A DNA stretch of 64,000 nucleotides from Rebecca billardiae RCC1528 (lineage: Eukaryota; Protista; Haptophyta). The position numbers and the translations under genes are program-made. Positions 1 through 64,000 of this stretch are shown one piece after another. Numbering within the stretch: the stretch's first letter is position 1; every line of letters starts with the position of its first letter. The stretch is from contig OZ251224.1 of assembly GCA_965240325.2 (NCBI GenBank), positions 496,001-560,000 of the forward strand. Direction: 5' to 3'. The notes under the pieces were generated by a model, which worked only from the letters and a program-made list of their open reading frames with translations, did not search any database and was not told the DNA's origin.

Positions 1-835
1 CTTGGCGCGGTGCGGCCGGACGCTCGCCCGCGCGTGCGTTGGGCGAGGCGCGTGACGGCCGGCTCCGAGATTTGGACCTGCTGCGGCCTCGCCGCCTGCG
101 CGTGCGCTCCCGGCCGCCGCCACCAAAGATGCGCTGGCGCCCTTGCGCGAACACATGCCGGCCAGCTCCGCTTCGGCGGGCGCGTGCGCGCGCGCGCTCA
201 CGTGCGCGCTGCGCTTGTGCCGCGCGCGCGCGTCGCCTCGCCAGGCGCGCCTCCGTCGCCAGCGCCCGATCGCGTGTGCGCGCGTCCGTGAGCGCGTGTT
301 GCTGCTCGGCAACGGCACGCCGGCGTGCCACGTCCAGCGCGCGTTGCGCGCGTGCGAGAACGTGATGCATGTGCGCGGGCACGGCGCGTGTGACGCGCTC
401 GAGCACAGCAATCTGGGTGCCCGTCTCGTCGGAAGCGTCGACACCCGGCAAATCGAGCCCGCGCGTCGCACGCGGCTGTCGCCTAGCGGGCACCGGGCGG
501 GGACGGCCCTGCGCCTCGCGCAGCGCGCGCCAGACGCACGCACGAGCGTCGGGCATGTGCGCGGGCGTGCAGCGCAGCGCGCGTGTGAACATGGCGATGT
601 GCGTCTCCGTCGCGTCGAGGGGGTCGACGCCCGCCATGTGCAGCCCGCGCGTCGCGAGCGGCTCCGTCGGCATCCCGGCCGATTCACGCCGGACCACGCC
701 CCGTGCGAACGGAATTGCACGCTGGACCTCCTCTCGTGGGCCGTGCATCCACTCTGGGACGCAGGCCAACGTACGGCAAAGAGCTTCGAGGACAACCGCG
801 GCCGGGCTCGGCGGCTTCGGCGGTTTTTCGGCCAT
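1..835 (-). CDS. Hypothetical protein (runs off the window start) with three ~60-aa helical repeats
   Basis: ATG at 835 (MAEKPPKPPS...), open frame toward base 1. Repeats: VLEALCRTLACVPEWMH / IAMFTRALRCTPAHMP / IAVLERVTRAVPAHMH. Missing from the ORF track, presumably because no stop falls inside the window. Confidence 0.5.
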   Translation of the reverse strand, partial: MAEKPPKPPSPAAVVLEALCRTLACVPEWMHGPREEVQRAIPFARGVVRRESAGMPTEPLATRGLHMAGVDPLDATETHIAMFTRALRCTPAHMPDARACVWRALREAQGRPRPVPARRQPRATRGLDLPGVDASDETGTQIAVLERVTRAVPAHMHHVLARAQRALDVARRRAVAEQQHALTDARTRDRALATEARLARRRARAAQAQRARERARARARRSGAGRHVFAQGRQRIFGGGGRERTRRRRGRSRSKSRSRPSRASPNARAGERPAAPRQ

Positions 836-1938
836 CGCGGCCACCGCCGTTGCGCCGGCCAGAGCGGCGAGGGCCACACGTCTCGTCGTCAGCCAAAACT
901 CGGAGTGGCCGCATGCACGCTTCGAACGACGGCACACCGATGTCGCGGACGCTCGTGGTCGGTTATCGAAACGGACCACCCCACAGTGTTGGGCTCGTAT
1001 GCTGTTGGCAATGGCATACCCCCGCCCCCTCTGGAGGCGGGCTGTCCACAGTGGAGTGGTGTCAAGACACTAGGTGTCTCGGTCAGTGGTTTGAGGTTGG
1101 GTGAGGGTGGTGGTTGGTTGGGGGCTGGCCAGGGTAGGGCTGGAGGCTTCGGCCGCCAGCCTGATCACCCGGAGCCCGTTATAAAGGGGAATATAAAAAT
1201 ACGATTGGCATATGCGAGTGAGTACTTCTCCACACATTCTTGTAGGTTGTCCTAGGAGGCCCGTTTGTATGAAAGTAATCCCCACGCCACATACAAAGAA
1301 TCGAGATCGCGCGCGCGAACATTGTCCTATTTGCCAATACGGTAGAGGAGTCGGGGGGGGAGCATCAGGTAAAAGTGTGTTTTGTGTGGGGGTCGACGCC
1401 CGCCATGTGCAGCCCGCGCGTCGCGAGCGGCTCCGTCGGCATCCCGGCCGATTCACGCCGGACCACGCCCCGTGCGAACGGAATTGCACGCTGGACCTCC
1501 TCTCGTGGGCCGTGCATCCACTCTGGGACGCAGGCCAACGTACGGCAAAGAGCTTCGAGGACAACCGCGGCCGGGCTCGGCGGCTTCGGCGGTTTTTCGG
1601 CCATCGCGGCCACCGCCGTTGCGCCGGCCAGAGCGGCGAGGGCCACACGTCTCGTCGTCAGCCAAAACTCGGAGTGGCCGCATGCACGCTTCGAACGACG
1701 GCACACCGATGTCGCGGACGCTCGTGGTCGGTTATCGAAACGGCAAGGCGATACGATTGGCATATGCGAGTGAGTACTTCTCCACACATTCTTGTAGGTT
1801 GTCCTAGGAGGCCCGTTTGTATGAAAGTAATCCCCACGCCACATACAAAGAATCGAGATCGCGCGCGCGAACATTGTCCTATTTGCCAATACGGTAGAGG
1901 AGTCGGGGGGGAGCATCAGGTAAAAGTGTGTTTTGTGT
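619..1938. repeat. Tandem duplication of the 5' end and upstream region of the first gene
   Basis: 619-974 matches 1388-1743 and 1199-1387 matches 1751-1938 (one G difference). In copy 1, 224 bp (975-1198) replaces the 7-mer CAAGGCG of copy 2. Confidence 0.95.
975..1198 (+). mobile_element. 224-bp CpG-poor insertion, possible non-LTR retrotransposon RT fragment
   Basis: Boundaries are fixed by comparison with the duplicate copy. It translates to ...QWSGVKTLGVSV..., reminiscent of the RT domain-7 GVKxLGV motif. No TSD. Confidence 0.4.
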
Positions 1939-2017
1939 AACTACTGAGCTATATAGTCGTAGTCGTACATTAGTTGCCCGACGATCGGCTATGGCTCGCG
2001 TCATCAGGCTAGCGTCA

Positions 2018-4194
2018 TCAGCAAAACGCCCGCACTTCGCTGAGTTCGCTGCTGCTGTTCAACAGCGCATCAGCCGTTGCTGGGCTCCTGCGGCTACGCC
2101 TACGATCACGACGGGGCACCTTGGCTCGCTGCCAGCTGGCGGCCACCGTGTGCAGTGCTTCCCGCCACTGTGGACGCGCTCGCTCCTGCTCGCCTAGCTC
2201 AGCCAACGGCTTGCGACGCCGCTGCTCCGCGGCGAGCAACTCCTGGCGCTCACCAGCGAGTCGTCTGTGCGCTGCTGTCCGACGTCCCTTTGCTGGCTTC
2301 GCGCCGGGGCGCTGGGCCAGGGCTGCAGATCCACCGGGTGCTTTGGGCGCAGGAGAATCCAACGGGCCCAGCGACGAGCCCACGCGGAGCATGACGACCT
2401 CGCTGCACTCGGGGCACAGCGGGTTGATCTCCTTCGCCACCGTGCGGTACCCTCGGTCCATGAGCTCGAGGACGAGCGCCGCCACCTCGCGACGGCCCTT
2501 GTGCGCCACCAGGCTCGGAGGCACTGCCGGCGCGCCGCGCGTGTGAATCTCAAAGCTGAGCTCGAGCGGCAGCAAGTGCGCGGGGAGAGTCAGGAGCTCA
2601 CGACTGATCAGATCCCACTCGAACCCTTCGATGTCGAACTTGAACAGGTCGATGGGGCGCTCCGTGTGGTTGAGCTCGGCGAGCACCTGCGTGAGCCGCT
2701 TGAAGTGCTCCGGCGTGTACGCGCCCAGAGTGTGCGAGTACACGCTGGCAGTGCGCACGGCGGAGGCGTTGGGCGGGAGCTCCCCGATGCACCATGGGTG
2801 GAAGCGGAACGTCGTGCCCCGAAGCGCCTGCGAATCCGGCGCGACCGTGCAGTCGAAGGCGTGCACCTCGCAGCCGTGCTGAGAGAAGCCCTCCTCAAAA
2901 GCCGCGTCGTCCGCAATGCCCATGCCGTACACGACGCATCGGCGCGCGCCGGGGGCGAGCTTGGGCTTCAGGACGCGCTTGCCGTCCTCAAACTCGCGAG
3001 GCGCCATGACCAGGGCCCGGTGCAGAGGGAGTGCGATGCTCACGTCGACGAATCTGAGCGTGGCGGAATCGTTCAGCCGCGGGGCGGTGACAGCGCGCAC
3101 GAGCCTTGCCCGGGCGCTTAGCGCGCAGTTGCCAAGCGCTTCATCGAGGAGCGACGCCTGCGAGAGGCTCGAAGCGGCTGCATCGCCCGCAAACGACTCG
3201 CCGAACGCCGTGACGACAAGCGCCGCCATCGCTGAGACCGCCATGACTGTGACCGTTGCACCACTGTTACAGAATGACAACGAATACGTATCATGATCGG
3301 CCTGTACTGTGGCCTGCACAGGCCGCCCCCAGTCACCGGTGGCACTCGCCCCCCCGCTTGGACACCCCCCGGGGTGTAGCCAGGGAGGTGCCAGCAGCAG
3401 CGCCGGCGCTCAAGCACCACCCGTCGCGCCGCGTGGCGACCCCCCCGTGGTGGGGCGTGGCCCGCCGGCCAAACGGAGCCGCCCGGATTCCGATACCCTG
3501 CAGCAGCCTCTCTGGCCTGGCGCCCCCGCTCCTGACCAGCCCAGACCCCCGACGCCTGCGGTGCCGGAGGCCCCGCCCCTACGCAAGTCTGCCAGGCTGT
3601 GCCAGCGCCGCACGCGCGGCGCGGCCATGACTGCAGCTCCACACCGGCAAAACGACGCTTCGCGCGCACCCGGCGCGCCGACACAGCCTGCCCGGGAGAA
3701 GCCAGCAGGGGCTGACCTTGGGCAGCAGCCATACATGCAGGCCAGCATGAGCGGCGGGGTGGCATCAGAGCCGGCCCCGGCCCGCAAACGCAAACAGCCG
3801 GACGCCCCGGCCCACACAGCTGATGCGCCAGCAAACCCTGCTCCGGGCCACAGAACCCTGCCGCCGGCTTTGAGGCCGACACGCCACACTGGGGCACATA
3901 TCACCTGAGGGCCGGGCCTTCTGTGTGATAAGCTACCCCAGTCATGCCGCTTGATACACACCTTCCCCAACTGACAGTGGGGCTCTACATTCCCTACTAC
4001 ATCCTCATCCTGTCGGCGCGCTGTCGCATCGGCGCCCAGTCGGCGAGTTCGGACGACGACGTTTTGTGGACGACGGTGGGGCGAGGACGACGGGCGCTGG
4101 CGCGCCGCGAGGCGGCCGCAGCCCTCATCCAGGCCTCGCAGGCGGACGGCTGAACGAATTTTTCCGGCGGCGCTACCATCGGCGACGGCTTCAT
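2018..4194 (-). CDS. Membrane-anchored SAM-dependent methyltransferase (Methyltransf_22/METTL24-like); proposed exons 4194-4001 and 3263-2018
   Basis: Motifs CVVYGMGIADDAAFE, CEVHAFDCT, FHPWCIG, IDLFKFDIEGFEW, ELSFEIH, KEINPLCPECSE. Hydrophobic anchor VTVMAVSAMAALVVTAF. The domain call is firm; joining exon 1 is an inference. Confidence 0.8.
3264..4000 (+). mobile_element. 737-bp insertion resembling a 5'-truncated non-LTR retroelement 3' end; forms a putative GT..AG intron on the minus strand
   Basis: Fewer CpG/CGCG runs than the flanking exons. Pro-rich ORF tail 3309-3908, then a UTR-like stretch ending CTACATTCCCTACTAC. On the minus strand it starts GTAGTAG at 4000 and ends TAACAG at 3264. 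Confidence 0.55.
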
Positions 4195-4222
4195 GGGCGG
4201 TGACAGTTGGCGGGCGTCAATC

Positions 4223-4268
4223 TCGCCTGCCTGAGCTGTGTGCGTCTCTTATTCTTAGTAAACTGTAC
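4223..4268. repeat. 46-bp dispersed motif, copy 1
   Basis: TCGCCTGCCTGAGCTGTGTGCGTCTCTTATTCTTAGTAAACTGTAC; 45/46 identical to 55671-55716. Confidence 0.95.
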
Positions 4269-4947
4269 TGTAGACGCCGATCTTCGGGTAGTAAACAACG
4301 ACGTTGAGGGCGCACGGCCCTAGTTGTCGCGTTCTGACACTGTTCCAGTAGTACTTATTCAGTCTTCACGAATCGTGCAGCCCACGAGTCACGTCGTGAG
4401 CCGACAGCAGCCGGCTTGTGTGACTAGTCACCGTAGTGCCCCCGCGAGCAGCAACTGCCTGCTGGCGCAACTGCCCGTGCTCCCGGTCTGATAATCGGCC
4501 GTGCTCACAGCTCAGTGATCCAGTACTTCACGAATCGCGCAGCTCATCGTGAGCAGCAGCCGGCTTGTGACTTGTGTCGCGACACGGTCGTACCGCGGTC
4601 CGACGGTGCATGAGCCGTGACGGTCAGCCGCCGAGGCCGCCATCATCGATCATGCTGCTCTAACAGCTCAGTGGCAGTGTATAACGGCGACGCAGCGAGG
4701 CAGAGCGGCGCGCAAGATGATGTGACTCATCGACTGCATCAATACTTCCAAGCACACTCGGTCTCGCGGGTCTGTAGTTAGCCGCCTCACAGCTCGTCTC
4801 CACAACGGGGCTGCCGAGCCCGCCGCCGAGCCAGCCCGACCGGGCACCGGGCACCGGTCACCCAGAGCCCTTGAATCACCGCTGTCAGCTGCCTGGCTCA
4901 CTGCCACTCCGCCACCCACAGCCACCGGTTACCGCCGCCACAATCAC

Positions 4948-5143
4948 CGCTACAGTCCCCCCGTCGAGCCCGCCGCTACAGTCCCCCCCGTCGAGCCCGC
5001 CACCGGCACGAGTGCCGGCGTGAGGCACAGCAAACCATTCGTGCGAGCCACGCGGAGGATGGCGCTCGGGGCAAAGTGAGGCACACGCAAACCATTCGTG
5101 CGAGCAACGCGGAGGACGGCGCTCGGGGCAAAGTGAGGCACAC
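4948..5143. repeat. Two small tandem duplications (~27 bp x2 and 57 bp x2)
   Basis: CGCTACAGTCCCCC(C)GTCGAGCCCGC twice at 4948-5001. GCAAACCATTCGTGCGAGC...AAAGTGAGGCACAC starts at 5030 and 5087. Confidence 0.85.
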
Positions 5144-6284
5144 TGCCGCTGCGCAGCGGGCCGAGCGCGGCGCATCCTCCGCGGACCGACTCGGCCGAAG
5201 CCGCGCCTCGCGCCGTGCGCAGCCTCACCGCCCTCCTCCGCTGATAGTGCTCGCTCCGCTCCGCTCGTGAGCTCCGAGCGCCGAGGCAAACACTCAAACA
5301 GACCTAGGTCATGGGTTCAAAACCAGTTTCCAGGTCTCTCTTCGGAGAGCGTGCGACGATGAAGGATGGCGCGGCAACCTGCCACCGTGAGCCTTACGCA
5401 CGTTAAAACAAATAAACTGTACCTTCAGCTTGCTGCATACATTAATATCAGATTAATTAGAAGGGGCGTATGATTTGAAATACGCTTTACCGGTAATATT
5501 CCATCCAAAAATTAATATGAGCTGTCGCGTTTTGCGCGGCCTCGCGGGGCGCATCGCCGTGTTCGACGTGCCTTCACTACGGGGCGGCTCCAACGCGGAT
5601 TCCTTGCTCGTAAATAATCTCAGAAAGGATACTGCGGTTGGCACATAGGCGCCCCGCGCGGGAACGCCGGTTCGGGCCTACCCGCGCAATGACATCTCGT
5701 CGCTTTTATGAAACTGAGGAGTGAACGACTATCAAGAGAATGTTCGATATCTCAGACCTTGTTTGCAATCTGTTCAACAGGCGAATATTGACTATCAGAA
5801 AGGTAGCTGGAGATGTCTTTATCCTATTTGATTTCGATTTCTTCTATTACTTACTATCGTTAAAAATAAGGGGCAGTACAAACGCAATCATTGGCAGCGA
5901 TATCCACTCATGTGCGCTTGTAACACCTAAATCCACCTACAAAAAACCCAAATCCTGCGCGCGCATCCTCTTTTTGATTTTGCGGAGCACGTGCGCCGCC
6001 GCCCCCGGCTTTCGCTCACGCTCAGACCTTTCGGGGGGGGGCGTGCGCCATAATAATGGAAATTACTGTATTGGTCGCGTGTTTTTGATATGCCGATGAT
6101 TCAGGAGTAAGCTAGGCGCGAATTCTGTGTCGTGAGTCGTGACGACATGGATGCGCGCGCATCGCCGATCGTCACGTGGCTCCGGTGGACAGGCTCGCTC
6201 GTCACGCCGGGCTGCGGCGCGCTGCACTTAAGTATAGCGCGTCTCGGCGCGCCGAGTAATTAAAAATAATACAACAATACGTCA

Positions 6285-6310
<26 letters not shown>
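6285..6310. repeat. (TG)n microsatellite
   Basis: Read directly. Confidence 0.95.
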
Positions 6311-6315
<5 letters not shown>

Positions 6316-6739
6316 ATCGCGCGCGTAGTCATATTCAATGGCGGTGTGGATGGGTGGCATGGGACCTCCGCTTTGTCTTTGAGCAGACGATGCCGAGCAC
6401 CGCGACTGGCGCGAGCACGGAGCATCAATAATCGAGCGCATCGCGTCATCATATTGCAGCACTGTCAGTGAGTGTCACTGTCAGCGCAACTGAGTCATCA
6501 GAGTGATCAGTGGCATGGCCGGAGTTAGCGCCCTGAGCAGTACTCGGCTCGCGTGGCGACGGCCGACGGCCGATATCGTCACGTCCACGATGTCGTGAGA
6601 CACTGATGTGATGACTGTGAGTCGGATATGACGATCGTGAGTGACGTCGACGAAGCAGCATAGCTAGACGATATATTTTTACGATGATGATGACGACGAT
6701 ATTTTATAAGCTAGTATATAGCAGAATAGCGTAGCTACT

Positions 6740-7394
6740 TTATTGTCCTTCGTTGCCCGCGTCGGCGTCTGCGCCCGCGGCCATGCTCCCGTGCGCGCCG
6801 CCAAGGTCGACGGTGCCGGTGCCGTTCTGCTGCGGCGGCATCGGCGTCGGCGGCGCCTCGTCCGAGCCCTCGTCCGCCGCTGCCGCGGCGGCGGCAGCAG
6901 GCGAGGACGGCGCGGGCTGCTGCGGCTTGGCGAGCGCATGATGCGGCGCGCTGGCATCGGCGCGCGCTGCCGCGATCTCGTCGTCAGGCTCGCGCCCGCC
7001 CTGGCTCACGCCCTCGTCCTCCTCGTCCTCCTCGCTGCGCGGGTGCTCAGAGGCGGATGGCGCGCCAGCAGCAGCAGCAGCAGCGGCGGCAGGCACCGCG
7101 ACGCACCCGTCAGGCTCATCATCGCTGCAGCCGCCGCCGCACGCTGCGCTCGCTTCTGGGGCGGCGGCCGGCGGCGCCGCCGCAGCCTCGCAGACGGCCG
7201 CGGGCTCAGCCGCGGGCGCGTCGGCGGCGCCGCCCTGGGCGGCGGCCGGACCGCTCGGCTGCGCCGCCTCGTCGTCCACAGCGGCGGGCGCGCTGTCCTC
7301 GGGGGCAGGCGGTGCGGCCGCCGCGGCGCTCGCGCCCTGCGGCGGTGGCGCCGCGTCCGCCGCAGCAGGCGCAGCTTGCGCCGGCTGCGCTGCC

Positions 7395-7429
<35 letters not shown>

Positions 7430-10400
7430 CTGTGCCTGCAAAGCGCCGCGCTGCGCGCCGACCTGCTCGAGCGCCGTGTTGAGCTCGTCCGCCAGCTCAA
7501 AGTCCTCCGCGCTCACTGCCGCCTCGATCTGGCCCTCCAGCGAGCTGGCGCGCGTGCCGAGCGCGGCCAGCGCGCGCGCGGCCTCGGCCGGGTCGGGCGG
7601 CGGCGGCGGCGCGGGGGCAGCGGGGGCGGGGGCGGGCGCGGCGGGCGCGGCGTCGCTCGGCGCGGCCGCGGCGGGCACGGCTGCGGGCGCCGCGCTCGCG
7701 TCCCCCGCCGCCGCCTCCTCCTCGCCCTCCTCCCCCGAGCTCGCACTCAGCTCCCAGCCCGCGTCGGCGCCGGCGTCGGCGTCGGCGCCGGCGGCGTCGG
7801 CCGGCGCGGCCGCGCGCGCGGCCGCGAGCGCGTGCGCCACCGCCGCCGCCTCCGCCGCCGCCTCTGAGGCTTGTGCCTCGGGGGGCAGCCCGTGGCGCTC
7901 GCGCAGCGCCGCGGCCTCCGCGCACACCGCGTCGCGCTCGGCCTCCAGGTGGCACGCCTCCACCTCGTTGCCTGCCGAGGCGGGCAGCGCGGCGCAGGGC
8001 GACGGGTGCTGAGCGGCGCGCGCGCGGCGGCGCGCGCACCGCGCGGCGCGGCGCGCGGTGCGCGCGCCGGTGCGCGCGCGGCTGCTCGCGCGCGCGCGCG
8101 CGCAGCGTACCGTCACGGCGCGCGCGGCGCATCGCGCGCGCGAGCAGCCGTGCGTACGCGCGCATGTGCGCGCTCAGCGCCACGTCCGACTCGCGCGAGC
8201 TCCGCTCCAGCCGCCCCTCCAGCGCCGAGCGCTCGGCCGCGAGCGCGTCGAGGCGCGCGGCGCACGCGTCCGTGCGCGCGCGCGCGTCCGCGTGCCGCGC
8301 GTCTGCGTCGGCCGCGCGCGCGCTGAGCTCCTTGGCCTGCGCGGCGAGGCGCGCCGCCTCCTTGAACGCGCGCTGCCCGACCGCCAGCCGCTTCGCCTCC
8401 TCCACCTCCGGCAGCGCGCCGCGCGCGTCCGACGCCGCGCGCTCGTGCTCGCGCGCCTCAGCGCGCGCGGCCGCGAGCGCGAGCGCCTCCGCGGCCTCCG
8501 CGTGCGCCAGCGCCTGCGCCGGGCGGCGCGCGGCGGCGGAGGGGGGCGGGGGCGCGGCAGGGCGCGAGCAGGGCGGCGGGGGGAGCGGCGCGCGGGCACG
8601 CGCGCGTGGGCGTGCGCGCGCACGCCGGCCGCGGCACGCCGCGTGTGCGCGCGCACGCCCGCGCGCGCGCAGCGCAGCGCGCGCGCGCGCACCTCGACGC
8701 GCGCGCGGCCCTCGGCTGCGGCGGCCTCGGCCGCGTGCGCGCGTCTCTGCGTGGCCGCCCACAGCGCGCCGAGGCGCTCGGCGGCGGCGCGCGCGCGCTC
8801 GGCGACGCGCACCGCCTGCGCCGCGCGCGCCGCCGCGCGCTCCGCCTCCGCGCGGTACGCCAGCACGCCGCCCTCCGCCGCCTCACACGCCGCGCGCCGC
8901 GCCGCGAGCGCGGCGCGCGCGTCGGCGAGCGCGGCCGCGTGCGCCTCGGAGCGCGCGCGCTGCGAGCCGAGCTCGGCGCGCTGCAGGTCGAGGCGGTGGA
9001 GCTGGCGCGAGAAGGGCGCGCGCGCCTGCGCGACCGCCGCGTCCGCGCTCGCCAGCCGCTCCTCGCACGCCGCCGCCTCGCCCCTCGCCGCCTCGAGCTC
9101 CCGACTCAGCCGCTCACAGCGCGCGCGCAGCTCTGTGAGTTGTGCTGCGCACGCGGCCCGCTCGGCAATGGCGGGCTGCGCGCCCGCCTGCACGCGCGCG
9201 CCGAGGGCGGCCTCCTCGGCGGCGAGGTCGTCGAGGTCGGAGGCGAGGCGGCGCTCGTCGCGCTCCAGCCGCTCCTCCTGCACCGCCAGCCGCTCCGCCT
9301 CCTCCGCCACCGCCGCGCGCTCCGCCTCCGCCGCCGCGCGCCGCGCGCCGACGTCGCCATCGAGCACGTGCGCGACACGCGCCGCGTGCGCGCGCCGCGC
9401 GCCGCACTCGGAGTCAAGCAGCGCGACGCGGCGCGCGGCGCAGGCGTGGAGGTCGCGCGTCGTCTGCGCGAGCTCCGCCTCCGCGCGCCGCTGCGCCTCC
9501 GCCGCCTCGCGCAGGCTGCCGTTCAGCGCGTCGGCGGCGTCGTACTGCTCCGCGGCAGAAGCGTCGGACTGCGCGCGCTCGATGGCGAGGGTGCGCTCGC
9601 GCGCGCGCCGCGCGGCCTCGGCGGCGCGGCGCCTGCGCTCGGCGCAGGCGCGCTGCTCGTCGCGCAGCGCGCTCAGCTGGGCGTGCACGGCGCGCAGCGC
9701 GCCGCCCAGCGCCGCGTCGGCGCGCTCGAGCTCCGTGCCGCCGCCCGCCGCCTCCGCGCCGCCGGTGTCAGCGCCGCCGGCCGACGGTTCGGCTTCGGCC
9801 GCGGCCGTGGCCGCGCCAGCGCCCGGCGTGGGCGCGCGCGGCGCGCGCTGGCCGCCGGGGCCCGCGCCGCCCGCGGCGCCGGCGCCGCCCGCCATCAGCG
9901 CGGCCGGGTGCGGGTGCGCCGGCGGCGCCGCCCGTCGGCCCTCGGCGCCGCCGCCGTCCGCGCCGCCCGCGCCGGCCGCCGCCGAGCCGGCCGCCGCCGC
10001 CGCCGCCGCCTCCGCCGCCTCCGCCGCCGCCGCCGCCGCCAGCCCAAAAGGGCCTTCGGCGCGCGCGGCGGGCACGGGCGTCGGCGCGCCGCTGGAGTGC
10101 GGCGAGGCGGTGGGCGCGGGCGTCGCGGGCGTGTGCGGCGCCCTGCGCAGCGTGAGCCCACCAAAGATCGAGCCCATCGCGCCGAGCAGCCCCCCACCAG
10201 CCGAGCCGGGTGCGTCCAGCGCCGCAGCGGGGTGCGCGGGCGCGTGTGCCGGCTGCGCGCCGAGCTGCGCGCCGCGCGGCGGCGGCGTGGCGCTGGGCCG
10301 CGCCTGCTCGGCGAGCGCGGGCGGCGGCGGCGGCGAGGCGGCGTGCGAAGGTGCGCCGCAACCAGCCGGCGCGCTCGGGTGCTGGGGTGCGTGCGCGCAC

Positions 10401-11725
10401 ACCGCGCCGCGCGGCAGCGCCGCCTCGCCAACAGAGCGCTCGGCCGGCGCAGCGCACCCGCCGTCGCCGCCGCCCGCCGCCGCGCACCCGCCCCCCTCTG
10501 CCGCGTACCCGGGCGCGTGGTGCACGCCCGCCTCGGCGCCGTGCGCGGAGCCGCACGAGAGGCCCGACTGCTGCGAGTGCTGCGAGTGCAGGCTCTCCCT
10601 CGAGCTGACGGCAGCGATGGGTCCGAGGCACGCCGCGCCGCACGCCGCGCCGCACGCCGCGCCGCACGCCGCGCCGCGCGACCCCCCAGCCGAGCCCGGC
10701 GTGAGGCCCGGCGCCGCGGCCGCTGGGTCCGCGCTGCCGCCACTCGCCGCGCTCGTGCCCGCCGCGCCGCCGCACGCCGCGCGCGGCAGCGGGGGCGCGC
10801 CGGCGGGTCGGGCGCACGCGCCGCCGTGCTCGGCCGCACACGGCTGCGGGCAGCCCGGCGCGCGCGCGGCGCGGTCCTCCGCGTACGGCGCGCACGCGTG
10901 CACCGCAGGCAGCGCGCGCGCGTCCGCGCGCGACCCGCCGGCAGGCTGCGGCACGGGCGGAGCCGCGCCGCCCTCGCTCCCCGCGTCTGGCCGAGCGGCA
11001 TGCGCCGCGCCCGCGCCCCTGGCCGCATCCGCGCTGGCGGGCAGCCCAGCGGGCGCAGCGTTGGGCGGCTGCGCGGCCGGCGGCGGCGGCGGCGGGGGCG
11101 CGGCGGTCGGCATGGGCGGTACCCACTCCGCCGGCCCGCCGGCAGCCCCGCCCGCCGCCGCCCGACCCGGCGGCACCGCTGCCGCACGCGTCGCACCAGC
11201 TGTGGGCTCGGCAGGCGGCAGCATGGCCGCCGCGCTCCCATCGGCCCCAGCGCCGACCGGCACTCGCTCCTCCGCGGCGGGCACCGCGTGATCAGCAGGC
11301 TGGTCGCTCTCACGCGCGTACCCGGGACGCCTAGCGACGATCTTCTTCTTCTTCACCTGCCCCTTGGCGCGGTGCAGGGCGGAAGGCTTGGCGCCCGCGC
11401 TCCCGGCCGGCGACGCCGGCTCACCCTCGGCTTGGCCGACGCTCGTCGTGGGCGTGACCGGAGGGGGGTCCGCGTGCAGAAAGGCGAACGCCGAGGGCGA
11501 GTCATCCGTCGGCGGCGGCGCGCTCTCCGCGCTCTGCTGGATGAAGGCGAAGCTCGAGCGCCGCTCCTCGGCCGGCTGCGGCGGCGCGTCTGGCGCGGCG
11601 TCGATGAACGAGAAGCTGCTCGCACCGCCGGCGTGCCCGCCATTGTGCGTGGCGTCGGTGCCGGCGCTGTGACCACGCGCGCCGTCGTCCGCCCCCTGCG
11701 GCCGCACGTCCAGCCCGCTGAACAT
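6740..11725 (-). CDS. Large low-complexity coiled-coil protein with UVR (UvrB/C)-like motifs; introns 8692-8514 and 8110-7972
   Basis: Start MFSGLDV; KKKKIVARRPGYAR motif. UVR-like helices IERAQSDASAAEQYDAADAL, VEEAKRLAVGQRAFKEAARL, LEGQIEAAVSAEDFELADEL. Two GT..AG introns join three ORFs in frame. Confidence 0.8.
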
Positions 11726-11925
11726 GCTGCGCGCGCGCTCGCGCTGAAGCGTGCGCCTCGCCTGCGCGGAGCCGCCGCCGCCTGCTGGCCCGGGCCGCTC
11801 CGAGCGTGGTCTTGCACCAACCGTGATGCGCGCGGTGCCTGTGCTCAGCATCACGAGTAGTGCGTCGTCGGCGGCGCGGCCGCGGTCACACAGACAGCGG
11901 AAGCCGCAGACCCACGAGCGGCAGC

Positions 11926-12276
11926 ATGTCGGCGGCACTGATCATTGCAACGAGTGTGGCCGCACGGCGTGCGACCGTTCGGGCCACCCGGCGCGCAGCC
12001 ACTCGATCTTTGGCGACCGACGTGCCTGATGACCACTACGACCTGCGCGCCGTCGGCGCGGATGCGCCAATGCCCTACGAAGTGAACGGTGAGCCCACCG
12101 ACATCACAAAGGTGCTCGCCAACGGGCAGAAGCAGGTGGGCTACTCTTCGCGCTATGCTCGCAATTGGTCGCGCATCTTTGCGCCATCGACAGAAAGCTC
12201 CATGGTGCCAGGGCCGGTCGCGGCCGACCGCATGCCTGAGGCGGTCGAGGAATCGAGCCGAATCGCACGTGATTGA
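11926..12276 (+). CDS. Small hypothetical protein with probable mitochondrial transit peptide
   Basis: Arg/Ala-rich, acid-free N-terminus (MSAALIIATSVAARRATVRATRRAATRSLAT); coding-like codon bias; YARNWSRIF motif. Confidence 0.6.
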   Translation: MSAALIIATSVAARRATVRATRRAATRSLATDVPDDHYDLRAVGADAPMPYEVNGEPTDITKVLANGQKQVGYSSRYARNWSRIFAPSTESSMVPGPVAADRMPEAVEESSRIARD

Positions 12277-13507
12277 GCGCGCACTGCCGGGGAATCTCAC
12301 GCGCCCTGCACGGCGCACATGCACGTTGGCGACAGGCGTGTGCGGGCGCCGATCCACCAGCACCTTGGCCCGCACTCGCAGCCTATCCTGCGCGGAGCCG
12401 GCCATCGCTGGCCAGGGGCGCCAGTTTCACAGCTCCCGCCAGCTCACACATCCGAGCCCGCCAAGGCCGTGCCGACTGCTGGCGACTGCGACAACCGAAG
12501 CCTGCCATGTCGCCTGCTGTGGCGGTGGCTACTGGCTGCCGGAATGGGAATCGCTGTCATGCGAAGAGCCGCCAGGAAGTCGGGCGTGAGCCTCTGGGAC
12601 CGGGACTGAGACGGCGGCCCGTCGCCGAGGGACTCGTCAAAACATCCGGACGCTTCTTGGCGACGATCGTCCTCACCGCGCTCACCAGTCAGACGTGGCC
12701 GGCTTGCGCGGCCAGCGGCGCAGCGCCAGCGGCGGCCACGGCCACGGGCCGGCAGGCCGGCGTCCCGCTGGGTGGCCCGGCGGGGGGCGCCGGCTGCCCG
12801 GCCGGGGCGGCACGCGCACTGGCAGCAGCTGAGCCTGGGACTCGGAATTCTGAGTCGTGTCGTCGTCGCTTGCTTGGTCAGCTTGGTGTCAGTGTGCACA
12901 GTCTGAGCACGTCTCACTCAGAGTCTGCCCGACGTTGCACGCAGTATAGCGTTATACTGACACTAGTCATTACTCAGTACCCACTGCCCGCAGAGTCTCA
13001 CTTAGTCGCACTTTACAGTCAAATGCTGGCCAGTCTTAAAGTGCTGCAGCTGTGACGCACTCGCGCGCGCGACCGCGACTGGAGTCGGAGAAGCCATGCT
13101 GAATCTGCTGCAGCAGCAAAGTGAAAGTAGCGATCATCAATGTCACAATGACGAACCCATCGTGACGAAGCCCATGCCGATGCGCTGCTGCGTCAGTGCG
13201 CAGCGTGCGTGTCGCATCCGACGGCGGCGACGGCGAGTGTGGCCTCATGTGCACAACACACTGCAGCACGTGCGCGGGCCGCCGGCTCGTTCCTGTCGAT
13301 GCAGAGGACAGCCTGCCCATCGTGGGCGCACGGCCCGGTACGCAGCGCGGGTAGCCATCATTGAGCCAGAGCGCCAAGCAGCTGCTCGATCGGATCCTGC
13401 CGTGCCAGGTGCCAGCGAGCAGTCGAGCTGAGATCAGCGAGTCGCAGCGAGCGCAGGGCATGTCGCCCACGCACCCCCCCTCGAGTGGGTGTGCTGCGCC
13501 CCCTGGC

Positions 13508-14047
13508 TCAGGTGGTCATGGTGTCCAGCTCCGCCAGCAGCTCTGTCACACATCGCGCGAGCGTGTGGGTGAGTGCCTTCACCTCAACGGATGCCTCGAC
13601 GGTGGAAGGATCTTCCGCGGCTTTCTGCTTGTCCAAAATCTCCTGCGTGGTGTTTTGCAGCATCAGTGCCACCTTATTCACGCGTTCGGCTCCCACAAAG
13701 CCCGCTGAACCTTTGCAAGTGTGTGCAGTGCGCCGAAGGTCTGGGAACTGTTTCGCCTCCAGCTGCGAGATCACCTTCGATGGCACATCGCGATTTGTGT
13801 TCAGAAACATCGAGACACCCCTGCCCATCATCGTCTTATCCCCTGGTGCGAGCCGCATGCGCGCGGCGCGGCGGAGGGGTTGGGGGATTCACGGCAGGTC
13901 CCGCACACAGGCACGCGCCGCATGGCGCAAAAGAAGGCCGCGCTCACCGCCGAAGGTCTGCTCGAGGGTCTTGACATTGCACACGTGCATTTCGGAAACA
14001 CTGGCGTAAAGCTCATCGGCGCGCTTTGTCACTTCGTCCTCGGCCAT
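13508..14047 (-). CDS. Stand-alone histidine phosphotransfer (Hpt) protein; intron 13947-13843
   Basis: Spliced product reads LEQTFGGDKTMMGRGVSMFL...LRRTAHTCKGSAGFVGAERV, with the phospho-acceptor HxxKGS motif. Donor GTGAGC, acceptor CACCAG. Confidence 0.9.
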
Positions 14048-14234
14048 GTTGCCAGGCGCGCGCAGTGAATCGCCCCACGCGCGCGCCACCACAGAAGCTC
14101 TGTGCTCAGTGCACCTCGCTCATCTCGCCGCCGCAGGGCGCAAGCTACAAAGCGCACCGTCCGGACAGCAGGCCTGATTGGTTCTCGAGATACAACGACG
14201 ACGTCGATCTTTTCCGCGAATAATAAAAAAGGTT

Positions 14235-14766
14235 TATGGGGGGGGCTGGGTTAGTTTTGGGGTGCCCTCAACTGCCAAAACCACCCCTCGCGGAGAGGCT
14301 TGGACGGACGCAAGATGGGCACCCCTCGCCCTCGCCGTCGAGGACAAGCCGGAGGACGCCCGTGTCGGTAAGGCACCCGCTGGGGCCGGGTCGCCGCGGC
14401 CGCACATGCTCGCGCCAGGCGCGTTTGAAAATGACCCCAAACGAGCCCACCCCAAAACTAACCCGGGAGGCGCGTGCGCACGCGCGGCGCGAGCTCGTGG
14501 GCAGCATTGCTGGCGAAGCGAGCCGCCTTCTCGTGCTGCCCAGGCTGGGGATCCCCCCGCAATCACTCCTGATGAGGCGGAAGCGACGCGCCGAAGCACT
14601 CGCGATGCCACCGAGACGGGCAGAGCCGTTGCCCAGCGTCGCCTTGTGGGACATGGCGAGCCGCTGGAGCGGCCATGCTCTCCCAGTTCGCGCGGCCACC
14701 CCAGTGCGGCGGCCAGTGGCACCCCAAAACTAACCCCACCCCAAAACTAACCCAGCCCCCCCCATA
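14235..14766. mobile_element. MITE, 532 bp including flanking TA, with perfect terminal inverted repeats
   Basis: TATGGGGGGGGCTGGGTTAGTTTTGGGGTG (14235-14264) is the exact reverse complement of 14737-14766. Extra CACCCCAAAACTAACCC copies at ~14448 and ~14720. The outer TA is the probable TSD. Confidence 0.9.
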
Positions 14767-15025
14767 TCGTCAAATCAAGTAGTTTGTGGTCGCTCGGAAA
14801 GTTAGAAGTGGCTGCTGTGGCTCGTCAAGTTGTATCTCACCATCATCTCGAACAGCAACCTCCAAACGTCCAAATACTGTACGGGTTCCCAAGCGTCACG
14901 ATTCACGTGAATCTTCAAGACCAGCGAATCAGCGATGGTCTCAGAATAGTTCGCCTCTTGCCGCGATGCAGCTGCCGACGACAGCTGATGGCAGTCGCAC
15001 GCGGGAAGCACTTGGGTCCCCGAAG

Positions 15026-15655
15026 ATGCCGCCGTCAATCACCGAGGCTCGCGACGCGAGCCAAGGCCCGCGAATCGTCCTGCTCACGGGCATGAGTGGT
15101 GTGGGGAAGTCCAGCGTGAGTAAAGCGTTGCGCCTCATGGTCCCCGAATGTAACATCATCTCCCAGGACGAGCACTTTGCCGATGCCGGCATCACCTACG
15201 CAGCGGCACTAGCGTCTGGCAACTGCGAAATGGAGCGTGCTGAGCATGTGGATTGGGCGAGAGTGCTGAGGGTCGTTCGTGCCGCGGACGGCCTTGTGCT
15301 TGTCGAGGGCCACTGCCTACCCGCCTGCATTGAGCTCGTCGACATGGCCGCAGCCATCTTGGTGCTGAATGCCTCTCCAGATGAATGTCGAGCCCGTCGC
15401 CTTGGTCGGCGCGAGCGCAGCGCGGAGGAAGCCGCCGAGCTCTCGCGCTATTTTGACGAGATTGTCGCACCTGCACACCAGGAACATACCGCCCCGCGGC
15501 TCAGAGAGCTTCTGGAGAGCGGGGATCCTCGTGCCGTCGAACTGGATGCTCGGCAGGCGATTGCCACCGTCATCGATGAGATGATGCTTGCACTTCGACG
15601 GCGACATTGCTTGCCGCCGGGCCGCGGATATGACAAGCACTTACAGTTGGAGTAG
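15026..15655 (+). CDS. P-loop kinase, nicotinamide riboside kinase/uridine kinase-like
   Basis: Walker A IVLLTGMSGVGKSS, IISQDEHF, LVLVEGH, ECRARRLGR lid motif. Confidence 0.8.
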   Translation: MPPSITEARDASQGPRIVLLTGMSGVGKSSVSKALRLMVPECNIISQDEHFADAGITYAAALASGNCEMERAEHVDWARVLRVVRAADGLVLVEGHCLPACIELVDMAAAILVLNASPDECRARRLGRRERSAEEAAELSRYFDEIVAPAHQEHTAPRLRELLESGDPRAVELDARQAIATVIDEMMLALRRRHCLPPGRGYDKHLQLE

Positions 15656-16726
15656 GCTCCGGGCTGTACATATGGGCGTATCATCATCAACTAATCATCA
15701 TGAGACTGGCTCCGGCTCCTGCGGTCCCGGCACCGGCGGGCCCCGACCCCGTCTGGCCGTCAGCCCCCCGAGCTCCGTTCAGACCGTTACGTCTTGGCCC
15801 CGAGCCGAACTGTCCGCCCGAAGTCAACCATTTGATTTTGAACCAAGCGGACGATGTATGATCATCAGAGGCGGCGATCCCGCCGATTGCAGTGTCCGAA
15901 GATGTAACGCTCCGCAGTGACCGGACTGGGCGGCTTCGCGGCGGGCGGGTGCCGTAGTGGGGCCACTGGGGGGGTGGACCGAAGCCGGAGCCTGCTGTTG
16001 AGTGAACCGGGATCGGACTCATTCTATGATTTAACGACACAGGTAGGACGACGCGGGTCCGTCCTGATTCGTCGACTACTGCATCATAATTAGCACACAT
16101 CCGATTTATTATAATAATCGGCCAACGATATTATCAGATATATATTATAAAGAAATTATAATTCGTCGTCTACTGTCACTAGTGTCAGTCGGAAAGTTCT
16201 AAGTCACGCCAGACTGACTGAGTCGCTGCGCGCCTCGGCGCGAGCGCCCAGGCCCGGCCCTGGCCGGCCCAGGCCCAGGCCCAGGGCCAGGGTGCGCGCC
16301 GCGCGCGGGGCGGCAGCGGCCGGCTCAGCATGAGGATGAGGCGATGAGCCGCTGCGCGATCCGATAAGAGCCCGCAGCAGCTGCAGAGGTGCAGAGGAGA
16401 CAGAAGGTCGAGGCCGCGCTTGCTGACGCGCGTGTGCTGGCGGCGGCGCGCGCGTGGGTCGACCGATCCGCCCGGCTTGCGAGCCATCACAAGCAAGCGG
16501 CGGCCGCCCGAGGTCATCAAGCACGCTCCACTCCCGCCGCGCATGCGCAGTTGCACACGCTGCCAAGCGCCTTGTAGCTGCGCGGCCACGCGCTCGCGCC
16601 GAGGCGCACGCCGCCCGCGCGCACCGCATCGTATGATGGGCTCGGTGCGCCCGCGTCCGTCCGTCCATGCGCCTGATGCCCAGCACGATGATGCGCGCCG
16701 CTCGACGGCCCGGCCATCAGCGGTCG

Positions 16727-17856
16727 TCAGCGCCGGTCAAAGCCGTCCCAGAACGGCCCGCGCAGCGGCTTGTAGTTGTGCGCGCTCGCAGAGCTGTACA
16801 CGCCGCCCGCCCTGCGCACGTCTTCGCACAGCGTGCGGTTGGCGAGGCACCACCCCCGCCTCGCGTCCGCGTGGTGCATCAGGAAGTGGTGCTTGGTCGT
16901 CGCGTCCAGGATCTAGTTGGCGTGGATGAGGATCACGTGGCGGTGCTCCTCCTCGCTCAGCTCGGACTCGGGCTGGATCACCGAGGAGCCGCGCACGCCG
17001 ACCCGCCCGGCCGCCTTGCGCCGCACGGCGGGCGGCGCGTGGCGGAGGCGGAGGGGGTGCCGGCTGCCCGTGCGGTAGCTGAACTGAACTGCTGAAGATG
17101 GGCATCGACTCCACCACCACCGCGCCGATCCCGTCGCACGCGCGCACGCGCACGGCGAAGTCCGAGGCGCGCGCCTCGCGCGTCGACAGCGGCCCGCTCA
17201 CGTTGGCCGCGCAGCGCTCGCGCGCGAGCGCGTTAAGCGCGGGCTGGTCGAGCAGGGGCTCCCGCGAGCTGCGCAGCGCGTCGAGCCACGCGCACATCAG
17301 CGCGAGCGTGCGCCGGTTCGCGCGCGCGTGGTACAGCCCGGAGTTGAGCATGGGGCTCGGAAAGACGAGCTGGAATTGCATGTCGGCGCCGAGGCGCGCG
17401 GCGCGCGAGACGAGGGGCGGCCGCGGGTCTCTCAGGAGCGTGACGTCGGCGTCGGCGAAGAGGATGTCCCGCCCGGTCGCGAGCAGCACGGCGTACGCCG
17501 CCTCCACCTTGGCGTGCACCGCCTGCTCGTACTCGCCCACCTCGTACATGCCGGCCGGCGCCAAGGTTGTCGCGCAGCCGCGCGAAGCACTCGCCGCCGT
17601 CGGATACCGTCACCACCACGGGGAAGCCGGACGGTAGCCGCGCCGCGCGCGGCTCGACGACGCGCCGCACCGCCTTCAGGGCGCTCGGCGCGTAGGGCGC
17701 GGCGGTGGCGCACGGGGCGCACGCGGGGCGCGACGCGAGCGCGAGCACGAGTGCGACGAATCTCGCCGTCGCGCGCCGCGTCGTCGTGCTCGCTGCCGCT
17801 GATGCCAGCAGTGGACGGCGACCGGTCCGCGCCGGCCGGGCCGGCCCCGCCCCCAT
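16727..17856 (-). pseudogene. Nucleotide-diphospho-sugar transferase (GT77-like) pseudogene
   Basis: Motifs DILFADADVTLLRDP and LNSGLYHARAN, LDQPALN. Frame break near 17565 with apparently missing sequence, second frameshift near 17080-17095, and TAG at 16915-16913 where the family HANW motif has Trp. Confidence 0.75.
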
Positions 17857-17895
17857 AGCGGTCGGTCGCGCATCCGATGACACCACACCGGACCG

Positions 17896-18954
17896 AGGCC
17901 ACTTCACCGAAATCCAGGTTGGGGAGGATCTCCGCTGCACTGGTGGGGAGGATGTCATCCTCCCCGCTCGCCACGGCTGGGGAGGATGTCCGCCGCGCTG
18001 TCCGGTCTTTCGCCGCTGACAAAACTTTCGAAAACGAAAGTCGCGCCATGGCGGACCCGGTGTTCCCGCCCGGCGGCGAAAGGGGCGCGGGGCCGGTGGC
18101 TCGCGATCCGAAGGGCAGTAGCTCGCGACCTCGCTTGGGCGGTGGCAGCGGCGCTGTGGCACGGCGTGTACCATCCGCGCGGCTGTGCGCGATCGCGCGG
18201 TCCCGTTCGTCGCCACGCCGCGCGCGACCGTTCACGCCACAGTCTTTCCGCACTGGCATGCACCCGTTGCAAGCGCATGACGGCGGAGAGCTCAGAGAGC
18301 CCGTCACGCGCGTGACGACCGTGTGGGATGGGTTGTGCCGATATGAAGGCTGCCCTTCGTAGGCTTTCTGATGAGCCCATCCAACGTTCAGACCATTCCT
18401 AACTGCTGAAAGCCACACGGCCATGGAGTTGTGGACAGTACAGCAGCCGTCCATGATCCTCATGCCCGCCTCATGGGCCGGCGCGTGCCTCCCTGAACAT
18501 GAAGACAAGCTGTACAACCCATCCCACACGGTCGTCACGCGCGTGACGGGCTCTCTGAGCTCTCCGCCGTCATGCGCTTGCAACGGGTGCATGCCAGTGC
18601 GGAAAGACTGTGGCGTGAACGGTCGCGCGCGGCGTGGCGACGAACGGGACCGCGCGATCGCGCACAGCCGCGCGGATGGTACACGCCGTGCCACAGCGCC
18701 GCTGCCACCGCCCAAGCGAGGTCGCGAGCTACTGCCCTTCGGATCGCGAGCCACCGGCCCCGCGCCCCTTTCGCCGCCGGGCGGGAACACCGGGTCCGCC
18801 ATGGCGCGACTTTCGTTTTCGAAAGTTTTGTCAGCGGCGAAAGACCGGACAGCGCGGCGGACATCCTCCCCAGCCGTGGCGAGCGGGGAGGATGACATCC
18901 TCCCCACCAGTGCAGCGGAGATCCTCCCCAACCTGGATTTCGGTGAAGTGGCCT
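17896..18954. mobile_element. Foldback element: ~441-bp inverted arms, 177-bp spacer, 7-bp direct repeat CGGACCG
   Basis: 17893-18336 is the reverse complement of 18514-18957 (no mismatch noticed). CGGACCG at 17889-17895 and 18955-18961. The TSD is near-palindromic, so 3/5/7-bp readings are all possible. Confidence 0.9.
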
Positions 18955-19395
18955 CGGACCGGGCCAGCAGCCTGTGATGAACTGGAGAACCTGCGCTTGC
19001 TGAAAGCTATTGTGGTTATCGTCTATCGAAACGACACGGCGACTACGCGCCCATGTGCAGCGGTATGAAAGGGTACTTACCCACATATGTTTGTGGGTAG
19101 GTGAAAGACTGAAAGAGTGAAAGTGTTTGTGTTCGTCATCGGTCGATTACGTGACGAGGGTAATCAATTACCCGCAAATGAATACTTGCACTTATTGTCC
19201 GGTTCCTGCCAATGTCTTATCTAGATAGGTCGATCATAGCCCCGGGAAGGCGGGCGGTCGGAACTCGGAAGCGAGGTCACCAGTACTTGTGCGGCAGCCT
19301 CAAGGCAGGGTGCGAGCGAGGAAGGCAGGAAGCCGACGTCAAGTGGGCAAGCAGGAGGGGGGGGGGCAACGTCGTCGAGAGGAGCCGCGGCTGCG

Positions 19396-20796
19396 ATGGT
19401 GCTTCGGTGTGGCGACGACTGGGAGGTCGGCGCACGCGTCGCCGGCGGCTCGTTTGGGGATGTGTACGTTGGCCACAACCCGCTCTCGGGCCAGCTTGCA
19501 GCGATCAAGCTTGAAAAGCAGCGCAATGGCACCTCGAGCACATCATGGAGCCAGGAGGTGAAGATGTACCGGTGTGTCACGCCGCACCCCGGCGTGCCTG
19601 CGCTCCTGTGGCACGGCACGGCCTCGGACGGGCGGAGGGGGCTCGCGCTCGAGCTGCTTGGCCCGAGCCTCGACGATCTTTTCCACGCGCTGGAGCGTTC
19701 GATCTCCGTCCCGACGCTCGCGGCATGTGCGATCACTCTGATCGACCTGATCGCGTGGCTGCACTCGCGCGGGATCGTGCACCGTGACGTGAAGCCGCAG
19801 AATTTCCTCTGCGGCCGCATCGCGCTCGGCGACGAGAACGAGCCGTGCAACGCGCACGTGGCCTTCTCGGCGCGCGTGGACGATGTCTTTGTGGTCGACT
19901 TTGGGCTCGCCAAGGCGTTCAACACGCGCTCGGGGCACGTGCAGTTCAAGCGGCACCAAGGGCGCGCGGGCACGGCGCGGTACGCCTCGATCAACACGCA
20001 CAAGGGCCACATGCAGTCGCGGCGTGACGACCTCGAGGCCATCGGGTACATGCTCGTCTTCCTGCACAAGGGGCGGCTGCCGTGGCAGGGCGTCAAGGCG
20101 TCGTCGCGCCGGCGCAAGCACAAGCGCATCTGCGCGGTCAAGTCGGCGACGTCGCTGCAGGAGCTGTGCGACGGCATGCCGCCCGCGTTCTCGCTCTTCC
20201 TCGAGTACGCGCGCAACCTCGGCTTCACCGAGCAGCCCAACTACCAGTACTGCAAGTCGCTCTTCAGGCACGTGCTGCACGAGCAGCCGTGCGCGGCGCC
20301 CGACTGGGCGCAGCTCGACCCGGCGTCGTTCGCGTGCATCAGCGCGCTCACGGCGACGCAGCGCTCGGCGTCGGCGACGTCCACGGGGCAAAGCGGCACG
20401 GAAGCCCGCGCGAGCGTGCTCAAGGGCACGCTAGCCACCGGCGCGATCGTCCCCGCGCCGAACGGCGACACGGCCGACGCTGACGACGGCGGCGACGGCC
20501 CACCCGCAGCAGGCACGCCTGGCGGTGGGGCAGGCGCGGGCGGGAGCGGGCTGGCGTTGCGGGCCACGCCGCTGGAGCAGGGCGGGCGTGCAGACGGCCA
20601 ATCAGGCTGTCGCCTCGAGAGCGTCGCTGCCGCCTCGTCTGCGAGCCGACGGCTGGGCGAGCGCAGCGCGTGCGCGCAGCGCACGGCGCAGCGCGCGCGG
20701 TGCGCCGAGACAATGAAGCGAAAGGCGGAGGCGCTTGCCAGCCGGCCATGGTCTCCACGTCGGACGCGCAGCCACGTGCGGCAACGAGTGGCATGA
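19396..20796 (+). CDS. CK1: Casein kinase 1 family Ser/Thr kinase, intronless
   Basis: GGSFGDVY, AAIKLE, LLGPSLDDLF, HRDVKPQNFL, DFGLAK, GTARYASINTH, SRRDDLEAIGY, LPWQG. Confidence 0.95.
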   Translation: MVLRCGDDWEVGARVAGGSFGDVYVGHNPLSGQLAAIKLEKQRNGTSSTSWSQEVKMYRCVTPHPGVPALLWHGTASDGRRGLALELLGPSLDDLFHALERSISVPTLAACAITLIDLIAWLHSRGIVHRDVKPQNFLCGRIALGDENEPCNAHVAFSARVDDVFVVDFGLAKAFNTRSGHVQFKRHQGRAGTARYASINTHKGHMQSRRDDLEAIGYMLVFLHKGRLPWQGVKASSRRRKHKRICAVKSATSLQELCDGMPPAFSLFLEYARNLGFTEQPNYQYCKSLFRHVLHEQPCAAPDWAQLDPASFACISALTATQRSASATSTGQSGTEARASVLKGTLATGAIVPAPNGDTADADDGGDGPPAAGTPGGGAGAGGSGLALRATPLEQGGRADGQSGCRLESVAAASSASRRLGERSACAQRTAQRARCAETMKRKAEALASRPWSPRRTRSHVRQRVA

Positions 20797-22875
20797 CGCG
20801 CCTTGAGACCTCGGCGTCTCAAAGACGGCCCGAGGGCGAGGCGGGCCGGCGCGTCGTGTCAGTCTGTCTGTCGGACCGTCCGAGCGAGGCGGCACTCTCG
20901 GTGCCACACTCCTGCCCCTGGGCCTGGTCGGCCGGACGGCGGGCGACGCGACGAGTCGAGTTATATATATATACTAATACTTGGTGGAGTTCTTAAACGC
21001 GGTGCCATTCCGACCGCCAACGCCGCGGAGACACGGCAGTGCAGTCGGTGACACGCGGCCTGCGGCGGCCGCGCAGGCACCTGCCTGACTAACTACTAGT
21101 ATGGTAAACGCTGATATCGGCTGTATCACGCCCGTCCCGACCGACGACCGTCGACCGAACTATGATGGCGGAAACTTTTTTAAAAATGGAGGGCCCTGGG
21201 CGCCCTGGCGAGCCACCTGCGCTCGCGGGATCGGGGCCGCCCTCTCTCGCTGTGCCGCTTTCGGCGCACGCCCGGCCGCGCGGCGGGCGACGTGTGCACA
21301 CGCTGTGCAGCTCGCGGCGCGTGCGCATTGGCTAGCTGGCACACGTCTCCCGACGCACAAGGCGAATGACCGCAGCGGGGATGCCCGCTTTCGCGCCGCA
21401 AGAACGCGTGCGAGGCCCGGCCCGCCACGGCCGGGCGGCGTGGCCGTGCCGCCTGCACGCTGGTCGCCCATGGACGTGGCTTCGCCGCGCGCGCTGAGGC
21501 CGGCGAGCGTCGCGACTGACTTCCACGACGCGTGCGACGCGCCATCTGCCCGCTTCCTTGCCTGTGACGCACGTCTTCTGCGGGCAATGGCGACTCTCGC
21601 GCGCCCACGCGGGCGGCGAAGCCGCCATCCGCCGCCGCGCTTTGCCGTTGGACAGCGCGGAACATTTCGTTTTGAAAAGCGCAGATCTGAAGACCGGAGA
21701 GCGTGTGTCAGCTGAGCAACGCCAGGCCTGGCGGTGGAGGCCGAAGATGAAGGTTTTTGGCGGCACTTTTGGAGAAAATATCTGTAATACACGGCAGCAA
21801 AATGTTGCATGATGCCGGCGCACTCGGCACAGGCGCACAGCCAGTGACTGCCCCAGTGGCGAGAAGCGGCGCTGCTGACATCTGACGATTGACGTGATGG
21901 AGTTCAGGCTAGGCGCGCACCGCGCGCACCGCGCCTGCGCCCGAGCCGCCGGCTGCCAGCCGCCGAGCCAGCCAGGCCCCGGCCCCGGGCCGGCCCGCCG
22001 GGCGCCCGGGGCGGCGGCATGCACGTAGTCTCGGCTTCTAATAAGTAGGACTGTGCCTATATATCGAAGCAGCCAATCGCTAGTCTCCGTTCAGTCTAGG
22101 CTAGATCCGCAGATAGTTGTAAGTTGAGCCCCCAACTTTCTAGTTTCTCGTAACTCGTGACTGCAGAATGAGCTCCTTGAAATCATTAAACTTAATTGCC
22201 CGCGCTGAGGCTCGATTGCTGCCTGCCCGCGAGGCTCGATTGCTGCCTCTCTAGATGATTGTTATATATATTTTAAATAGTATTAGCATATTCAACGTCA
22301 TGGCATGCAACGGGCAGGCCGGCCGAGGGGGGCACAGCTAACTGCTAAGTCACAGCACGAGCTGTAGCCTGTAGGGCAGCACTGGCAGCAGTCAGACAGC
22401 TTTGAGCTCAGCGGATCCGGGGCAGCACGCTGCACGGTCCTAACTATACTAACTAGGCGTCTCCGGACCACGGTGTACGGACAAACACCAGGATCAGCTC
22501 TCAGGACTCGCCGTCGTCCCCCCGGCCCTCGTGAGTCGTAGTCCGGCCCATCACTTCGGACACTTGTTTGTCTTAGTAATAGTAGACTTGATGGACACTC
22601 TTCCGGCGCCATCTGGCCATTAGTCTAAATTAGATTGGCCCTAGACCTAGTAATTGGCTGCTAGACATAAGACAGCTGCTAGTGCTGGTGACGCCGCGTC
22701 GCGTGTGACTCCGCCTCCCGGCCCTCCGGCCTGGCCCGCCTCCCGCAGGCGCAGGCCGTGCGGTGACCGCGACAGCGGCGGACCGCGACGGCACTGTCGG
22801 CAGCGTCAGCGGGCGCCGGCGACTCGGACGGCACCGCGTAGCTAGTCGGTGTATTTTTTAGAAAAACAATAGCTA

Positions 22876-22898
22876 ATATATATATATATATATATATA
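22876..22898. repeat. (TA)n microsatellite
   Basis: Read directly. Confidence 0.9.
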
Positions 22899-23426
22899 AA
22901 CGCGTTTATTATATATATATGCTAGTTAAACTGTTAATAATAATAGCTTAGTAGACTGAACTCATATGATTCAGTCTGTTGCTGTCGGCGGCTGCGCGTC
23001 AGCCGTCAGGTCGCCGCCAGGCACTTCGACACATAGCAGTTGGTTCTAATGCACCGCGGCGCGGCCGTGCGTGAAGTCGTGCGGGCCGCTTCGTCACTCC
23101 GGCAGCGTGAAATGCGAACCGCGTGTCCAGGTGATTCCCTCGATGTTCCCTTGAGCGTAAAGCCCCGCTCAGGGCAGCTTATTGTGATGCATGTGCGTAG
23201 AGGGGGCCGTCCGCTGATGTATAAAAGAGCGGCGGCTCCGTTGAGCGGGAAGATGAATGTGCGCGGAGCTTGCAAGTGTTGCAGAGCGCGCTCGGTCGAG
23301 CTGCACGCCCTCGCCGCGGCGCGCCTACCAGCACGAGCCCGCGCGTCGGCATGCGCAGCACGCCGTGCTGCGTGACTCGGCGGAAGGGCGTCGGCTTGAT
23401 GGCGGCTTCAAAAGCACGGCGCTCCT

Positions 23427-24712
23427 TCAGGCACCGCGTTGCACGGGTGCCTTCTGGGCTGCTGGCTTGCCCTTCGCCCAGCGCCGAATCCGCAGCGCGA
23501 CGAGCGCGACCACCGCCACCATCGACGTCGCGGCGATGATCGCCACCGCGCCCAGCGCGACTGGTGTATCTTCCTCCATGAGCATGCGACGGTTGTTCTC
23601 GTCGCACCCGCCCACGTACTCGCACACGGACTCCATCAGCCAAAACCAGGCCGCAGTGCGCTGCGCGCCGAGCACGGAGGACAGGCGACGCAGGGGCGGG
23701 GCACGCGCAGCACAACCCGTCAGTCTGGCGGTCGGGCGCGGCGCGCGCGCGCGGAGGGGGGGCACGATGCGCGTACCCCAACGACACACCACAGCTTGTC
23801 GTTGCACTCGAGAGGCGGCGGCGACGGCGGCGGCGAGGGAGGCGGGGACGGCGGGGGCGATGGCGGCGGAGATGGCGGCGGGGAGGGCGGCGGCGACGGC
23901 GGCGGCGACGGCGGCGGCGACGGCGGCGGCGACGGCGGCGGCGATGGCGGTGGCGATGGCGGTGGCGATGGCGGTGGCGATGGCGGTGGCGGCGGCGATG
24001 GCGGCGGCGATGGCGGCGGCGACGGCGGCGGCGATGGCGGCGGCGATGGCGGCGGCGGCGGCGGCGGCGGCGATGGCGGCGGCGAGGGCGGCGGCGGCGG
24101 CGGCGACGGCGGCGGCGGCGACGGCGGCGGCGATGGCGGCGGCGGCGGCGGCGATGGCGGCGGCGGCGATGGCGGCGGCGACGGCGGCGGCGGCGGTGGC
24201 GACGGCGGCGGCGGCGAGGGCGGCGGCGAGGGCGGCGGCGGCGGCGGCGAGGGGGGCGGCGGCGAGGGCGGCGGCGAGGGCGGCGGGCTGAAGGGCGGCG
24301 GGCTGCTGGGCGGCGGCGCTGTGTCGTCGTCGTCGTCGTCGTCGTCGTCATCACCAGCAATCGGCGGCGGGGACGGCGGCGGCGGTGGCGGGGACGGCGG
24401 CGGCGGCGATGGCGGCGGCGACGGCGATGGCGGCGGCGGCTTAGGGGGGGGCGAGCCTGGCGGCGGTGGCGGCGACGGCGGCGGCGTGGGCGGCGGCGGC
24501 GGCGGCGGCGAGGGTGGTGGCGGCGGGGGCGAGGGTGGCGGCGAAGGCGGCGGAGGTGGGGATGGCGGAGGCGATGGCGGAGGGGACGAGGGCGGCGGCG
24601 GCGGCGGCGACGGCGACGGCGGCGGCGGGCAGTGGTAGCGACCAAACAGCCCGCAATGGCCCTGCACCTGCCCGAGTGCGAGCAGCGCGAGCAGTAGCTT
24701 ATACGGAAGCAT
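23427..24712 (-). CDS. Extensin/HRGP-like type I membrane protein with (SPPP)n repeats and a poly-Asp tract; intron 23776-23661
   Basis: Signal peptide MLPYKLLLALLALGQVQG; long SP3-6 repeat region split by D10; Cys-containing domain; RRML; TM helix VAIIAATSMVAVVALVAL followed by RIRR. In-frame GTACGC..GCGCAG intron. Confidence 0.85.
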
Positions 24713-25654
24713 CGTGCTGCCCGGCGCGGCGGTCAGGCGGCGCTGCGTGCGACGGGACGCCTTCTGCGCGGCGCGGCGCGGCGCGGCGCACGCACAGCGC
24801 GGGTGGGTGGGGGCACGCGGCTGAGCGCCCGGGCGTGCCGCTCGCTCGCGCCACACCGCCAGCCGCACGCGCGCCCGATTTGTGACCAGCTCGACAGCGC
24901 TCGGGGCGGCGAGCCCGGCCGTCTCGGCCGATCGTGCGCGTCGGCACTCGCCGCCACGGGAGCGCGGTCGGTCCGCGGGCTCGTTGCCGCCCGCACCTTC
25001 GTCCCGGTGCGCGCGGTGCAGTAGACTGCCGCCCCTCCCCTATCCGGGCTCTCGTAGCCAGATAGCGAGGCCGACTTTGTGGGGGCGCCGCACGCGCGCG
25101 CCGCTGGCTAGGCGCGCCTACCTACGGGCTGGGCGAGATGGGTGCATCTGACCGAGTGCTCAAGTTTTTCGGCCTATGTGGGCCGCGCGGCACTATTGAC
25201 TTTCAGACTGCTCGCAAACGATTTTGAGCCGGGGTCCGGGCGCGATCGCCCCCGGACGGCGCCAACTTGTCCGCGCCGGTGCCACTTTGGTTGTTCTATT
25301 AATCGTCACGCGGGCCGCCATCGTCGTTGCAGCCAGGGGAGACGCGGAAAATCTTGGCCGGCTTTTAGCGCTGCGTTTCGTCGCGCGCGCATCTCTGCGC
25401 GGCAGATGCTCGGCTCTGATTGGCTGAATGCCTTGTCACACCGCCTGCTCGTGAAGAAAAGACGCGCGCACCGCCTACGACTACTCTGATATCGAGCATG
25501 GGGGTATGGGGGTAAGTAACATCTAAAACATGTATGGCTCCGCGGGCGCATGCGATTTCGGATCATTGACGACGCCCGCCCGGCAGCCTGACTTGACTCT
25601 TGGCCCATTCAAGCTCGGGACGACACGTCTGACACCGCGGTCCTGCGTGCCAAC

Positions 25655-28600
25655 TCAGGGCGCGGCCGCGCCTGCGGCGGGCGCGTTCATCCTCTTCCAC
25701 AGGAAGTAGCCGCCGACCAGGAGGAAGATGTTGCCCGAGCCGAGGAGGAGCAGCACGAACAAGGCCTTGCCGAGCGTCTGCAGCGCGGGCAGCAGGTCGA
25801 CCTGCGGCGCGGCGCGCGCGCGCGCGCGCCGCGCACGCGGGCAGGGCGGGGCTCAGGGAGGGGCCGGAAGAGGAGCGCGCGGCGCGCCCCTCTGACGAGG
25901 GCGCGCGGGCCGGCAGCCGCCCACCGCGCGCGCGCACCATCTTGACACTGCGCGCCTCCTCGACCATCGCGCTGAACACGCTCGGCGCAAACACGGCGAT
26001 GCACGCGCGGTCCCAGATGAAGGTGCCGCACAGGCTCATGAAGACGAGGCCCATCACCTGCGCGGCGGCGCGGGGCGTGCGCGGGTCGCGCGCAGGCGGC
26101 CGGCGGAACGGGCGGCGGCGGGGGCGGGAGGGGGGGCGGGCGACGTGTCCGTTGAGCCGTGCGAGCGGCGCGTGGGCGCGGCCGGCGCGCGCGCGCGCGC
26201 ACGCGCACGCGCGGCGCGCGGCGCGCGGCGTCGGCGCGGCGCGCGCGCGCGTGCCTTGAAGCGGAAGGCGTCCGACGGGAAGGGCTCGAGGTGGATCATC
26301 TGGTTCAGCTCGGGGAACACCGACCACGAGAGCGCCGCCGTGCCGACCACGGTCGCCCCGACCGAGAGGAAGAGCGCGTGGTTCTCGGTGATGCCGCGCA
26401 TCCACGGCCGCCCCTTGTAGTTGACGAGCAGCACGGCGACGCACTGCGCGGTCTCGACGAGGAAGACGCACGTGTTGAGCAGGTTGGGCAGGAAGGGCGT
26501 GCTCCACAGCGCGAGGCTCGCCGCCATCCAGTCGCCCTCCTCCATCGCCTTCTCCTGCTCCGCCTCCTTGAGCTCGCGCAGCCGCTCGCGCCGGTGGAAC
26601 TCGACGACCTCGGAGAGCTTGGCGGGGCCCATCTGCTCGGTGGCCATCAGCACGGCGGCGCGCATGCAGAAGAGGTGGATCGCCGCCTGCCCGAGCATGC
26701 TCACGAAGATCGCCGGGTGGAACAGCCGGCGCAGCGGCCGCTCCGGGTGCATCCGCTCGACGGGCGTCGCGTACGAGAAGGCGAGCGAGGCGATCATCAG
26801 CAGCCACGACGACGCGATCATCTGCCGCTCGCTCGAGCGCGCGCCCTCGAGCGAGAGCGCGCTCAGCACGTACGCGGAGATGAGCGACTCGAGCATCATG
26901 ATCTGCTGCTGCTGCAGCGCCGAGAGCAGCGTGCACCGCCCCTGCCGGATCAGGTCGACGATGTTGCGCACCGACGGCGAGCGCGAGGTGAACGGCGCGG
27001 CCACCGACGCGTCGCCCGGCCGCACCATCGGCAGCCCCTCGTCCGCGCCCATCTCGGAGGTGAGCTTGGCGACGGCGTCCTTCTGCGCGTCGTACACGTT
27101 GCCGTGCAGCATCATCAGCCGGCGCCGCTCGTCGTCCAGCTCCTGCGGGGCGGCGGCGGCGGCGCGGCGCGGCGCGCGGCGCCGGCGCGCCGTCAGCGCG
27201 CGCTGGCGCGCGCGCTGGCGCGGCGCGCCGCCGCCGCCGCGCCGCCGCGCCGCTCGCGCGCCGCGCCGCGGCGCGCCGCACCTTGCGCATCCTGTTGGTC
27301 GCGACCTTGACCGCCTCGATGTGCCCCCACAGCCCGTTGTCCTCGCCGCGCGCCGCGCGCGCCTCGAGCACCTCCTGTATCCAGCGCTGCTGCTGCCCCG
27401 CCAGCTCCTTCTGCTTGGACGCCAGCGCGGCGCGCTGCAACTTGGCCGACTCGGCGGCGCGCTTGGCGAGCTCCATGGTCTGCGAGTTGAGCAGCGCCTC
27501 GGCGCCGCTCTTCTGAGCGCCGCCCGCGGCCGCGGCGGCGGGCGCGCCCGCCCCGCCGCCCGCCGTGTTCTGCTCGCCGTACCCGGAGAGCAGCGCCAGC
27601 CCGACGTCCGCCTGCTTGAGCGCGCCCACGTCGTTGCCGCCGTCGCCGCACATGAGCACGCGCCTGCCGTTGCGCTCCTGCAGCATGCGGATCACGCGCG
27701 CCTTGCCCTGCGGCGACATGCGCGCGAACACCTTGAAGTGGCCGAGCTCGCTCAGCACGCGCCCGCCGCTCGCGCCCACCGCCGCGTCGAGCGCCGCGTC
27801 CGTCGCCATCAGCTCGTACCGGCCGGCGAGCTCGGCGACTGTCTCGGCGCTGAACGGCGCGACCGTGTCACGGCAGCTGCCGACCGCGCGCACCCAGCGC
27901 GGCGGCGCGTCGGGCGGCGCGCCCTCCGCCTCCGCGAGGAGCAGCTCGGGCCGGCCCGGCGCGCAGATCCCCACCTCCTTCGCCACGTGCAGCGCGGTCA
28001 GCGGCGCGTCGCCCGTCAGCATCGCCAGCGCGTGCGCAGACTCTGCGAGCGCGGAGCACACGACAGCCGAGTCGGAGCGAGTCTGTGCGCGGCCCGGAGG
28101 GAGGCGGGGAGGGCGGGGGCAGCGGACGGACGGGCGGCCGGGCGCGTGAGCACGCGCGCGCGCGGTGCGCAGTCCACAGCCCCGGGGATGGCGCGTGTGT
28201 GTGCCGCGTGTGTGTGCGTGTGCCGCAAGCGTGTGTGTGTGTGTGTGCGTGTGTGTGTGCGTGTGTGTGTGTGTGTGTTTGTGTGTGTGTGCGCGGGCTG
28301 GTAAGGAAGCGGGCGCGATGAGTGCGCGCCCGACTCCAGCTGCCCGCGTGCGCGCGAGGGCGCTGCTCTGCCAGAGAGTACAGTTCGCTTTTGACCGGCC
28401 GCACATGCGAGGCGTGCGGGCAGCATTGGAAGCGCTGGCTGTGTGGGGTGCGTGCGGCGCCGCGCTCAGCGCCGCCCCGCCCGGGTGGACGCGCGCGCGC
28501 GCGCACCTTGCACGCGAACGCGATGAAGCCGCCAAAGTGCAGCTCGCGCTCGACCTCGTCGCGCGCCCAGCCCGCCGCCGCGGCGGGCGCGCTCTTGAAC

Positions 28601-28669
28601 GCGAGCGCGAGCACGCGCATCCCCTGCTCCGCCATGCCTCGGTGCGTCTGCTCGTACCAAGCGGGCTCC

Positions 28670-28703
<34 letters not shown>

Positions 28704-31293
28704 GCGAGCCCTTGACGAGGCAGCGCGTCTCGGCGGGGGCGGCGGCGGCGGCGCCGCGCGCGCGCACGGCGACGACGGTGGACATGCGCTGCAGCGCCGA
28801 CGAGAAGTGGTGCCGCGCCAGGATCCGCACGCTCTCCACCGGACACGCGGCCGCGGCGGCGCGCTGGGTGAGCAGCTCGCGCTCGGCGGCGGCGAGCTCG
28901 GTCTCGAGCGAGGCGCGCGCGGCGGCGGTGAGGCGCGGCGGCGGTGGCGGCGGCGCGAGCGCGCCGGGCACGGCGGGCGGCGGCGGCGGCGGCGCCGCGT
29001 CGTCCGCGAGCTTCTTCTTGATCGCCTCGATCGCGCGCCCCAGCTTGCGCTGGTCGCCCGGCGAGGCGGTCTGTGTGCCGTGCTCGTAGCTCCAGCGCAC
29101 GCCCTCGAGCGCGGCGACCTCGATGGGGTCTCCGACGAGCTCGGCGAGCGCGCCGACGCTGACGAGGGAGTGGCACGCGGCGAGGATCACCGCGGTGTCC
29201 GGCGCGGCGTCGGCCACGCCCTGCTGCGCCGGCGCCTCCGCCCCGCCCGCCTCGCCGCAGTTGACGACGCCGAGCGGCACGAGCTTGTCCGAGGTGAGCG
29301 TGCCCGTCTTGTCAAACAGGATGCAGTCGATCTTGCCGGCGAAGGGGACGCGGAAGGGCTCGGTGCAGAAGATGCCCTTCTTCATGAGCGCCATCAGCGC
29401 CGTGTTCACCGCCATCGCCGTCTGCATCGGCAGGTGCCGCGGCACCACGCTCGTGATGATGATCACGCACTTGAGCAGCAGCTCGTGTGTCGTGCGGTCG
29501 CCCTTCTCGAGCCCGCGGCGCAGCACGTACGCGGACGAGCAGAGCGCGAAGAGGAGGAGGACGCCGAGGGCGCAGAGGGTCTCCTTCGAGTCGTCGGAGA
29601 CCTGCTGCTGCGAGAACTCGATCATCTGCATCAGCTCGCCCTGCGACGACGAGAACCCCGTGCGCAGCACGTAACACAGGCAGCCGCCGTCGGGCGTGGG
29701 CGGCACGCTCGGCGCGTGCGCCGCCGCGAGCGCGCCGCCGGCCGCGCCGCGCGCGCCGCCGTCGTGCTGCGAGGACATGATGGTCGTGCCGGCGAAGAGC
29801 GCGTGCACGCGGTCGAGCCCGTTCAGGTCGAGCGCGCGCTCGCCGCTGCACCCGTCCTCCGCCAGCTGGTCCTTCATCTGCGGCACCGACTCGCCGGTGA
29901 GCGACGCCTCATTCACGACCGCAGAGCCGCGCAGCAGCACGCAGTCACACGGCACCACGTCGTTCGAGCCGTCGGCGCCGGGCGGGGGCGGCGCGCCGGG
30001 CGCGGCGCGCGCGCCGGGCGCGGCGTCGGGCTCGGTGACGACGGGCGCGCCCGGCGCCGCCGCGCCCGCCGCGCCCGCCGCGCCCGCCGCGCCCGGCGCG
30101 GGGTGGTGCGCGAGCGCGGTCGCGGTGCGCGCGCGCCCCTTGTGCGGCGGCGTGAGCGACACGAGGTCGCCCGGCAGCAGCGCGGTCGTGCTCAGCTTCT
30201 GCCAGGCGCCGAGGCGGTAGACGTGGAGGAGGAAGGGCTTGGCGGACATCTGATTGAGCGTCTTGAGCATCCGCTGCCGCTGGAACACGCTCGTCGACTC
30301 GAGCAGCAGGATCATGCCCACCTGGAAGGCGGTGAAGCCGAGCGACACCGCATCCAGCAGCCAGAGCATCGAGGTGAACACCTGGAAGATCGCGAGGGGC
30401 GAGAGGAGCTGCTCGACGTACAGCTCCCAGAAGGAGGGCAGGCGCACGGAGAGCAGGTTCGGCCCGAACGCCTCCGCCCGCGCGCCCACCTCCTCCTCGT
30501 CGCGCAGCCCCGCCGCGCCCGTGTAGTGCGAGAGCGGGCGGTCGAGCGGCGCGGCCACCAGCCGGATCGCCTGCGCCGCGTCCGCCGGCCCCGCGAGCGA
30601 CTGCTCGGTGGCGTCGTCGGCGCGCGCGGTGGCGGCGTCGAGCACCTCGTACTGCTGGCGCTGGAACTCGCACACCAGCCGGCCCGTCCGCGCCGACGGC
30701 TTCAGCGCCACGATTGCCGGCTTGCCCTTGTGCGGCATCGGCCGGATGCGCACGTGGCAGCCGGGCTCGGCGCGCGCCGACGGCGCAAAGAAGGCGCGCG
30801 CCTTGAAGTCGACGGACCAGTGGCACATCAGGTAGAAGAGGGCGTTGGCCGTCGCGACGAGGAACAGCCCGACGCACACCCACGCGTTCGGCAGCCACTC
30901 GTGCGGCAGCGGGCGCGACTTCTCGGTCGCGGTGCCGTTGGCGAACGTGCCGTTCACCGCCGACGCGTTGGCGTCGAGCGGCGCGAGGTCGGCCGCCGCG
31001 TCGCCAAAGGCGAGGGCGGAGAGGTCGGGCGCGCCGCTCGACGCCGGCCCGCGCTCCGCCTCGGCGGCCTCGCGCGCGAGCGCGTCGGCCGCCGCCGTCT
31101 CGTTTGCGATGCGCTCGAGCCGCTCCTGCTCAGCGAGCGCAGCAGCGTACGGCTCGCCCGCCGTCTGGTACACGAAGTGGAAGGCGACGCAGTAGAGCGC
31201 GACGAAGGTGGCCGCCGCGATGGTGCGCCGGACGGGCTGCTCGCGGTGCACCGTCACGCGCGCGAGCGCCTTTGGGTGGAGGAGGGCGGGCAT
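25655..31293 (-). CDS. P5-type (P5A/Spf1-ATP13A1-like) P-type ATPase; introns 28506-28083, 27281-27143, 26254-26058 (GC-AG), 25937-25802
   Basis: LTGESVPQMK, FDKTGTLT, KGSPE, MLTGD, MCGDGGNDVGALKQA, GDASVAAPFTS, IRQGRCTL, VNYKGRPW. All four introns restore the frame. Confidence 0.95.
28195..28290. repeat. (GT)n-rich microsatellite inside ATPase intron 1
   Basis: Read directly. Confidence 0.9.
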
Positions 31294-31493
31294 CCCACAA
31301 GTGCGCGCGGAGACGCGCGGCCTTGGCGCCTGCCCAGTGCCTTGCTCGCGCGCGTGGCGAGGCGTTCCGGACGTGGCAGTCTCGTAAGTTCAGGACTGTC
31401 CGAACGTTTCTCCCGGACTTCCGGAGGGGATGACCGGACAGTGACCATCATTTGAGAGGATCTCACAGTGGGTCACCTGTCAGGCCTTTCCGC

Positions 31494-32622
31494 CAAGGGC
31501 GGTAAGGGCTGTCAACTCCCAGTGGCGGCGGTGGCAGAGGTTGGTCGCCGCTTCGTCGCTGCGCGGCCTCGCTCCAGCGACTAACTCTCGTGGGCGCCCG
31601 CCCTGGGGGGCGAGTGGGGCGCGCACGGCGCGAGCTCCTGTGGCCGTGTACGCGCGCGCGGAGGCGGCGCGCGTGGCTGGGCAGGTGCTAAGGAGTGTAT
31701 GTCGCCCTCCCACGCCGCGCGCCTTGCTCGCCGCCGCTTTCGCCGCGCCTCAGGCCAGCGCGCACGCGTGCGCCGCCTCCAGAGCCAGCCTCGGGCAATC
31801 GGCAGCCGCCCGCGCATGTGTGGTGCGCGGTCTGGTCGGCGCGAGTCGGTCGGGGCCATCGGGCGAGGCTCGCATACTATAGACGCGCGCCATGCTGCCT
31901 CGCGCCGCCGCGCGTGGGCCCGGTCCCATCCCGTGAAGCTGTTGAAGGAAGCTGATCGATGAATGCACGACAAGCAGAAATGAGCTCGAATACGTGACAG
32001 TGAGCGCACATGCGCGTGATAGGCGGCCGCATTGGGCGCGTGTACGGCGTCCTATGAGTGCATTGCCCCGCTCTTCATCGCCTGCGCGCGTCTATTGTGC
32101 TCTCCAGCGTCTCCATGAGCGTCCAAACATGAGCATTTTCGCATTCGTGCTGCAGTTCGTGTCAGACCTAAGATGCTTGCGTGTCGACCCATGACAACCC
32201 ACGCGCGGCGGCGCGAGGCAGCATGGCGCGCGTCTATAGTATGCGAGCCTCGCCCGATGGCCCCGACCGACTCGCGCCGACCAGACCGCGCACCACACAT
32301 GCGCGGGCGGCTGCCGATTGCCCGAGGCTGGCTCTGGAGGCGGCGCACGCGTGCGCGCTGGCCTGAGGCGCGGCGAAAGCGGCGGCGAGCAAGGCGCGCG
32401 GCGTGGGAGGGCGACATACACTCCTTAGCACCTGCCCAGCCACGCGCGCCGCCTCCGCGCGCGCGTACACGGCCACAGGAGCTCGCGCCGTGCGCGCCCC
32501 ACTCGCCCCCCAGGGCGGGCGCCCACGAGAGTTAGTCGCTGGAGCGAGGCCGCGCAGCGACGAAGCGGCGACCAACCTCTGCCACCGCCGCCACTGGGAG
32601 TTGACAGCCCTTACCGCCCTTG
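31494..32622. mobile_element. Foldback element: 425-bp inverted arms, 279-bp spacer, 7-bp TSD TTTCCGC, CAAGG...CCTTG termini (P-element/Galileo-like architecture)
   Basis: 31494-31918 is the reverse complement of 32198-32622. TTTCCGC at 31487-31493 and 32623-32629. Confidence 0.92.
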
Positions 32623-32738
32623 TTTCCGCTATGTGCGATTGGTGCAACACATGTCTCAACTGCTCCTCACTCCCGCTATGTGATGACACGTGTCGACTGG
32701 CCCGTCGAGCGCTTGCTGCCGTCGGCATCGCGCGCGTG

Positions 32739-33258
32739 ATGAGGTGGCCGGCGCTGTGCGCCCTCGCGGCGCTGATCGTGGGCTGCGGCGCGCACGGACG
32801 GCGGCATGTGCACGTCAGGCCTCCGGCAGCGCGATTCCGCGGCGGCTCGGACGACCCGCAGAGCGCCGAGGCCGTGCTGCGCTTCACGCGCGGCTGCCTC
32901 GTCGGCGTCGAGTCCAAGCAGACGCTCGCCGGGGCGTTCCTGCCGCTCTTCCGCGTGGTGATGCGCTACTTCGGTGCGTGCGCCGCGCGAGCCTGCGCGC
33001 GCGCGACTCCCCGCCGCCATCCCCGCCACGCGCGCCTCACGCCACCGCGCGGCGGCGCGCAGGCCACTGGTGGGTGGACGAGCCGCCGGCCATCGAGCGC
33101 AGATCAGCGCTCGTCTCCAACCTGCCTCTGCTCCGCGGCGGGGTGAGTAAGCTGGTCGCAAAGTACGCGACCAACACCTCGGAGATCCCGAAGCTAGTCG
33201 TGGACAACTCGACAGAGGGCGGTGGCGCCAAGAAGGCCGCCAAGCCGGCCGCGGCGGC

Positions 33259-33291
<33 letters not shown>

Positions 33292-33913
33292 TGAGCCCGC
33301 GCCGCCGGTGAAGGCCAAAGCAGCTGCCAAGCCTGCGGTGGCCAAGTCGGCTGTCAAGCCCGCCGCCAAGCCCGCCGCCAAGCCCGCCGCCGCCAAGCCC
33401 GCCGCCGCCAAGCCCGCCGCCAAGCCCGCCGCCAAGCCCGCCACTAAGCCCGCCGCCAAGCCCGCCGCCAGGCCCACGGCCGCCAAGCCCAGCGCGTCGG
33501 TGGCGGCCAAGCCCAGGGCGGCAGCGCCCAAGGGCGGCAAGGTGATCGCCATCACCTCGGCGAAGCACCTGGACGAGCTGCTTGGCGCGGCCCCGCCGAG
33601 CATGCTCGTCGTGCTCGACTTCACCGCGACGTGGTGCGGCCCGTGCCAGCAGATCGCGCCGGTCTTCGCGCGGCTCGCCGCCGAGCTGCCGCACGTGCTC
33701 TGCCTGAAGGTGGACGCGGACGCGCACGGCCCCGTGCTGCACAAGTACGGCGTCAAGGCGTTCCCCACCTTCGTGCTGCTCAAGCGGCGGGCCGAGCTGT
33801 CGCGCATGCAGGGCGCGGACGCGGGTGCGCTCGAGGCCGCCGTGCGCGCGAACGCCGGCAAGCCGGACCCGTGGGCCTCCGCCAAGAAGACGACAGGCCG
33901 GACGCTGCGCTGA
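32739..33913 (+). CDS. Secretory-pathway thioredoxin with poly-Asp and (AAKP)n linker; intron 32974-33062
   Basis: Signal peptide MRWPALCALAALIVGCGA, RGG motif, VVLDFTATWCGPC active site, GVKAFPTFV. Confidence 0.9.
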
Positions 33914-34827
33914 GCCCGAGCGGCCAGCCGGCTGTAGGGAGTGCGCCGGCCGCTCAGCAGGCGGCGTTGGCAGCGGCGCCGCTGATTCGCTGTGGGCCGA
34001 CACGCTGAGAGGCTGCGCTGCTGCTTCGAGGGGCGAGCCTGCCGACGAGATCCGGGGATACAGAGCTAGCGCGGCGCGCCTCCAGCCTGATTCTCGTCCG
34101 GTGGCTTGTGGCACTTGTTGTGCAATGTGCCGGACCGGACAGGCGTTTCGGACGCCGACGGGCCGCGGGCTGCGGCGGCGGGCTGCGGAGACGGCCGGAG
34201 ACCCGTCGGACCGCGTCGCCGTCCGGCCTCCGGGCCCGCCACGCGCGTCCGACCGCCTGCGACTCGCGAGTTTAATCGTCAGTGTAGTACTAGTAGTCGC
34301 CGAGTCGACTGATGTCGAGACTCGTCAAGCCATATCACTCGACTCACGGTCAGCCGCGGGTCAGCGCGGGCCCCTCATTAGTCATTCCTCTCTAATAATC
34401 CTCATATTCCTCATCAGAGTCATTACTCATTGTCAGACGGACGACGGTCAGTCTGACTGGCGGTCAACGCGGTGCGCACGGTGGCGACGCGCCAGTAGTC
34501 GCCGCGGGCTGGCAGCCTCAGACAGTCAGCGCAGGCTCAGTCCAGTGGGGCCCGTGGCACGGCCGCACAGGCCGTCGCCGTACGTGGCGACTGTGTCTGT
34601 GGCGTCAGGCCGTCAGGCCGACAGGTCACAGGCGTGTCTGGCTGCTCCGTGAAGGCCGCTGCAGCGACGCAGGCGGCCCGTGCGAGGCCGCCCGCGATCG
34701 TTCGCCGGTGACATCCCGCCGAGAGAGGCCATCGCAGGGTGGTCGTCAGGCCTGGCGGCTGCCCGAGCCTCCGTTCGCCGTCCTGACGGCCTGCCCTGCT
34801 CCACTGGCACGTTTTTGGCGGCGCGAG

Positions 34828-35418
34828 TCAGTGGCGGTGGGGCTGGGGTGTCCCTGCGGATGGAGGCTGCATACTCGAGAACATGTCGGTGACGAACGCC
34901 TGCGACAGGCCGGTGCGCTTGTCGTCATCCACCACGCGCAGCAGACTCCGCTCGGCCACGGTCACGAGCTGCGGTGGGTCGTGCGCGCTGCGCCAGCCCT
35001 CGCAGCCCTCGCCTCCCGGCGGCGGCACCGCGGGCGGCGACCCGTCCAAGAGTGCAATCGTTGCCGCCCGGACGGTCTGGAACTCGATCACCCGGAAGGC
35101 GTCGTGCGGCCGAGAGGGCGCGGCCAGGCTCAGGCTGAGCGGCATGATTTGCTCGACGGCGTGCAGCGCGGCGGCCCAGTGCGCTTCGTCCCTGCAGGCG
35201 AGGTACAGCATCGTCTGCGTGGAAGGGGGGGTGGGCAAGGGGAACGCGCGCGCGGGGCGGTGGGCGTGGCGCACGGCCGGGATGGGCACCATGGGGTGAC
35301 GAGCTCTTCGGGGAGGCAAGCACGAGCATGCGCCGCCGCGCACCCTCGCCGGAAGCTTGAGTGTCGCTATTTCGGCCTGCTCATCGTGGAGCTGGCGCTT
35401 CCGCCCCGTCATCGCCAT
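34828..35418 (-). CDS. Hypothetical protein, possible RRM-like fold; probable intron 35343-35215
   Basis: MAMTGRKRQLHDEQ start; GTGCGC donor and CACGCAG acceptor in phase 0; FRVIEFQTVRAATIAL resembles RNP1 plus helix. Confidence 0.5.
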   Translation of the reverse strand: MAMTGRKRQLHDEQAEIATLKLPARVRGGACSCLPPRRARHPMVPIPAVRHAHRPARAFPLPTPPSTQTMLYLACRDEAHWAAALHAVEQIMPLSLSLAAPSRPHDAFRVIEFQTVRAATIALLDGSPPAVPPPGGEGCEGWRSAHDPPQLVTVAERSLLRVVDDDKRTGLSQAFVTDMFSSMQPPSAGTPQPHRH

Positions 35419-35632
35419 CCTGCGGCGGACCAACCGTCTTGTCGTCTGCACCTCTGCGGCCGCGCCCGGACCGCGCGGCGAACGGCGGGTGGCGCACAGC
35501 CGCACGCTGCGCCTCCGGCGATCGATTTCGTCGATCTCGCGCGTGATGATTTTCGTCCGGTGCGCGCGTGTGCCTGGGCGGCTGCACAGCCGACGCTGCG
35601 ACGGCGACGGGTCGCCTCGGCACGTCATTGTC

Positions 35633-36808
35633 ATGCCCGCACGCGGCGCCATCGCGCGGCTCGCGCTCGTCGCCACCGCGGTGGTGGCGAGCGCGCCCGC
35701 GGCGCGCGCGGCTGCCCCGCGCGACGCGCGGCTGAGCGCGCGCGCCGAGGTGCACAGCGCCCTCCTCACGGCGCAGCGCTTCGGCCCGCCGCCGCGCTCG
35801 CTCGCGGCGGCGCATGAGAGGCTGAGCGCCGCGCTGCTCGGCCGCGCAGACGGCGAGGGCCGCGGCGCGGAGGAGGTGGTGGCGGCGGTGGAGGCGCTGC
35901 TGCCGCTGCTCGAGCACGCGAGCGCGCCCGCGCCCGTGATCAGCGCCGCGCTCGGCGCGCTGCGCTCGCTGCTTCTGCTCGACGGCGCGGACGCGAGCGC
36001 GCGCGCCGCGGGCGCGGCCGGCGCCGCCGCCGCCGCCGCCGCCGAGGGCGGCGGCGGCGTGGCGCGCGTGGTGCCGCTGGTGCTCGAGCGCGCGCTCCGG
36101 CTCGCCCTGCACGAGCACGCGCGCGCGCCGCCCGTGCACGAGCTCCTCCAGCTCAAGCGCCTGCAGCTGCTCGACGCGTGCGTGCGCCGCTCGGCCGCGC
36201 CCGGCGGCGCGCCGCTGCCGCCGCCGAGCGTGCGCGCCGTGTGCCGCGAGGCGCTGCGGCTGGTGGGCCCCGCGCCGGGCGAGGCGCCGAGCGGGCTGAG
36301 CGCGGGCGGCGGGGGCGAGGCGCTGCGCCACGCCGCCACCGAGCTGCTCCTCGAGCTCTGCCGCGCCGTGTGCGCGCCGCTCGCGGGCGCGGCGGCGGTG
36401 CTCGCCGCGTCCGCCGATAATGGCACCGCCGCCGCCGCCGCGCCGCCCGCCGTCGGCGCTCCGGCGGGCGAGCACGGCGCGGCGGCGGCGGCGCTGCTCG
36501 AGGTGCTCGCGGCCGAGCTCGACGGCGCGGCCGACGAGGCGCGCCTCGTCGCCGCCCTCAAGATGACCGTCTCGGCGCTCAGCGCGTGCGGCGGCGCGCT
36601 CGACGCGGCGCCGCACGCGTGGCTCTCGCGCGCGTGCGGGGCGTTGCTGGCGCCCGCGCTCGGCGCGGTGGGCGCGCGCGCGAGGGAGGCGGCGCCGATC
36701 GCCGCGCTCGTGCTGCACGCGGCCGCCGCGCTCGCCGCCGCCGCGCCGCGCGCGCTGCACGCCGCGCACGCGCAGCTCCACGCCGCACTGCTCGGCACAC
36801 ACTGCCTG

Positions 36809-36849
<41 letters not shown>

Positions 36850-37002
36850 GGACGAGGGCGCGGAGGGCGGCGGCGGGGGGCTGGCGGCGCCGAGCGCGGA
36901 GGTGCGCGCGCTGGGCGCGGTGGGCGCGCAGCAGCTGCTCTGCGCCGCGCGCGCCGAGCTGCTCGTGCAGTGGTGGTGCGCGTACGACTGCGCGGGCGCG
37001 CT

Positions 37003-37059
<57 letters not shown>

Positions 37060-40000
37060 CGCGCCGAGCGCGGCCGCGCGCGCAGCGGGCTTCACGCCAG
37101 TGCTGTCGATAGCGCGCGCGCTGTGCGCGCAGTGCGCGCCGCCGCCGCCGCACGCGCACGCGGCGCACGGCGGCGCGCGCGGCGCGGGCGGCGGCGCCGA
37201 CGGCGCGCGCGCGGCGCGCGCCGCATGCCTGCACGCCCTGGGCTGCATCGTGCACGCGGCGACTGCGCTCGCGAGCGGCGGCGAGGCGGCGGAGGCGGCG
37301 GCCGGCGGCGGCGGTGCGGCCGGCGGCGCGGCGCGCGCGCACGACCTGCGCGCGGTCGAGGTGGACGCGCCGCGCGCCGGCGCGGCTCTGCGCGGCGCGC
37401 TCGCGCGCGCGCGCGCTCGGCGCGAGGCGTCGGCCGCCGCCGCGCAACTGCTCAACAGCGGAGACATGGTCGGCGCGCTCGGCGCCCTGCGCGAGGGCGG
37501 GCTGCTCGGCGCGGCCGCTGCCGGCGGCGGCGGCGGCGGCGACGCGGGCGCGGCCGACGCGGCCGACGCGGCCGCGTGCGCCGAGCCGCTGGCGCTGTGG
37601 CTGCTCACGTGCCCGGCGCTCACGCGCGCGGCGGTGGGCGAGGCTTTGTCCGCGCCAACGCCGCTCTCCGCTGCCGCGCTCGACCGTTACATGGGCGCGC
37701 TGCCGCTCGGCGGCCGGCCGATCGAGGGTGCGGCGAGGCTCGCGCTCGGCGCGTTCCGACTGCCGGGGGAGGCGCAGAAGATCGGCCGCGTGATGGAGGC
37801 GTTCGCGCGCGCGTGGCGGGCGGGCGCGCTGGGCACGGCGTGGGAGGCCGACACGGCTTCAGACGGCGCGGCGTTTGTTCTCGCCTTCGCCATCGTGCTG
37901 CTCAACACGGACGCGCACAACGCGCAGGTGCAGGACAAGATGAGCCTGGCGCAGTTCGTCGAGAACAACGCCGGGCTCAACGACGGCGCGGACTTCCCGC
38001 TGGGCGCGCTGCACCGGATCTACGCCGACGTGACGGGGCGGGAGATCAAGCTGAGCGCGGCGGGCGGCGGCGCGGCGGGCGGCGCCGCGCTCGCCGCCGC
38101 CGCCGCCGCCGCCGCCGCGCCCGACGGCGCGCCCGCCCCTCCCGCGCTGGGCGCGCGCGGCCGGCGCGAGGTGGGGCGCTCGCTGCTGGCCGAGCTGGCG
38201 CCGCTGCTCGAGGGCGCGCTGGGCGCGGCGATGGCGGACGGCTCGCCGGACCCGGACGCGTCGAGCGCGCGCGCGCTCGCCACCGCGGCCGCCGCCGCGT
38301 GCGGCGCGCGCGCGCTCGACGGCGCGCCCGACGACGCGCTGATTCTGTGTGTGCGCGCGTCGGCGCTGGCCGGCCTCGCGCAGGGCGGCGCGCCGCCGGG
38401 CGCGCACGCGCACGCGGCCGGCGCGGCCGGCGGGCTGCCGCCCGCGCCGCCCGCGCCGTGGGGCGGCGCGCCGCCTGCGCCGTCCGCGCGCTCGCGCCTG
38501 CTGGGCCGCGCGGCCTTTGCACTCGCCGCGCAGCACGCGCCCGGCCTCAGCGCGCGCGGCTGGCTCGAGCTGCTGGGCGCGGTGCGCGGGCTGGCGGCGG
38601 CGCGCGAGTGCGCGCTGCTGCCGGAGCAGCTGCTCGGGGCGGAGCTCGGCGCGGCGGGCGGCGCGGCGGGGCACGCGGCGCTGCTGCCGCCGCTCGAGGC
38701 CCACGAGCTGACCACGGTCGCCCCCGGCGCGGACGGCACGCACCGCCCGCCGCCGCCGCCCGCCAGCGCACCCGCCGCCGCGCCGCCGCACGCGGCCGCC
38801 GCGGACGGCGCGAGCGGCGGCGGCGGCGGCGGCGGCGGCGGCGTGAGCACAGCGTACGCGTACGCCGCGAGCGCGCTGGGCACGCTCTCCAACCTGCTGG
38901 GCTCGCCGCGCGGCGCGCTCGCGATGAGCGTGCCGCCGCCACCCGCCGAGCACGGCGGCGCGGCGGAGGCGCGCGCCGAGCCCGCGGCCGCGAGCGGCGG
39001 CGGCGGCGGCGCGGGCGGCGTGTGGGCGGCGGGCAGCGGCGAGGTGCTGAGCGCGACGGCGGTGGAGGTGGCGCCCGCGCCGGCGCTGCTCGCCGGCAGC
39101 CGCATCGCGCGCCCCGCTGGGAGCGCCGCGGACGCGTCGAGCCGCGAGCGCGCCGCCGCCAACGCGGCTGCGGCCCAGCCGCCGCTCAGCGCCGCCAGCG
39201 CGGACGCGCCTGCCGTCGCGGGCGGCGGCGGCGGTGGCGGTGGCGGCGGCAGCGGCGGCGGCGGCGGCGGAAGCGGGGCGCCGCCGCCGCTGCCGCCGCT
39301 GCTGCACGCCGCCGCGTGCAGCTGCCAGCGCGCGCAGCTCGCCGCGCTGCCACCGCGCTCGGCTGCCGTGAGCGTGCGCCTCGCCGCCGCCGTCGCGGTG
39401 CTCGGCGCGCACGCGGCTGCGGCCGACGCGGACGCGGCGCGCGACGGCGGCGGCGGCGGCACCGCGGCCGCGCGCGACGCCGCCGCGGCCGCCGCGGCCG
39501 CGCTGCGCTGCCTCGAGTACACGCACGCGCTGCTGCGCGCGCTCGTGCCCGCGCCGCTGCCGCGCGCGGATGCGGCCGAGCGGCACGCGCTTGCCGCGCT
39601 GATGCACACGCGCGCCTCGCTCCTCGAGCTCAGCCCCGCGCCGCCGCACGCGCCGCACGCGCACACGCACACGCACACGCCGGCGCCGGCGCCGGCGCCC
39701 ACGCCGCAGGCCGCGCCGGGCGCGGCGGCGGCGGTGAGGGCCGCGGGCGGCGGCGGCGGCGACGGCGGCGCCGCCGAGTCCGCGGCGGCGAGCGCGCCGC
39801 CCATGCCCCCGCCCGCGCCCGCGCCGCCGCCGCCGCCGCCCCCCTTCGCCGAGGCGTCCGCTCTGCTCGAGCACGCGGCCGCGCGCGCGCTGCCCGCAGC
39901 CGCGGACGGCGACTGCCTCGCGCTGGCGTGCGGCGCGGAGCGGCTGGTGCGGGCGAGCGCGCGCGCGGCGCGCGGCGCGGAGGGCGCGCGGCCGCGCGGC

Positions 40001-41044
40001 GCGGCCGCGGCACGCCCTGCCGCCACGTGCCACCTCGGCGTGCTCCGCGCCGCCGCCGCGCTCGCCTCTCACATCGGCGCGCAGGCGGGCGGCGCGGACC
40101 GTGGCGCGCCGGCCGCCGCGCTGCGGCTGGCGCGCGCGACGCTGGGCGCGCTCGACGGCGCGGAGGGCGGCGGCGAGCCGGGCGCGGCGCGCGCCCTGTC
40201 GGACACGCGCGCGCTGTGCGTGGCCGCGCTCGCGCGCGCGGTCGACGCGGCCGCCGCCTCGGACGACGAGCCGGCGCTCGAGCGGTGCGTGCGCGCCCTC
40301 GGCGCCCAGCTCGGCGCGCCACACGCGCGCGGCGCGGCGCGCGCCGAGCCCGGCGGCGCGCCGAGCGGCGGCGCGGCGGTGGGCGGCGCCGAGGGCGGCG
40401 CGGGCGGCGGCGGCGGCAGCGCAGGCTCCGCCCTGCGTTGCGACGCTGACTGGGCCGCTGTGCAGCTGCCCGCGCTCTGCGCGCTCGGCGCGGCCGCGAG
40501 CTCGGCCGGCTGCGAGCGCGCGGCGCGCGAGGCCCTCGGCCTCCTCGAGGCGGTGCTGGGCGCGCCGGGGTGCGCGCTGCCGCCGCGCGCGCTGCTCGAC
40601 GGCGTGATGCGCGCGCTGCTGCCGCCCGCTGCCAGCGCGCTGCGCGCGTGCCGCCCCGCCGGCGGCGTGCGCCAGCTTCGGCTGCGCGCGCCCGCGCAGC
40701 CGCCCGCCGCCGCCGAGGCGCGCGCGGTGCTCGCGTCGCAGGCGCTGGTGCGCGTGCTGCTGCTGCGGCTGCCCGCGCTGCTCGACGACGCCGCGTTCGC
40801 GCCCGCGTGGCTGCAGCTCGTCGGCACGCTCGACGCGTCCGCGCGCGGCGGCGCGTGCGACGGCGCGCGCGAGGTGCTCGCGCACGGGCTGGGCAGCGCG
40901 CTGCAGAAGCTCGCCGTCGCAGGCTACTTTGCGCCCGCGCCCGGCGGCGGCGCGGCGCGGCCCGCGGCGCCGGCGGTGTGGGACGGCACGCAGCGGCTGC
41001 TCGACGAGCTGCAGCTCCGGCCCGGCGCGATGGCGCTGCCGTGA
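35633..41044 (+). CDS. Large Sec7-domain ARF guanine-nucleotide exchange factor (GBF1/GNOM-like), Ala/Gly-rich
   Basis: FRLPGEAQKIGRVMEAF (glutamate finger), VLAFAIVLLNTDAHNAQVQDKMS, NAGLNDGADFP, upstream YDC (HUS-box-like). Start inferred at MPARGAIARL. Confidence 0.9.
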
Positions 41045-41446
41045 CGGCCATGCATATTGCATGCACGCTCGCGCGAACAGCAGCCGCTGCGTGACAGCCG
41101 ACTGTGCTCTGCCCTCGGGCGCCCTCAGCCGCGGGGATGCCACCGCACACTGCTACTGTACGGTAGTGAGTGATGCACGTGCTCCGTCGTACTGTATTGA
41201 CTATTGTAGTTCGGACGGCTCCCATCTTCAAGACTCTGGAGCGGCGGCGGCACCGCAATCATCAGACCCTTGATCAGACCAAGGGCCGTGCAAGAGCGCA
41301 TGCACACACTGGACAAAAAATGATGCTGTTGGCTCGCAGACCCTTGCTCGCAGGCAGGCGAGATTCGGCTGGTTTGCCGCCCCGGCCGGGCGGGCCGCCC
41401 ACCCGGCGGCCGGCGATCATCGTCACGGCGCTTCATCGCTCGAGGC

Positions 41447-42319
41447 ATGGCGGACTCCCAAGTGATTGGCCGCAATCGTGGCAAGAGGAAGGCGAGCGCA
41501 AACGACCGCGAGAGCCTCGTCGCGATGCGCGAGGAGTTCGAGACCAGCACGGGCATGAGCGACGCGCTCAGCCGCGTGCGCGCGCACTTTGAGCGGACGG
41601 GCGATCTGCCACACACCGTGTATAGCTGCTTGTGCCAGGGGCCGGAGGAGGCGCTGTCCAGGCTGAGCACGAAGATGGCGAACATCGCCCTCGTCGCCGC
41701 CCTCTTCATCGTCGGCTCGATCGACGCGCTGGTCAACCCGCCCGCCGTGTTTGATGAGGAAGGCGTGCACCCGCTCGTGCAGATTGTCTTCACACTTATG
41801 ATGGCGGCGGCGATCGGCGCGTTCGGTTGCCTGATCATCTTCTTCACGCTGATGGCGAACCACTTCCCCAAGCTGATGCACCACGACGCCGACATCCTCC
41901 TCTTCCTACTCGAGACCAACTTTGACAGCGCGCTCATGAAGTACATGTCGATCCCGATCGTCGTCGGGATCGCGTGCTCGCTGCTCGGCGTGTACGTGAG
42001 CCTCAACGCGGTCTACCCGTGGTTCGTCGTGATACCCGCCACGCTCGTCTTGATCGCGCCGTCGCTGCATGTCGCGATCCTGGACAAGAACTTCGGCTAC
42101 TCGCCGCTGCGCGGCGGGCTGTGGACCTTCTACCGCCCGGCGGCGGTGCTGCGCAAGCAGCGCATCGACTTCCTGCTCAGCACCGTGTACGCGCCCCTCG
42201 TCGAGTACGACAAGGAGGTCCTCCCGCTGCCCGTCGACGAGGCTCGCACCATCGAGGCCGCGTTGGTAGCGCGCTCGTCACCTAAGCGCCAGTCACACAG
42301 GACCACAACTACGGGCTGA
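41447..42319 (+). CDS. Hypothetical multi-pass membrane protein (~4 TM)
   Basis: Strong GC3 codon bias; hydrophobic segments NIALVAALFIVGSI, IVFTLMMAAAIGAFGCLIIFFTL, IPIVVGIACSLLGVYVSL, WFVVIPATLVLIA. Confidence 0.8.
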   Translation: MADSQVIGRNRGKRKASANDRESLVAMREEFETSTGMSDALSRVRAHFERTGDLPHTVYSCLCQGPEEALSRLSTKMANIALVAALFIVGSIDALVNPPAVFDEEGVHPLVQIVFTLMMAAAIGAFGCLIIFFTLMANHFPKLMHHDADILLFLLETNFDSALMKYMSIPIVVGIACSLLGVYVSLNAVYPWFVVIPATLVLIAPSLHVAILDKNFGYSPLRGGLWTFYRPAAVLRKQRIDFLLSTVYAPLVEYDKEVLPLPVDEARTIEAALVARSSPKRQSHRTTTTG

Positions 42320-43399
42320 TGACTACGGGCTGCTGCGGCTCACTGCTCCTAAGAATCCGCCTGAGGAGTCATATCATCATAACACTCACAGTCACAGAGG
42401 CAACGGTTACGGACACGCCCGACTGACAATGATGTGAGTGACACGGTGACTACGCCTGACGGTGCCCGTCCCGTGCTCCGTGCCGTGCGGCTCATCCGGG
42501 CTCGGCGGCCCGGGCGGCGGGCGGTACTCACAGTCACACCGTTACCGAGTGCGGCTGTCGGCGGCCCGTGGTACGCGTAACGCGACCGGGTGCCCCATCA
42601 CTGCATCATCGTCATTCCGCGATGAAGAAATCATTCGTCATCATTGGTTCAAATCATTAATATTCATCAATATATATACACGTAGTCAGTCACTGTCTGA
42701 GTGACATCATCGCGGGTCGTCAGACGTCAGCGGTCAGGCCTAAGCAGCAGTACTCTAGCACGACCGGGGCTGAGCCGCCCGGCGCCCGTAAGCCGCCACG
42801 GTGTCGGCGCCTTAGACTACTAAGTCGGTGACAGGTCTGACTCTGAACGCCGACGGACTAACTGTCAGTGTCACGGAGCCGCGCGGGCCCCCGCCGCGCA
42901 GGCTGCGCACTGCCGGTCACTGTCTGCCAGTGTGACTGTCGGACTAGGTCTAGTGTGAGTGGCGCACTCACACTGAGTGTCCTGACTGGCCGAGGCGCAA
43001 CGGCACTGAGGCAATCACTCACTGGCAGGCCAGCAGCTGCCGTCGCTACTCGTCTGGATGCCGCGGAGCTAGTCCGCGACGCCAGTACCGTAGCGCACTC
43101 TCTAGATATATATCTACGACTTATATAATATATATATAATATAATATAATAATGGCAATGCCCGACTGATGTCACCGTTGCGGGCGTTGATGACACTCAG
43201 CGTGGTGTCACACACGCCCACGGTGCCCGACTCGGCCACGGACCGGACTTAGATCGACCAAGTCTGCGCCGCCGCAAGCTTATATCAGACTGAGCATCAG
43301 CTGAGCTGGCGCAGACAGAAAACTCACTCTAAGCTGGTGCTGGCCAGTGGCAGTGGCAGCGACGTTGGAGCCTCAGCCCTCAAGAGGCCAGGTCCCTCG

Positions 43400-45384
43400 T
43401 CAGCTGTCGCCGCCTGGCTCGGACGCGTCCGGCCGGCCGTGCGCGGCGGCGGTGGCGTTCCACGGCGCCGTGCCCGCGCCGCGCTCGCGCCCGCCGCGCT
43501 CGCGCGCCGCGCCCGCCAGCGCGCGCCGCCGGCCGCGCGCGCGCCGGAGCAGCCCGGGCCGCGCGTCGAGCGGCGTGGCGTGCCCGCAGCGGTCTGAGAG
43601 GAACGTGTTGTTGGTCAGGATGGAGGCGCGCGGCTGGACGCGCGCGCAGTCGGCGCGCACGAAGCCGACCCTGCGGTGCGCGCGGTCGAGGATCACCTCG
43701 CGGTTGCGCAGCACCGCCGCGCCGAGCACCACGCCGTTGTGCTTGTTGTCGAACGCCGCGAGGCAGCGCACCGCGCGCCCCTCGGGCGGCGCGGGCCGCA
43801 CGCGGATCTCATACGTGTACTCGAGCGGCGAGAGCGCGAGCGGCGCGGGGGAGCCGTCGAAGTGGAGGGTCATCTCGGCGAACTTGTCGCGCTCGGCGGG
43901 GCTCATCGCGTAGCAGAACTCGTCGTTGTACCGCGTCTTGTGCTTCCGCGCCGCGCACGCGCCCCACGGGCAGCCGCTCGTGAAGGAGGCGCGCAGCCTG
44001 CGGTACGCGTCTGGCGGCAGGTAGAGGAACGTGGTGCCCGTGTCGATGATGGTCGAGACGTAGCGGCGGCGGTCGACGCCTGGCGGGGAGGCGCGGGGAG
44101 GGCGGAGGAGGCGGGCGCGAGCGCGCGTCGGAGCGCGCGTTGTGGGCGCCGCCGGCCGCGGCGCCGCCGCGCCGGAGCGCGCGGCGCGCCGCCGCGCGCC
44201 GCGCACGCGCGTGCTGTGCGCTGCCTCAAACACAGCCGCGCCCGACCGCCGCCCGCGGCGCGCGCGGACGACCGGGCGCGGCCGAACGACGGCAGCGCGC
44301 GCGCGCCACCCGCCCGCGCGCGCGCCACCCGCCGCGCCAACCCCGCCGCGCGCACCGAACGAGCGCCCGCCGATCCGGATGTCGTTGAGCGCGAGCGCGT
44401 AGAACTTCTGCTCGCGCATCGGCACCCAGTGCACGTGCTCGGCGCGCTCGGGACGCACGCGCCCGCCGAAGACGAGGAGGCCGGTGCGCTCGGCGATGCA
44501 GAAGGCGAAGATGTTCTCCATGCGCCGCTCCTCCACCAGCCGGTCGATGGGCGTGGGCGAGGCCAGCCCGCCCGAGCGCGTCGCGGAGATGCCCATGCTG
44601 CGCCAGCCAGGAGCAGCGGGGTGTCGCGCGCGCGCGCGGGCGGCGGCCGCGCGGCGCGGCGGGGCGGGCGGCAGTCGGCGCGAGCGCACGGCGCGCACGG
44701 ACGGGCGCGGGCGAGAGCGGCGCACGCGCGCGTGCCGCTCGGCGCGCGCGCGCACATCCCGTCGGCCACCTGCCCCTTGAACAGCCCCGTCTCGTACGTC
44801 TGGCAGCCGACCACCATCCGCTCGGTGAACGCGCCGCGCCCGTCGCCAAAGTGCACGTGGTCGGTGTACACGGCGCCGCGGATCTGCGAGCCCTCGGTGT
44901 ACGAGACGGCGTAGCCGCACTGCCGGTTCTCGCACCGCGAGCAGCGCATGCGGTACGGCGGCGACGCGCACCCCAGCTTGGTCGCGGTGAGCGAGCGCTG
45001 CGGGTCGTACTTTGGGTTCTTGTGACGGCCGCACTTGGTGCACGTCGCGCACGGCACGGCGGTCATGCTCGAGCCCGTGTCGATGATGAGCTGGTGGATG
45101 GAGCCAGGCGATCCGATGCAGATGCTCGCGGCGAAGTAGCCCAGCGTCTCCAGGTTGCCCGAGATGTCGCCCGCGAGCGCGCGGCCGTGCGCGCCGCCCT
45201 CGCCGACGGCGCCGCCCTCGTGGTAATCGCGCCGTGCGATCGGCAGGCGGCGTGGGAGGCGCATGTCGGCAAAGTCGATGAACTCAAGGCGCGCCGCCCC
45301 CATCGGCGGCGCCTCAGCCGACGAAGACGGCCCCGCCGCGCCCCATGCCAGGCAGGCGAGCAGCGAGGCAGACCCCCACCGCAT
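43400..45384 (-). CDS. A1 aspartic protease, plasmepsin V/ASP5-like; introns 44755-44598 and 44355-44080
   Basis: Signal peptide; LIIDTGSSMTAVPCATCTKCGRH; YTEGS flap; spliced ADGIMGI; TIIDTGTTFLYLP; VVLGA. Confidence 0.92.
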
Positions 45385-45510
45385 CGCCGCCGCGCCACAG
45401 CACTGGCTGCGCTCCCCACGCGGGCCAAAGCAGGGCAGTGGGTCCGGGGCGAAGGCGCCGACCCGGACGAGAGAGTCCGGATAAGGTGCTCGTCCTCGAG
45501 TCCTGCCAAC

Positions 45511-45858
45511 GTAGTTGAAACGGCTGAGAGACCGTTAGAGAAACCGCCTGACGAACGTCGACGGGGAGACTTCTCCCAAGGAACCACCCGTCCCAGAAAG
45601 CCCGTGAGCCCGTAGCGTCTTCGGCTCAGATCAGCGGGCTCAAAACATTCCATGGAATGTTTTGAGCTCAGTGATTATGAAATGGGCTGGTAACGAATAG
45701 CTGCGGGTATTTTCAAATACCAGGGAGTCTTGATGTAGGGGGCTGGGACGGGTGGAGAGGGAGTCTCCGTGTCGGTTGGCAGGTTTTTGAAGTTTGGTGT
45801 CATCAATATGCGTGACGAAATTCATAGGCAAACCGCCGCCGGATACGGTTACAACTGC
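45511..45858. mobile_element. Decayed MITE/foldback with imperfect TIRs and a central perfect 30-bp palindrome
   Basis: GTAGTTGAAACGG vs reverse complement GCAGTTGTAACCG at the ends. CCACCCGTCCCAG (45584-45596) is inverted at 45743-45755. GCTCAAAACATTCCATGGAATGTTTTGAGC at 45638-45667. No clean TSD. Confidence 0.6.
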
Positions 45859-46100
45859 CACACATAGAAAACTGACGCGGCGACGTCTGTTCGGTGCTGC
45901 GGTTCATAGGCCAAATCTGGTCAAGATCGCATCATCCGGCGCGGCAGCCCGAGGAAGATCATCATCAGGGCTGCGCGGCGGAAGGTGTGCGGCAAGGGGC
46001 TCGGGACGAGCTTTCTGTGCAGCCCTTCAGCCCCTGTCGTGCCCACTTGAGGTGCAGTGCAGCAGGCCACCCGCCGGCCAGCCACTCGCGCACGCTCGAG

Positions 46101-46898
46101 ATGGAGGTGTCTCCGTACGTGGACGCTCCCGTCGTGGCGCCCGCGCCGACCTCGAAACCGAAGCCCGACGCGTCGACGGTGGGCCGCACCAACCAGCTCG
46201 TGTGGGCTCGCGACGCCAAATCTGCGCTCGCCACGCTGACGCTCAAGAAGCTGATGCGGGCACGGGGCGTGCTGCAGGTCTCGCACATCTTCTCCAAGTG
46301 GAGGATGGCGGCTCGCAACATCGTTGTCGACCAGCTCGTGAACGATCAGCTCGTCCCCCTCCTCACCTGCAGGGCACACGCGGTGACCGACATGCGGCCC
46401 GATCCGTGCGTGTATGTGGCGTTCGGCGATGAGCTCTCGGCGCGCGACGTCGAGATCGCGGTGCTGCAGCACGAGATTGTCGGGCTCGAGACGCGGGCCG
46501 AGTCGGCCGATGCCAAGCTCCGTCTGCCGCCCTTCGAGCGCGGCCTGAGCAGAGAATCATTCGCCACCAAGCTCGATCAGCTCTCGCCGCCCTCGCCGAC
46601 GCGCTCAGGTGTGCGCTCGCCAACACCGACCGACTTCAGCGAGACTGCGACGGCCTTCCAGACGCCCAGCCGCTTCCGGGCTAACGGCGGGCTGACGCTC
46701 AAGCAGCTAAGTGAGGGCGACCGCGCTCTGAGCGCCGCCGTCGAGCGCGAGCTCCGCCGCGCGGCCGAGCTCGCCAAAGCGAAGCAGCGGATCGAGCGGC
46801 TCGACGGCCGCCTCCAAAAAGCGACCAACGATCTCAGATCCGAGCGCGCCGAGAACGAGCGACTGCGCGCGATGGTCGCGCGCATCGGCAGCAAGTGA
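46101..46898 (+). CDS. Hypothetical coiled-coil protein
   Basis: Coding-like codon bias; heptad-rich C-terminus (ELAKAKQRIERLDGRLQKATNDLRSERAENERLRAMV). Confidence 0.7.
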   Translation: MEVSPYVDAPVVAPAPTSKPKPDASTVGRTNQLVWARDAKSALATLTLKKLMRARGVLQVSHIFSKWRMAARNIVVDQLVNDQLVPLLTCRAHAVTDMRPDPCVYVAFGDELSARDVEIAVLQHEIVGLETRAESADAKLRLPPFERGLSRESFATKLDQLSPPSPTRSGVRSPTPTDFSETATAFQTPSRFRANGGLTLKQLSEGDRALSAAVERELRRAAELAKAKQRIERLDGRLQKATNDLRSERAENERLRAMVARIGSK

Positions 46899-48765
46899 CC
46901 TGCCGTGCAGCCATGCATGCCGACGTGCTTTTGTTCCTTTTTGTGACACTCCGCTGCTCCTTGATTGACAATGGTAACATCGCTGACGCCTGGAGGCTGG
47001 AGCGGCTGGAGCCAGTTGGCAGTTGCGGCCCGGCGGACTCTAGCTTAAGTCTACAGCTGTAACTTTACCAACTCTGCTGGGTAACTCAGTCACTGAGTCT
47101 TCACACTCACAGCTAAGTGGCGTCTGAGCCGGAGTCAGCAGTACCGGGAGGCGGCGGACCGTACTCGGTACTCTTACTAGTTACTCCGGTGGCCACTCGC
47201 CCACTGACACTGTGCCAGTGTGACACGTCCCGCGGTTGACGGTTCCGCGGGTACGGTCACATTGGTCAACAGTTAGTTGACTGAATCGTTTATTTTAATA
47301 TATGTTTTTAAGGACTCTACTCGCGGTACGCGGCTTCAGATGCATGACTGAATAACTGTAATAAGTAATAAAGAAGTTTGACTGCCGAGTACCCGCGGTT
47401 GACTATTATCTACGGACCGAGTCACCGTAGACACAGTACCCGACGGTTGCTGACGGTTCGGTATTGTTTACTCTGGGCCACTAGACGGGCCTGGCCCGCG
47501 GAGCCGGGAGGCCGGCCGGACACGCCACTGGCACTTGAATAATCATAATATTAATATTATGTAAATAGTCTAATAATTTATAACCGGGCCCGGGGCCGCG
47601 TGGCGCGTCAGCGGTCAGAAGACAGAATCCCGCGCCGCCGCGAGTCCGCGCAGCAGCCAGCAGCGGGCCGGATGATTGGCTCTCGGCAGGTGACGTCATA
47701 TAGTCTGCGCGTATTTATTTAAAACTGGGAACATTATATTAAACTAGTCAGCCGGTCCCGGCGAGTCCGCCGGAGTCCGGCAGTGCGGCGCGGCAGGCGG
47801 GCGAGTCGGAGTGCGGAGCCTGCCAGAGTGACACTTCGGATGACGGACAGGACTCAGGAATGGCTGGATCGCCATGAGTATGCCATGACCGAGTCGAGTC
47901 AGACTGCGGACTGCTGTGACACCATTGGACCGTTGCCACGGGTGGAATAACCGACTCGCTGCTATCGACGCCTATCTCTCATAACTCATTCTCTGTAATT
48001 GAACTTGAAGTTACACAGTGAAACTTCTCATGATTGTCTTATAGTCATGATAAACCGCAACTGACGTTCACGTAGCTAGTTAGATATCCGTAGCTAGTGA
48101 CTCTCACTCTGCAGTCTCAGTCGGTCGAGTCAGTTCGGTACTTACGTCGGAATCATCATTACACTACGTGTCAGGACTCACTCTCAGGATACGCTCAGGA
48201 CCGCCCGTTGGCGTGTCACTTATTAAATCCGAGTCACTCACAACGCCACTTATTACTTTATACAAGTCGTCCCGTCAATGTCCGAAGGCCTCAGGGCCGG
48301 CGTCTTGAAAATACTGCGGCTGTGGGACCAGTGCGGTCGACTCGGCGTGCCGGTCAATCAATCAATATGGCGCGCAGCATAGTACGCTAGAGTACGGTAG
48401 TGATACGTTATGGCCCGCGGTGCAGGGCGGAGCGCGTAGCGTGGAGCCCCGCCGGGGGCCCTCACTACGTTGTCAAAAAGATCTTTTGATCAAAGAAAAG
48501 GGGATGGGGGACGATTTTGAGGGCTGTTGGAGGGTGAGTTTTCGATTTTTCGAGGGGTACGTTGGCCCATAGTGCTCTGCATTAGCAACTACGCGCTTGA
48601 CGAAATAAGCGCGCCCACGCCATTCCGCATAAGTCGATGGACGGACGTGGGATCAGATACCCCGGGGGTGAAACAAGTGAGTATTTTTGTCCTTCTTGTA
48701 TGCTGGAGTACGAGTTTGCCGAGCGACGTTTGATTGTTTTGGGTCGAAAACAGCTATGAGGCCAG

Positions 48766-49047
48766 ATTCTTTTGAATAGCGCTTGCGAAAAGAAGTTACC
48801 CGCCTGTCTCGATGGATGAACCGCCTCATGGTATTGAAAGAGATTATTCTTTTGAATAGCGCTTTTAAACCAAGTTACCCACCTGTCTCGTTGGATGAAC
48901 CTCCTCATCATATTGAAGAGATTCTTTTGAATAGCGAGCTATTTAAAGCCAGTTACCCGCTTGCCTCGATGGATGAACCGCTGCCTTGATAATATTGAAA
49001 GATATTCTTTTGAATAGCGCTTGTCACAACCAAGTTACCCGCCTGTC
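48766..49047. repeat. AT-rich minisatellite, ~3.5 diverged copies of 75-83 bp
   Basis: ATTCTTTTGAATAGCG at 48766, 48846, 48921 and 49004, each followed by AGTTACCC; the first three also by TGGATGAACC. Confidence 0.9.
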
Positions 49048-50131
49048 AGCTGTCTCGTGCTCGCGAGCGGCGCGACGACATCGGCCCGAGCGAGGATGCC
49101 GCCTTCATTCTGAAAGGCGCGCACCGAGTGCGTGCGCGACGGGTGCCGGCCGGCCGCTGGTCTCGACCTATCGCCCTCGGCCCTCCCCGAGCGCGCCTGC
49201 AGGTACCTCCGGACGCGCATTCGGCTTGCTCACTCGATCAGCTCACTCACAGCTGCCGGTCACGCAGCCGCGCGGCGGCCCACCTTGAAAAAGGGCGCAG
49301 GGGCTTCGTGGCATCTCAAGAGGTTCTCCTACTTGAAAAGCAAGCCTCTGCCCTGGAATCTCCATAAGTCAGCAGCCATATGCGAAAAAGAAGCCTATTG
49401 CGGAGGCAACCAATCAAAAGGGCCAATTCGATTTACTCAAGATTCCGGTGACGCTGGTAATGCGGGTAGGCGCAACGGCGCTGTCTCATTGGTCAGCCAT
49501 TTGCTATCATTCCCTCCCGGCATCCAATCATCTGCAACTGCTCTACGAAGAACAAGGGGCCCGGTCACTTTCGCAAGCTGCGCTCGTCGGAAAGCGGGCG
49601 GTCGCCCCTCTCCGAGCAAGCGAGGGTACCCCGGGCCGGGGGGGGGCTGGGCCACGCATCGCGTGAGGTCGTGCAGCCGTTCCGTTGCCCTGCTGCGGGC
49701 GTGTGCTGCCTGGGCTGCGGCAGATCAGCACTGTGCTTCAGCCTGCCCCGCAAGTGCTCCTCCTTGACACCGTCTCCGAGTCTGGAAGCCGTGCGCGCGG
49801 GTCCCGCGCGCCCGGTCAATGTTTTGGGTGTGTCGGTATGGTGCAAGCGTGCGCGCGCATGATGCGCGACACCGTGAGTCGGCGTCGCAACTGCCATGTC
49901 CGTGAATGTAGCTCTTCGTGGGCGCATGGTGGGTATCCCCCCGAAGTCCGCCGACGCATTCACTCGCAGTGGCACGAGGGCTTGCGCGCTCCCTCTCTCA
50001 GCCGGCGGTCCGAGCTTTCCGCCCGTCTGCGCAGACGCGCAGGCGCGTACTGGCGAGAGCGCGTTGGGGCTGCTTGAGCTGCAGAACAGTACTACGCTTG
50101 CCTTCGCCGCACGCGCGCTCCTCCTTGACGA

Positions 50132-50914
50132 CGTCTCAGCGTCTCAAAGCCATGCGCGCAGCCGCGCGCCACCCGTTGCGGACTCAAGGGCAGAAGCAGC
50201 CGATCAATGACGAGCGACACTGTGGACTGCAGGCGTGACCACTACATGCGTATGCAGCCATTCCTTGGCACGCATTGCGCCACCAGAAGCGTATCCATCC
50301 GTAGAATTGTCGCGCACCAAAGGCGTGCACGCTCTCAAGCCCGGCGCCCTGTCAGTCCGCGCCGGTTCCCGCGAATCGGCCGCGGAAGTGATCACTGCAG
50401 GTCGTCAGCTCTCTGCACAGACGTGTGGGCCCATACTGGCGCGAATGATCGCGTGGTAATCATAGCTACGCTCGCCCACGTTCCACAGCGGATCGCCCCC
50501 CTATATCTCTCACTATGCACGCGCACCGTCTCAGCGTCTCAAAGCCATGCGCGCCACCCGTTGCGGACAAGGGAGGGAAGCCGATCAGATCCGACTGATC
50601 AGCGGGGAGTGCGCACGCGCGTGATGAGCGACAGGGAGCACTGCAGGCGTGACCGCTACAGGCGAATGCAGCCTTACTTGGCGCATATTGAGCCACCTGG
50701 ATCGCATCCACCCGTAGATTTGTCGCGCACCAAAGGCGTGCACGCTCTCAAGCCCGGCGCCGTCATTGAATCCGAGCCCGCGGTTCTGCGGATGGTCGTC
50801 TGCTCTCTGCACAGACGTGTGGGCCCAAGCTGGCGCGAAGGATCGCGCGGTAATCAGGGCTACGCTCGTCCACGTCCCACAGCGGATCGACTCCCTATAT
50901 CTCTCACTGTGCAC
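50132..50914. repeat. Diverged tandem duplication, ~395-bp unit x2
   Basis: CGTCTCAGCGTCTCAAAGCCATGCGCGC at 50132 and 50527; both units share TTGTCGCGCACCAAAGGCGTGCACGCTCTCAAGCCCGGCGCC. Confidence 0.85.
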
Positions 50915-53900
50915 TTCTCCCTATTGACCTGCTACCGCCGCCAATGACGGGCGAGACCGGTCTGCTTCCGCGACTTCGCGGTTGCACGCCGCCGCGACCA
51001 ACCCTTCGAGACCCGCAGGCGGTGGGAAGGGAGAACGTTCGCAGGGCAGCGTCGCGCGTGATGCTGTTCTGCCGCAGCCCATGCAGCGCGCGCCCACTGC
51101 AGGGCAACGCGGCGACGGACGCGTTTCGTGCGGCCTAGTACAACGGTGGCGGCGGACGGGCGAAGGGCAAAAAGCGCCGCCTCCGTCCTCCAACGAAGAC
51201 CCACGCGGCTAGTGAAAGGGTCCACTCCCGAAATCCCTTTGCTGGAGCTTGCGGATCTCCGGCTTCGGCGCCTATCGTCCGAGATTCGCACGCTTCCCAG
51301 CTGAATATTGGCGCAGGTAAGTGCACCTTAGGCGATCAAAAAATGAGCCCCTATGCAGTTCACGTGAGGTTCTTTTTGCGTCGCCGCGCAGCCCGCCCGT
51401 GTCAGTTTTCAAGGTGCCGCGACCAGGTCCGCGGCCCAAAGTGTGTGTGCGCGCCGCGCCGGTGCCCTCGCGCCGGTGGCGTGGGCTGGCTGGCCGCTGG
51501 TCTCGCCCACGCGCCCCACTGGCCCCAAGCGCGCAACGCCTGCGGGAAGCGCCGGCACCATACCTAACTAACCTGCGCGTCGACGCCCGTCCCGCCGCCG
51601 CGGCCCGCGCCTCGATCGATCGTCGATCGGACCGCGTGCGTGCGACTCCGTCCGCGCCCGCGCGCAGGGTGGGAGGGGCTGATGCAGGAGCAGATGCAGG
51701 ACTACCTCGAAATTGCACGCGACGAGGAGGTGCCCAGCGCGCACTTTACGCTGCGCGCATCATCGAGTGGTCGCCCAGCGAGCGCGGCAGCTGGCCACCG
51801 GGCCGGCTGACGGCGGGCGCAGCTGCCAGCTGCGGACGCGCAGCGGGCGCGGAGTGGAAGCCGGCGCAGCGGCCGGGCAGCGGCGGCCGGCGCGGCAGCA
51901 CGCTCGTATACATCGCGGCAGCTACCGCCGTCGTGCGGGGAAAGCACACGCTCTCGGCGGCTTCCAAGATGCCGACGGGCCACGGCGTGCACTCCGTGCA
52001 GGCTGCGTGCGCGCTGCAGTGGCTGTGTCGAGCTGCTGCGGCGTGTGCTCGAGGCGCGGCGCTCGCACGGGCTACGCGGGCGCAGCGGGTGCGCGCAGCT
52101 GGCGCACGCAGTGCCACGTCCTGCGGCGCCAGTTTGGCGGCCGTCCGCCGGCCCCCGAGCTCGAGTTCTTTCTGCGCGCTTTGCGACGGCGCGGCCGGCA
52201 GCGCCCATCTGCCTGCTTGCTTGGGCACGCCAGCATGTCCGCCGCCGGGCCTGCTGCGCGCGCCGAAGCTGGAGGGCGGAGGAGGGCGCTGGGCTGCTCC
52301 TACGGCGTGCTGCAGCCCGGGCAGGCTCTACCGCGGCGCGGCGAGGCCGTCGCGCCTGCTCGCCGCCGTCGAGTCGCCCGTGCTGCGTGACCCTCGGCCG
52401 CACGTGCTCGCTCGGCGGCACCGCAGCAGGCGTCCCATACCAGTATACTCGAGCCGCTGTGCGCACCCAAGGCGCGAGCTGCTCGAGCGGGCCAGGTGGG
52501 CCCAGGGGGTGCGTGCAGCTGGCACACGCAGCCCCGGCCCGTGTCATGGGGTGTCGGTTTGACGGTCGCCAGCCCCTGACCCGTTGCACGGGTGAGTAAC
52601 CGTGAGCGTATGAAAAAACGACAAGCGTATGAAATCTCGCGGTTTTGTCGCTCGCGCTGCCGCATGGCTGACGTCCGCGCCGATCCGAGCGCAATGGTGC
52701 ATTGCGAAGCCGATTCGCAATGCACCAATCCAATCCGCATGTCAATCGACCCAACCGTCGCTGAGAACGAACGACAAAACCCAGGGCAGGTGTCCACCAC
52801 GAAGCCACGCCGCGCGCGCGCTGGCAGCGTGAGCCGGCGCGGTTGCAAAGGGTTGCCCAAAGGCAGAGAGATCAGCCAATGCGGCTACCTTCGGCAAGCA
52901 CGCCACCTCAGCGTCAGCATCGGGTGGGGCCGTGAGGATACATGCCCTTGGATGCGGCTCCAGCCAAACGGCTCTCGACGCGGGGAGCCGCCATCGGCCG
53001 CGAGCGCGTACACGGATACACGTGCTGTCCTCGTGAACGAGGATTCAGGAGACGAGGCGCGGCCCGCGATGCGCAGGCAAGACCTAGGGAGTGGCTCACG
53101 CTTTGATCGCGGGTACGGGTACAGAAGGCGTGCGCACGCAACCACACCGCCTTCGTGAAGCGCGTGGGCAAGCTGCTGAAGCTCTCACGATGCGCGCTTA
53201 CTTCTCATCTCCGTGCGCTCGCCGACCGCTCACGCTGCCTTCCGCGCGGCGGACCTGGGAAACCTGCCACCTGGCGCGCACGACGCAGCGCGTAACGCGG
53301 AAGGTGGTAGATCTGCTGCCACGCTCCCGCTGCCGCCGCCGGCGGCGGCAGCGGCATGCCCACGATGCGGCGACGGTGCTGATGACTATCACTGCCAAAG
53401 TGTCGTTTTTTCGGCGCTCACGCGTGCAACGGGTCCCCTGTGGCCCTCGAGCGCTGTGCGCTTCACCACGGAGGTGCTGGCAGCGCCCCGCGGCGCGCAA
53501 CGGCGGGGCAGCATGGCCGCCGCCGGCGCCGCCGCACATGCCGCCGCTTACGGGCAGTCGAGAGCTTGGGGCAGCACCTACGGCGCATGCTGCAGCTGGC
53601 GGGGCGGGCTCTGCCAGCCTGCTGTGGCGTGATCGCGCATTTTCCAGACCGTCGACTCGCCCGCGCTGCATAATATTCCATTATTCGTTTGCCGCGCGTG
53701 CTCGACGGCGCTCCGCGCTGCTGCTGCCGCTACGGCCGCGCGTTGGACGGACAGCATATGCCGACGGAGGGTGCACCGCGGGCCCCTAACTGCGTTGGTT
53801 CTACGGAAGGACCGCGGAACGCGGTCATACGTAACTACCGACAATGGGCCTCACACAGTGGGCACGACAGCAGCGGCACTGGGGCTGCGCCGACAGCCGA

Positions 53901-54748
53901 CTGCCGAGTGTCGCGGACTGTCGGCCGGAGTACTCGCGCCTCAGAGTCTGGGAGTGAGAGTGAGCCTCACGTCAGTCCGACCGGCGACACGCCCGGCGAC
54001 AGATCGCCACTGGCTAACCGTATTCGACGTGGGACCGGCCGATTGAACCACGATGTTCACGGTTCCGTCAACCAGGGGACTCGTTAGACGTCAACGTGCG
54101 TTCGAGCTAATACGAGTATCCCGTTACTGCCTATACTTCGTCTTAAGTCTGCCTACGGCTAGTAGACAGTAGACCGATGCATGCAGAATAGCAGATAGTG
54201 CTATAGTACGCGTCGTAGTAACTATATATCGTCTGCGCTTTCCTAGTACGGCGGCACTCTCAGTGCACTCTTCGGACGAGGCCTTGGGCTTGATGCGGTG
54301 CGACTCATGGGCTGGCGGCCCGAGTGCGGGATTATTACTCACCCGGCGGCGGGCCGGGAGGCGGGAGGCTCCGGTTCCAAGTCCGTGTGATGACACTCTG
54401 TCTCTGACAGAGTCCGGAGAGTGCTGATGATGGTCATGGTAGTACCTAACATGGACTAATAATGAGCACTACTGACTGGCCGGTGAGGGCCCGTGACCCA
54501 CGCCCGCCACTCTGAGACTATGACTCGGTGGCTCGGCTGCCGCACAGTCTCGGTCTCGTCTGGGTCAGGCTGCGGAGACGGTCGGATGGCCTGCGGCCGC
54601 GCGGGAGGCCCGCGGCGGGAGGGAGCGGACTGGTCTGGTGACGACCGACGGGCGATCGGCACGGTCGAAGGCACCACTCCGCCAATGGTGTCGGTGAGTA
54701 ATGAACGTCTAGGCTTCCCGGGCCACTCACGTACGTCACCGTCACGCC

Positions 54749-55521
54749 TCACGGCATCATGCTGGCGGGCAGCAGCACCACGCCGGTGGCGTTGAAGGCC
54801 TTCATCGAGGGCAGCGAGTCCATTCTCTCGACGAAAGCGTCGATCAACGGGAAGTCTTTCTTGTCTGCGAGGGACAGCGCGAGCTTGAGCCACGAGTAGC
54901 ACGCAAAGTCCGCGTACGTGAGGCCACCACCGACAAAGTAGCCGCTGCCCGACTTCTTGAGGGTGCCCTCGAAGACGCCCAGCCACTTCTTCAGCCGTTC
55001 CGGGTTCTCCTTGAGCTTCTTCGCGCCCTCGGAGATCAGGTCGGCCGCGTTGAGAGCCACCTGCATCGCCTGCGCCTCGCCTTCCGGCGTCGTCGGGTAC
55101 CTGCGATGCGCAGCCGCGCCATCGCGTGAGTCCTGATGACGGGGGCGCCGCGCGAGGCGCACAGTTGCGCGGGGGGCGCGTACAGTCCGAGAGTCTTGCC
55201 GAGGTGTTGGTGGATTGCCTGCGACTGTGAGAGCACGACACCGTCGGGGAATGTGACAAACGGCACCGCGAAGCAGCCCCTCTCCGTCTCGTACGACGGC
55301 GGCACCTCGGAGGGCGTCTTGCACTCGTACTTGCAGCCCGCGTGCTCGAGCATGCGCACGATCGCGTCCGCGCGGCCGGTGAAGCCCTTGCACGCGGAGT
55401 GGTAGTACAGAACAACGCCATGCGGCACGGACGGGCGCTTCGGAGCGCTCAGCTTTGTCAGCGCGTACGCGACGGCCGCGCCACCGACAGCTGCCGCGGC
55501 GAGCTGTGCGTTGGACGCCAT
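54749..55521 (-). CDS. GST: Glutathione S-transferase (sigma-like); intron 55183-55101
   Basis: LYYH..GRADAIVRML, FAVPFV, LSQSQAI, spliced LGLYP, YFVGGGLTYADF, FPLIDAFVERM. Confidence 0.92.
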
Positions 55522-55670
55522 CTTGTCGGCAATCGACGAGTACGTACGTGAAGTCGGGCGTCGGCGACTCGGCGCAGCGCACGCGGCGGCAGTGGCGAAT
55601 CGCCAATGATGATGATATCGTCGGCAATTTGTCTCGGCGAGTCGACGGCCTGTCGGCCTGAGTTTACTTG

Positions 55671-55716
55671 TCGCCTGCCTGAGTTGTGTGCGTCTCTTAT
55701 TCTTAGTAAACTGTAC
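55671..55716. repeat. 46-bp dispersed motif, copy 2
   Basis: 45/46 identical to 4223-4268. Confidence 0.95.
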
Positions 55717-55779
55717 GAGACCCCCCCTTCCCCCCTCGCTGCCGCCGGCCGGTGTCAGTGTGTGCGGGACCTCATGATC

Positions 55780-57090
55780 TCACTTGAGCTTGCGGCGGGG
55801 TGGCGGCTCGGCCGCCTCCGCCTGTCGCTCGCGCGTGCACAGCGCGCACTCGCACACGAAGCCGTAGTCGCGCAGGGCGTCCGCCCGCTGCGGCAGCGGC
55901 TGCCCCTCGTCGATGTAGCTGTGGACGAGCTCCTCGCCCCGGCGGATGGCGCGCGCGGCCGAGAGCACCACGCGCCCGTCGACGTCGTCGTCGCGCTTGA
56001 CGAACGAGACGTTGGGCTCGCACGCGTGGTTGAGCATCGCCTGCCGCGCGAACAGGCCGGTGCCCTCCGCCGGCGTCGCGTACGCCTCACCGAGCGCATC
56101 GAGCAGCGGCGCGCTCACCGCCTCGGCGCCGCCCTTCTCGGCCGAGCCGTCCGGCAGCGCGTCGATGTGCAGGAACCAGTCCTCCACGGGGGAGGCGACG
56201 AGGACGGAGCAGTTGTTGCGCTCGAACATGCCCACCAGCCGCGCGTACAGCGCACCGCCGTCGGAGAGCAGCGGCGCGCGCGCCAGCTCGACGGCGCCGC
56301 CGCCGCCGTGCGCGCCCGCGCCGAGCAGCGCGGCGCGGAGCAGCCGCCACGACTCGGCCGCCACCTCGCGCATCTGCGCGCGGAAGGACGCCTCGTCCTC
56401 GGCCGGGCTGTCCGCGGGGAACGCGACGGCCTCCCACCACAGCGGCTGCTCGAACTGCGCGAACGGCTCCCACGCCGCCTCCCAGTCGCCGCGCGCGCGC
56501 ACGTACCGCGCGCACGCGTGCGCGCTCGCCTTGGCCGCGAGCAGGAAGATCTCGTTGCTGCCGAGGGCGTGGTCGCGGAAGCGGGCGAGGAGCTCGGCGC
56601 GCGGCGGGGCGGGGCCGGCCGCGGCGGCGCTGCTGCCGCTGCCAGCCCCGGCGCTGTCGCCCGCGCCGCCGCCCGGCTCCGCGCCGGCGGGCGCAGCTGG
56701 GCAGAGCAGGGCGTGGCCCACGTCCCAGCCTGCCGCCTCACACGCCGCGCCGCAGTACAGGGTGCCGCATGCATGCCTGCACGGGTGGGGCTCTGGGCAC
56801 GCGCGGAAGCCATCCTCCGCGCACGGCAGCGCCGCAGGCACCAGCTCGTCCGCCACGCCCGCGTCACTGCCGAGCAGCAGCCGCAGCTGCGCGTGCAGCG
56901 AGCCGACATGCCGGAAGCACACGTCGCACACGCGCACGCGCGCGGCGTTCTCGACGTGCTGCATGGCGACGAGGGGCATCTCGGTAAAGATCACGTCGCC
57001 CTCCTCGATGTCAGACTCGGCAAAGACGCCGCGGCCGCGCTGCCCGCCGGCGTCGCGCACGACGGTGGGCGCGAGGGCCTCGAGCGCCAT
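55780..57090 (-). CDS. SET and MYND domain lysine methyltransferase (SMYD5/ATXR2-like)
   Basis: GRGVFA..I..GDVIFTEMPLV, CDVCF, YCGAAC...HALLC, MLNHACEPN, GEELVHSYIDE, post-SET YGFVCECALC. Confidence 0.92.
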   Translation of the reverse strand: MALEALAPTVVRDAGGQRGRGVFAESDIEEGDVIFTEMPLVAMQHVENAARVRVCDVCFRHVGSLHAQLRLLLGSDAGVADELVPAALPCAEDGFRACPEPHPCRHACGTLYCGAACEAAGWDVGHALLCPAAPAGAEPGGGAGDSAGAGSGSSAAAAGPAPPRAELLARFRDHALGSNEIFLLAAKASAHACARYVRARGDWEAAWEPFAQFEQPLWWEAVAFPADSPAEDEASFRAQMREVAAESWRLLRAALLGAGAHGGGGAVELARAPLLSDGGALYARLVGMFERNNCSVLVASPVEDWFLHIDALPDGSAEKGGAEAVSAPLLDALGEAYATPAEGTGLFARQAMLNHACEPNVSFVKRDDDVDGRVVLSAARAIRRGEELVHSYIDEGQPLPQRADALRDYGFVCECALCTRERQAEAAEPPPRRKLK

Positions 57091-57238
57091 CGCTTCGTTG
57101 CACGCGGCCACGTCCGATGCACACGATGTGCGTGCTACTCGCGAGCTCCTGACGACCAGCTGGTCCCGGAGTCCCGGTCTCCCGGACCACTGAGCAGGCC
57201 AAAGATCGAACGGCGAACCTAGAGAAAATGGCGCCGCG

Positions 57239-59182
57239 ATGACCGCGCCCAGCGGAGGCCGGTGGGCGAACACTGCACCCCATGCCACCCCCGACTTCGG
57301 TGGCGCGAGCGGTTGGACTTGTGTCGGCCGCACGGGTGCCGCGTGCTTGCTTGCATGCTGCCTGGCGTGGGTGGTGGCCCCTTTGAGCATCGCGCCCGCA
57401 GAGGTGATGGTGGCGCCGCGCAACGAATCGACATCGCGCATGCACGCTCCGCCCGCGGCCACCAGCGGTGTGCCGAGTGCGACGATGCGCACGGGGGGCA
57501 GCTATGCGCGCGTATCGCCGGTCCAAATCGACCTGTGGCGGCCCACCATTCGCTGCACCGCGCACGGCCTCGAGGTCGTGCTCCGCGGCGACGTGTCCGC
57601 GGCCACGCGCGAGACGGTGGCGCGCGCGGGCGGCGCGCTCAGCAAGGAGATGCTGCAGGCGTCCGGCGCGACGATTGCGCCCGTGCCCATCGTCATCGAG
57701 AAGGGCTCGGCGCCTCCGCCCGCGTGCGAGCCCGAGCACGCCTTCTTCATCAGCCCCTGGCTGTGGCACAACGCGTGGCACTTGCTTCAGGACGCAGCTG
57801 CGCTGCACACACACGTGCGCACCACGCGCGCGTGCACGGACAGCGCGCGCGAGGGCGGCGAGGCGTGCGCGCGCTGGGGCGCGGAGCGAGCGGTGCTGTA
57901 CGCATTCCCACCGCCGCGCGGCGCCGAGCTCGACGCGCGCGGCCTGCCCGCCGCGCGGCTGCCCCTCGCCGACCTCGTGCTGACTGCGCTCTTTGGCCGA
58001 GCGCGCGCGGAGCAGCCCGCGGGGCCGCCTGCGCTGCCGCTGGCCGCCGAGGCGCGCGTGCGCCCTGCGCGCGAGCTCCTTGGGGCCGGCCGGCCGTGCG
58101 AGCCAGGCGCGATCCTCAGCTGGCTACCATGGCGCCGGCGCACCCCGGCAAGGGCCGCGGATGGCGCCGCCGCTGCTGATGGCGGGCGGCGTGACCTGCC
58201 CGCCCCGAGCGGTGCCGCGCGCACGCCCGCGCGGGTGGGCTCGGAGCGCTGCGTCGCCGGGCTGCACTGGGGCCTGGCGCCACGCGTGCTGATGCCGCTG
58301 AGCGAGGGCACCTTCCTGACAGAGCGGCGCGCGGCCGCGCGCGCGCTGCGTGCGCTCCTGGGCGCCCAGTGCAACGTGAGCGCCGCCGCGCGCGGGGACG
58401 GGCCGAGGTCGGGCGGCGCGGAGCCGAGCAACCGCTCGGCGGCGGCGGCAGAGGCGGCGGCGGGGCTGCTCGAGGGCGCGTGGATCTCGAGACCGGCGCG
58501 CTCGCGCAAGAACGGCAACCGCTTCTACGCGCCCGGCGCGCGTGCGGCGCTGTTCGAGGCCTTCCGCGCGCGCGGCGTCGCGCTCCGGCCGTGCTGCGAG
58601 TGGGAGCGACCGTGCGCGGCGCTGCGCCAGCTCGCGCGCGCGCGCGTGCTCGTTGGCGTGCACGGCGCCGGGCTGGCCAACGTGCTCTTCGCGCGGCGTG
58701 GCGCCGTGCTCGTCGAGCTCAAGACCGGGTACCGCCACGAGAACGACCTGTTCCGCAAGCTGAGCCAAGCGGTGGGCGGGGGATACGTCGCGGTGGCGAT
58801 GAACGTGCACGGAGGCGGCGGCAATACGGGCAGCAAAGCCCGCCCGCGCGAGGGCAGGATCGGGCGCGCCCGCCAGGCCGCGCGCAAGAAAGGCGTGGCG
58901 CAGCTGGCCGTGGACGATCTCGTCGGCCACTCGCTCGGCGCGGCAGCCGCGGATGGCGTCGCGGCGTGCGCGGCTGCGCTCGCGCGTGGCACGCGCGCAC
59001 CGAGCGTGGCCGAGTGCCGACCGACCGACGCCGCACACTCACACCAGCCGTGGTCGCTGCGGCCGCACATGGAAGGAGTGGAGGGCGCTGCATCCGTCGG
59101 GCACGATGAGGACTGCGCTATGCACAGGCACAGACCAAGCGTGTGCCGCGTGGCGTTGGGGCTGCCGGGTCCAGCTCACTGA
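57239..59182 (+). CDS. Glycosyltransferase family 61 (DUF563)-like type II membrane protein
   Basis: N-terminal hydrophobic anchor; HNAWHLLQD; WISR; VLVGVHGAGLANVLFARRGAVLVEL. Confidence 0.85.
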   Translation: MTAPSGGRWANTAPHATPDFGGASGWTCVGRTGAACLLACCLAWVVAPLSIAPAEVMVAPRNESTSRMHAPPAATSGVPSATMRTGGSYARVSPVQIDLWRPTIRCTAHGLEVVLRGDVSAATRETVARAGGALSKEMLQASGATIAPVPIVIEKGSAPPPACEPEHAFFISPWLWHNAWHLLQDAAALHTHVRTTRACTDSAREGGEACARWGAERAVLYAFPPPRGAELDARGLPAARLPLADLVLTALFGRARAEQPAGPPALPLAAEARVRPARELLGAGRPCEPGAILSWLPWRRRTPARAADGAAAADGGRRDLPAPSGAARTPARVGSERCVAGLHWGLAPRVLMPLSEGTFLTERRAAARALRALLGAQCNVSAAARGDGPRSGGAEPSNRSAAAAEAAAGLLEGAWISRPARSRKNGNRFYAPGARAALFEAFRARGVALRPCCEWERPCAALRQLARARVLVGVHGAGLANVLFARRGAVLVELKTGYRHENDLFRKLSQAVGGGYVAVAMNVHGGGGNTGSKARPREGRIGRARQAARKKGVAQLAVDDLVGHSLGAAAADGVAACAAALARGTRAPSVAECRPTDAAHSHQPWSLRPHMEGVEGAASVGHDEDCAMHRHRPSVCRVALGLPGPAH

Positions 59183-59365
59183 CACTGACTAATTGATCGT
59201 CATGCATGCGTCTCGGTCCGTCGGATTACCGTGCGGGAGGCTCTGGCTCTGCTGATTAAGTTATCGAATGACTCTGACTGACTGTGATGATCGCGATATA
59301 ATATCCTATTTTTAAAAGTGATGGCGGACGAGCTATATATATATATATGCATATTGCACTAGTCG

Positions 59366-59391
59366 TATATATATATATATATATATATATA
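59366..59391. repeat. (TA)n microsatellite
   Basis: Read directly. Confidence 0.9.
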
Positions 59392-59765
59392 CTTGTTTGT
59401 CGGCTAGCCCGACAGTGTGCTGATCGTCATCGTCATGCCGGATCGGCAACTATGGCCTTCTGATGATGATGATCATGAATGATGATGATGATGGATAATA
59501 CGCCTGCTGGCAGCGTCGAGAGTTGGGTGTCTACTCAGTTGGTACTTGGTTGCCGACACGCCCGACACGCGGTCGGGCCGGACACTTGGGTCTGACTTGC
59601 ATCTGAGGACTCAATGCAATGCGGAGCGGAGCCAGCAGCCAGGCAGGCCGACGAAGGGCGCACGTCGCACACGTGCACAGCCACCGGCGGCCGCAGAGAG
59701 GGTACGCCGCGGGCTCCCGCCGGCTGTGGAGCCCGGGCGGCTGTGAGGGAGTGCGCGCTGCTTGC

Positions 59766-60356
59766 TCAGTCGGCCTTCTTTGACTTCTTGGTGCTGCCAC
59801 CGGAGGATGGCTCCTTGGCCTTCCCGCCGGACGCAGCCTTCTCGGCCTTCTCCTTGTCGGCCTTCTGCCGTGCCTCAATCTCCTTCTTCTTCTCCTCCAG
59901 CCCGAACGGCAGCGCTTTCGGGTTGGCGAACGGCCGCTCGACGGGCTTCATGAGCGCGTATGCCTCAAAGAGCTTGCGGTGCGGGCCGTCCACGTAGTTG
60001 AGCAGCGCGGTCGCGCTCACCATGAGCAGCGGCATGAAGTACCCAAGCTTCCAGTGGATGCCGCCAACGATGACGATCGAGGCGCCCTGCCCCTGCAACG
60101 CCTCGAGCGCGTGCTTCCGGTCGTGCTCGTGGTTGGTCGTCTCGTCGTCGCCTTGCTTGAACTTGCGTGTGTCTTTGACCTCGTCCACACGGCGCAAGAT
60201 GTACAGGTTCAGCGCGAGCGTGAGCAGCTGGACGGCAACGAAGCCCATGCGCAGGTACAGCAGCGCCGTCTCATTGTTGGCGAAATCGATGCCCTTCGTC
60301 GCATACACGAGGGCCAAAGGAGCGAGCGACTTGATCGGCGACTGTCCAGTAGCCAT
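59766..60356 (-). CDS. PHO88: Pho88/SND3 family ER membrane protein
   Basis: IDF..LLYLR.GF, TTNHEHD, IHWKLGYFMPLLM, LFEAY, VERPF, Lys-rich C-terminus. Confidence 0.85.
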   Translation of the reverse strand: MATGQSPIKSLAPLALVYATKGIDFANNETALLYLRMGFVAVQLLTLALNLYILRRVDEVKDTRKFKQGDDETTNHEHDRKHALEALQGQGASIVIVGGIHWKLGYFMPLLMVSATALLNYVDGPHRKLFEAYALMKPVERPFANPKALPFGLEEKKKEIEARQKADKEKAEKAASGGKAKEPSSGGSTKKSKKAD

Positions 60357-60499
60357 CCTGGCCGTGTTTCACCCGGGTATCGTACCGCCGTATGTACACG
60401 TGGGCGCTGACGCCACTGGCGGGTAGGGCCCTTGGCGGTTGGGTGGCAACGTCAGATTTCAGATTGAGGCGGCGCCATCCTGATTCTCGCGCCTCATCA

Positions 60500-61984
60500 A
60501 TGCCCGACTGGGCGTTGGGCTCGGTGCTCGCCGCGCTCGCCGCGCCCCACGAGGGCTCACGCGGGCTCGCCACTCGGCTGAACGCGACGCTCCATGACAT
60601 CATCAAGCTCAACGAGCATGCTCAGCGCGCGCAGCTTGCGAGTCTCTTCGACGAGCTGGACGCGAACGCGGACGGCTGCGTGAGCTCGGCCGAGCTGCAG
60701 GTGCAAGCGCCGGCGTGGGTCGCGCTGCACTCGCTCACGTCGGTGCTGGAGGTGCCCGTGCACCGGCTACGCATCATGCTCGCCGGCGCGACGCTTGTCC
60801 GCTGGCTCGTGGGGTGGCTGCTCGCGCTCGTCGCCTTCCACGTGCTGTGCTCGCTGTGCGAGTTCGCTCGGGTCGCGCTCGGCTTGCCGCGCGCGGGCCG
60901 CATGCCCTTTGCCGGGCCGCCGGCGAAGAGCGCGAAGCACACGACGAAGGAGCGCGCGCTACACTACGACACCCCCATCGCCGACTCCCGCCGCGAGCAG
61001 CTCAAGTGCGCGCTGATGGTGCTGAGCGGGCTGGCGCCGCTGCGCATCGCGCTCGCCTTCTGCTCGTTCGCCGCAGGCGTGCTGCTCCTCAACGCGGCGG
61101 TGCGCGCGGGGCGGTCGGCGCGCTTCGGCCCGCGCGCGAGCGAGCGGCTGATCGACGCGGCGAGCGCGATGCTCCGCGTCTCGCTCTACTGGCTCACCTA
61201 CTACCACATCGACGTGCACGGGTGCGCGCCCGGCCGGCACGAGGCGAGTCTGCTCGTGGGCAACCACGTTGGCCTGATCGAGGTGCTCTGCCTGTACCGG
61301 CTGGCGCGCTGCCCGTCGTTCGTCACGCGGATCGAGAACCTGTCGCTGCCGCTCTTTGCCGGCGTCGCGCGCATCTCGCGCGCGATCGTCGTCGACCGCG
61401 CCGACGCGAGCTCGCGCGAGCGCACGCTGCGCGAGATCTCGGCGCGCGCTCAGGAGGCGGGCGGCGCGCAGCTGATGATCTTCCCGGAGGGCACGTGCAA
61501 CAACCAGCAGTGCCTGTTTCGGTACAAGCAGGGCGCGTTCGCGCCCGGGCTGCCCGTCGCGCCCGTCGCCTTCCACATCCCGTACGCCCACTTCAACGCG
61601 TGCCTCACCGGCGCGCCCACGGGCGGGCACGAGCTGCCGGGTATGATCCTGCGCACGGCGTGCCAGCTCGTCTCGCGCATCGAGATCTGCTTCCTGCCCG
61701 TGTACATCCCGTCCGAGGCGGAGCGCGCCGACCCGATCCTGTACGCGAACAACGTGCAGTCGCTCACGGCGAGGTACCTCCACGTGCCCACCTCGGACGC
61801 CACGCTGGCAGACTACACGGCGCATGCGCTGCGCCACCACCGGCGCGCTGACGCGCAGCAGCAGGCGGCCGAAACGCGGGTGACACGCGCCGGCTCGTAC
61901 AGCTGCCCCTCGCCACGTGGGGCAGCCGCCGAGGAGGCTCCGCTGCTGAGCGGGGTCACTCTGGGCACGTGCAAAGCGGAGTAA
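60500..61984 (+). CDS. Lysophospholipid acyltransferase (LPCAT1/LPEAT-like) with N-terminal EF-hand
   Basis: LFDELDANADGCVSSAEL EF-hand; VGNHVGLIE; VDR; LMIFPEGTCNN; GAFAPGLPVAPV; DPILYANNV. Confidence 0.92.
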   Translation: MPDWALGSVLAALAAPHEGSRGLATRLNATLHDIIKLNEHAQRAQLASLFDELDANADGCVSSAELQVQAPAWVALHSLTSVLEVPVHRLRIMLAGATLVRWLVGWLLALVAFHVLCSLCEFARVALGLPRAGRMPFAGPPAKSAKHTTKERALHYDTPIADSRREQLKCALMVLSGLAPLRIALAFCSFAAGVLLLNAAVRAGRSARFGPRASERLIDAASAMLRVSLYWLTYYHIDVHGCAPGRHEASLLVGNHVGLIEVLCLYRLARCPSFVTRIENLSLPLFAGVARISRAIVVDRADASSRERTLREISARAQEAGGAQLMIFPEGTCNNQQCLFRYKQGAFAPGLPVAPVAFHIPYAHFNACLTGAPTGGHELPGMILRTACQLVSRIEICFLPVYIPSEAERADPILYANNVQSLTARYLHVPTSDATLADYTAHALRHHRRADAQQQAAETRVTRAGSYSCPSPRGAAAEEAPLLSGVTLGTCKAE

Positions 61985-62678
61985 TAACGGCGGCGGTATA
62001 TTTATTATCTGTCGCGCGCGCGTACGTAGTCGTATAGTAGTCAATAAGTCATCAGCGCCGTAGGTCTACCGCTGGTAAGTGGTAGCGTTCGCCAGCCGCC
62101 AGCATCAAGTATCAACGCAAGCGCGGCGATGCCGATGCCGCTGATCATAAAGGCGGCAGCCATCGTCGTCGCCGTCGCCATCAAAGGGTGCTGGCCACCA
62201 GCGCCGCCACAGCTCTGCGGCATGCCGCTGTCACACCTCCACGTGCCCACCTCGGACGCCACGCTGGCAGACTACACGGCGCATCGGCATGCGCTGCGCC
62301 ACCACCGGCGCGCTGACGCGCAGCAGCAGGCGGCCGAAACGCGGGTGACACGCGCCGGCTCGTACAGCTGCCCCTCGCCACGTGGGGCAGCCGCCGAGGA
62401 AGCTCCGCTGCTGAGCGGGGTCACTCTGGGCACGTGCAAAGCGGAGTAATAACGGCGGCGGTATATTTATTATCTGTCGCGCGCGCGTACGTAGTCGTTA
62501 TAGATAGTAGTCATCAGCGCCGTAGCTGACGCTGGTAGCGTTCGCCAGCCGCCAGCATCAACGCAAGCGCGGCGATGCCGATGCCGCTGATCATAAAGGC
62601 GGCAGCCATCGTCGTCGCCGTCGCCATCAAAGGGTGCTGGCCACCAGCGCCGCCACTGCTCTGCGGCATGCCGCTGTC
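61777..62678. repeat. ~460-bp tandem duplication spanning the convergent 3' ends of the acyltransferase and Sel1 genes
   Basis: 61777-62233 matches 62235-62678 apart from small indels. It creates a chimeric junction at ~62234 and the orphan ORFs 62129-62449 (+) and 62041-62262 (-). Confidence 0.93.
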
Positions 62679-64000
62679 AACGCTGGTCGTCGTCGCCATC
62701 GCCACCAACTGACGGTCGAAGCCGCTGCTCTGTGAAGTGCCGCTGTCAGCGCTGGCCGTAGTCATCATCACCATCTCAACCAAAGGGTGGCCGACGCCGC
62801 TGCCCTGAGACGTGCCGCTGTCAGCGCTGTCATCGTTTATGCTGGGCGAGAGCCCTGCTTCGCACTCCTGGCACCAGCGAGTGCAGTGCGGCTTGTGCTC
62901 CCTCCACGCCTGCCGCTGGTGCTCTCGCGAGCAGAAGACTGCCAAGAGGCACCGCTGGCACTTCTTCACGCCGCGGCCCGCCTTGGCGCACACCATGCAA
63001 CATGCACCCGCCACCTCCGGATCTCCAGCCAGTCGTGGCTGCCCCAGCAACTGGCAAACGACGGAAATGGATGGCTGCGATGACTGGCCGAGATGTTGAT
63101 TGGCGTTGTTCTGCTCACACCATTGCTCATGTGCGAGGCGCATGAGGCGCGCTCCCTCGTCGACGTCGCGCTCCACGCCGCAGCCCACGAGCGTCAGCTT
63201 TGCCAGCGACCCGGACCCTAAATCATTGCCCCCATCCGCTGCGAGCCGGTACCAGCGCACCGCCTCTGCGATATCGGCGTGCATGCCGTTCAGACCAAAC
63301 TCGAGGCACTGACCAAGGACGGCCTGCGCCATTGCCAAGCCCTGCTCGGCCGCCAGCCGGCACAAGCGCATCCCCTCGGCCACGTCCTGCTGCACGCCCT
63401 CGCCTCGCACAAGGCACAGACTCCACTGGAGCTGCCCTGTCGGGTCACCGTGCTCAGCCGCCAGCCGGAACCAATGCGCCGCCTCAGCCACATCTTGAGG
63501 CACGCCCCAGCCCTTGACGAGGAGCAGACCCAGTCTGCATTGCGCTCTCGCGTCACCCTCATCAGCCGCCAGCTGGTACCAGTGCACCGCCTCGGCCAAG
63601 TCCTGCGGCACGCCCTCGCCAGACTCGAGGGAGTACGCCAATTGGTACTGCGCGCTCACCAAACCCGTCTCGGCCGCCCGCCGGTACCAGCGCGCCGCCT
63701 GGTCCTTGTCCTGTGGCACGCCGTAGCCGTTGGACAAGTAAATACCCAGGTTGAACTGCGCGTCTGCGTGGCCCTCCTCGGCCGCCAGCCGGCACCAGCG
63801 CGCCGCCTCGGCCATGTCCTGCGGCACGCCGTAGCCGTTGGACAAGGAAATAGACAGGTTGAACTGCGCGTCTGCGTGGCCCTCCTCAGCCGCCAGCCGG
63901 CACCAGCGCGCCGCCTCGGCCATGTCCTGCTGCACGCCCTCGCCCGTCCTGAGGTGCCCAGACAGCTGGTACTGCGCATCTGCGTGGCCCTGCTCAGCCG
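62514..64000 (-). CDS. Sel1-like repeat protein with MYND zinc finger and C-terminal TM (5' end beyond the window)
   Basis: 36-aa repeats GHADAQFNL...GYGVPQDMAEAARWCRLAAEE; CMVC..KKCQRC..FCSREHQRQAWREHKPHC; three SADSGTSQ-like repeats; hydrophobic tail. Confidence 0.93.
   Translation of the reverse strand, partial: AEQGHADAQYQLSGHLRTGEGVQQDMAEAARWCRLAAEEGHADAQFNLSISLSNGYGVPQDMAEAARWCRLAAEEGHADAQFNLGIYLSNGYGVPQDKDQAARWYRRAAETGLVSAQYQLAYSLESGEGVPQDLAEAVHWYQLAADEGDARAQCRLGLLLVKGWGVPQDVAEAAHWFRLAAEHGDPTGQLQWSLCLVRGEGVQQDVAEGMRLCRLAAEQGLAMAQAVLGQCLEFGLNGMHADIAEAVRWYRLAADGGNDLGSGSLAKLTLVGCGVERDVDEGARLMRLAHEQWCEQNNANQHLGQSSQPSISVVCQLLGQPRLAGDPEVAGACCMVCAKAGRGVKKCQRCLLAVFCSREHQRQAWREHKPHCTRWCQECEAGLSPSINDDSADSGTSQGSGVGHPLVEMVMMTTASADSGTSQSSGFDRQLVAMATTTSVDSGMPQSSGGAGGQHPLMATATTMAAAFMISGIGIAALALMLAAGERYQRQLRR

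Follow-up and report, generated by a model that had tools for sequence, protein, structure and literature searches.

A young 5'-truncated LINE copy in the 5' flank of a predicted methyltransferase gene of Rebecca billardiae, with a GT-AG pairing that probably reflects chance and not a gained intron

Introduction

Chimeric first exons derived from transposable elements and transcripts from antisense promoters exist, for example those arising from the antisense promoter of human L1, which sits in the 5'UTR of full-length elements. Non-LTR retrotransposons of the APE-type LINE class leave 5'-truncated copies through target-primed reverse transcription. Introners are transposable elements that create introns on insertion, and non-LTR retrotransposons make up about 5% of the confidently categorised introner families (PMC12130899). 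An introner makes up essentially the whole of its intron; splicing uses sites at or close to the termini of the element or within the target-site duplication, and the exon that it interrupts is a pre-existing one of the host.

An event of this kind had been proposed for a 64,000-nucleotide stretch of the genome of the haptophyte Rebecca billardiae RCC1528 (contig OZ251224.1, positions 496,001 to 560,000 of the forward strand; hereafter the window, whose first letter is position 1). In an initial annotation, the ends of a retroelement-like insertion at 3264-4000 were read as an in-frame intron between an upstream ORF and a methyltransferase gene. The locus resembles introners in having a transposable element between a possible GT and a possible AG beside coding sequence, antisense to the gene. 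It is unlike them in several respects: the element (3311-4267) and the proposed intron (3264-4000) are not coextensive; the upstream "exon" is itself LINE sequence and the insertion lies 66 bp before the first ATG, whereas introners interrupt a host exon; and the donor GTAGTA departs from the host consensus GTGCG(C/T), while the acceptor CAG fits. Chimeric first exons of the L1 antisense-promoter type would be the right category if a transcript with a 4001/3263 junction existed, that is, a LINE exon spliced to a host gene; in contrast to the L1 case, the LINE in the window keeps only its 3' end.

Results and Discussion

Features of the locus

The features discussed below, in window coordinates, are as follows.

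2018-3244, minus strand: methyltransferase gene, single exon, intact, 408 aa, PF13383 Methyltransf_22, beginning with a hydrophobic leader
3245-3310, minus strand: 5' flank from the LINE junction to the start codon, 66 bp, unique, relatively AT-rich
3264-3265, minus strand: proposed AG acceptor (aaCAG/T), in the unique flank, 47 bp outside the LINE junction
3311-4267, plus strand: 5'-truncated LINE copy, the last 957 bp of 10,544, antisense to the methyltransferase gene, delimited by repeat homology
3311-3908, plus strand: C-terminal tail of the LINE ORF (ORF listed as 3309-3908; stop codon 3906-3908)
3909-4267, plus strand: LINE 3'UTR, 359 nt, ending in TAGTAAACTGTA at 4267
3997-4194, minus strand: antisense ORF, the proposed upstream exon, 65 codons, wholly within the LINE 3'UTR
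3999-4000, minus strand: proposed GT donor (GTAGTA), 267 bp inside the LINE
4268-4271, plus strand, and again 3307-3310: CTGT repeat, tentatively a 4-bp target-site duplication
4274-5305, strand not given: older repeat unrelated to the LINE, directly upstream of the insertion point; its copies, found at many loci, are 82-91% identical

The LINE family and its copy in the window

Searching the organism's own genome with 3264-4000 returned 41 matches, all of which reach the last base of the query (737) with starts that vary (48, 70, 80, 99 and onwards to 449), and query bases 1-47 were covered by none of the 41. Comparison of a wider stretch with the fetched loci placed the homology at 3311-4267, with 97-100% identity to at least 40 other loci, instead of at the borders 3264-4000 given in the initial annotation. 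Below 3311 the other copies continue and are mutually alike, which indicates that the window copy is truncated at this point, and one other copy is 100% identical to it over 960 bp, which argues that the window copy is very young. On the high-coordinate side every copy ends in TCTTAGTAAACTGTA, beyond which the flanks diverge. The 5' junction of the LINE lies 66 bp upstream of the methyltransferase ATG at 3244. The retroelement origin of the stretch was thus borne out, in the form of a repeated, 5'-truncated non-LTR retrotransposon antisense to the gene.

The BLASTN-type search that had been suggested for full-length copies did recover them, RT-bearing and with the same 3' end. Two such copies, at C12:1140155-1150698 and on C5, each measure 10,544 bp and share 99.8% identity. 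The full-length element has a single ORF of ~3,360 aa, whose end at element nt 10182 corresponds to window position 3905 and which encodes an Exo_endo_phos domain (residues 395-628; E 5.3e-7, 30 bits, cut-off 24.5) followed by RVT_1 (residues 1105-1388; E 5.9e-25, 88.6 bits, cut-off 29.6; Pfam). The ~800 aa before the endonuclease and the ~1,550 aa after the RT gave no Pfam match, and among solved structures the RT is nearest to the R2 and L1 ORF2 proteins. When a full-length copy and its flanks were compared with themselves, a 124-bp internal tandem duplication came up, but neither LTRs nor terminal inverted repeats. The genome of 72 Mb contains the 3'-terminal 22 nt of the LINE 1,008 times and the reversed control 0 times, and the copies have a constant 3' end and variable 5' ends.

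Judged by its sequence characters, the repeat is an APE-type non-LTR (LINE) retrotransposon. Like APE-type LINEs that leave 5'-truncated copies, it has the endonuclease N-terminal to the RT in one ORF, is without terminal repeats, combines a fixed 3' end with varying 5' ends and is present in hundreds to thousands of copies. Unlike them, the family is very large, with 10.5 kb and one ORF of ~3,360 aa, lacks a poly(A) or microsatellite tail, and shows no clear target-site duplication at the two full-length copies. From this anatomy, the window copy would have been inserted by target-primed reverse transcription from the fixed 3' end of the LINE, its 5' truncation being attributable to early termination of reverse transcription. 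When the element's own last bases are counted, the repeat around the window copy extends to 9 bp (CTGTACTGT; 3302-3310 and 4263-4271), which is tentatively consistent with annealing of the nicked target to the 3' end of the RNA. Elsewhere in the window, a second LINE-tail stub of ~45 nt is found at 55672-55715 (plus strand), in a short gap between ORFs.

The insertion had also been described as carrying an antisense ORF tail that ends in a CTACTAC tract, taken as the antisense of the retroelement's own tail. The ORF tail is present on the plus strand (3309-3908), but the tract (3994-4000) lies 86 nt past the stop codon at 3906-3908 and is internal to the 359-nt 3'UTR, which ends only at 4267.

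The methyltransferase gene, its paralogues and its start codon

The minus-strand ORF 3319-2018 of the ORF listing holds the Methyltransf_22 protein; the first ATG of this frame is at 3244, the second at 3229, and the coding sequence runs from the former without interruption, so that the disruption of the gene that had been considered as a fallback did not materialise. In a Pfam profile search the gene at 2018-3244 matched PF13383 Methyltransf_22 with E 8e-13 and 49 bits, the whole-protein score being above the curated gathering cut-off of 22.4 bits. The protein is like the Methyltransf_22 proteins of Pfam in having the domain above the curated cut-off, and this domain is also found in homologues that are 37-53% identical to it; it is unlike the Pfam proteins in its C-terminus, a low-complexity basic tail of ~100 aa. 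No exact or near-identical record of the protein was found in the public protein and contig collections searched. A DNA search of a phage collection, which has no bearing on this locus, gave no hit.

Regarding the start codon, the 66-bp flank (3245-3310) contains no ATG in the methyltransferase frame, and on the upstream side the flank beyond the LINE has no ATG in any of the three frames, each of which closes 17-32 codons from the junction. Since all three upstream frames are closed without an ATG, ATG 3244 would have been the first available start already before the insertion, whatever the change at the target site. Two methyltransferase paralogues are present in the genome, C36 at 77% identity and C25 at 50%, and both align from the same hydrophobic leader, i.e., from an equivalent start. 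In the C25 paralogue the frame is closed by a stop 13 codons before the ATG; the C36 paralogue has ATA at the position of the window ATG 3244 and the second ATG (3229) in common with the window gene. Translation would accordingly be predicted to start at ATG 3244 (or 3229), giving a protein that begins with the hydrophobic leader. A start at a downstream ATG, which had been offered as the other fallback, fits these data and is the better reading, compared with a gained intron. Distant homologues (e.g., P0003) have a short cytoplasmic tail followed by a membrane anchor, and the predicted proteins indicate that this layout, the one proposed in the initial annotation, occurs in the methyltransferase family, but not in the close relatives.

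A three-way comparison assigned 22 changes to the window lineage and 14 to the C36 lineage, and the methyltransferase ORF is intact, with neither lineage-specific acceleration nor any sign of decay. The dN/dS between the window gene and the C36 paralogue is fairly high, at 0.71, which implies that constraint on the methyltransferase is weak overall. Public contigs yielded no transcript or allele of the window gene, only a counterpart of the C25 paralogue on the genomic Logan contig ERR14847148 (L023, 3,919 bp), which is 98.9% identical to the C25 locus with 23 mismatches and 14 gaps; this divergence of ~1% indicates that a second strain or haplotype exists in public reads.

The check for an empty site that had been recommended was carried out on the paralogue flank and on copies of the older repeat, and no empty site was found in either. 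Used as a proxy, the 5' flank of the C36 paralogue loses DNA similarity within the leader-coding region, and in the older-repeat copies the homology reaches no further than 4274 and misses the insertion point by 3 bp. Upstream of the paralogues there is no LINE homology past one 11-mer. This 11-mer equals the last bases of the LINE (AGTAAACTGTA) and lies ~97 bp upstream of the C36 paralogue ATG in sense orientation (L018, G000:C36:721965-726095); it could represent a minimal stub or a preferred target motif, or be due to chance.

The antisense ORF and the proposed splice sites

The components of the proposed intron are all present by direct reading and in the ORF listing: an ORF from ATG 4194, a GT at 4000, an AG at 3264 and a join that keeps the frame. 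Opening at ATG 4194 and closing at TAG 3999-3997, the antisense ORF has the 3' end ...AGG ATG AGG AT/GTAGTAG; the acceptor context is ...gtaaCAG at 3270-3264, then T GGT GCA ACG GTC ACA GTC ATG; and excision of 4000-3264, whose 737 bp give a remainder of 2 on division by 3, joins both frames.

The ORF had been taken as part of the gene; it is LINE sequence, present in other copies of the element, and owing to its position within the 3'UTR it exists in any LINE copy longer than ~270 bp. It is intact in young copies and frameshifted in 7 of the 16 other copies that span the region, several of these seven sharing the same shifted reading, which means that the ORF is absent from one entire subfamily. 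Pfam returned no match for it, and it does not resemble the N-termini of the methyltransferase homologues. The GC content at its three codon positions (GC1/2/3) is 0.62/0.65/0.83, a codon-like periodicity that extends over 65 codons only in a GC-rich UTR and is an unexplained but weak signal. The GC3 periodicity raised the question of a functional gene on the antisense strand of the LINE 3'UTR, a reading rejected because the ORF is frameshifted throughout one subfamily. The antisense ORF is judged from these comparisons to be a chance ORF in a GC-rich LINE 3'UTR.

Reference introns were taken from the gaps between neighbouring exons that match the Pfam models of actin and HSP70 in the window's genome, and for each gap GT/GC...AG pairs were kept if both frames were open and the profile coordinates continuous. 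The 10 homology-supported introns obtained in this way are 96-234 bp long with CG-rich interiors; their donor is GTGCG(C/T) in nine and GTGCTC in one, and the acceptor is CAG in all ten, mostly GCAG. The initial annotation was therefore right that normal introns of this genome are shorter, CG-rich and of a GTRCGC donor type. Measured against these introns, the GTAGTA donor disagrees with the consensus GTGCG(C/T) at every one of positions +3 to +6 and the proposed 737-bp intron is three times as long as the longest of the ten; the proposed acceptor aaCAG does fit the CAG of the genome.

Joining the antisense ORF to the methyltransferase at every combination of GT and AG in the stretches concerned left the frame open in 32 of 96 cases, exactly one third and thus the chance rate, so the in-frame fit carries no information. 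With the first exon and the donor inside the LINE and the acceptor in the unique flank, the anatomy is not that of an intron made by insertion into an exon, and because the 5' truncation of the LINE is variable, the element cannot supply a fixed acceptor. Against the claim that the ends of the insertion form an in-frame intron speak this placement of its parts, the off-consensus donor, a frame fit at the chance rate, the loss of the antisense ORF in older subfamilies and the paralogues, which begin directly with the hydrophobic leader. Intron gain at 4000-3264 is, as far as the sequence can tell, not supported; at most, the upstream ORF would be a LINE-derived first exon.

Alternative readings of the locus

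On the combined evidence, the locus very probably consists of an intact single-exon gene starting at ATG 3244 and, in its 5' flank, a young 5'-truncated LINE, with the GT-AG pairing arising by chance. A truncated LINE copy (3311-4267) would have been inserted into the methyltransferase 5' flank at the edge of the older repeat, and the in-frame pairing of GT(4000) with AG(3264) would be fortuitous, with no intron gained. For a transcript that starts upstream of 4194, uses the antisense LINE 3'UTR as a first coding exon (4194-4001) and has 4000-3264 spliced out, the predicted product would be a methyltransferase with a retroelement-derived cytoplasmic tail. The open and in-frame 4001/3263 join, the good CAG at 3264, the tail and anchor of distant homologues such as P0003 and the GC3 of 0.83 in the antisense ORF can be cited for such a transcript, but the join is no better than the in-frame rate expected by chance, the donor GTAGTA is off GTGCG(C/T), the 737 bp are three times the longest of the 10 checked introns and the paralogues are without any such exon. 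Moreover, its first exon is element sequence found in all young copies, which would make the event an exonisation and not an intron gained within an existing exon, and the insertion, at 100% identity to another copy, is too young for selection to have shaped a new exon; the reading is extremely improbable. It is just as hard to credit that the antisense 3'UTR of an abundant LINE should have served as a ready-made promoter and first coding exon, spliced 4001/3263, and so provided a new N-terminal tail within a very short time.

The LINE could also lie within a transcribed 5'UTR, with transcription starting in the older repeat or beyond and ATG 3244 kept as the start codon, the LINE being either retained or removed as a non-coding intron; removal would use other, better splice sites, such as the GTGCGC near 3670. 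Before the insertion only ~69 bp separated the older repeat from ATG 3244, so the original promoter or transcription start may sit in the repeat, and consensus-like GTGCGC motifs do occur on the minus strand inside the LINE, near 3670. A retained LINE, however, would give the 5'UTR many upstream ATGs, and this arrangement is considered improbable. Somewhat more room has to be given to the idea that the insertion cut the methyltransferase off from its promoter, which would make the gene a silent and very young pseudogene with an ORF that has yet to decay. With an extremely recent insertion 66 bp from the ATG, the intact ORF is uninformative on present expression; the C36 paralogue (77%) could cover the function, and the dN/dS of 0.71 points in the same direction. 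The window lineage nevertheless shows no excess of changes (22 against 14), and silencing seems unlikely. With respect to expression, the insertion may be neutral, may have displaced the promoter or may have resulted in the LINE being carried in the 5'UTR.

A young LINE fragment beside a gene is an ordinary event, and the value of the locus lies chiefly in its warning for annotation. Gene finders run on this very GC-rich genome could arrive at an equally false model with two exons, since long ORFs often arise by chance and a third of all GT/AG pairs keep the frame. As an insertion the copy is also clean and can be dated, with 66 bp between it and a start codon. Were the intron reading true, the locus would illustrate how retroelements alter gene structure, which has already been documented elsewhere (PMC12130899).

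Older repeat and other neighbouring sequence

The older repeat at 4274-5305 contains short tandem duplications. Its distal part (~5104-5292) is present at dozens of loci as inverted pairs ~830 bp apart, resembling the two arms of foldback or TIR elements.

Downstream of the methyltransferase, at ~640-1940 in minus-strand reading, there are two long blocks, each in two copies: one of ~190 bp at 1940-1750 and 1385-1200, and one of ~300 bp at 1740-1440 and 975-640.

Follow-up and report, generated by a model that had tools for sequence, protein, structure and literature searches.

Unrelated non-autonomous DNA transposons in divergent gene gaps of the haptophyte Rebecca billardiae, and a moderate bias of two foldback families towards gene starts

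Insertions of Hermes fall in nucleosome-free regions, those of Mu and mPing near gene 5′ ends. In flies, de novo transposon insertions ‘primarily targeted promoters’ (PMC10018349), and S. pombe retrotransposons, according to the passage of PMC10085805 that cites Bowen 2003, are under-represented in convergent gaps through their preference for promoter-containing gaps. A mimp MITE occupies the bidirectional upstream region of SIX3 and SIX5 in Fusarium oxysporum, and the mimp family as a whole is found consistently upstream of genes (PMC3599309). The Galileo, Foldback and Tetris-type elements of Drosophila provide the structural counterpart (PMC3573991, PMC4079207): the bulk of the element consists of long arms, the loop is short, the arms are 98–100% identical within a copy and non-autonomous ‘two-TIR’ copies dominate. 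Promoter-proximal accumulation of transposons is already well documented elsewhere, for P, Tf1 and MITEs among others, and what we describe here reveals no new mechanism.

We analysed a window of 64,000 nucleotides from Rebecca billardiae RCC1528 (contig OZ251224.1, positions 496,001 to 560,000; coordinates below are those of the window). An earlier note on this DNA had listed eight head-to-head gene pairs, four with compact and four with wide gaps, and had placed a different inverted-repeat element in each wide gap. This description stands in full: ATG codons are present at 16 of the 16 positions named, all eight pairs were recovered in the window by a codon-usage strand caller, the gaps measure 143–214 bp and 716–1539 bp in the two groups, and each wide gap holds a different multi-copy, non-coding inverted-repeat element, here called A to D. 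The compact gaps, without an element, separate the ATG pairs 11725/11926 (200 bp), 35418/35633 (214 bp) and 60356/60500 (143 bp), each resting on the strand caller and a check of the ATGs, and 57090/57239 (148 bp), which joins a SET-domain gene to a 647-aa gene and agrees exactly with the genes called independently on a public contig. If translation began at an earlier in-frame ATG, that at 60392, the gap of the 60356/60500 pair would shrink to 35 bp. The wide gaps lie between 14047 (−) and 15026 (+) (978 bp, element A), 17856 (−) and 19396 (+) (1539 bp, element B), 31293 (−) and 32739 (+) (1445 bp, element C), and 45384 and 46101 (716 bp, element D). With the elements subtracted, they come to 316–544 bp, above all four compact gaps. 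Scanning the window for Rfam families and tRNAs turned up none in the gaps.

All four elements are unstranded features. Element A (14237..14764) is a 528-bp non-coding TIR element with the terminal repeat TGGGGGGGGCTGGGTTAGTTTTGGGGTG and arms of 28–30 nt; it is flanked by TA at 14235–14236 and 14765–14766, and the neighbouring start codons, at 14047 on the minus strand and 15026 on the plus strand, are 189 bp and 261 bp away. About 16 near-full copies occur in the genome, several of which match the query including both TAs. Element B (17895..18955) is a 1061-bp foldback, with arms of 442–449 nt that contain internally repeated GGGGAGGAT motifs and a loop of 177 nt. Its window copy carries the 5-bp target-site duplication (TSD) GGACC at 17890–17894 and 18956–18960. 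Between the element and the start codons of its neighbours there are 38 bp on the side of the minus-strand gene (17856) and 440 bp on that of the plus-strand gene (19396); at least 27 copies exist in the genome, and the 5-bp TSD is perfect in 23 of 27. Element C (31494..32622), a foldback of 1129 bp, consists of perfect 425-nt arms around a loop of 279 nt, with the termini CAAGGG...CCCTTG. Its window copy has the 7-bp TSD TTTCCGC at 31487–31493 and 32623–32629; the distances from the element to the two ATGs are 200 bp (31293, minus strand) and 116 bp (32739, plus strand). Its termini were found 86 times in forward and 87 times in reverse orientation in the genome, making some 86 pairs, and 26 of 30 copies have a perfect 7-bp TSD. 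Element D (45584..45755) is a MITE-like element of 172 bp; its 13-nt TIR, CCACCCGTCCCAG, is perfect, a palindrome of 46 bp (45630–45675) forms its centre, and it lies 199 bp and 345 bp from its two ATGs. At least 40 copies, at 82–95% identity, are all confined to the same 172-bp stretch; no clear TSD was seen, and D is an older family.

Perfect repeats of 425–449 nt with arms 100% identical are also what chimeric fold-back reads could leave in an assembly. That origin is refuted, and its probability is next to nil: there are dozens of copies on many contigs, with TSDs of their own and unique flanks. The TSDs of B and C differ in sequence from copy to copy, each at a different site, and the copies of all four elements are dispersed, share common ends and have mostly unique flanks. 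The earlier note's view that several unrelated families are involved is borne out by TIRs that are unrelated between elements and by duplications of 2, 5 and 7 bp. Beyond these elements we detected no intact TIR element in the window; repeats of other kinds lie in its non-divergent gaps, at 4114–4271, 5104–6019, 16013–16077 and 21222–21723.

Elements A to D are non-autonomous TIR (class II, cut-and-paste) DNA transposons or MITEs: they have TIRs, dispersed copies and no internal transposase, the ten internal open reading frames of A, B and C giving no Pfam match at E ≤ 0.01, and for A, B and C the TSD is of fixed length. The TA duplication of element A is that of Tc1/mariner (Stowaway-like MITE), and the duplication of element C falls within the 7–8 bp of the P superfamily (Galileo-like foldback). 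Pairs of C termini 3.1–4.2 kb apart also occur in the genome, an example being C1:1321321–1325516. Searches with the profiles Tnp_P_element (PF12017) and TNP-like_RNaseH_C (PF21789) gave no match in the genome, and control genomes were equally silent. The hAT superfamily was considered for element C, whose termini fit YARNG, and was rejected on a duplication of 7 bp, not 8; the hAT dimerisation profile (PF05699) had a single genome match (C17:765118), outside all pairs of C termini among those listed. Two genome matches to the MULE Pfam profile were found, neither linked to the listed termini.

B and C share with the Drosophila foldbacks the predominance of long arms over a short loop, the near identity of arms within a copy and the prevalence of non-autonomous two-TIR forms. 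Further likenesses are the 7-bp duplication of element C and the internal short repeats of the B arms. Element B differs from Galileo in duplicating 5 bp rather than 7 bp; the target-site duplication of FB (Foldback) is 9 bp. The termini, CAAGGG and GAGGCC, are a further difference. The parallel with mimp is a small TIR element in a bidirectional upstream region, although here four families are involved, two of them 1.1 kb in length and with very long arms.

The genomic context of B and C was assessed on 55 independent copies, excluding those of the window. Gene orientation was taken from the codon-bias strand caller rather than from annotation or transcripts, and about one-third of flank calls were weak (score <45). 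The caller was correct for 92–97% of Pfam-supported open reading frames of the window; 12 of 20 strong flank segments taken at random from loci elsewhere had a Pfam match in the predicted frame, V_ATPase_I and MFS_1, for example, beginning beside the element at profile position 1. Coding sequence, which takes up about 47% of the window, contains only one or two of the 55 copies. The 53 non-coding copies comprise 18 in divergent gaps (34%), 6 in convergent and 12 in tandem gaps, and their flanks are gene-5′ in 60 cases and gene-3′ in 27. The median distance from a copy to the 5′-adjacent coding segment is 192 bp, and copies commonly lie 50–250 bp from a coding start. The flanks of other copies revealed one further divergent gap, too few for a size distribution.

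As a null we used the TE-free part of the single 64-kb window, about 35 gaps, so that bootstrap intervals are wide: the divergent share of non-coding positions is 13.6% (bootstrap 5–28%) and the 5′ share of flanks 38% (25–55%). Averaged over bootstrap nulls, p is about 0.02 for the divergent share and 0.001 for the flank share. The window pattern and the genome-wide excess might both be put down to noise of sampling, or to artefacts of the strand caller and of relying on one window for the null, given that the window is a post-hoc pick and that the bootstrap null reaches 28% for a divergent share observed at 34%. We consider such an origin very improbable, as the flank ratio departs (p = 2.6e-4) even from an equal split of 50:50, the most conservative null, and remains about 2:1 at stricter caller thresholds (47:21, 40:19 and 35:19; four thresholds in all). 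Besides, copies in divergent outnumber those in convergent gaps by 18 to 6 despite some threefold more convergent than divergent bp in the window, and the caller was validated by Pfam at independent loci. Base composition was ruled out as the cause of the 5′/3′ difference, GC being similar in divergent (62%) and convergent (64%) gaps.

The preference for divergent promoters suggested by the earlier note thus holds in one part and fails in another: B and C are enriched there (34% versus about 14%), but not specifically so, two-thirds of copies being elsewhere, in tandem gaps, upstream of a single gene or, for a few, in convergent gaps. What emerges is a general excess, about 2:1, of gene-5′ over gene-3′ flanks, moderate and not specific to divergent gaps, which gain copies through having a 5′ flank at either end. 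Occupation of four of the eight gaps in the window is the upper tail of a moderate bias, not a rule. Like the P element, Tf1/Tf2, Hermes, Mu and mPing, these elements are rare in coding sequence and enriched at gene starts, and as in other promoter-proximal systems, gaps that contain promoters gain copies while convergent gaps lose them; unlike those systems, our data describe the standing distribution of 53 copies, with a modest, roughly twofold bias, rather than de novo insertions.

We favour, with moderate confidence, insertion close to promoters through targeting of accessible DNA, combined with purging from exons, the elements themselves being passengers. Four unrelated non-autonomous cut-and-paste families (two long-armed foldbacks, one TA-flanked element and one 172-bp MITE) would have been mobilised by transposases that probably integrate in the most accessible DNA, presumably the nucleosome-poor promoter and 5′-UTR zone, in the manner known for P elements and Tf1, and insertions into exons would then be purged by purifying selection. 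Non-coding copies would in this way come to adjoin gene starts about twice as often as gene ends, and a divergent gap, having a gene start on both sides, would collect copies at about 2.5-fold the fraction of non-coding DNA that it represents, its passengers probably stretching it from some 300–550 bp to 0.7–1.5 kb.

The same distribution could instead be produced after insertion, if copies landed near evenly and selection cleared exons, 3′ UTRs and terminators faster than upstream space. The near absence of copies from coding sequence must be at least partly selection, and the age of copies bears on the remainder. For B and C flanks pooled, copies with near-identical arms (26:13, 5′:3′) and those with diverged arms (34:14) have equal ratios (Fisher p = 0.8), and the same bias in both classes fits a bias set at insertion. 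Family B is biased already in its youngest copies (13:3). Family C behaves differently in that its youngest copies, which match the window copy at 99.7% identity or more, have no 5′ excess (4:7) versus 27:8 in the rest, and its diverged-arm copies stand at 18:5 versus 13:10 for identical-arm copies; the 4:7 ratio, a small sample, leans towards selection over targeting for this family. There is, moreover, no a priori ground for expecting an insertion 40–200 bp before an ATG to do less damage than one in a convergent gap of 1 kb. Differential retention as the source of the bias is a reading we hold to be unlikely, and targeted insertion with exon purging remains our preferred explanation.

The symmetry of the foldbacks raises the further idea that they are kept for a function, as putative two-way promoters, spacers or insulators, or sources of hairpin RNA, which we judge very improbable. 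In its fullest form, equally doubtful to us, a symmetric 1.1-kb hairpin element in a shared promoter of 150–500 bp would be a putative mobile two-way promoter, insulator or dsRNA source that gives both neighbours the same upstream sequence, and the active homogenisation of the arms would be maintained for the sake of a symmetry needed in that role or in transposition. Since B stops 38 bp short of the ATG at 17856, and copies in general commonly lie close to coding starts, at least some neighbouring genes must start transcription in or beside an arm. The arms do stay near-identical within propagating lineages: for C, 29 of 35 variants shared among copies were found in both arms, and for B, 39 of 50. 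Regeneration of arms at each transposition was ruled out, as one-arm variants are common to up to seven copies; these asymmetric variants are always on the same side of the loop, so that the copies give no hint of the loop having inverted, an indirect observation on the invertible cassette proposed in the earlier note. Against retention for function, two-thirds of copies lie outside divergent gaps, and copies are young, falling in near-identical subfamilies that fit recent transposition rather than long-term retention. Four unrelated families placed alike in the window point to a property of the site, not of the element, and deletion of the mimp from the SIX3/SIX5 bidirectional promoter left expression unchanged (PMC3599309). 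Passengers of targeted insertion thus remain, for us, the better description of these elements.

A bias towards gene starts is here common to several unrelated DNA transposon families in a compact, gene-dense and very GC-rich algal genome, where short shared promoters tolerate insertions of 0.2–1.1 kb within 40–260 bp of start codons. For annotation, wide divergent gaps are a good hunting ground for young transposons, and natural pairs of insertion and empty-site alleles would be useful for probing the minimal size of a working promoter. Exact-protein look-ups of five flanking genes retrieved two public contigs, one of which (L061) ceases to match the window 27 bp past element B, where that contig ends.

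The window (C5:496001–560000 of a 72-Mb assembly in 41 contigs) has a GC content of ~70%, with a local maximum of 86% and 88% G+C at third codon positions; its ORFs encode eukaryote-type domains (protein kinase, P5A-type ATPase, TAXi_N aspartyl protease and thioredoxin). Because high GC yields long spurious ORFs in every frame, we built a strand caller from codon log-odds, trained on the Pfam-supported ORFs of the window and then self-trained, which gave the correct strand for 61/66 150-nt and 30/31 300-nt pieces of Pfam-supported ORFs. At independent loci, a random draw of 20 strong flank segments yielded 12 with a Pfam match (E ≤ 1e−4) in the predicted frame, and several N-terminal domains started directly beside an element (among them V_ATPase_I and MFS_1, each matched from profile position 1). 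The eight head-to-head gene pairs of the earlier note were borne out: all sixteen start codons are ATGs in place, leaving gaps of 200, 978, 1539, 1445, 214, 716, 148 and 143 bp, and the caller recovered 8/8 divergent pairs. Gene calling done independently on a public contig also put the SET-domain gene and its partner at exactly 57090 and 57239.

Strand alternation in the window is striking, with ~16 of 19 adjacent gene pairs changing strand (8–9 divergent, ~8 convergent and few tandem gaps), although the caller may have fused same-strand neighbours. Much of the non-divergent non-coding space lies in an 8-kb stretch (46900–54700) of lower GC (56–67%) and almost no coding signal, with internal repeats at 48766–49047, 50208–50914 and 49683–49788, the last paired with 51004–51109.

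Each of the four wide gaps had been said to hold an inverted-repeat element, and all four elements—A to D—proved to be real, multi-copy and non-coding, with zero matches in a Pfam search of the ORFs inside A, B and C. Element A (14237–14764) has TIRs of 28–30 nt with TA at both ends and ~16 near-full copies elsewhere, several matching through both TAs. It contains a telomere-like motif (GGGTTAGTTTTGGGG and its complement) four times, twice in the TIRs and twice in subterminal or internal positions (14242–14266, 14443–14464, 14718–14766); these are possibly transposase-binding sites. Element B (17895–18955) consists of 442-nt arms around a 177-nt loop and has at least 27 copies of 87–100% identity, plus a related subfamily of 824 bp; 23/27 copies carry a perfect 5-bp duplication, different in sequence in each. 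Element C (31494–32622) has perfect 425-nt arms and a 279-nt loop; its termini occur in the genome 86 times forward and 87 times in reverse, in size classes of ~0.6, 1.1, 2.3 and 3.1–4.2 kb, with a 7-bp duplication in 26/30 copies. Two independent C copies (L037 and L052) share the duplication CTCTGAG; position preferences at the target sites are otherwise weak. Element D (45584–45755) is a MITE of 172 bp, centred on the palindrome noted earlier in its gap; its TIR is perfect over 13 nt, and it has at least 40 copies (82–95% identity); a search for a clear target-site duplication found none. Perfect arms as an assembly artefact were rejected, every copy having its own duplication and flanks. 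Distances from the elements to the ATGs are 38–440 bp, and without the elements the wide gaps would measure 316–544 bp, still more than the four compact ones.

Because the window by itself was sampled post hoc, placement was tested on 55 copies of families B and C from outside it, taken with 1.5-kb flanks; for these, each empty site was reconstructed and the nearest coding segment called on both sides. Only 1–2 of the 55 fell inside predicted coding sequence, compared with ~47% of window positions. The 53 non-coding copies comprised 18 in divergent, 6 in convergent (18:6, p = 0.011) and 12 in tandem gaps, the remainder being uncalled on one or both sides; their flanks were oriented towards a gene start 60 times and towards a gene end 27 times. 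Once the four elements were taken out of the window, divergent gaps made up 13.6% of its non-coding positions (5–28% when gaps were bootstrapped), and 38% of flanks (25–55%) were gene-start flanks. Averaged across bootstrap nulls, p came to ~0.02 in the test of divergent gaps and to 0.001 in that of flanks (2.6e−4 against a conservative 50:50 null), and stricter caller thresholds kept the 2:1 flank ratio (47:21, 40:19, 35:19). The insertion point lay a median of 192 bp from the 5′-adjacent coding segment (interquartile range 105–446 bp). GC content as the cause of this 5′/3′ asymmetry was rejected, divergent (62%) and convergent (64%) gaps being similar; insertion sites had 57–61%.

The claim that these families favour divergent promoters thus stands as to an excess there (18/53) but not as to its specificity: the bias is real, moderate and concerns gene 5′ flanks generally, divergent gaps holding only a third of copies. 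At 34% per copy, all four window elements would fall in divergent gaps with P ~0.013, so the window is a lucky tail of the distribution; its other repeats sit in non-divergent gaps.

Targeting of accessible promoter DNA is the most likely source of the gene-start excess. Selection, acting through retention, is a serious rival, and the youngest C copies do lean the opposite way (4:7), in small numbers; however, with B and C pooled, the ratio was the same in copies whose arms differ by ≤1 base (26:13) as in those with more diverged arms (34:14), an agreement that speaks for a bias arising with insertion or shortly afterwards. Targeting and selection probably both contribute, since the near-absence from exons is at least partly selective.

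A bias of this kind is already known, promoter-proximal insertion being well documented. For six fly transposons, de novo insertions ‘primarily targeted promoters’ (PMC10018349), and Schizosaccharomyces pombe retrotransposons are described as scarce in convergent gaps owing to a preference for promoter-containing ones (Bowen 2003, as cited in PMC10085805). In Fusarium, a mimp MITE occupies the common SIX3/SIX5 upstream region, and its deletion left expression unaltered (PMC3599309). Our contribution is the quantitative placement test on 53 copies. The element families are new and their type is known: B and C resemble in architecture the Galileo-type foldback elements, in which the duplication is 7 bp long and the TIRs of a given copy are 98–100% identical (PMC3573991), although the 5-bp duplication of element B matches neither Galileo nor FB. 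Pfam searches for hAT, P and MULE gave nothing usable, and no transposase was linked to the elements.

In each foldback element the two arms show concerted evolution. Two C subfamilies are separated by 25 differences, every one of which occurs in both arms. Variants common to at least two copies were mostly mirrored rather than one-armed (29 vs 6 in C, 39 vs 11 in B) and private ones mostly one-armed, a pattern pointing to occasional homogenisation of the arms in the propagating lineage, putatively by gene conversion or hairpin repair, and not at each transposition. There was no sign of loop inversion among copies, since asymmetric arm variants, such as one found in seven B copies, keep one side relative to the loop.

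One end of element B comes within 38 bp of an ATG; transcription of the gene concerned would have to begin inside or next to the arm, unless the gene is impaired—a lead, and not evidence. A public short-read contig with the kinase gene (L061, from ERR14847151) matches the window at 99.8% identity from 18987 on. Upstream (L061:1–41 against 18949–18989) the two sequences differ, an 8-bp indel included, and the contig stops after a further 38 nt. The comparison points to a second allele immediately right of element B.

At four sites (L015, L045, L046 and L057) the right flank of a B or C insertion adjoins a copy of a different repeat, ~1 kb long and with internal inverted structure (85–94% mutual identity among the copies); foldback-type elements therefore cluster or nest. 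The gene adjoining another C copy (L053:2748–4100) carries 11 EsV-1-7 cysteine-rich motifs (Pfam E = 1e−164), a repeat first described from a brown-alga virus.
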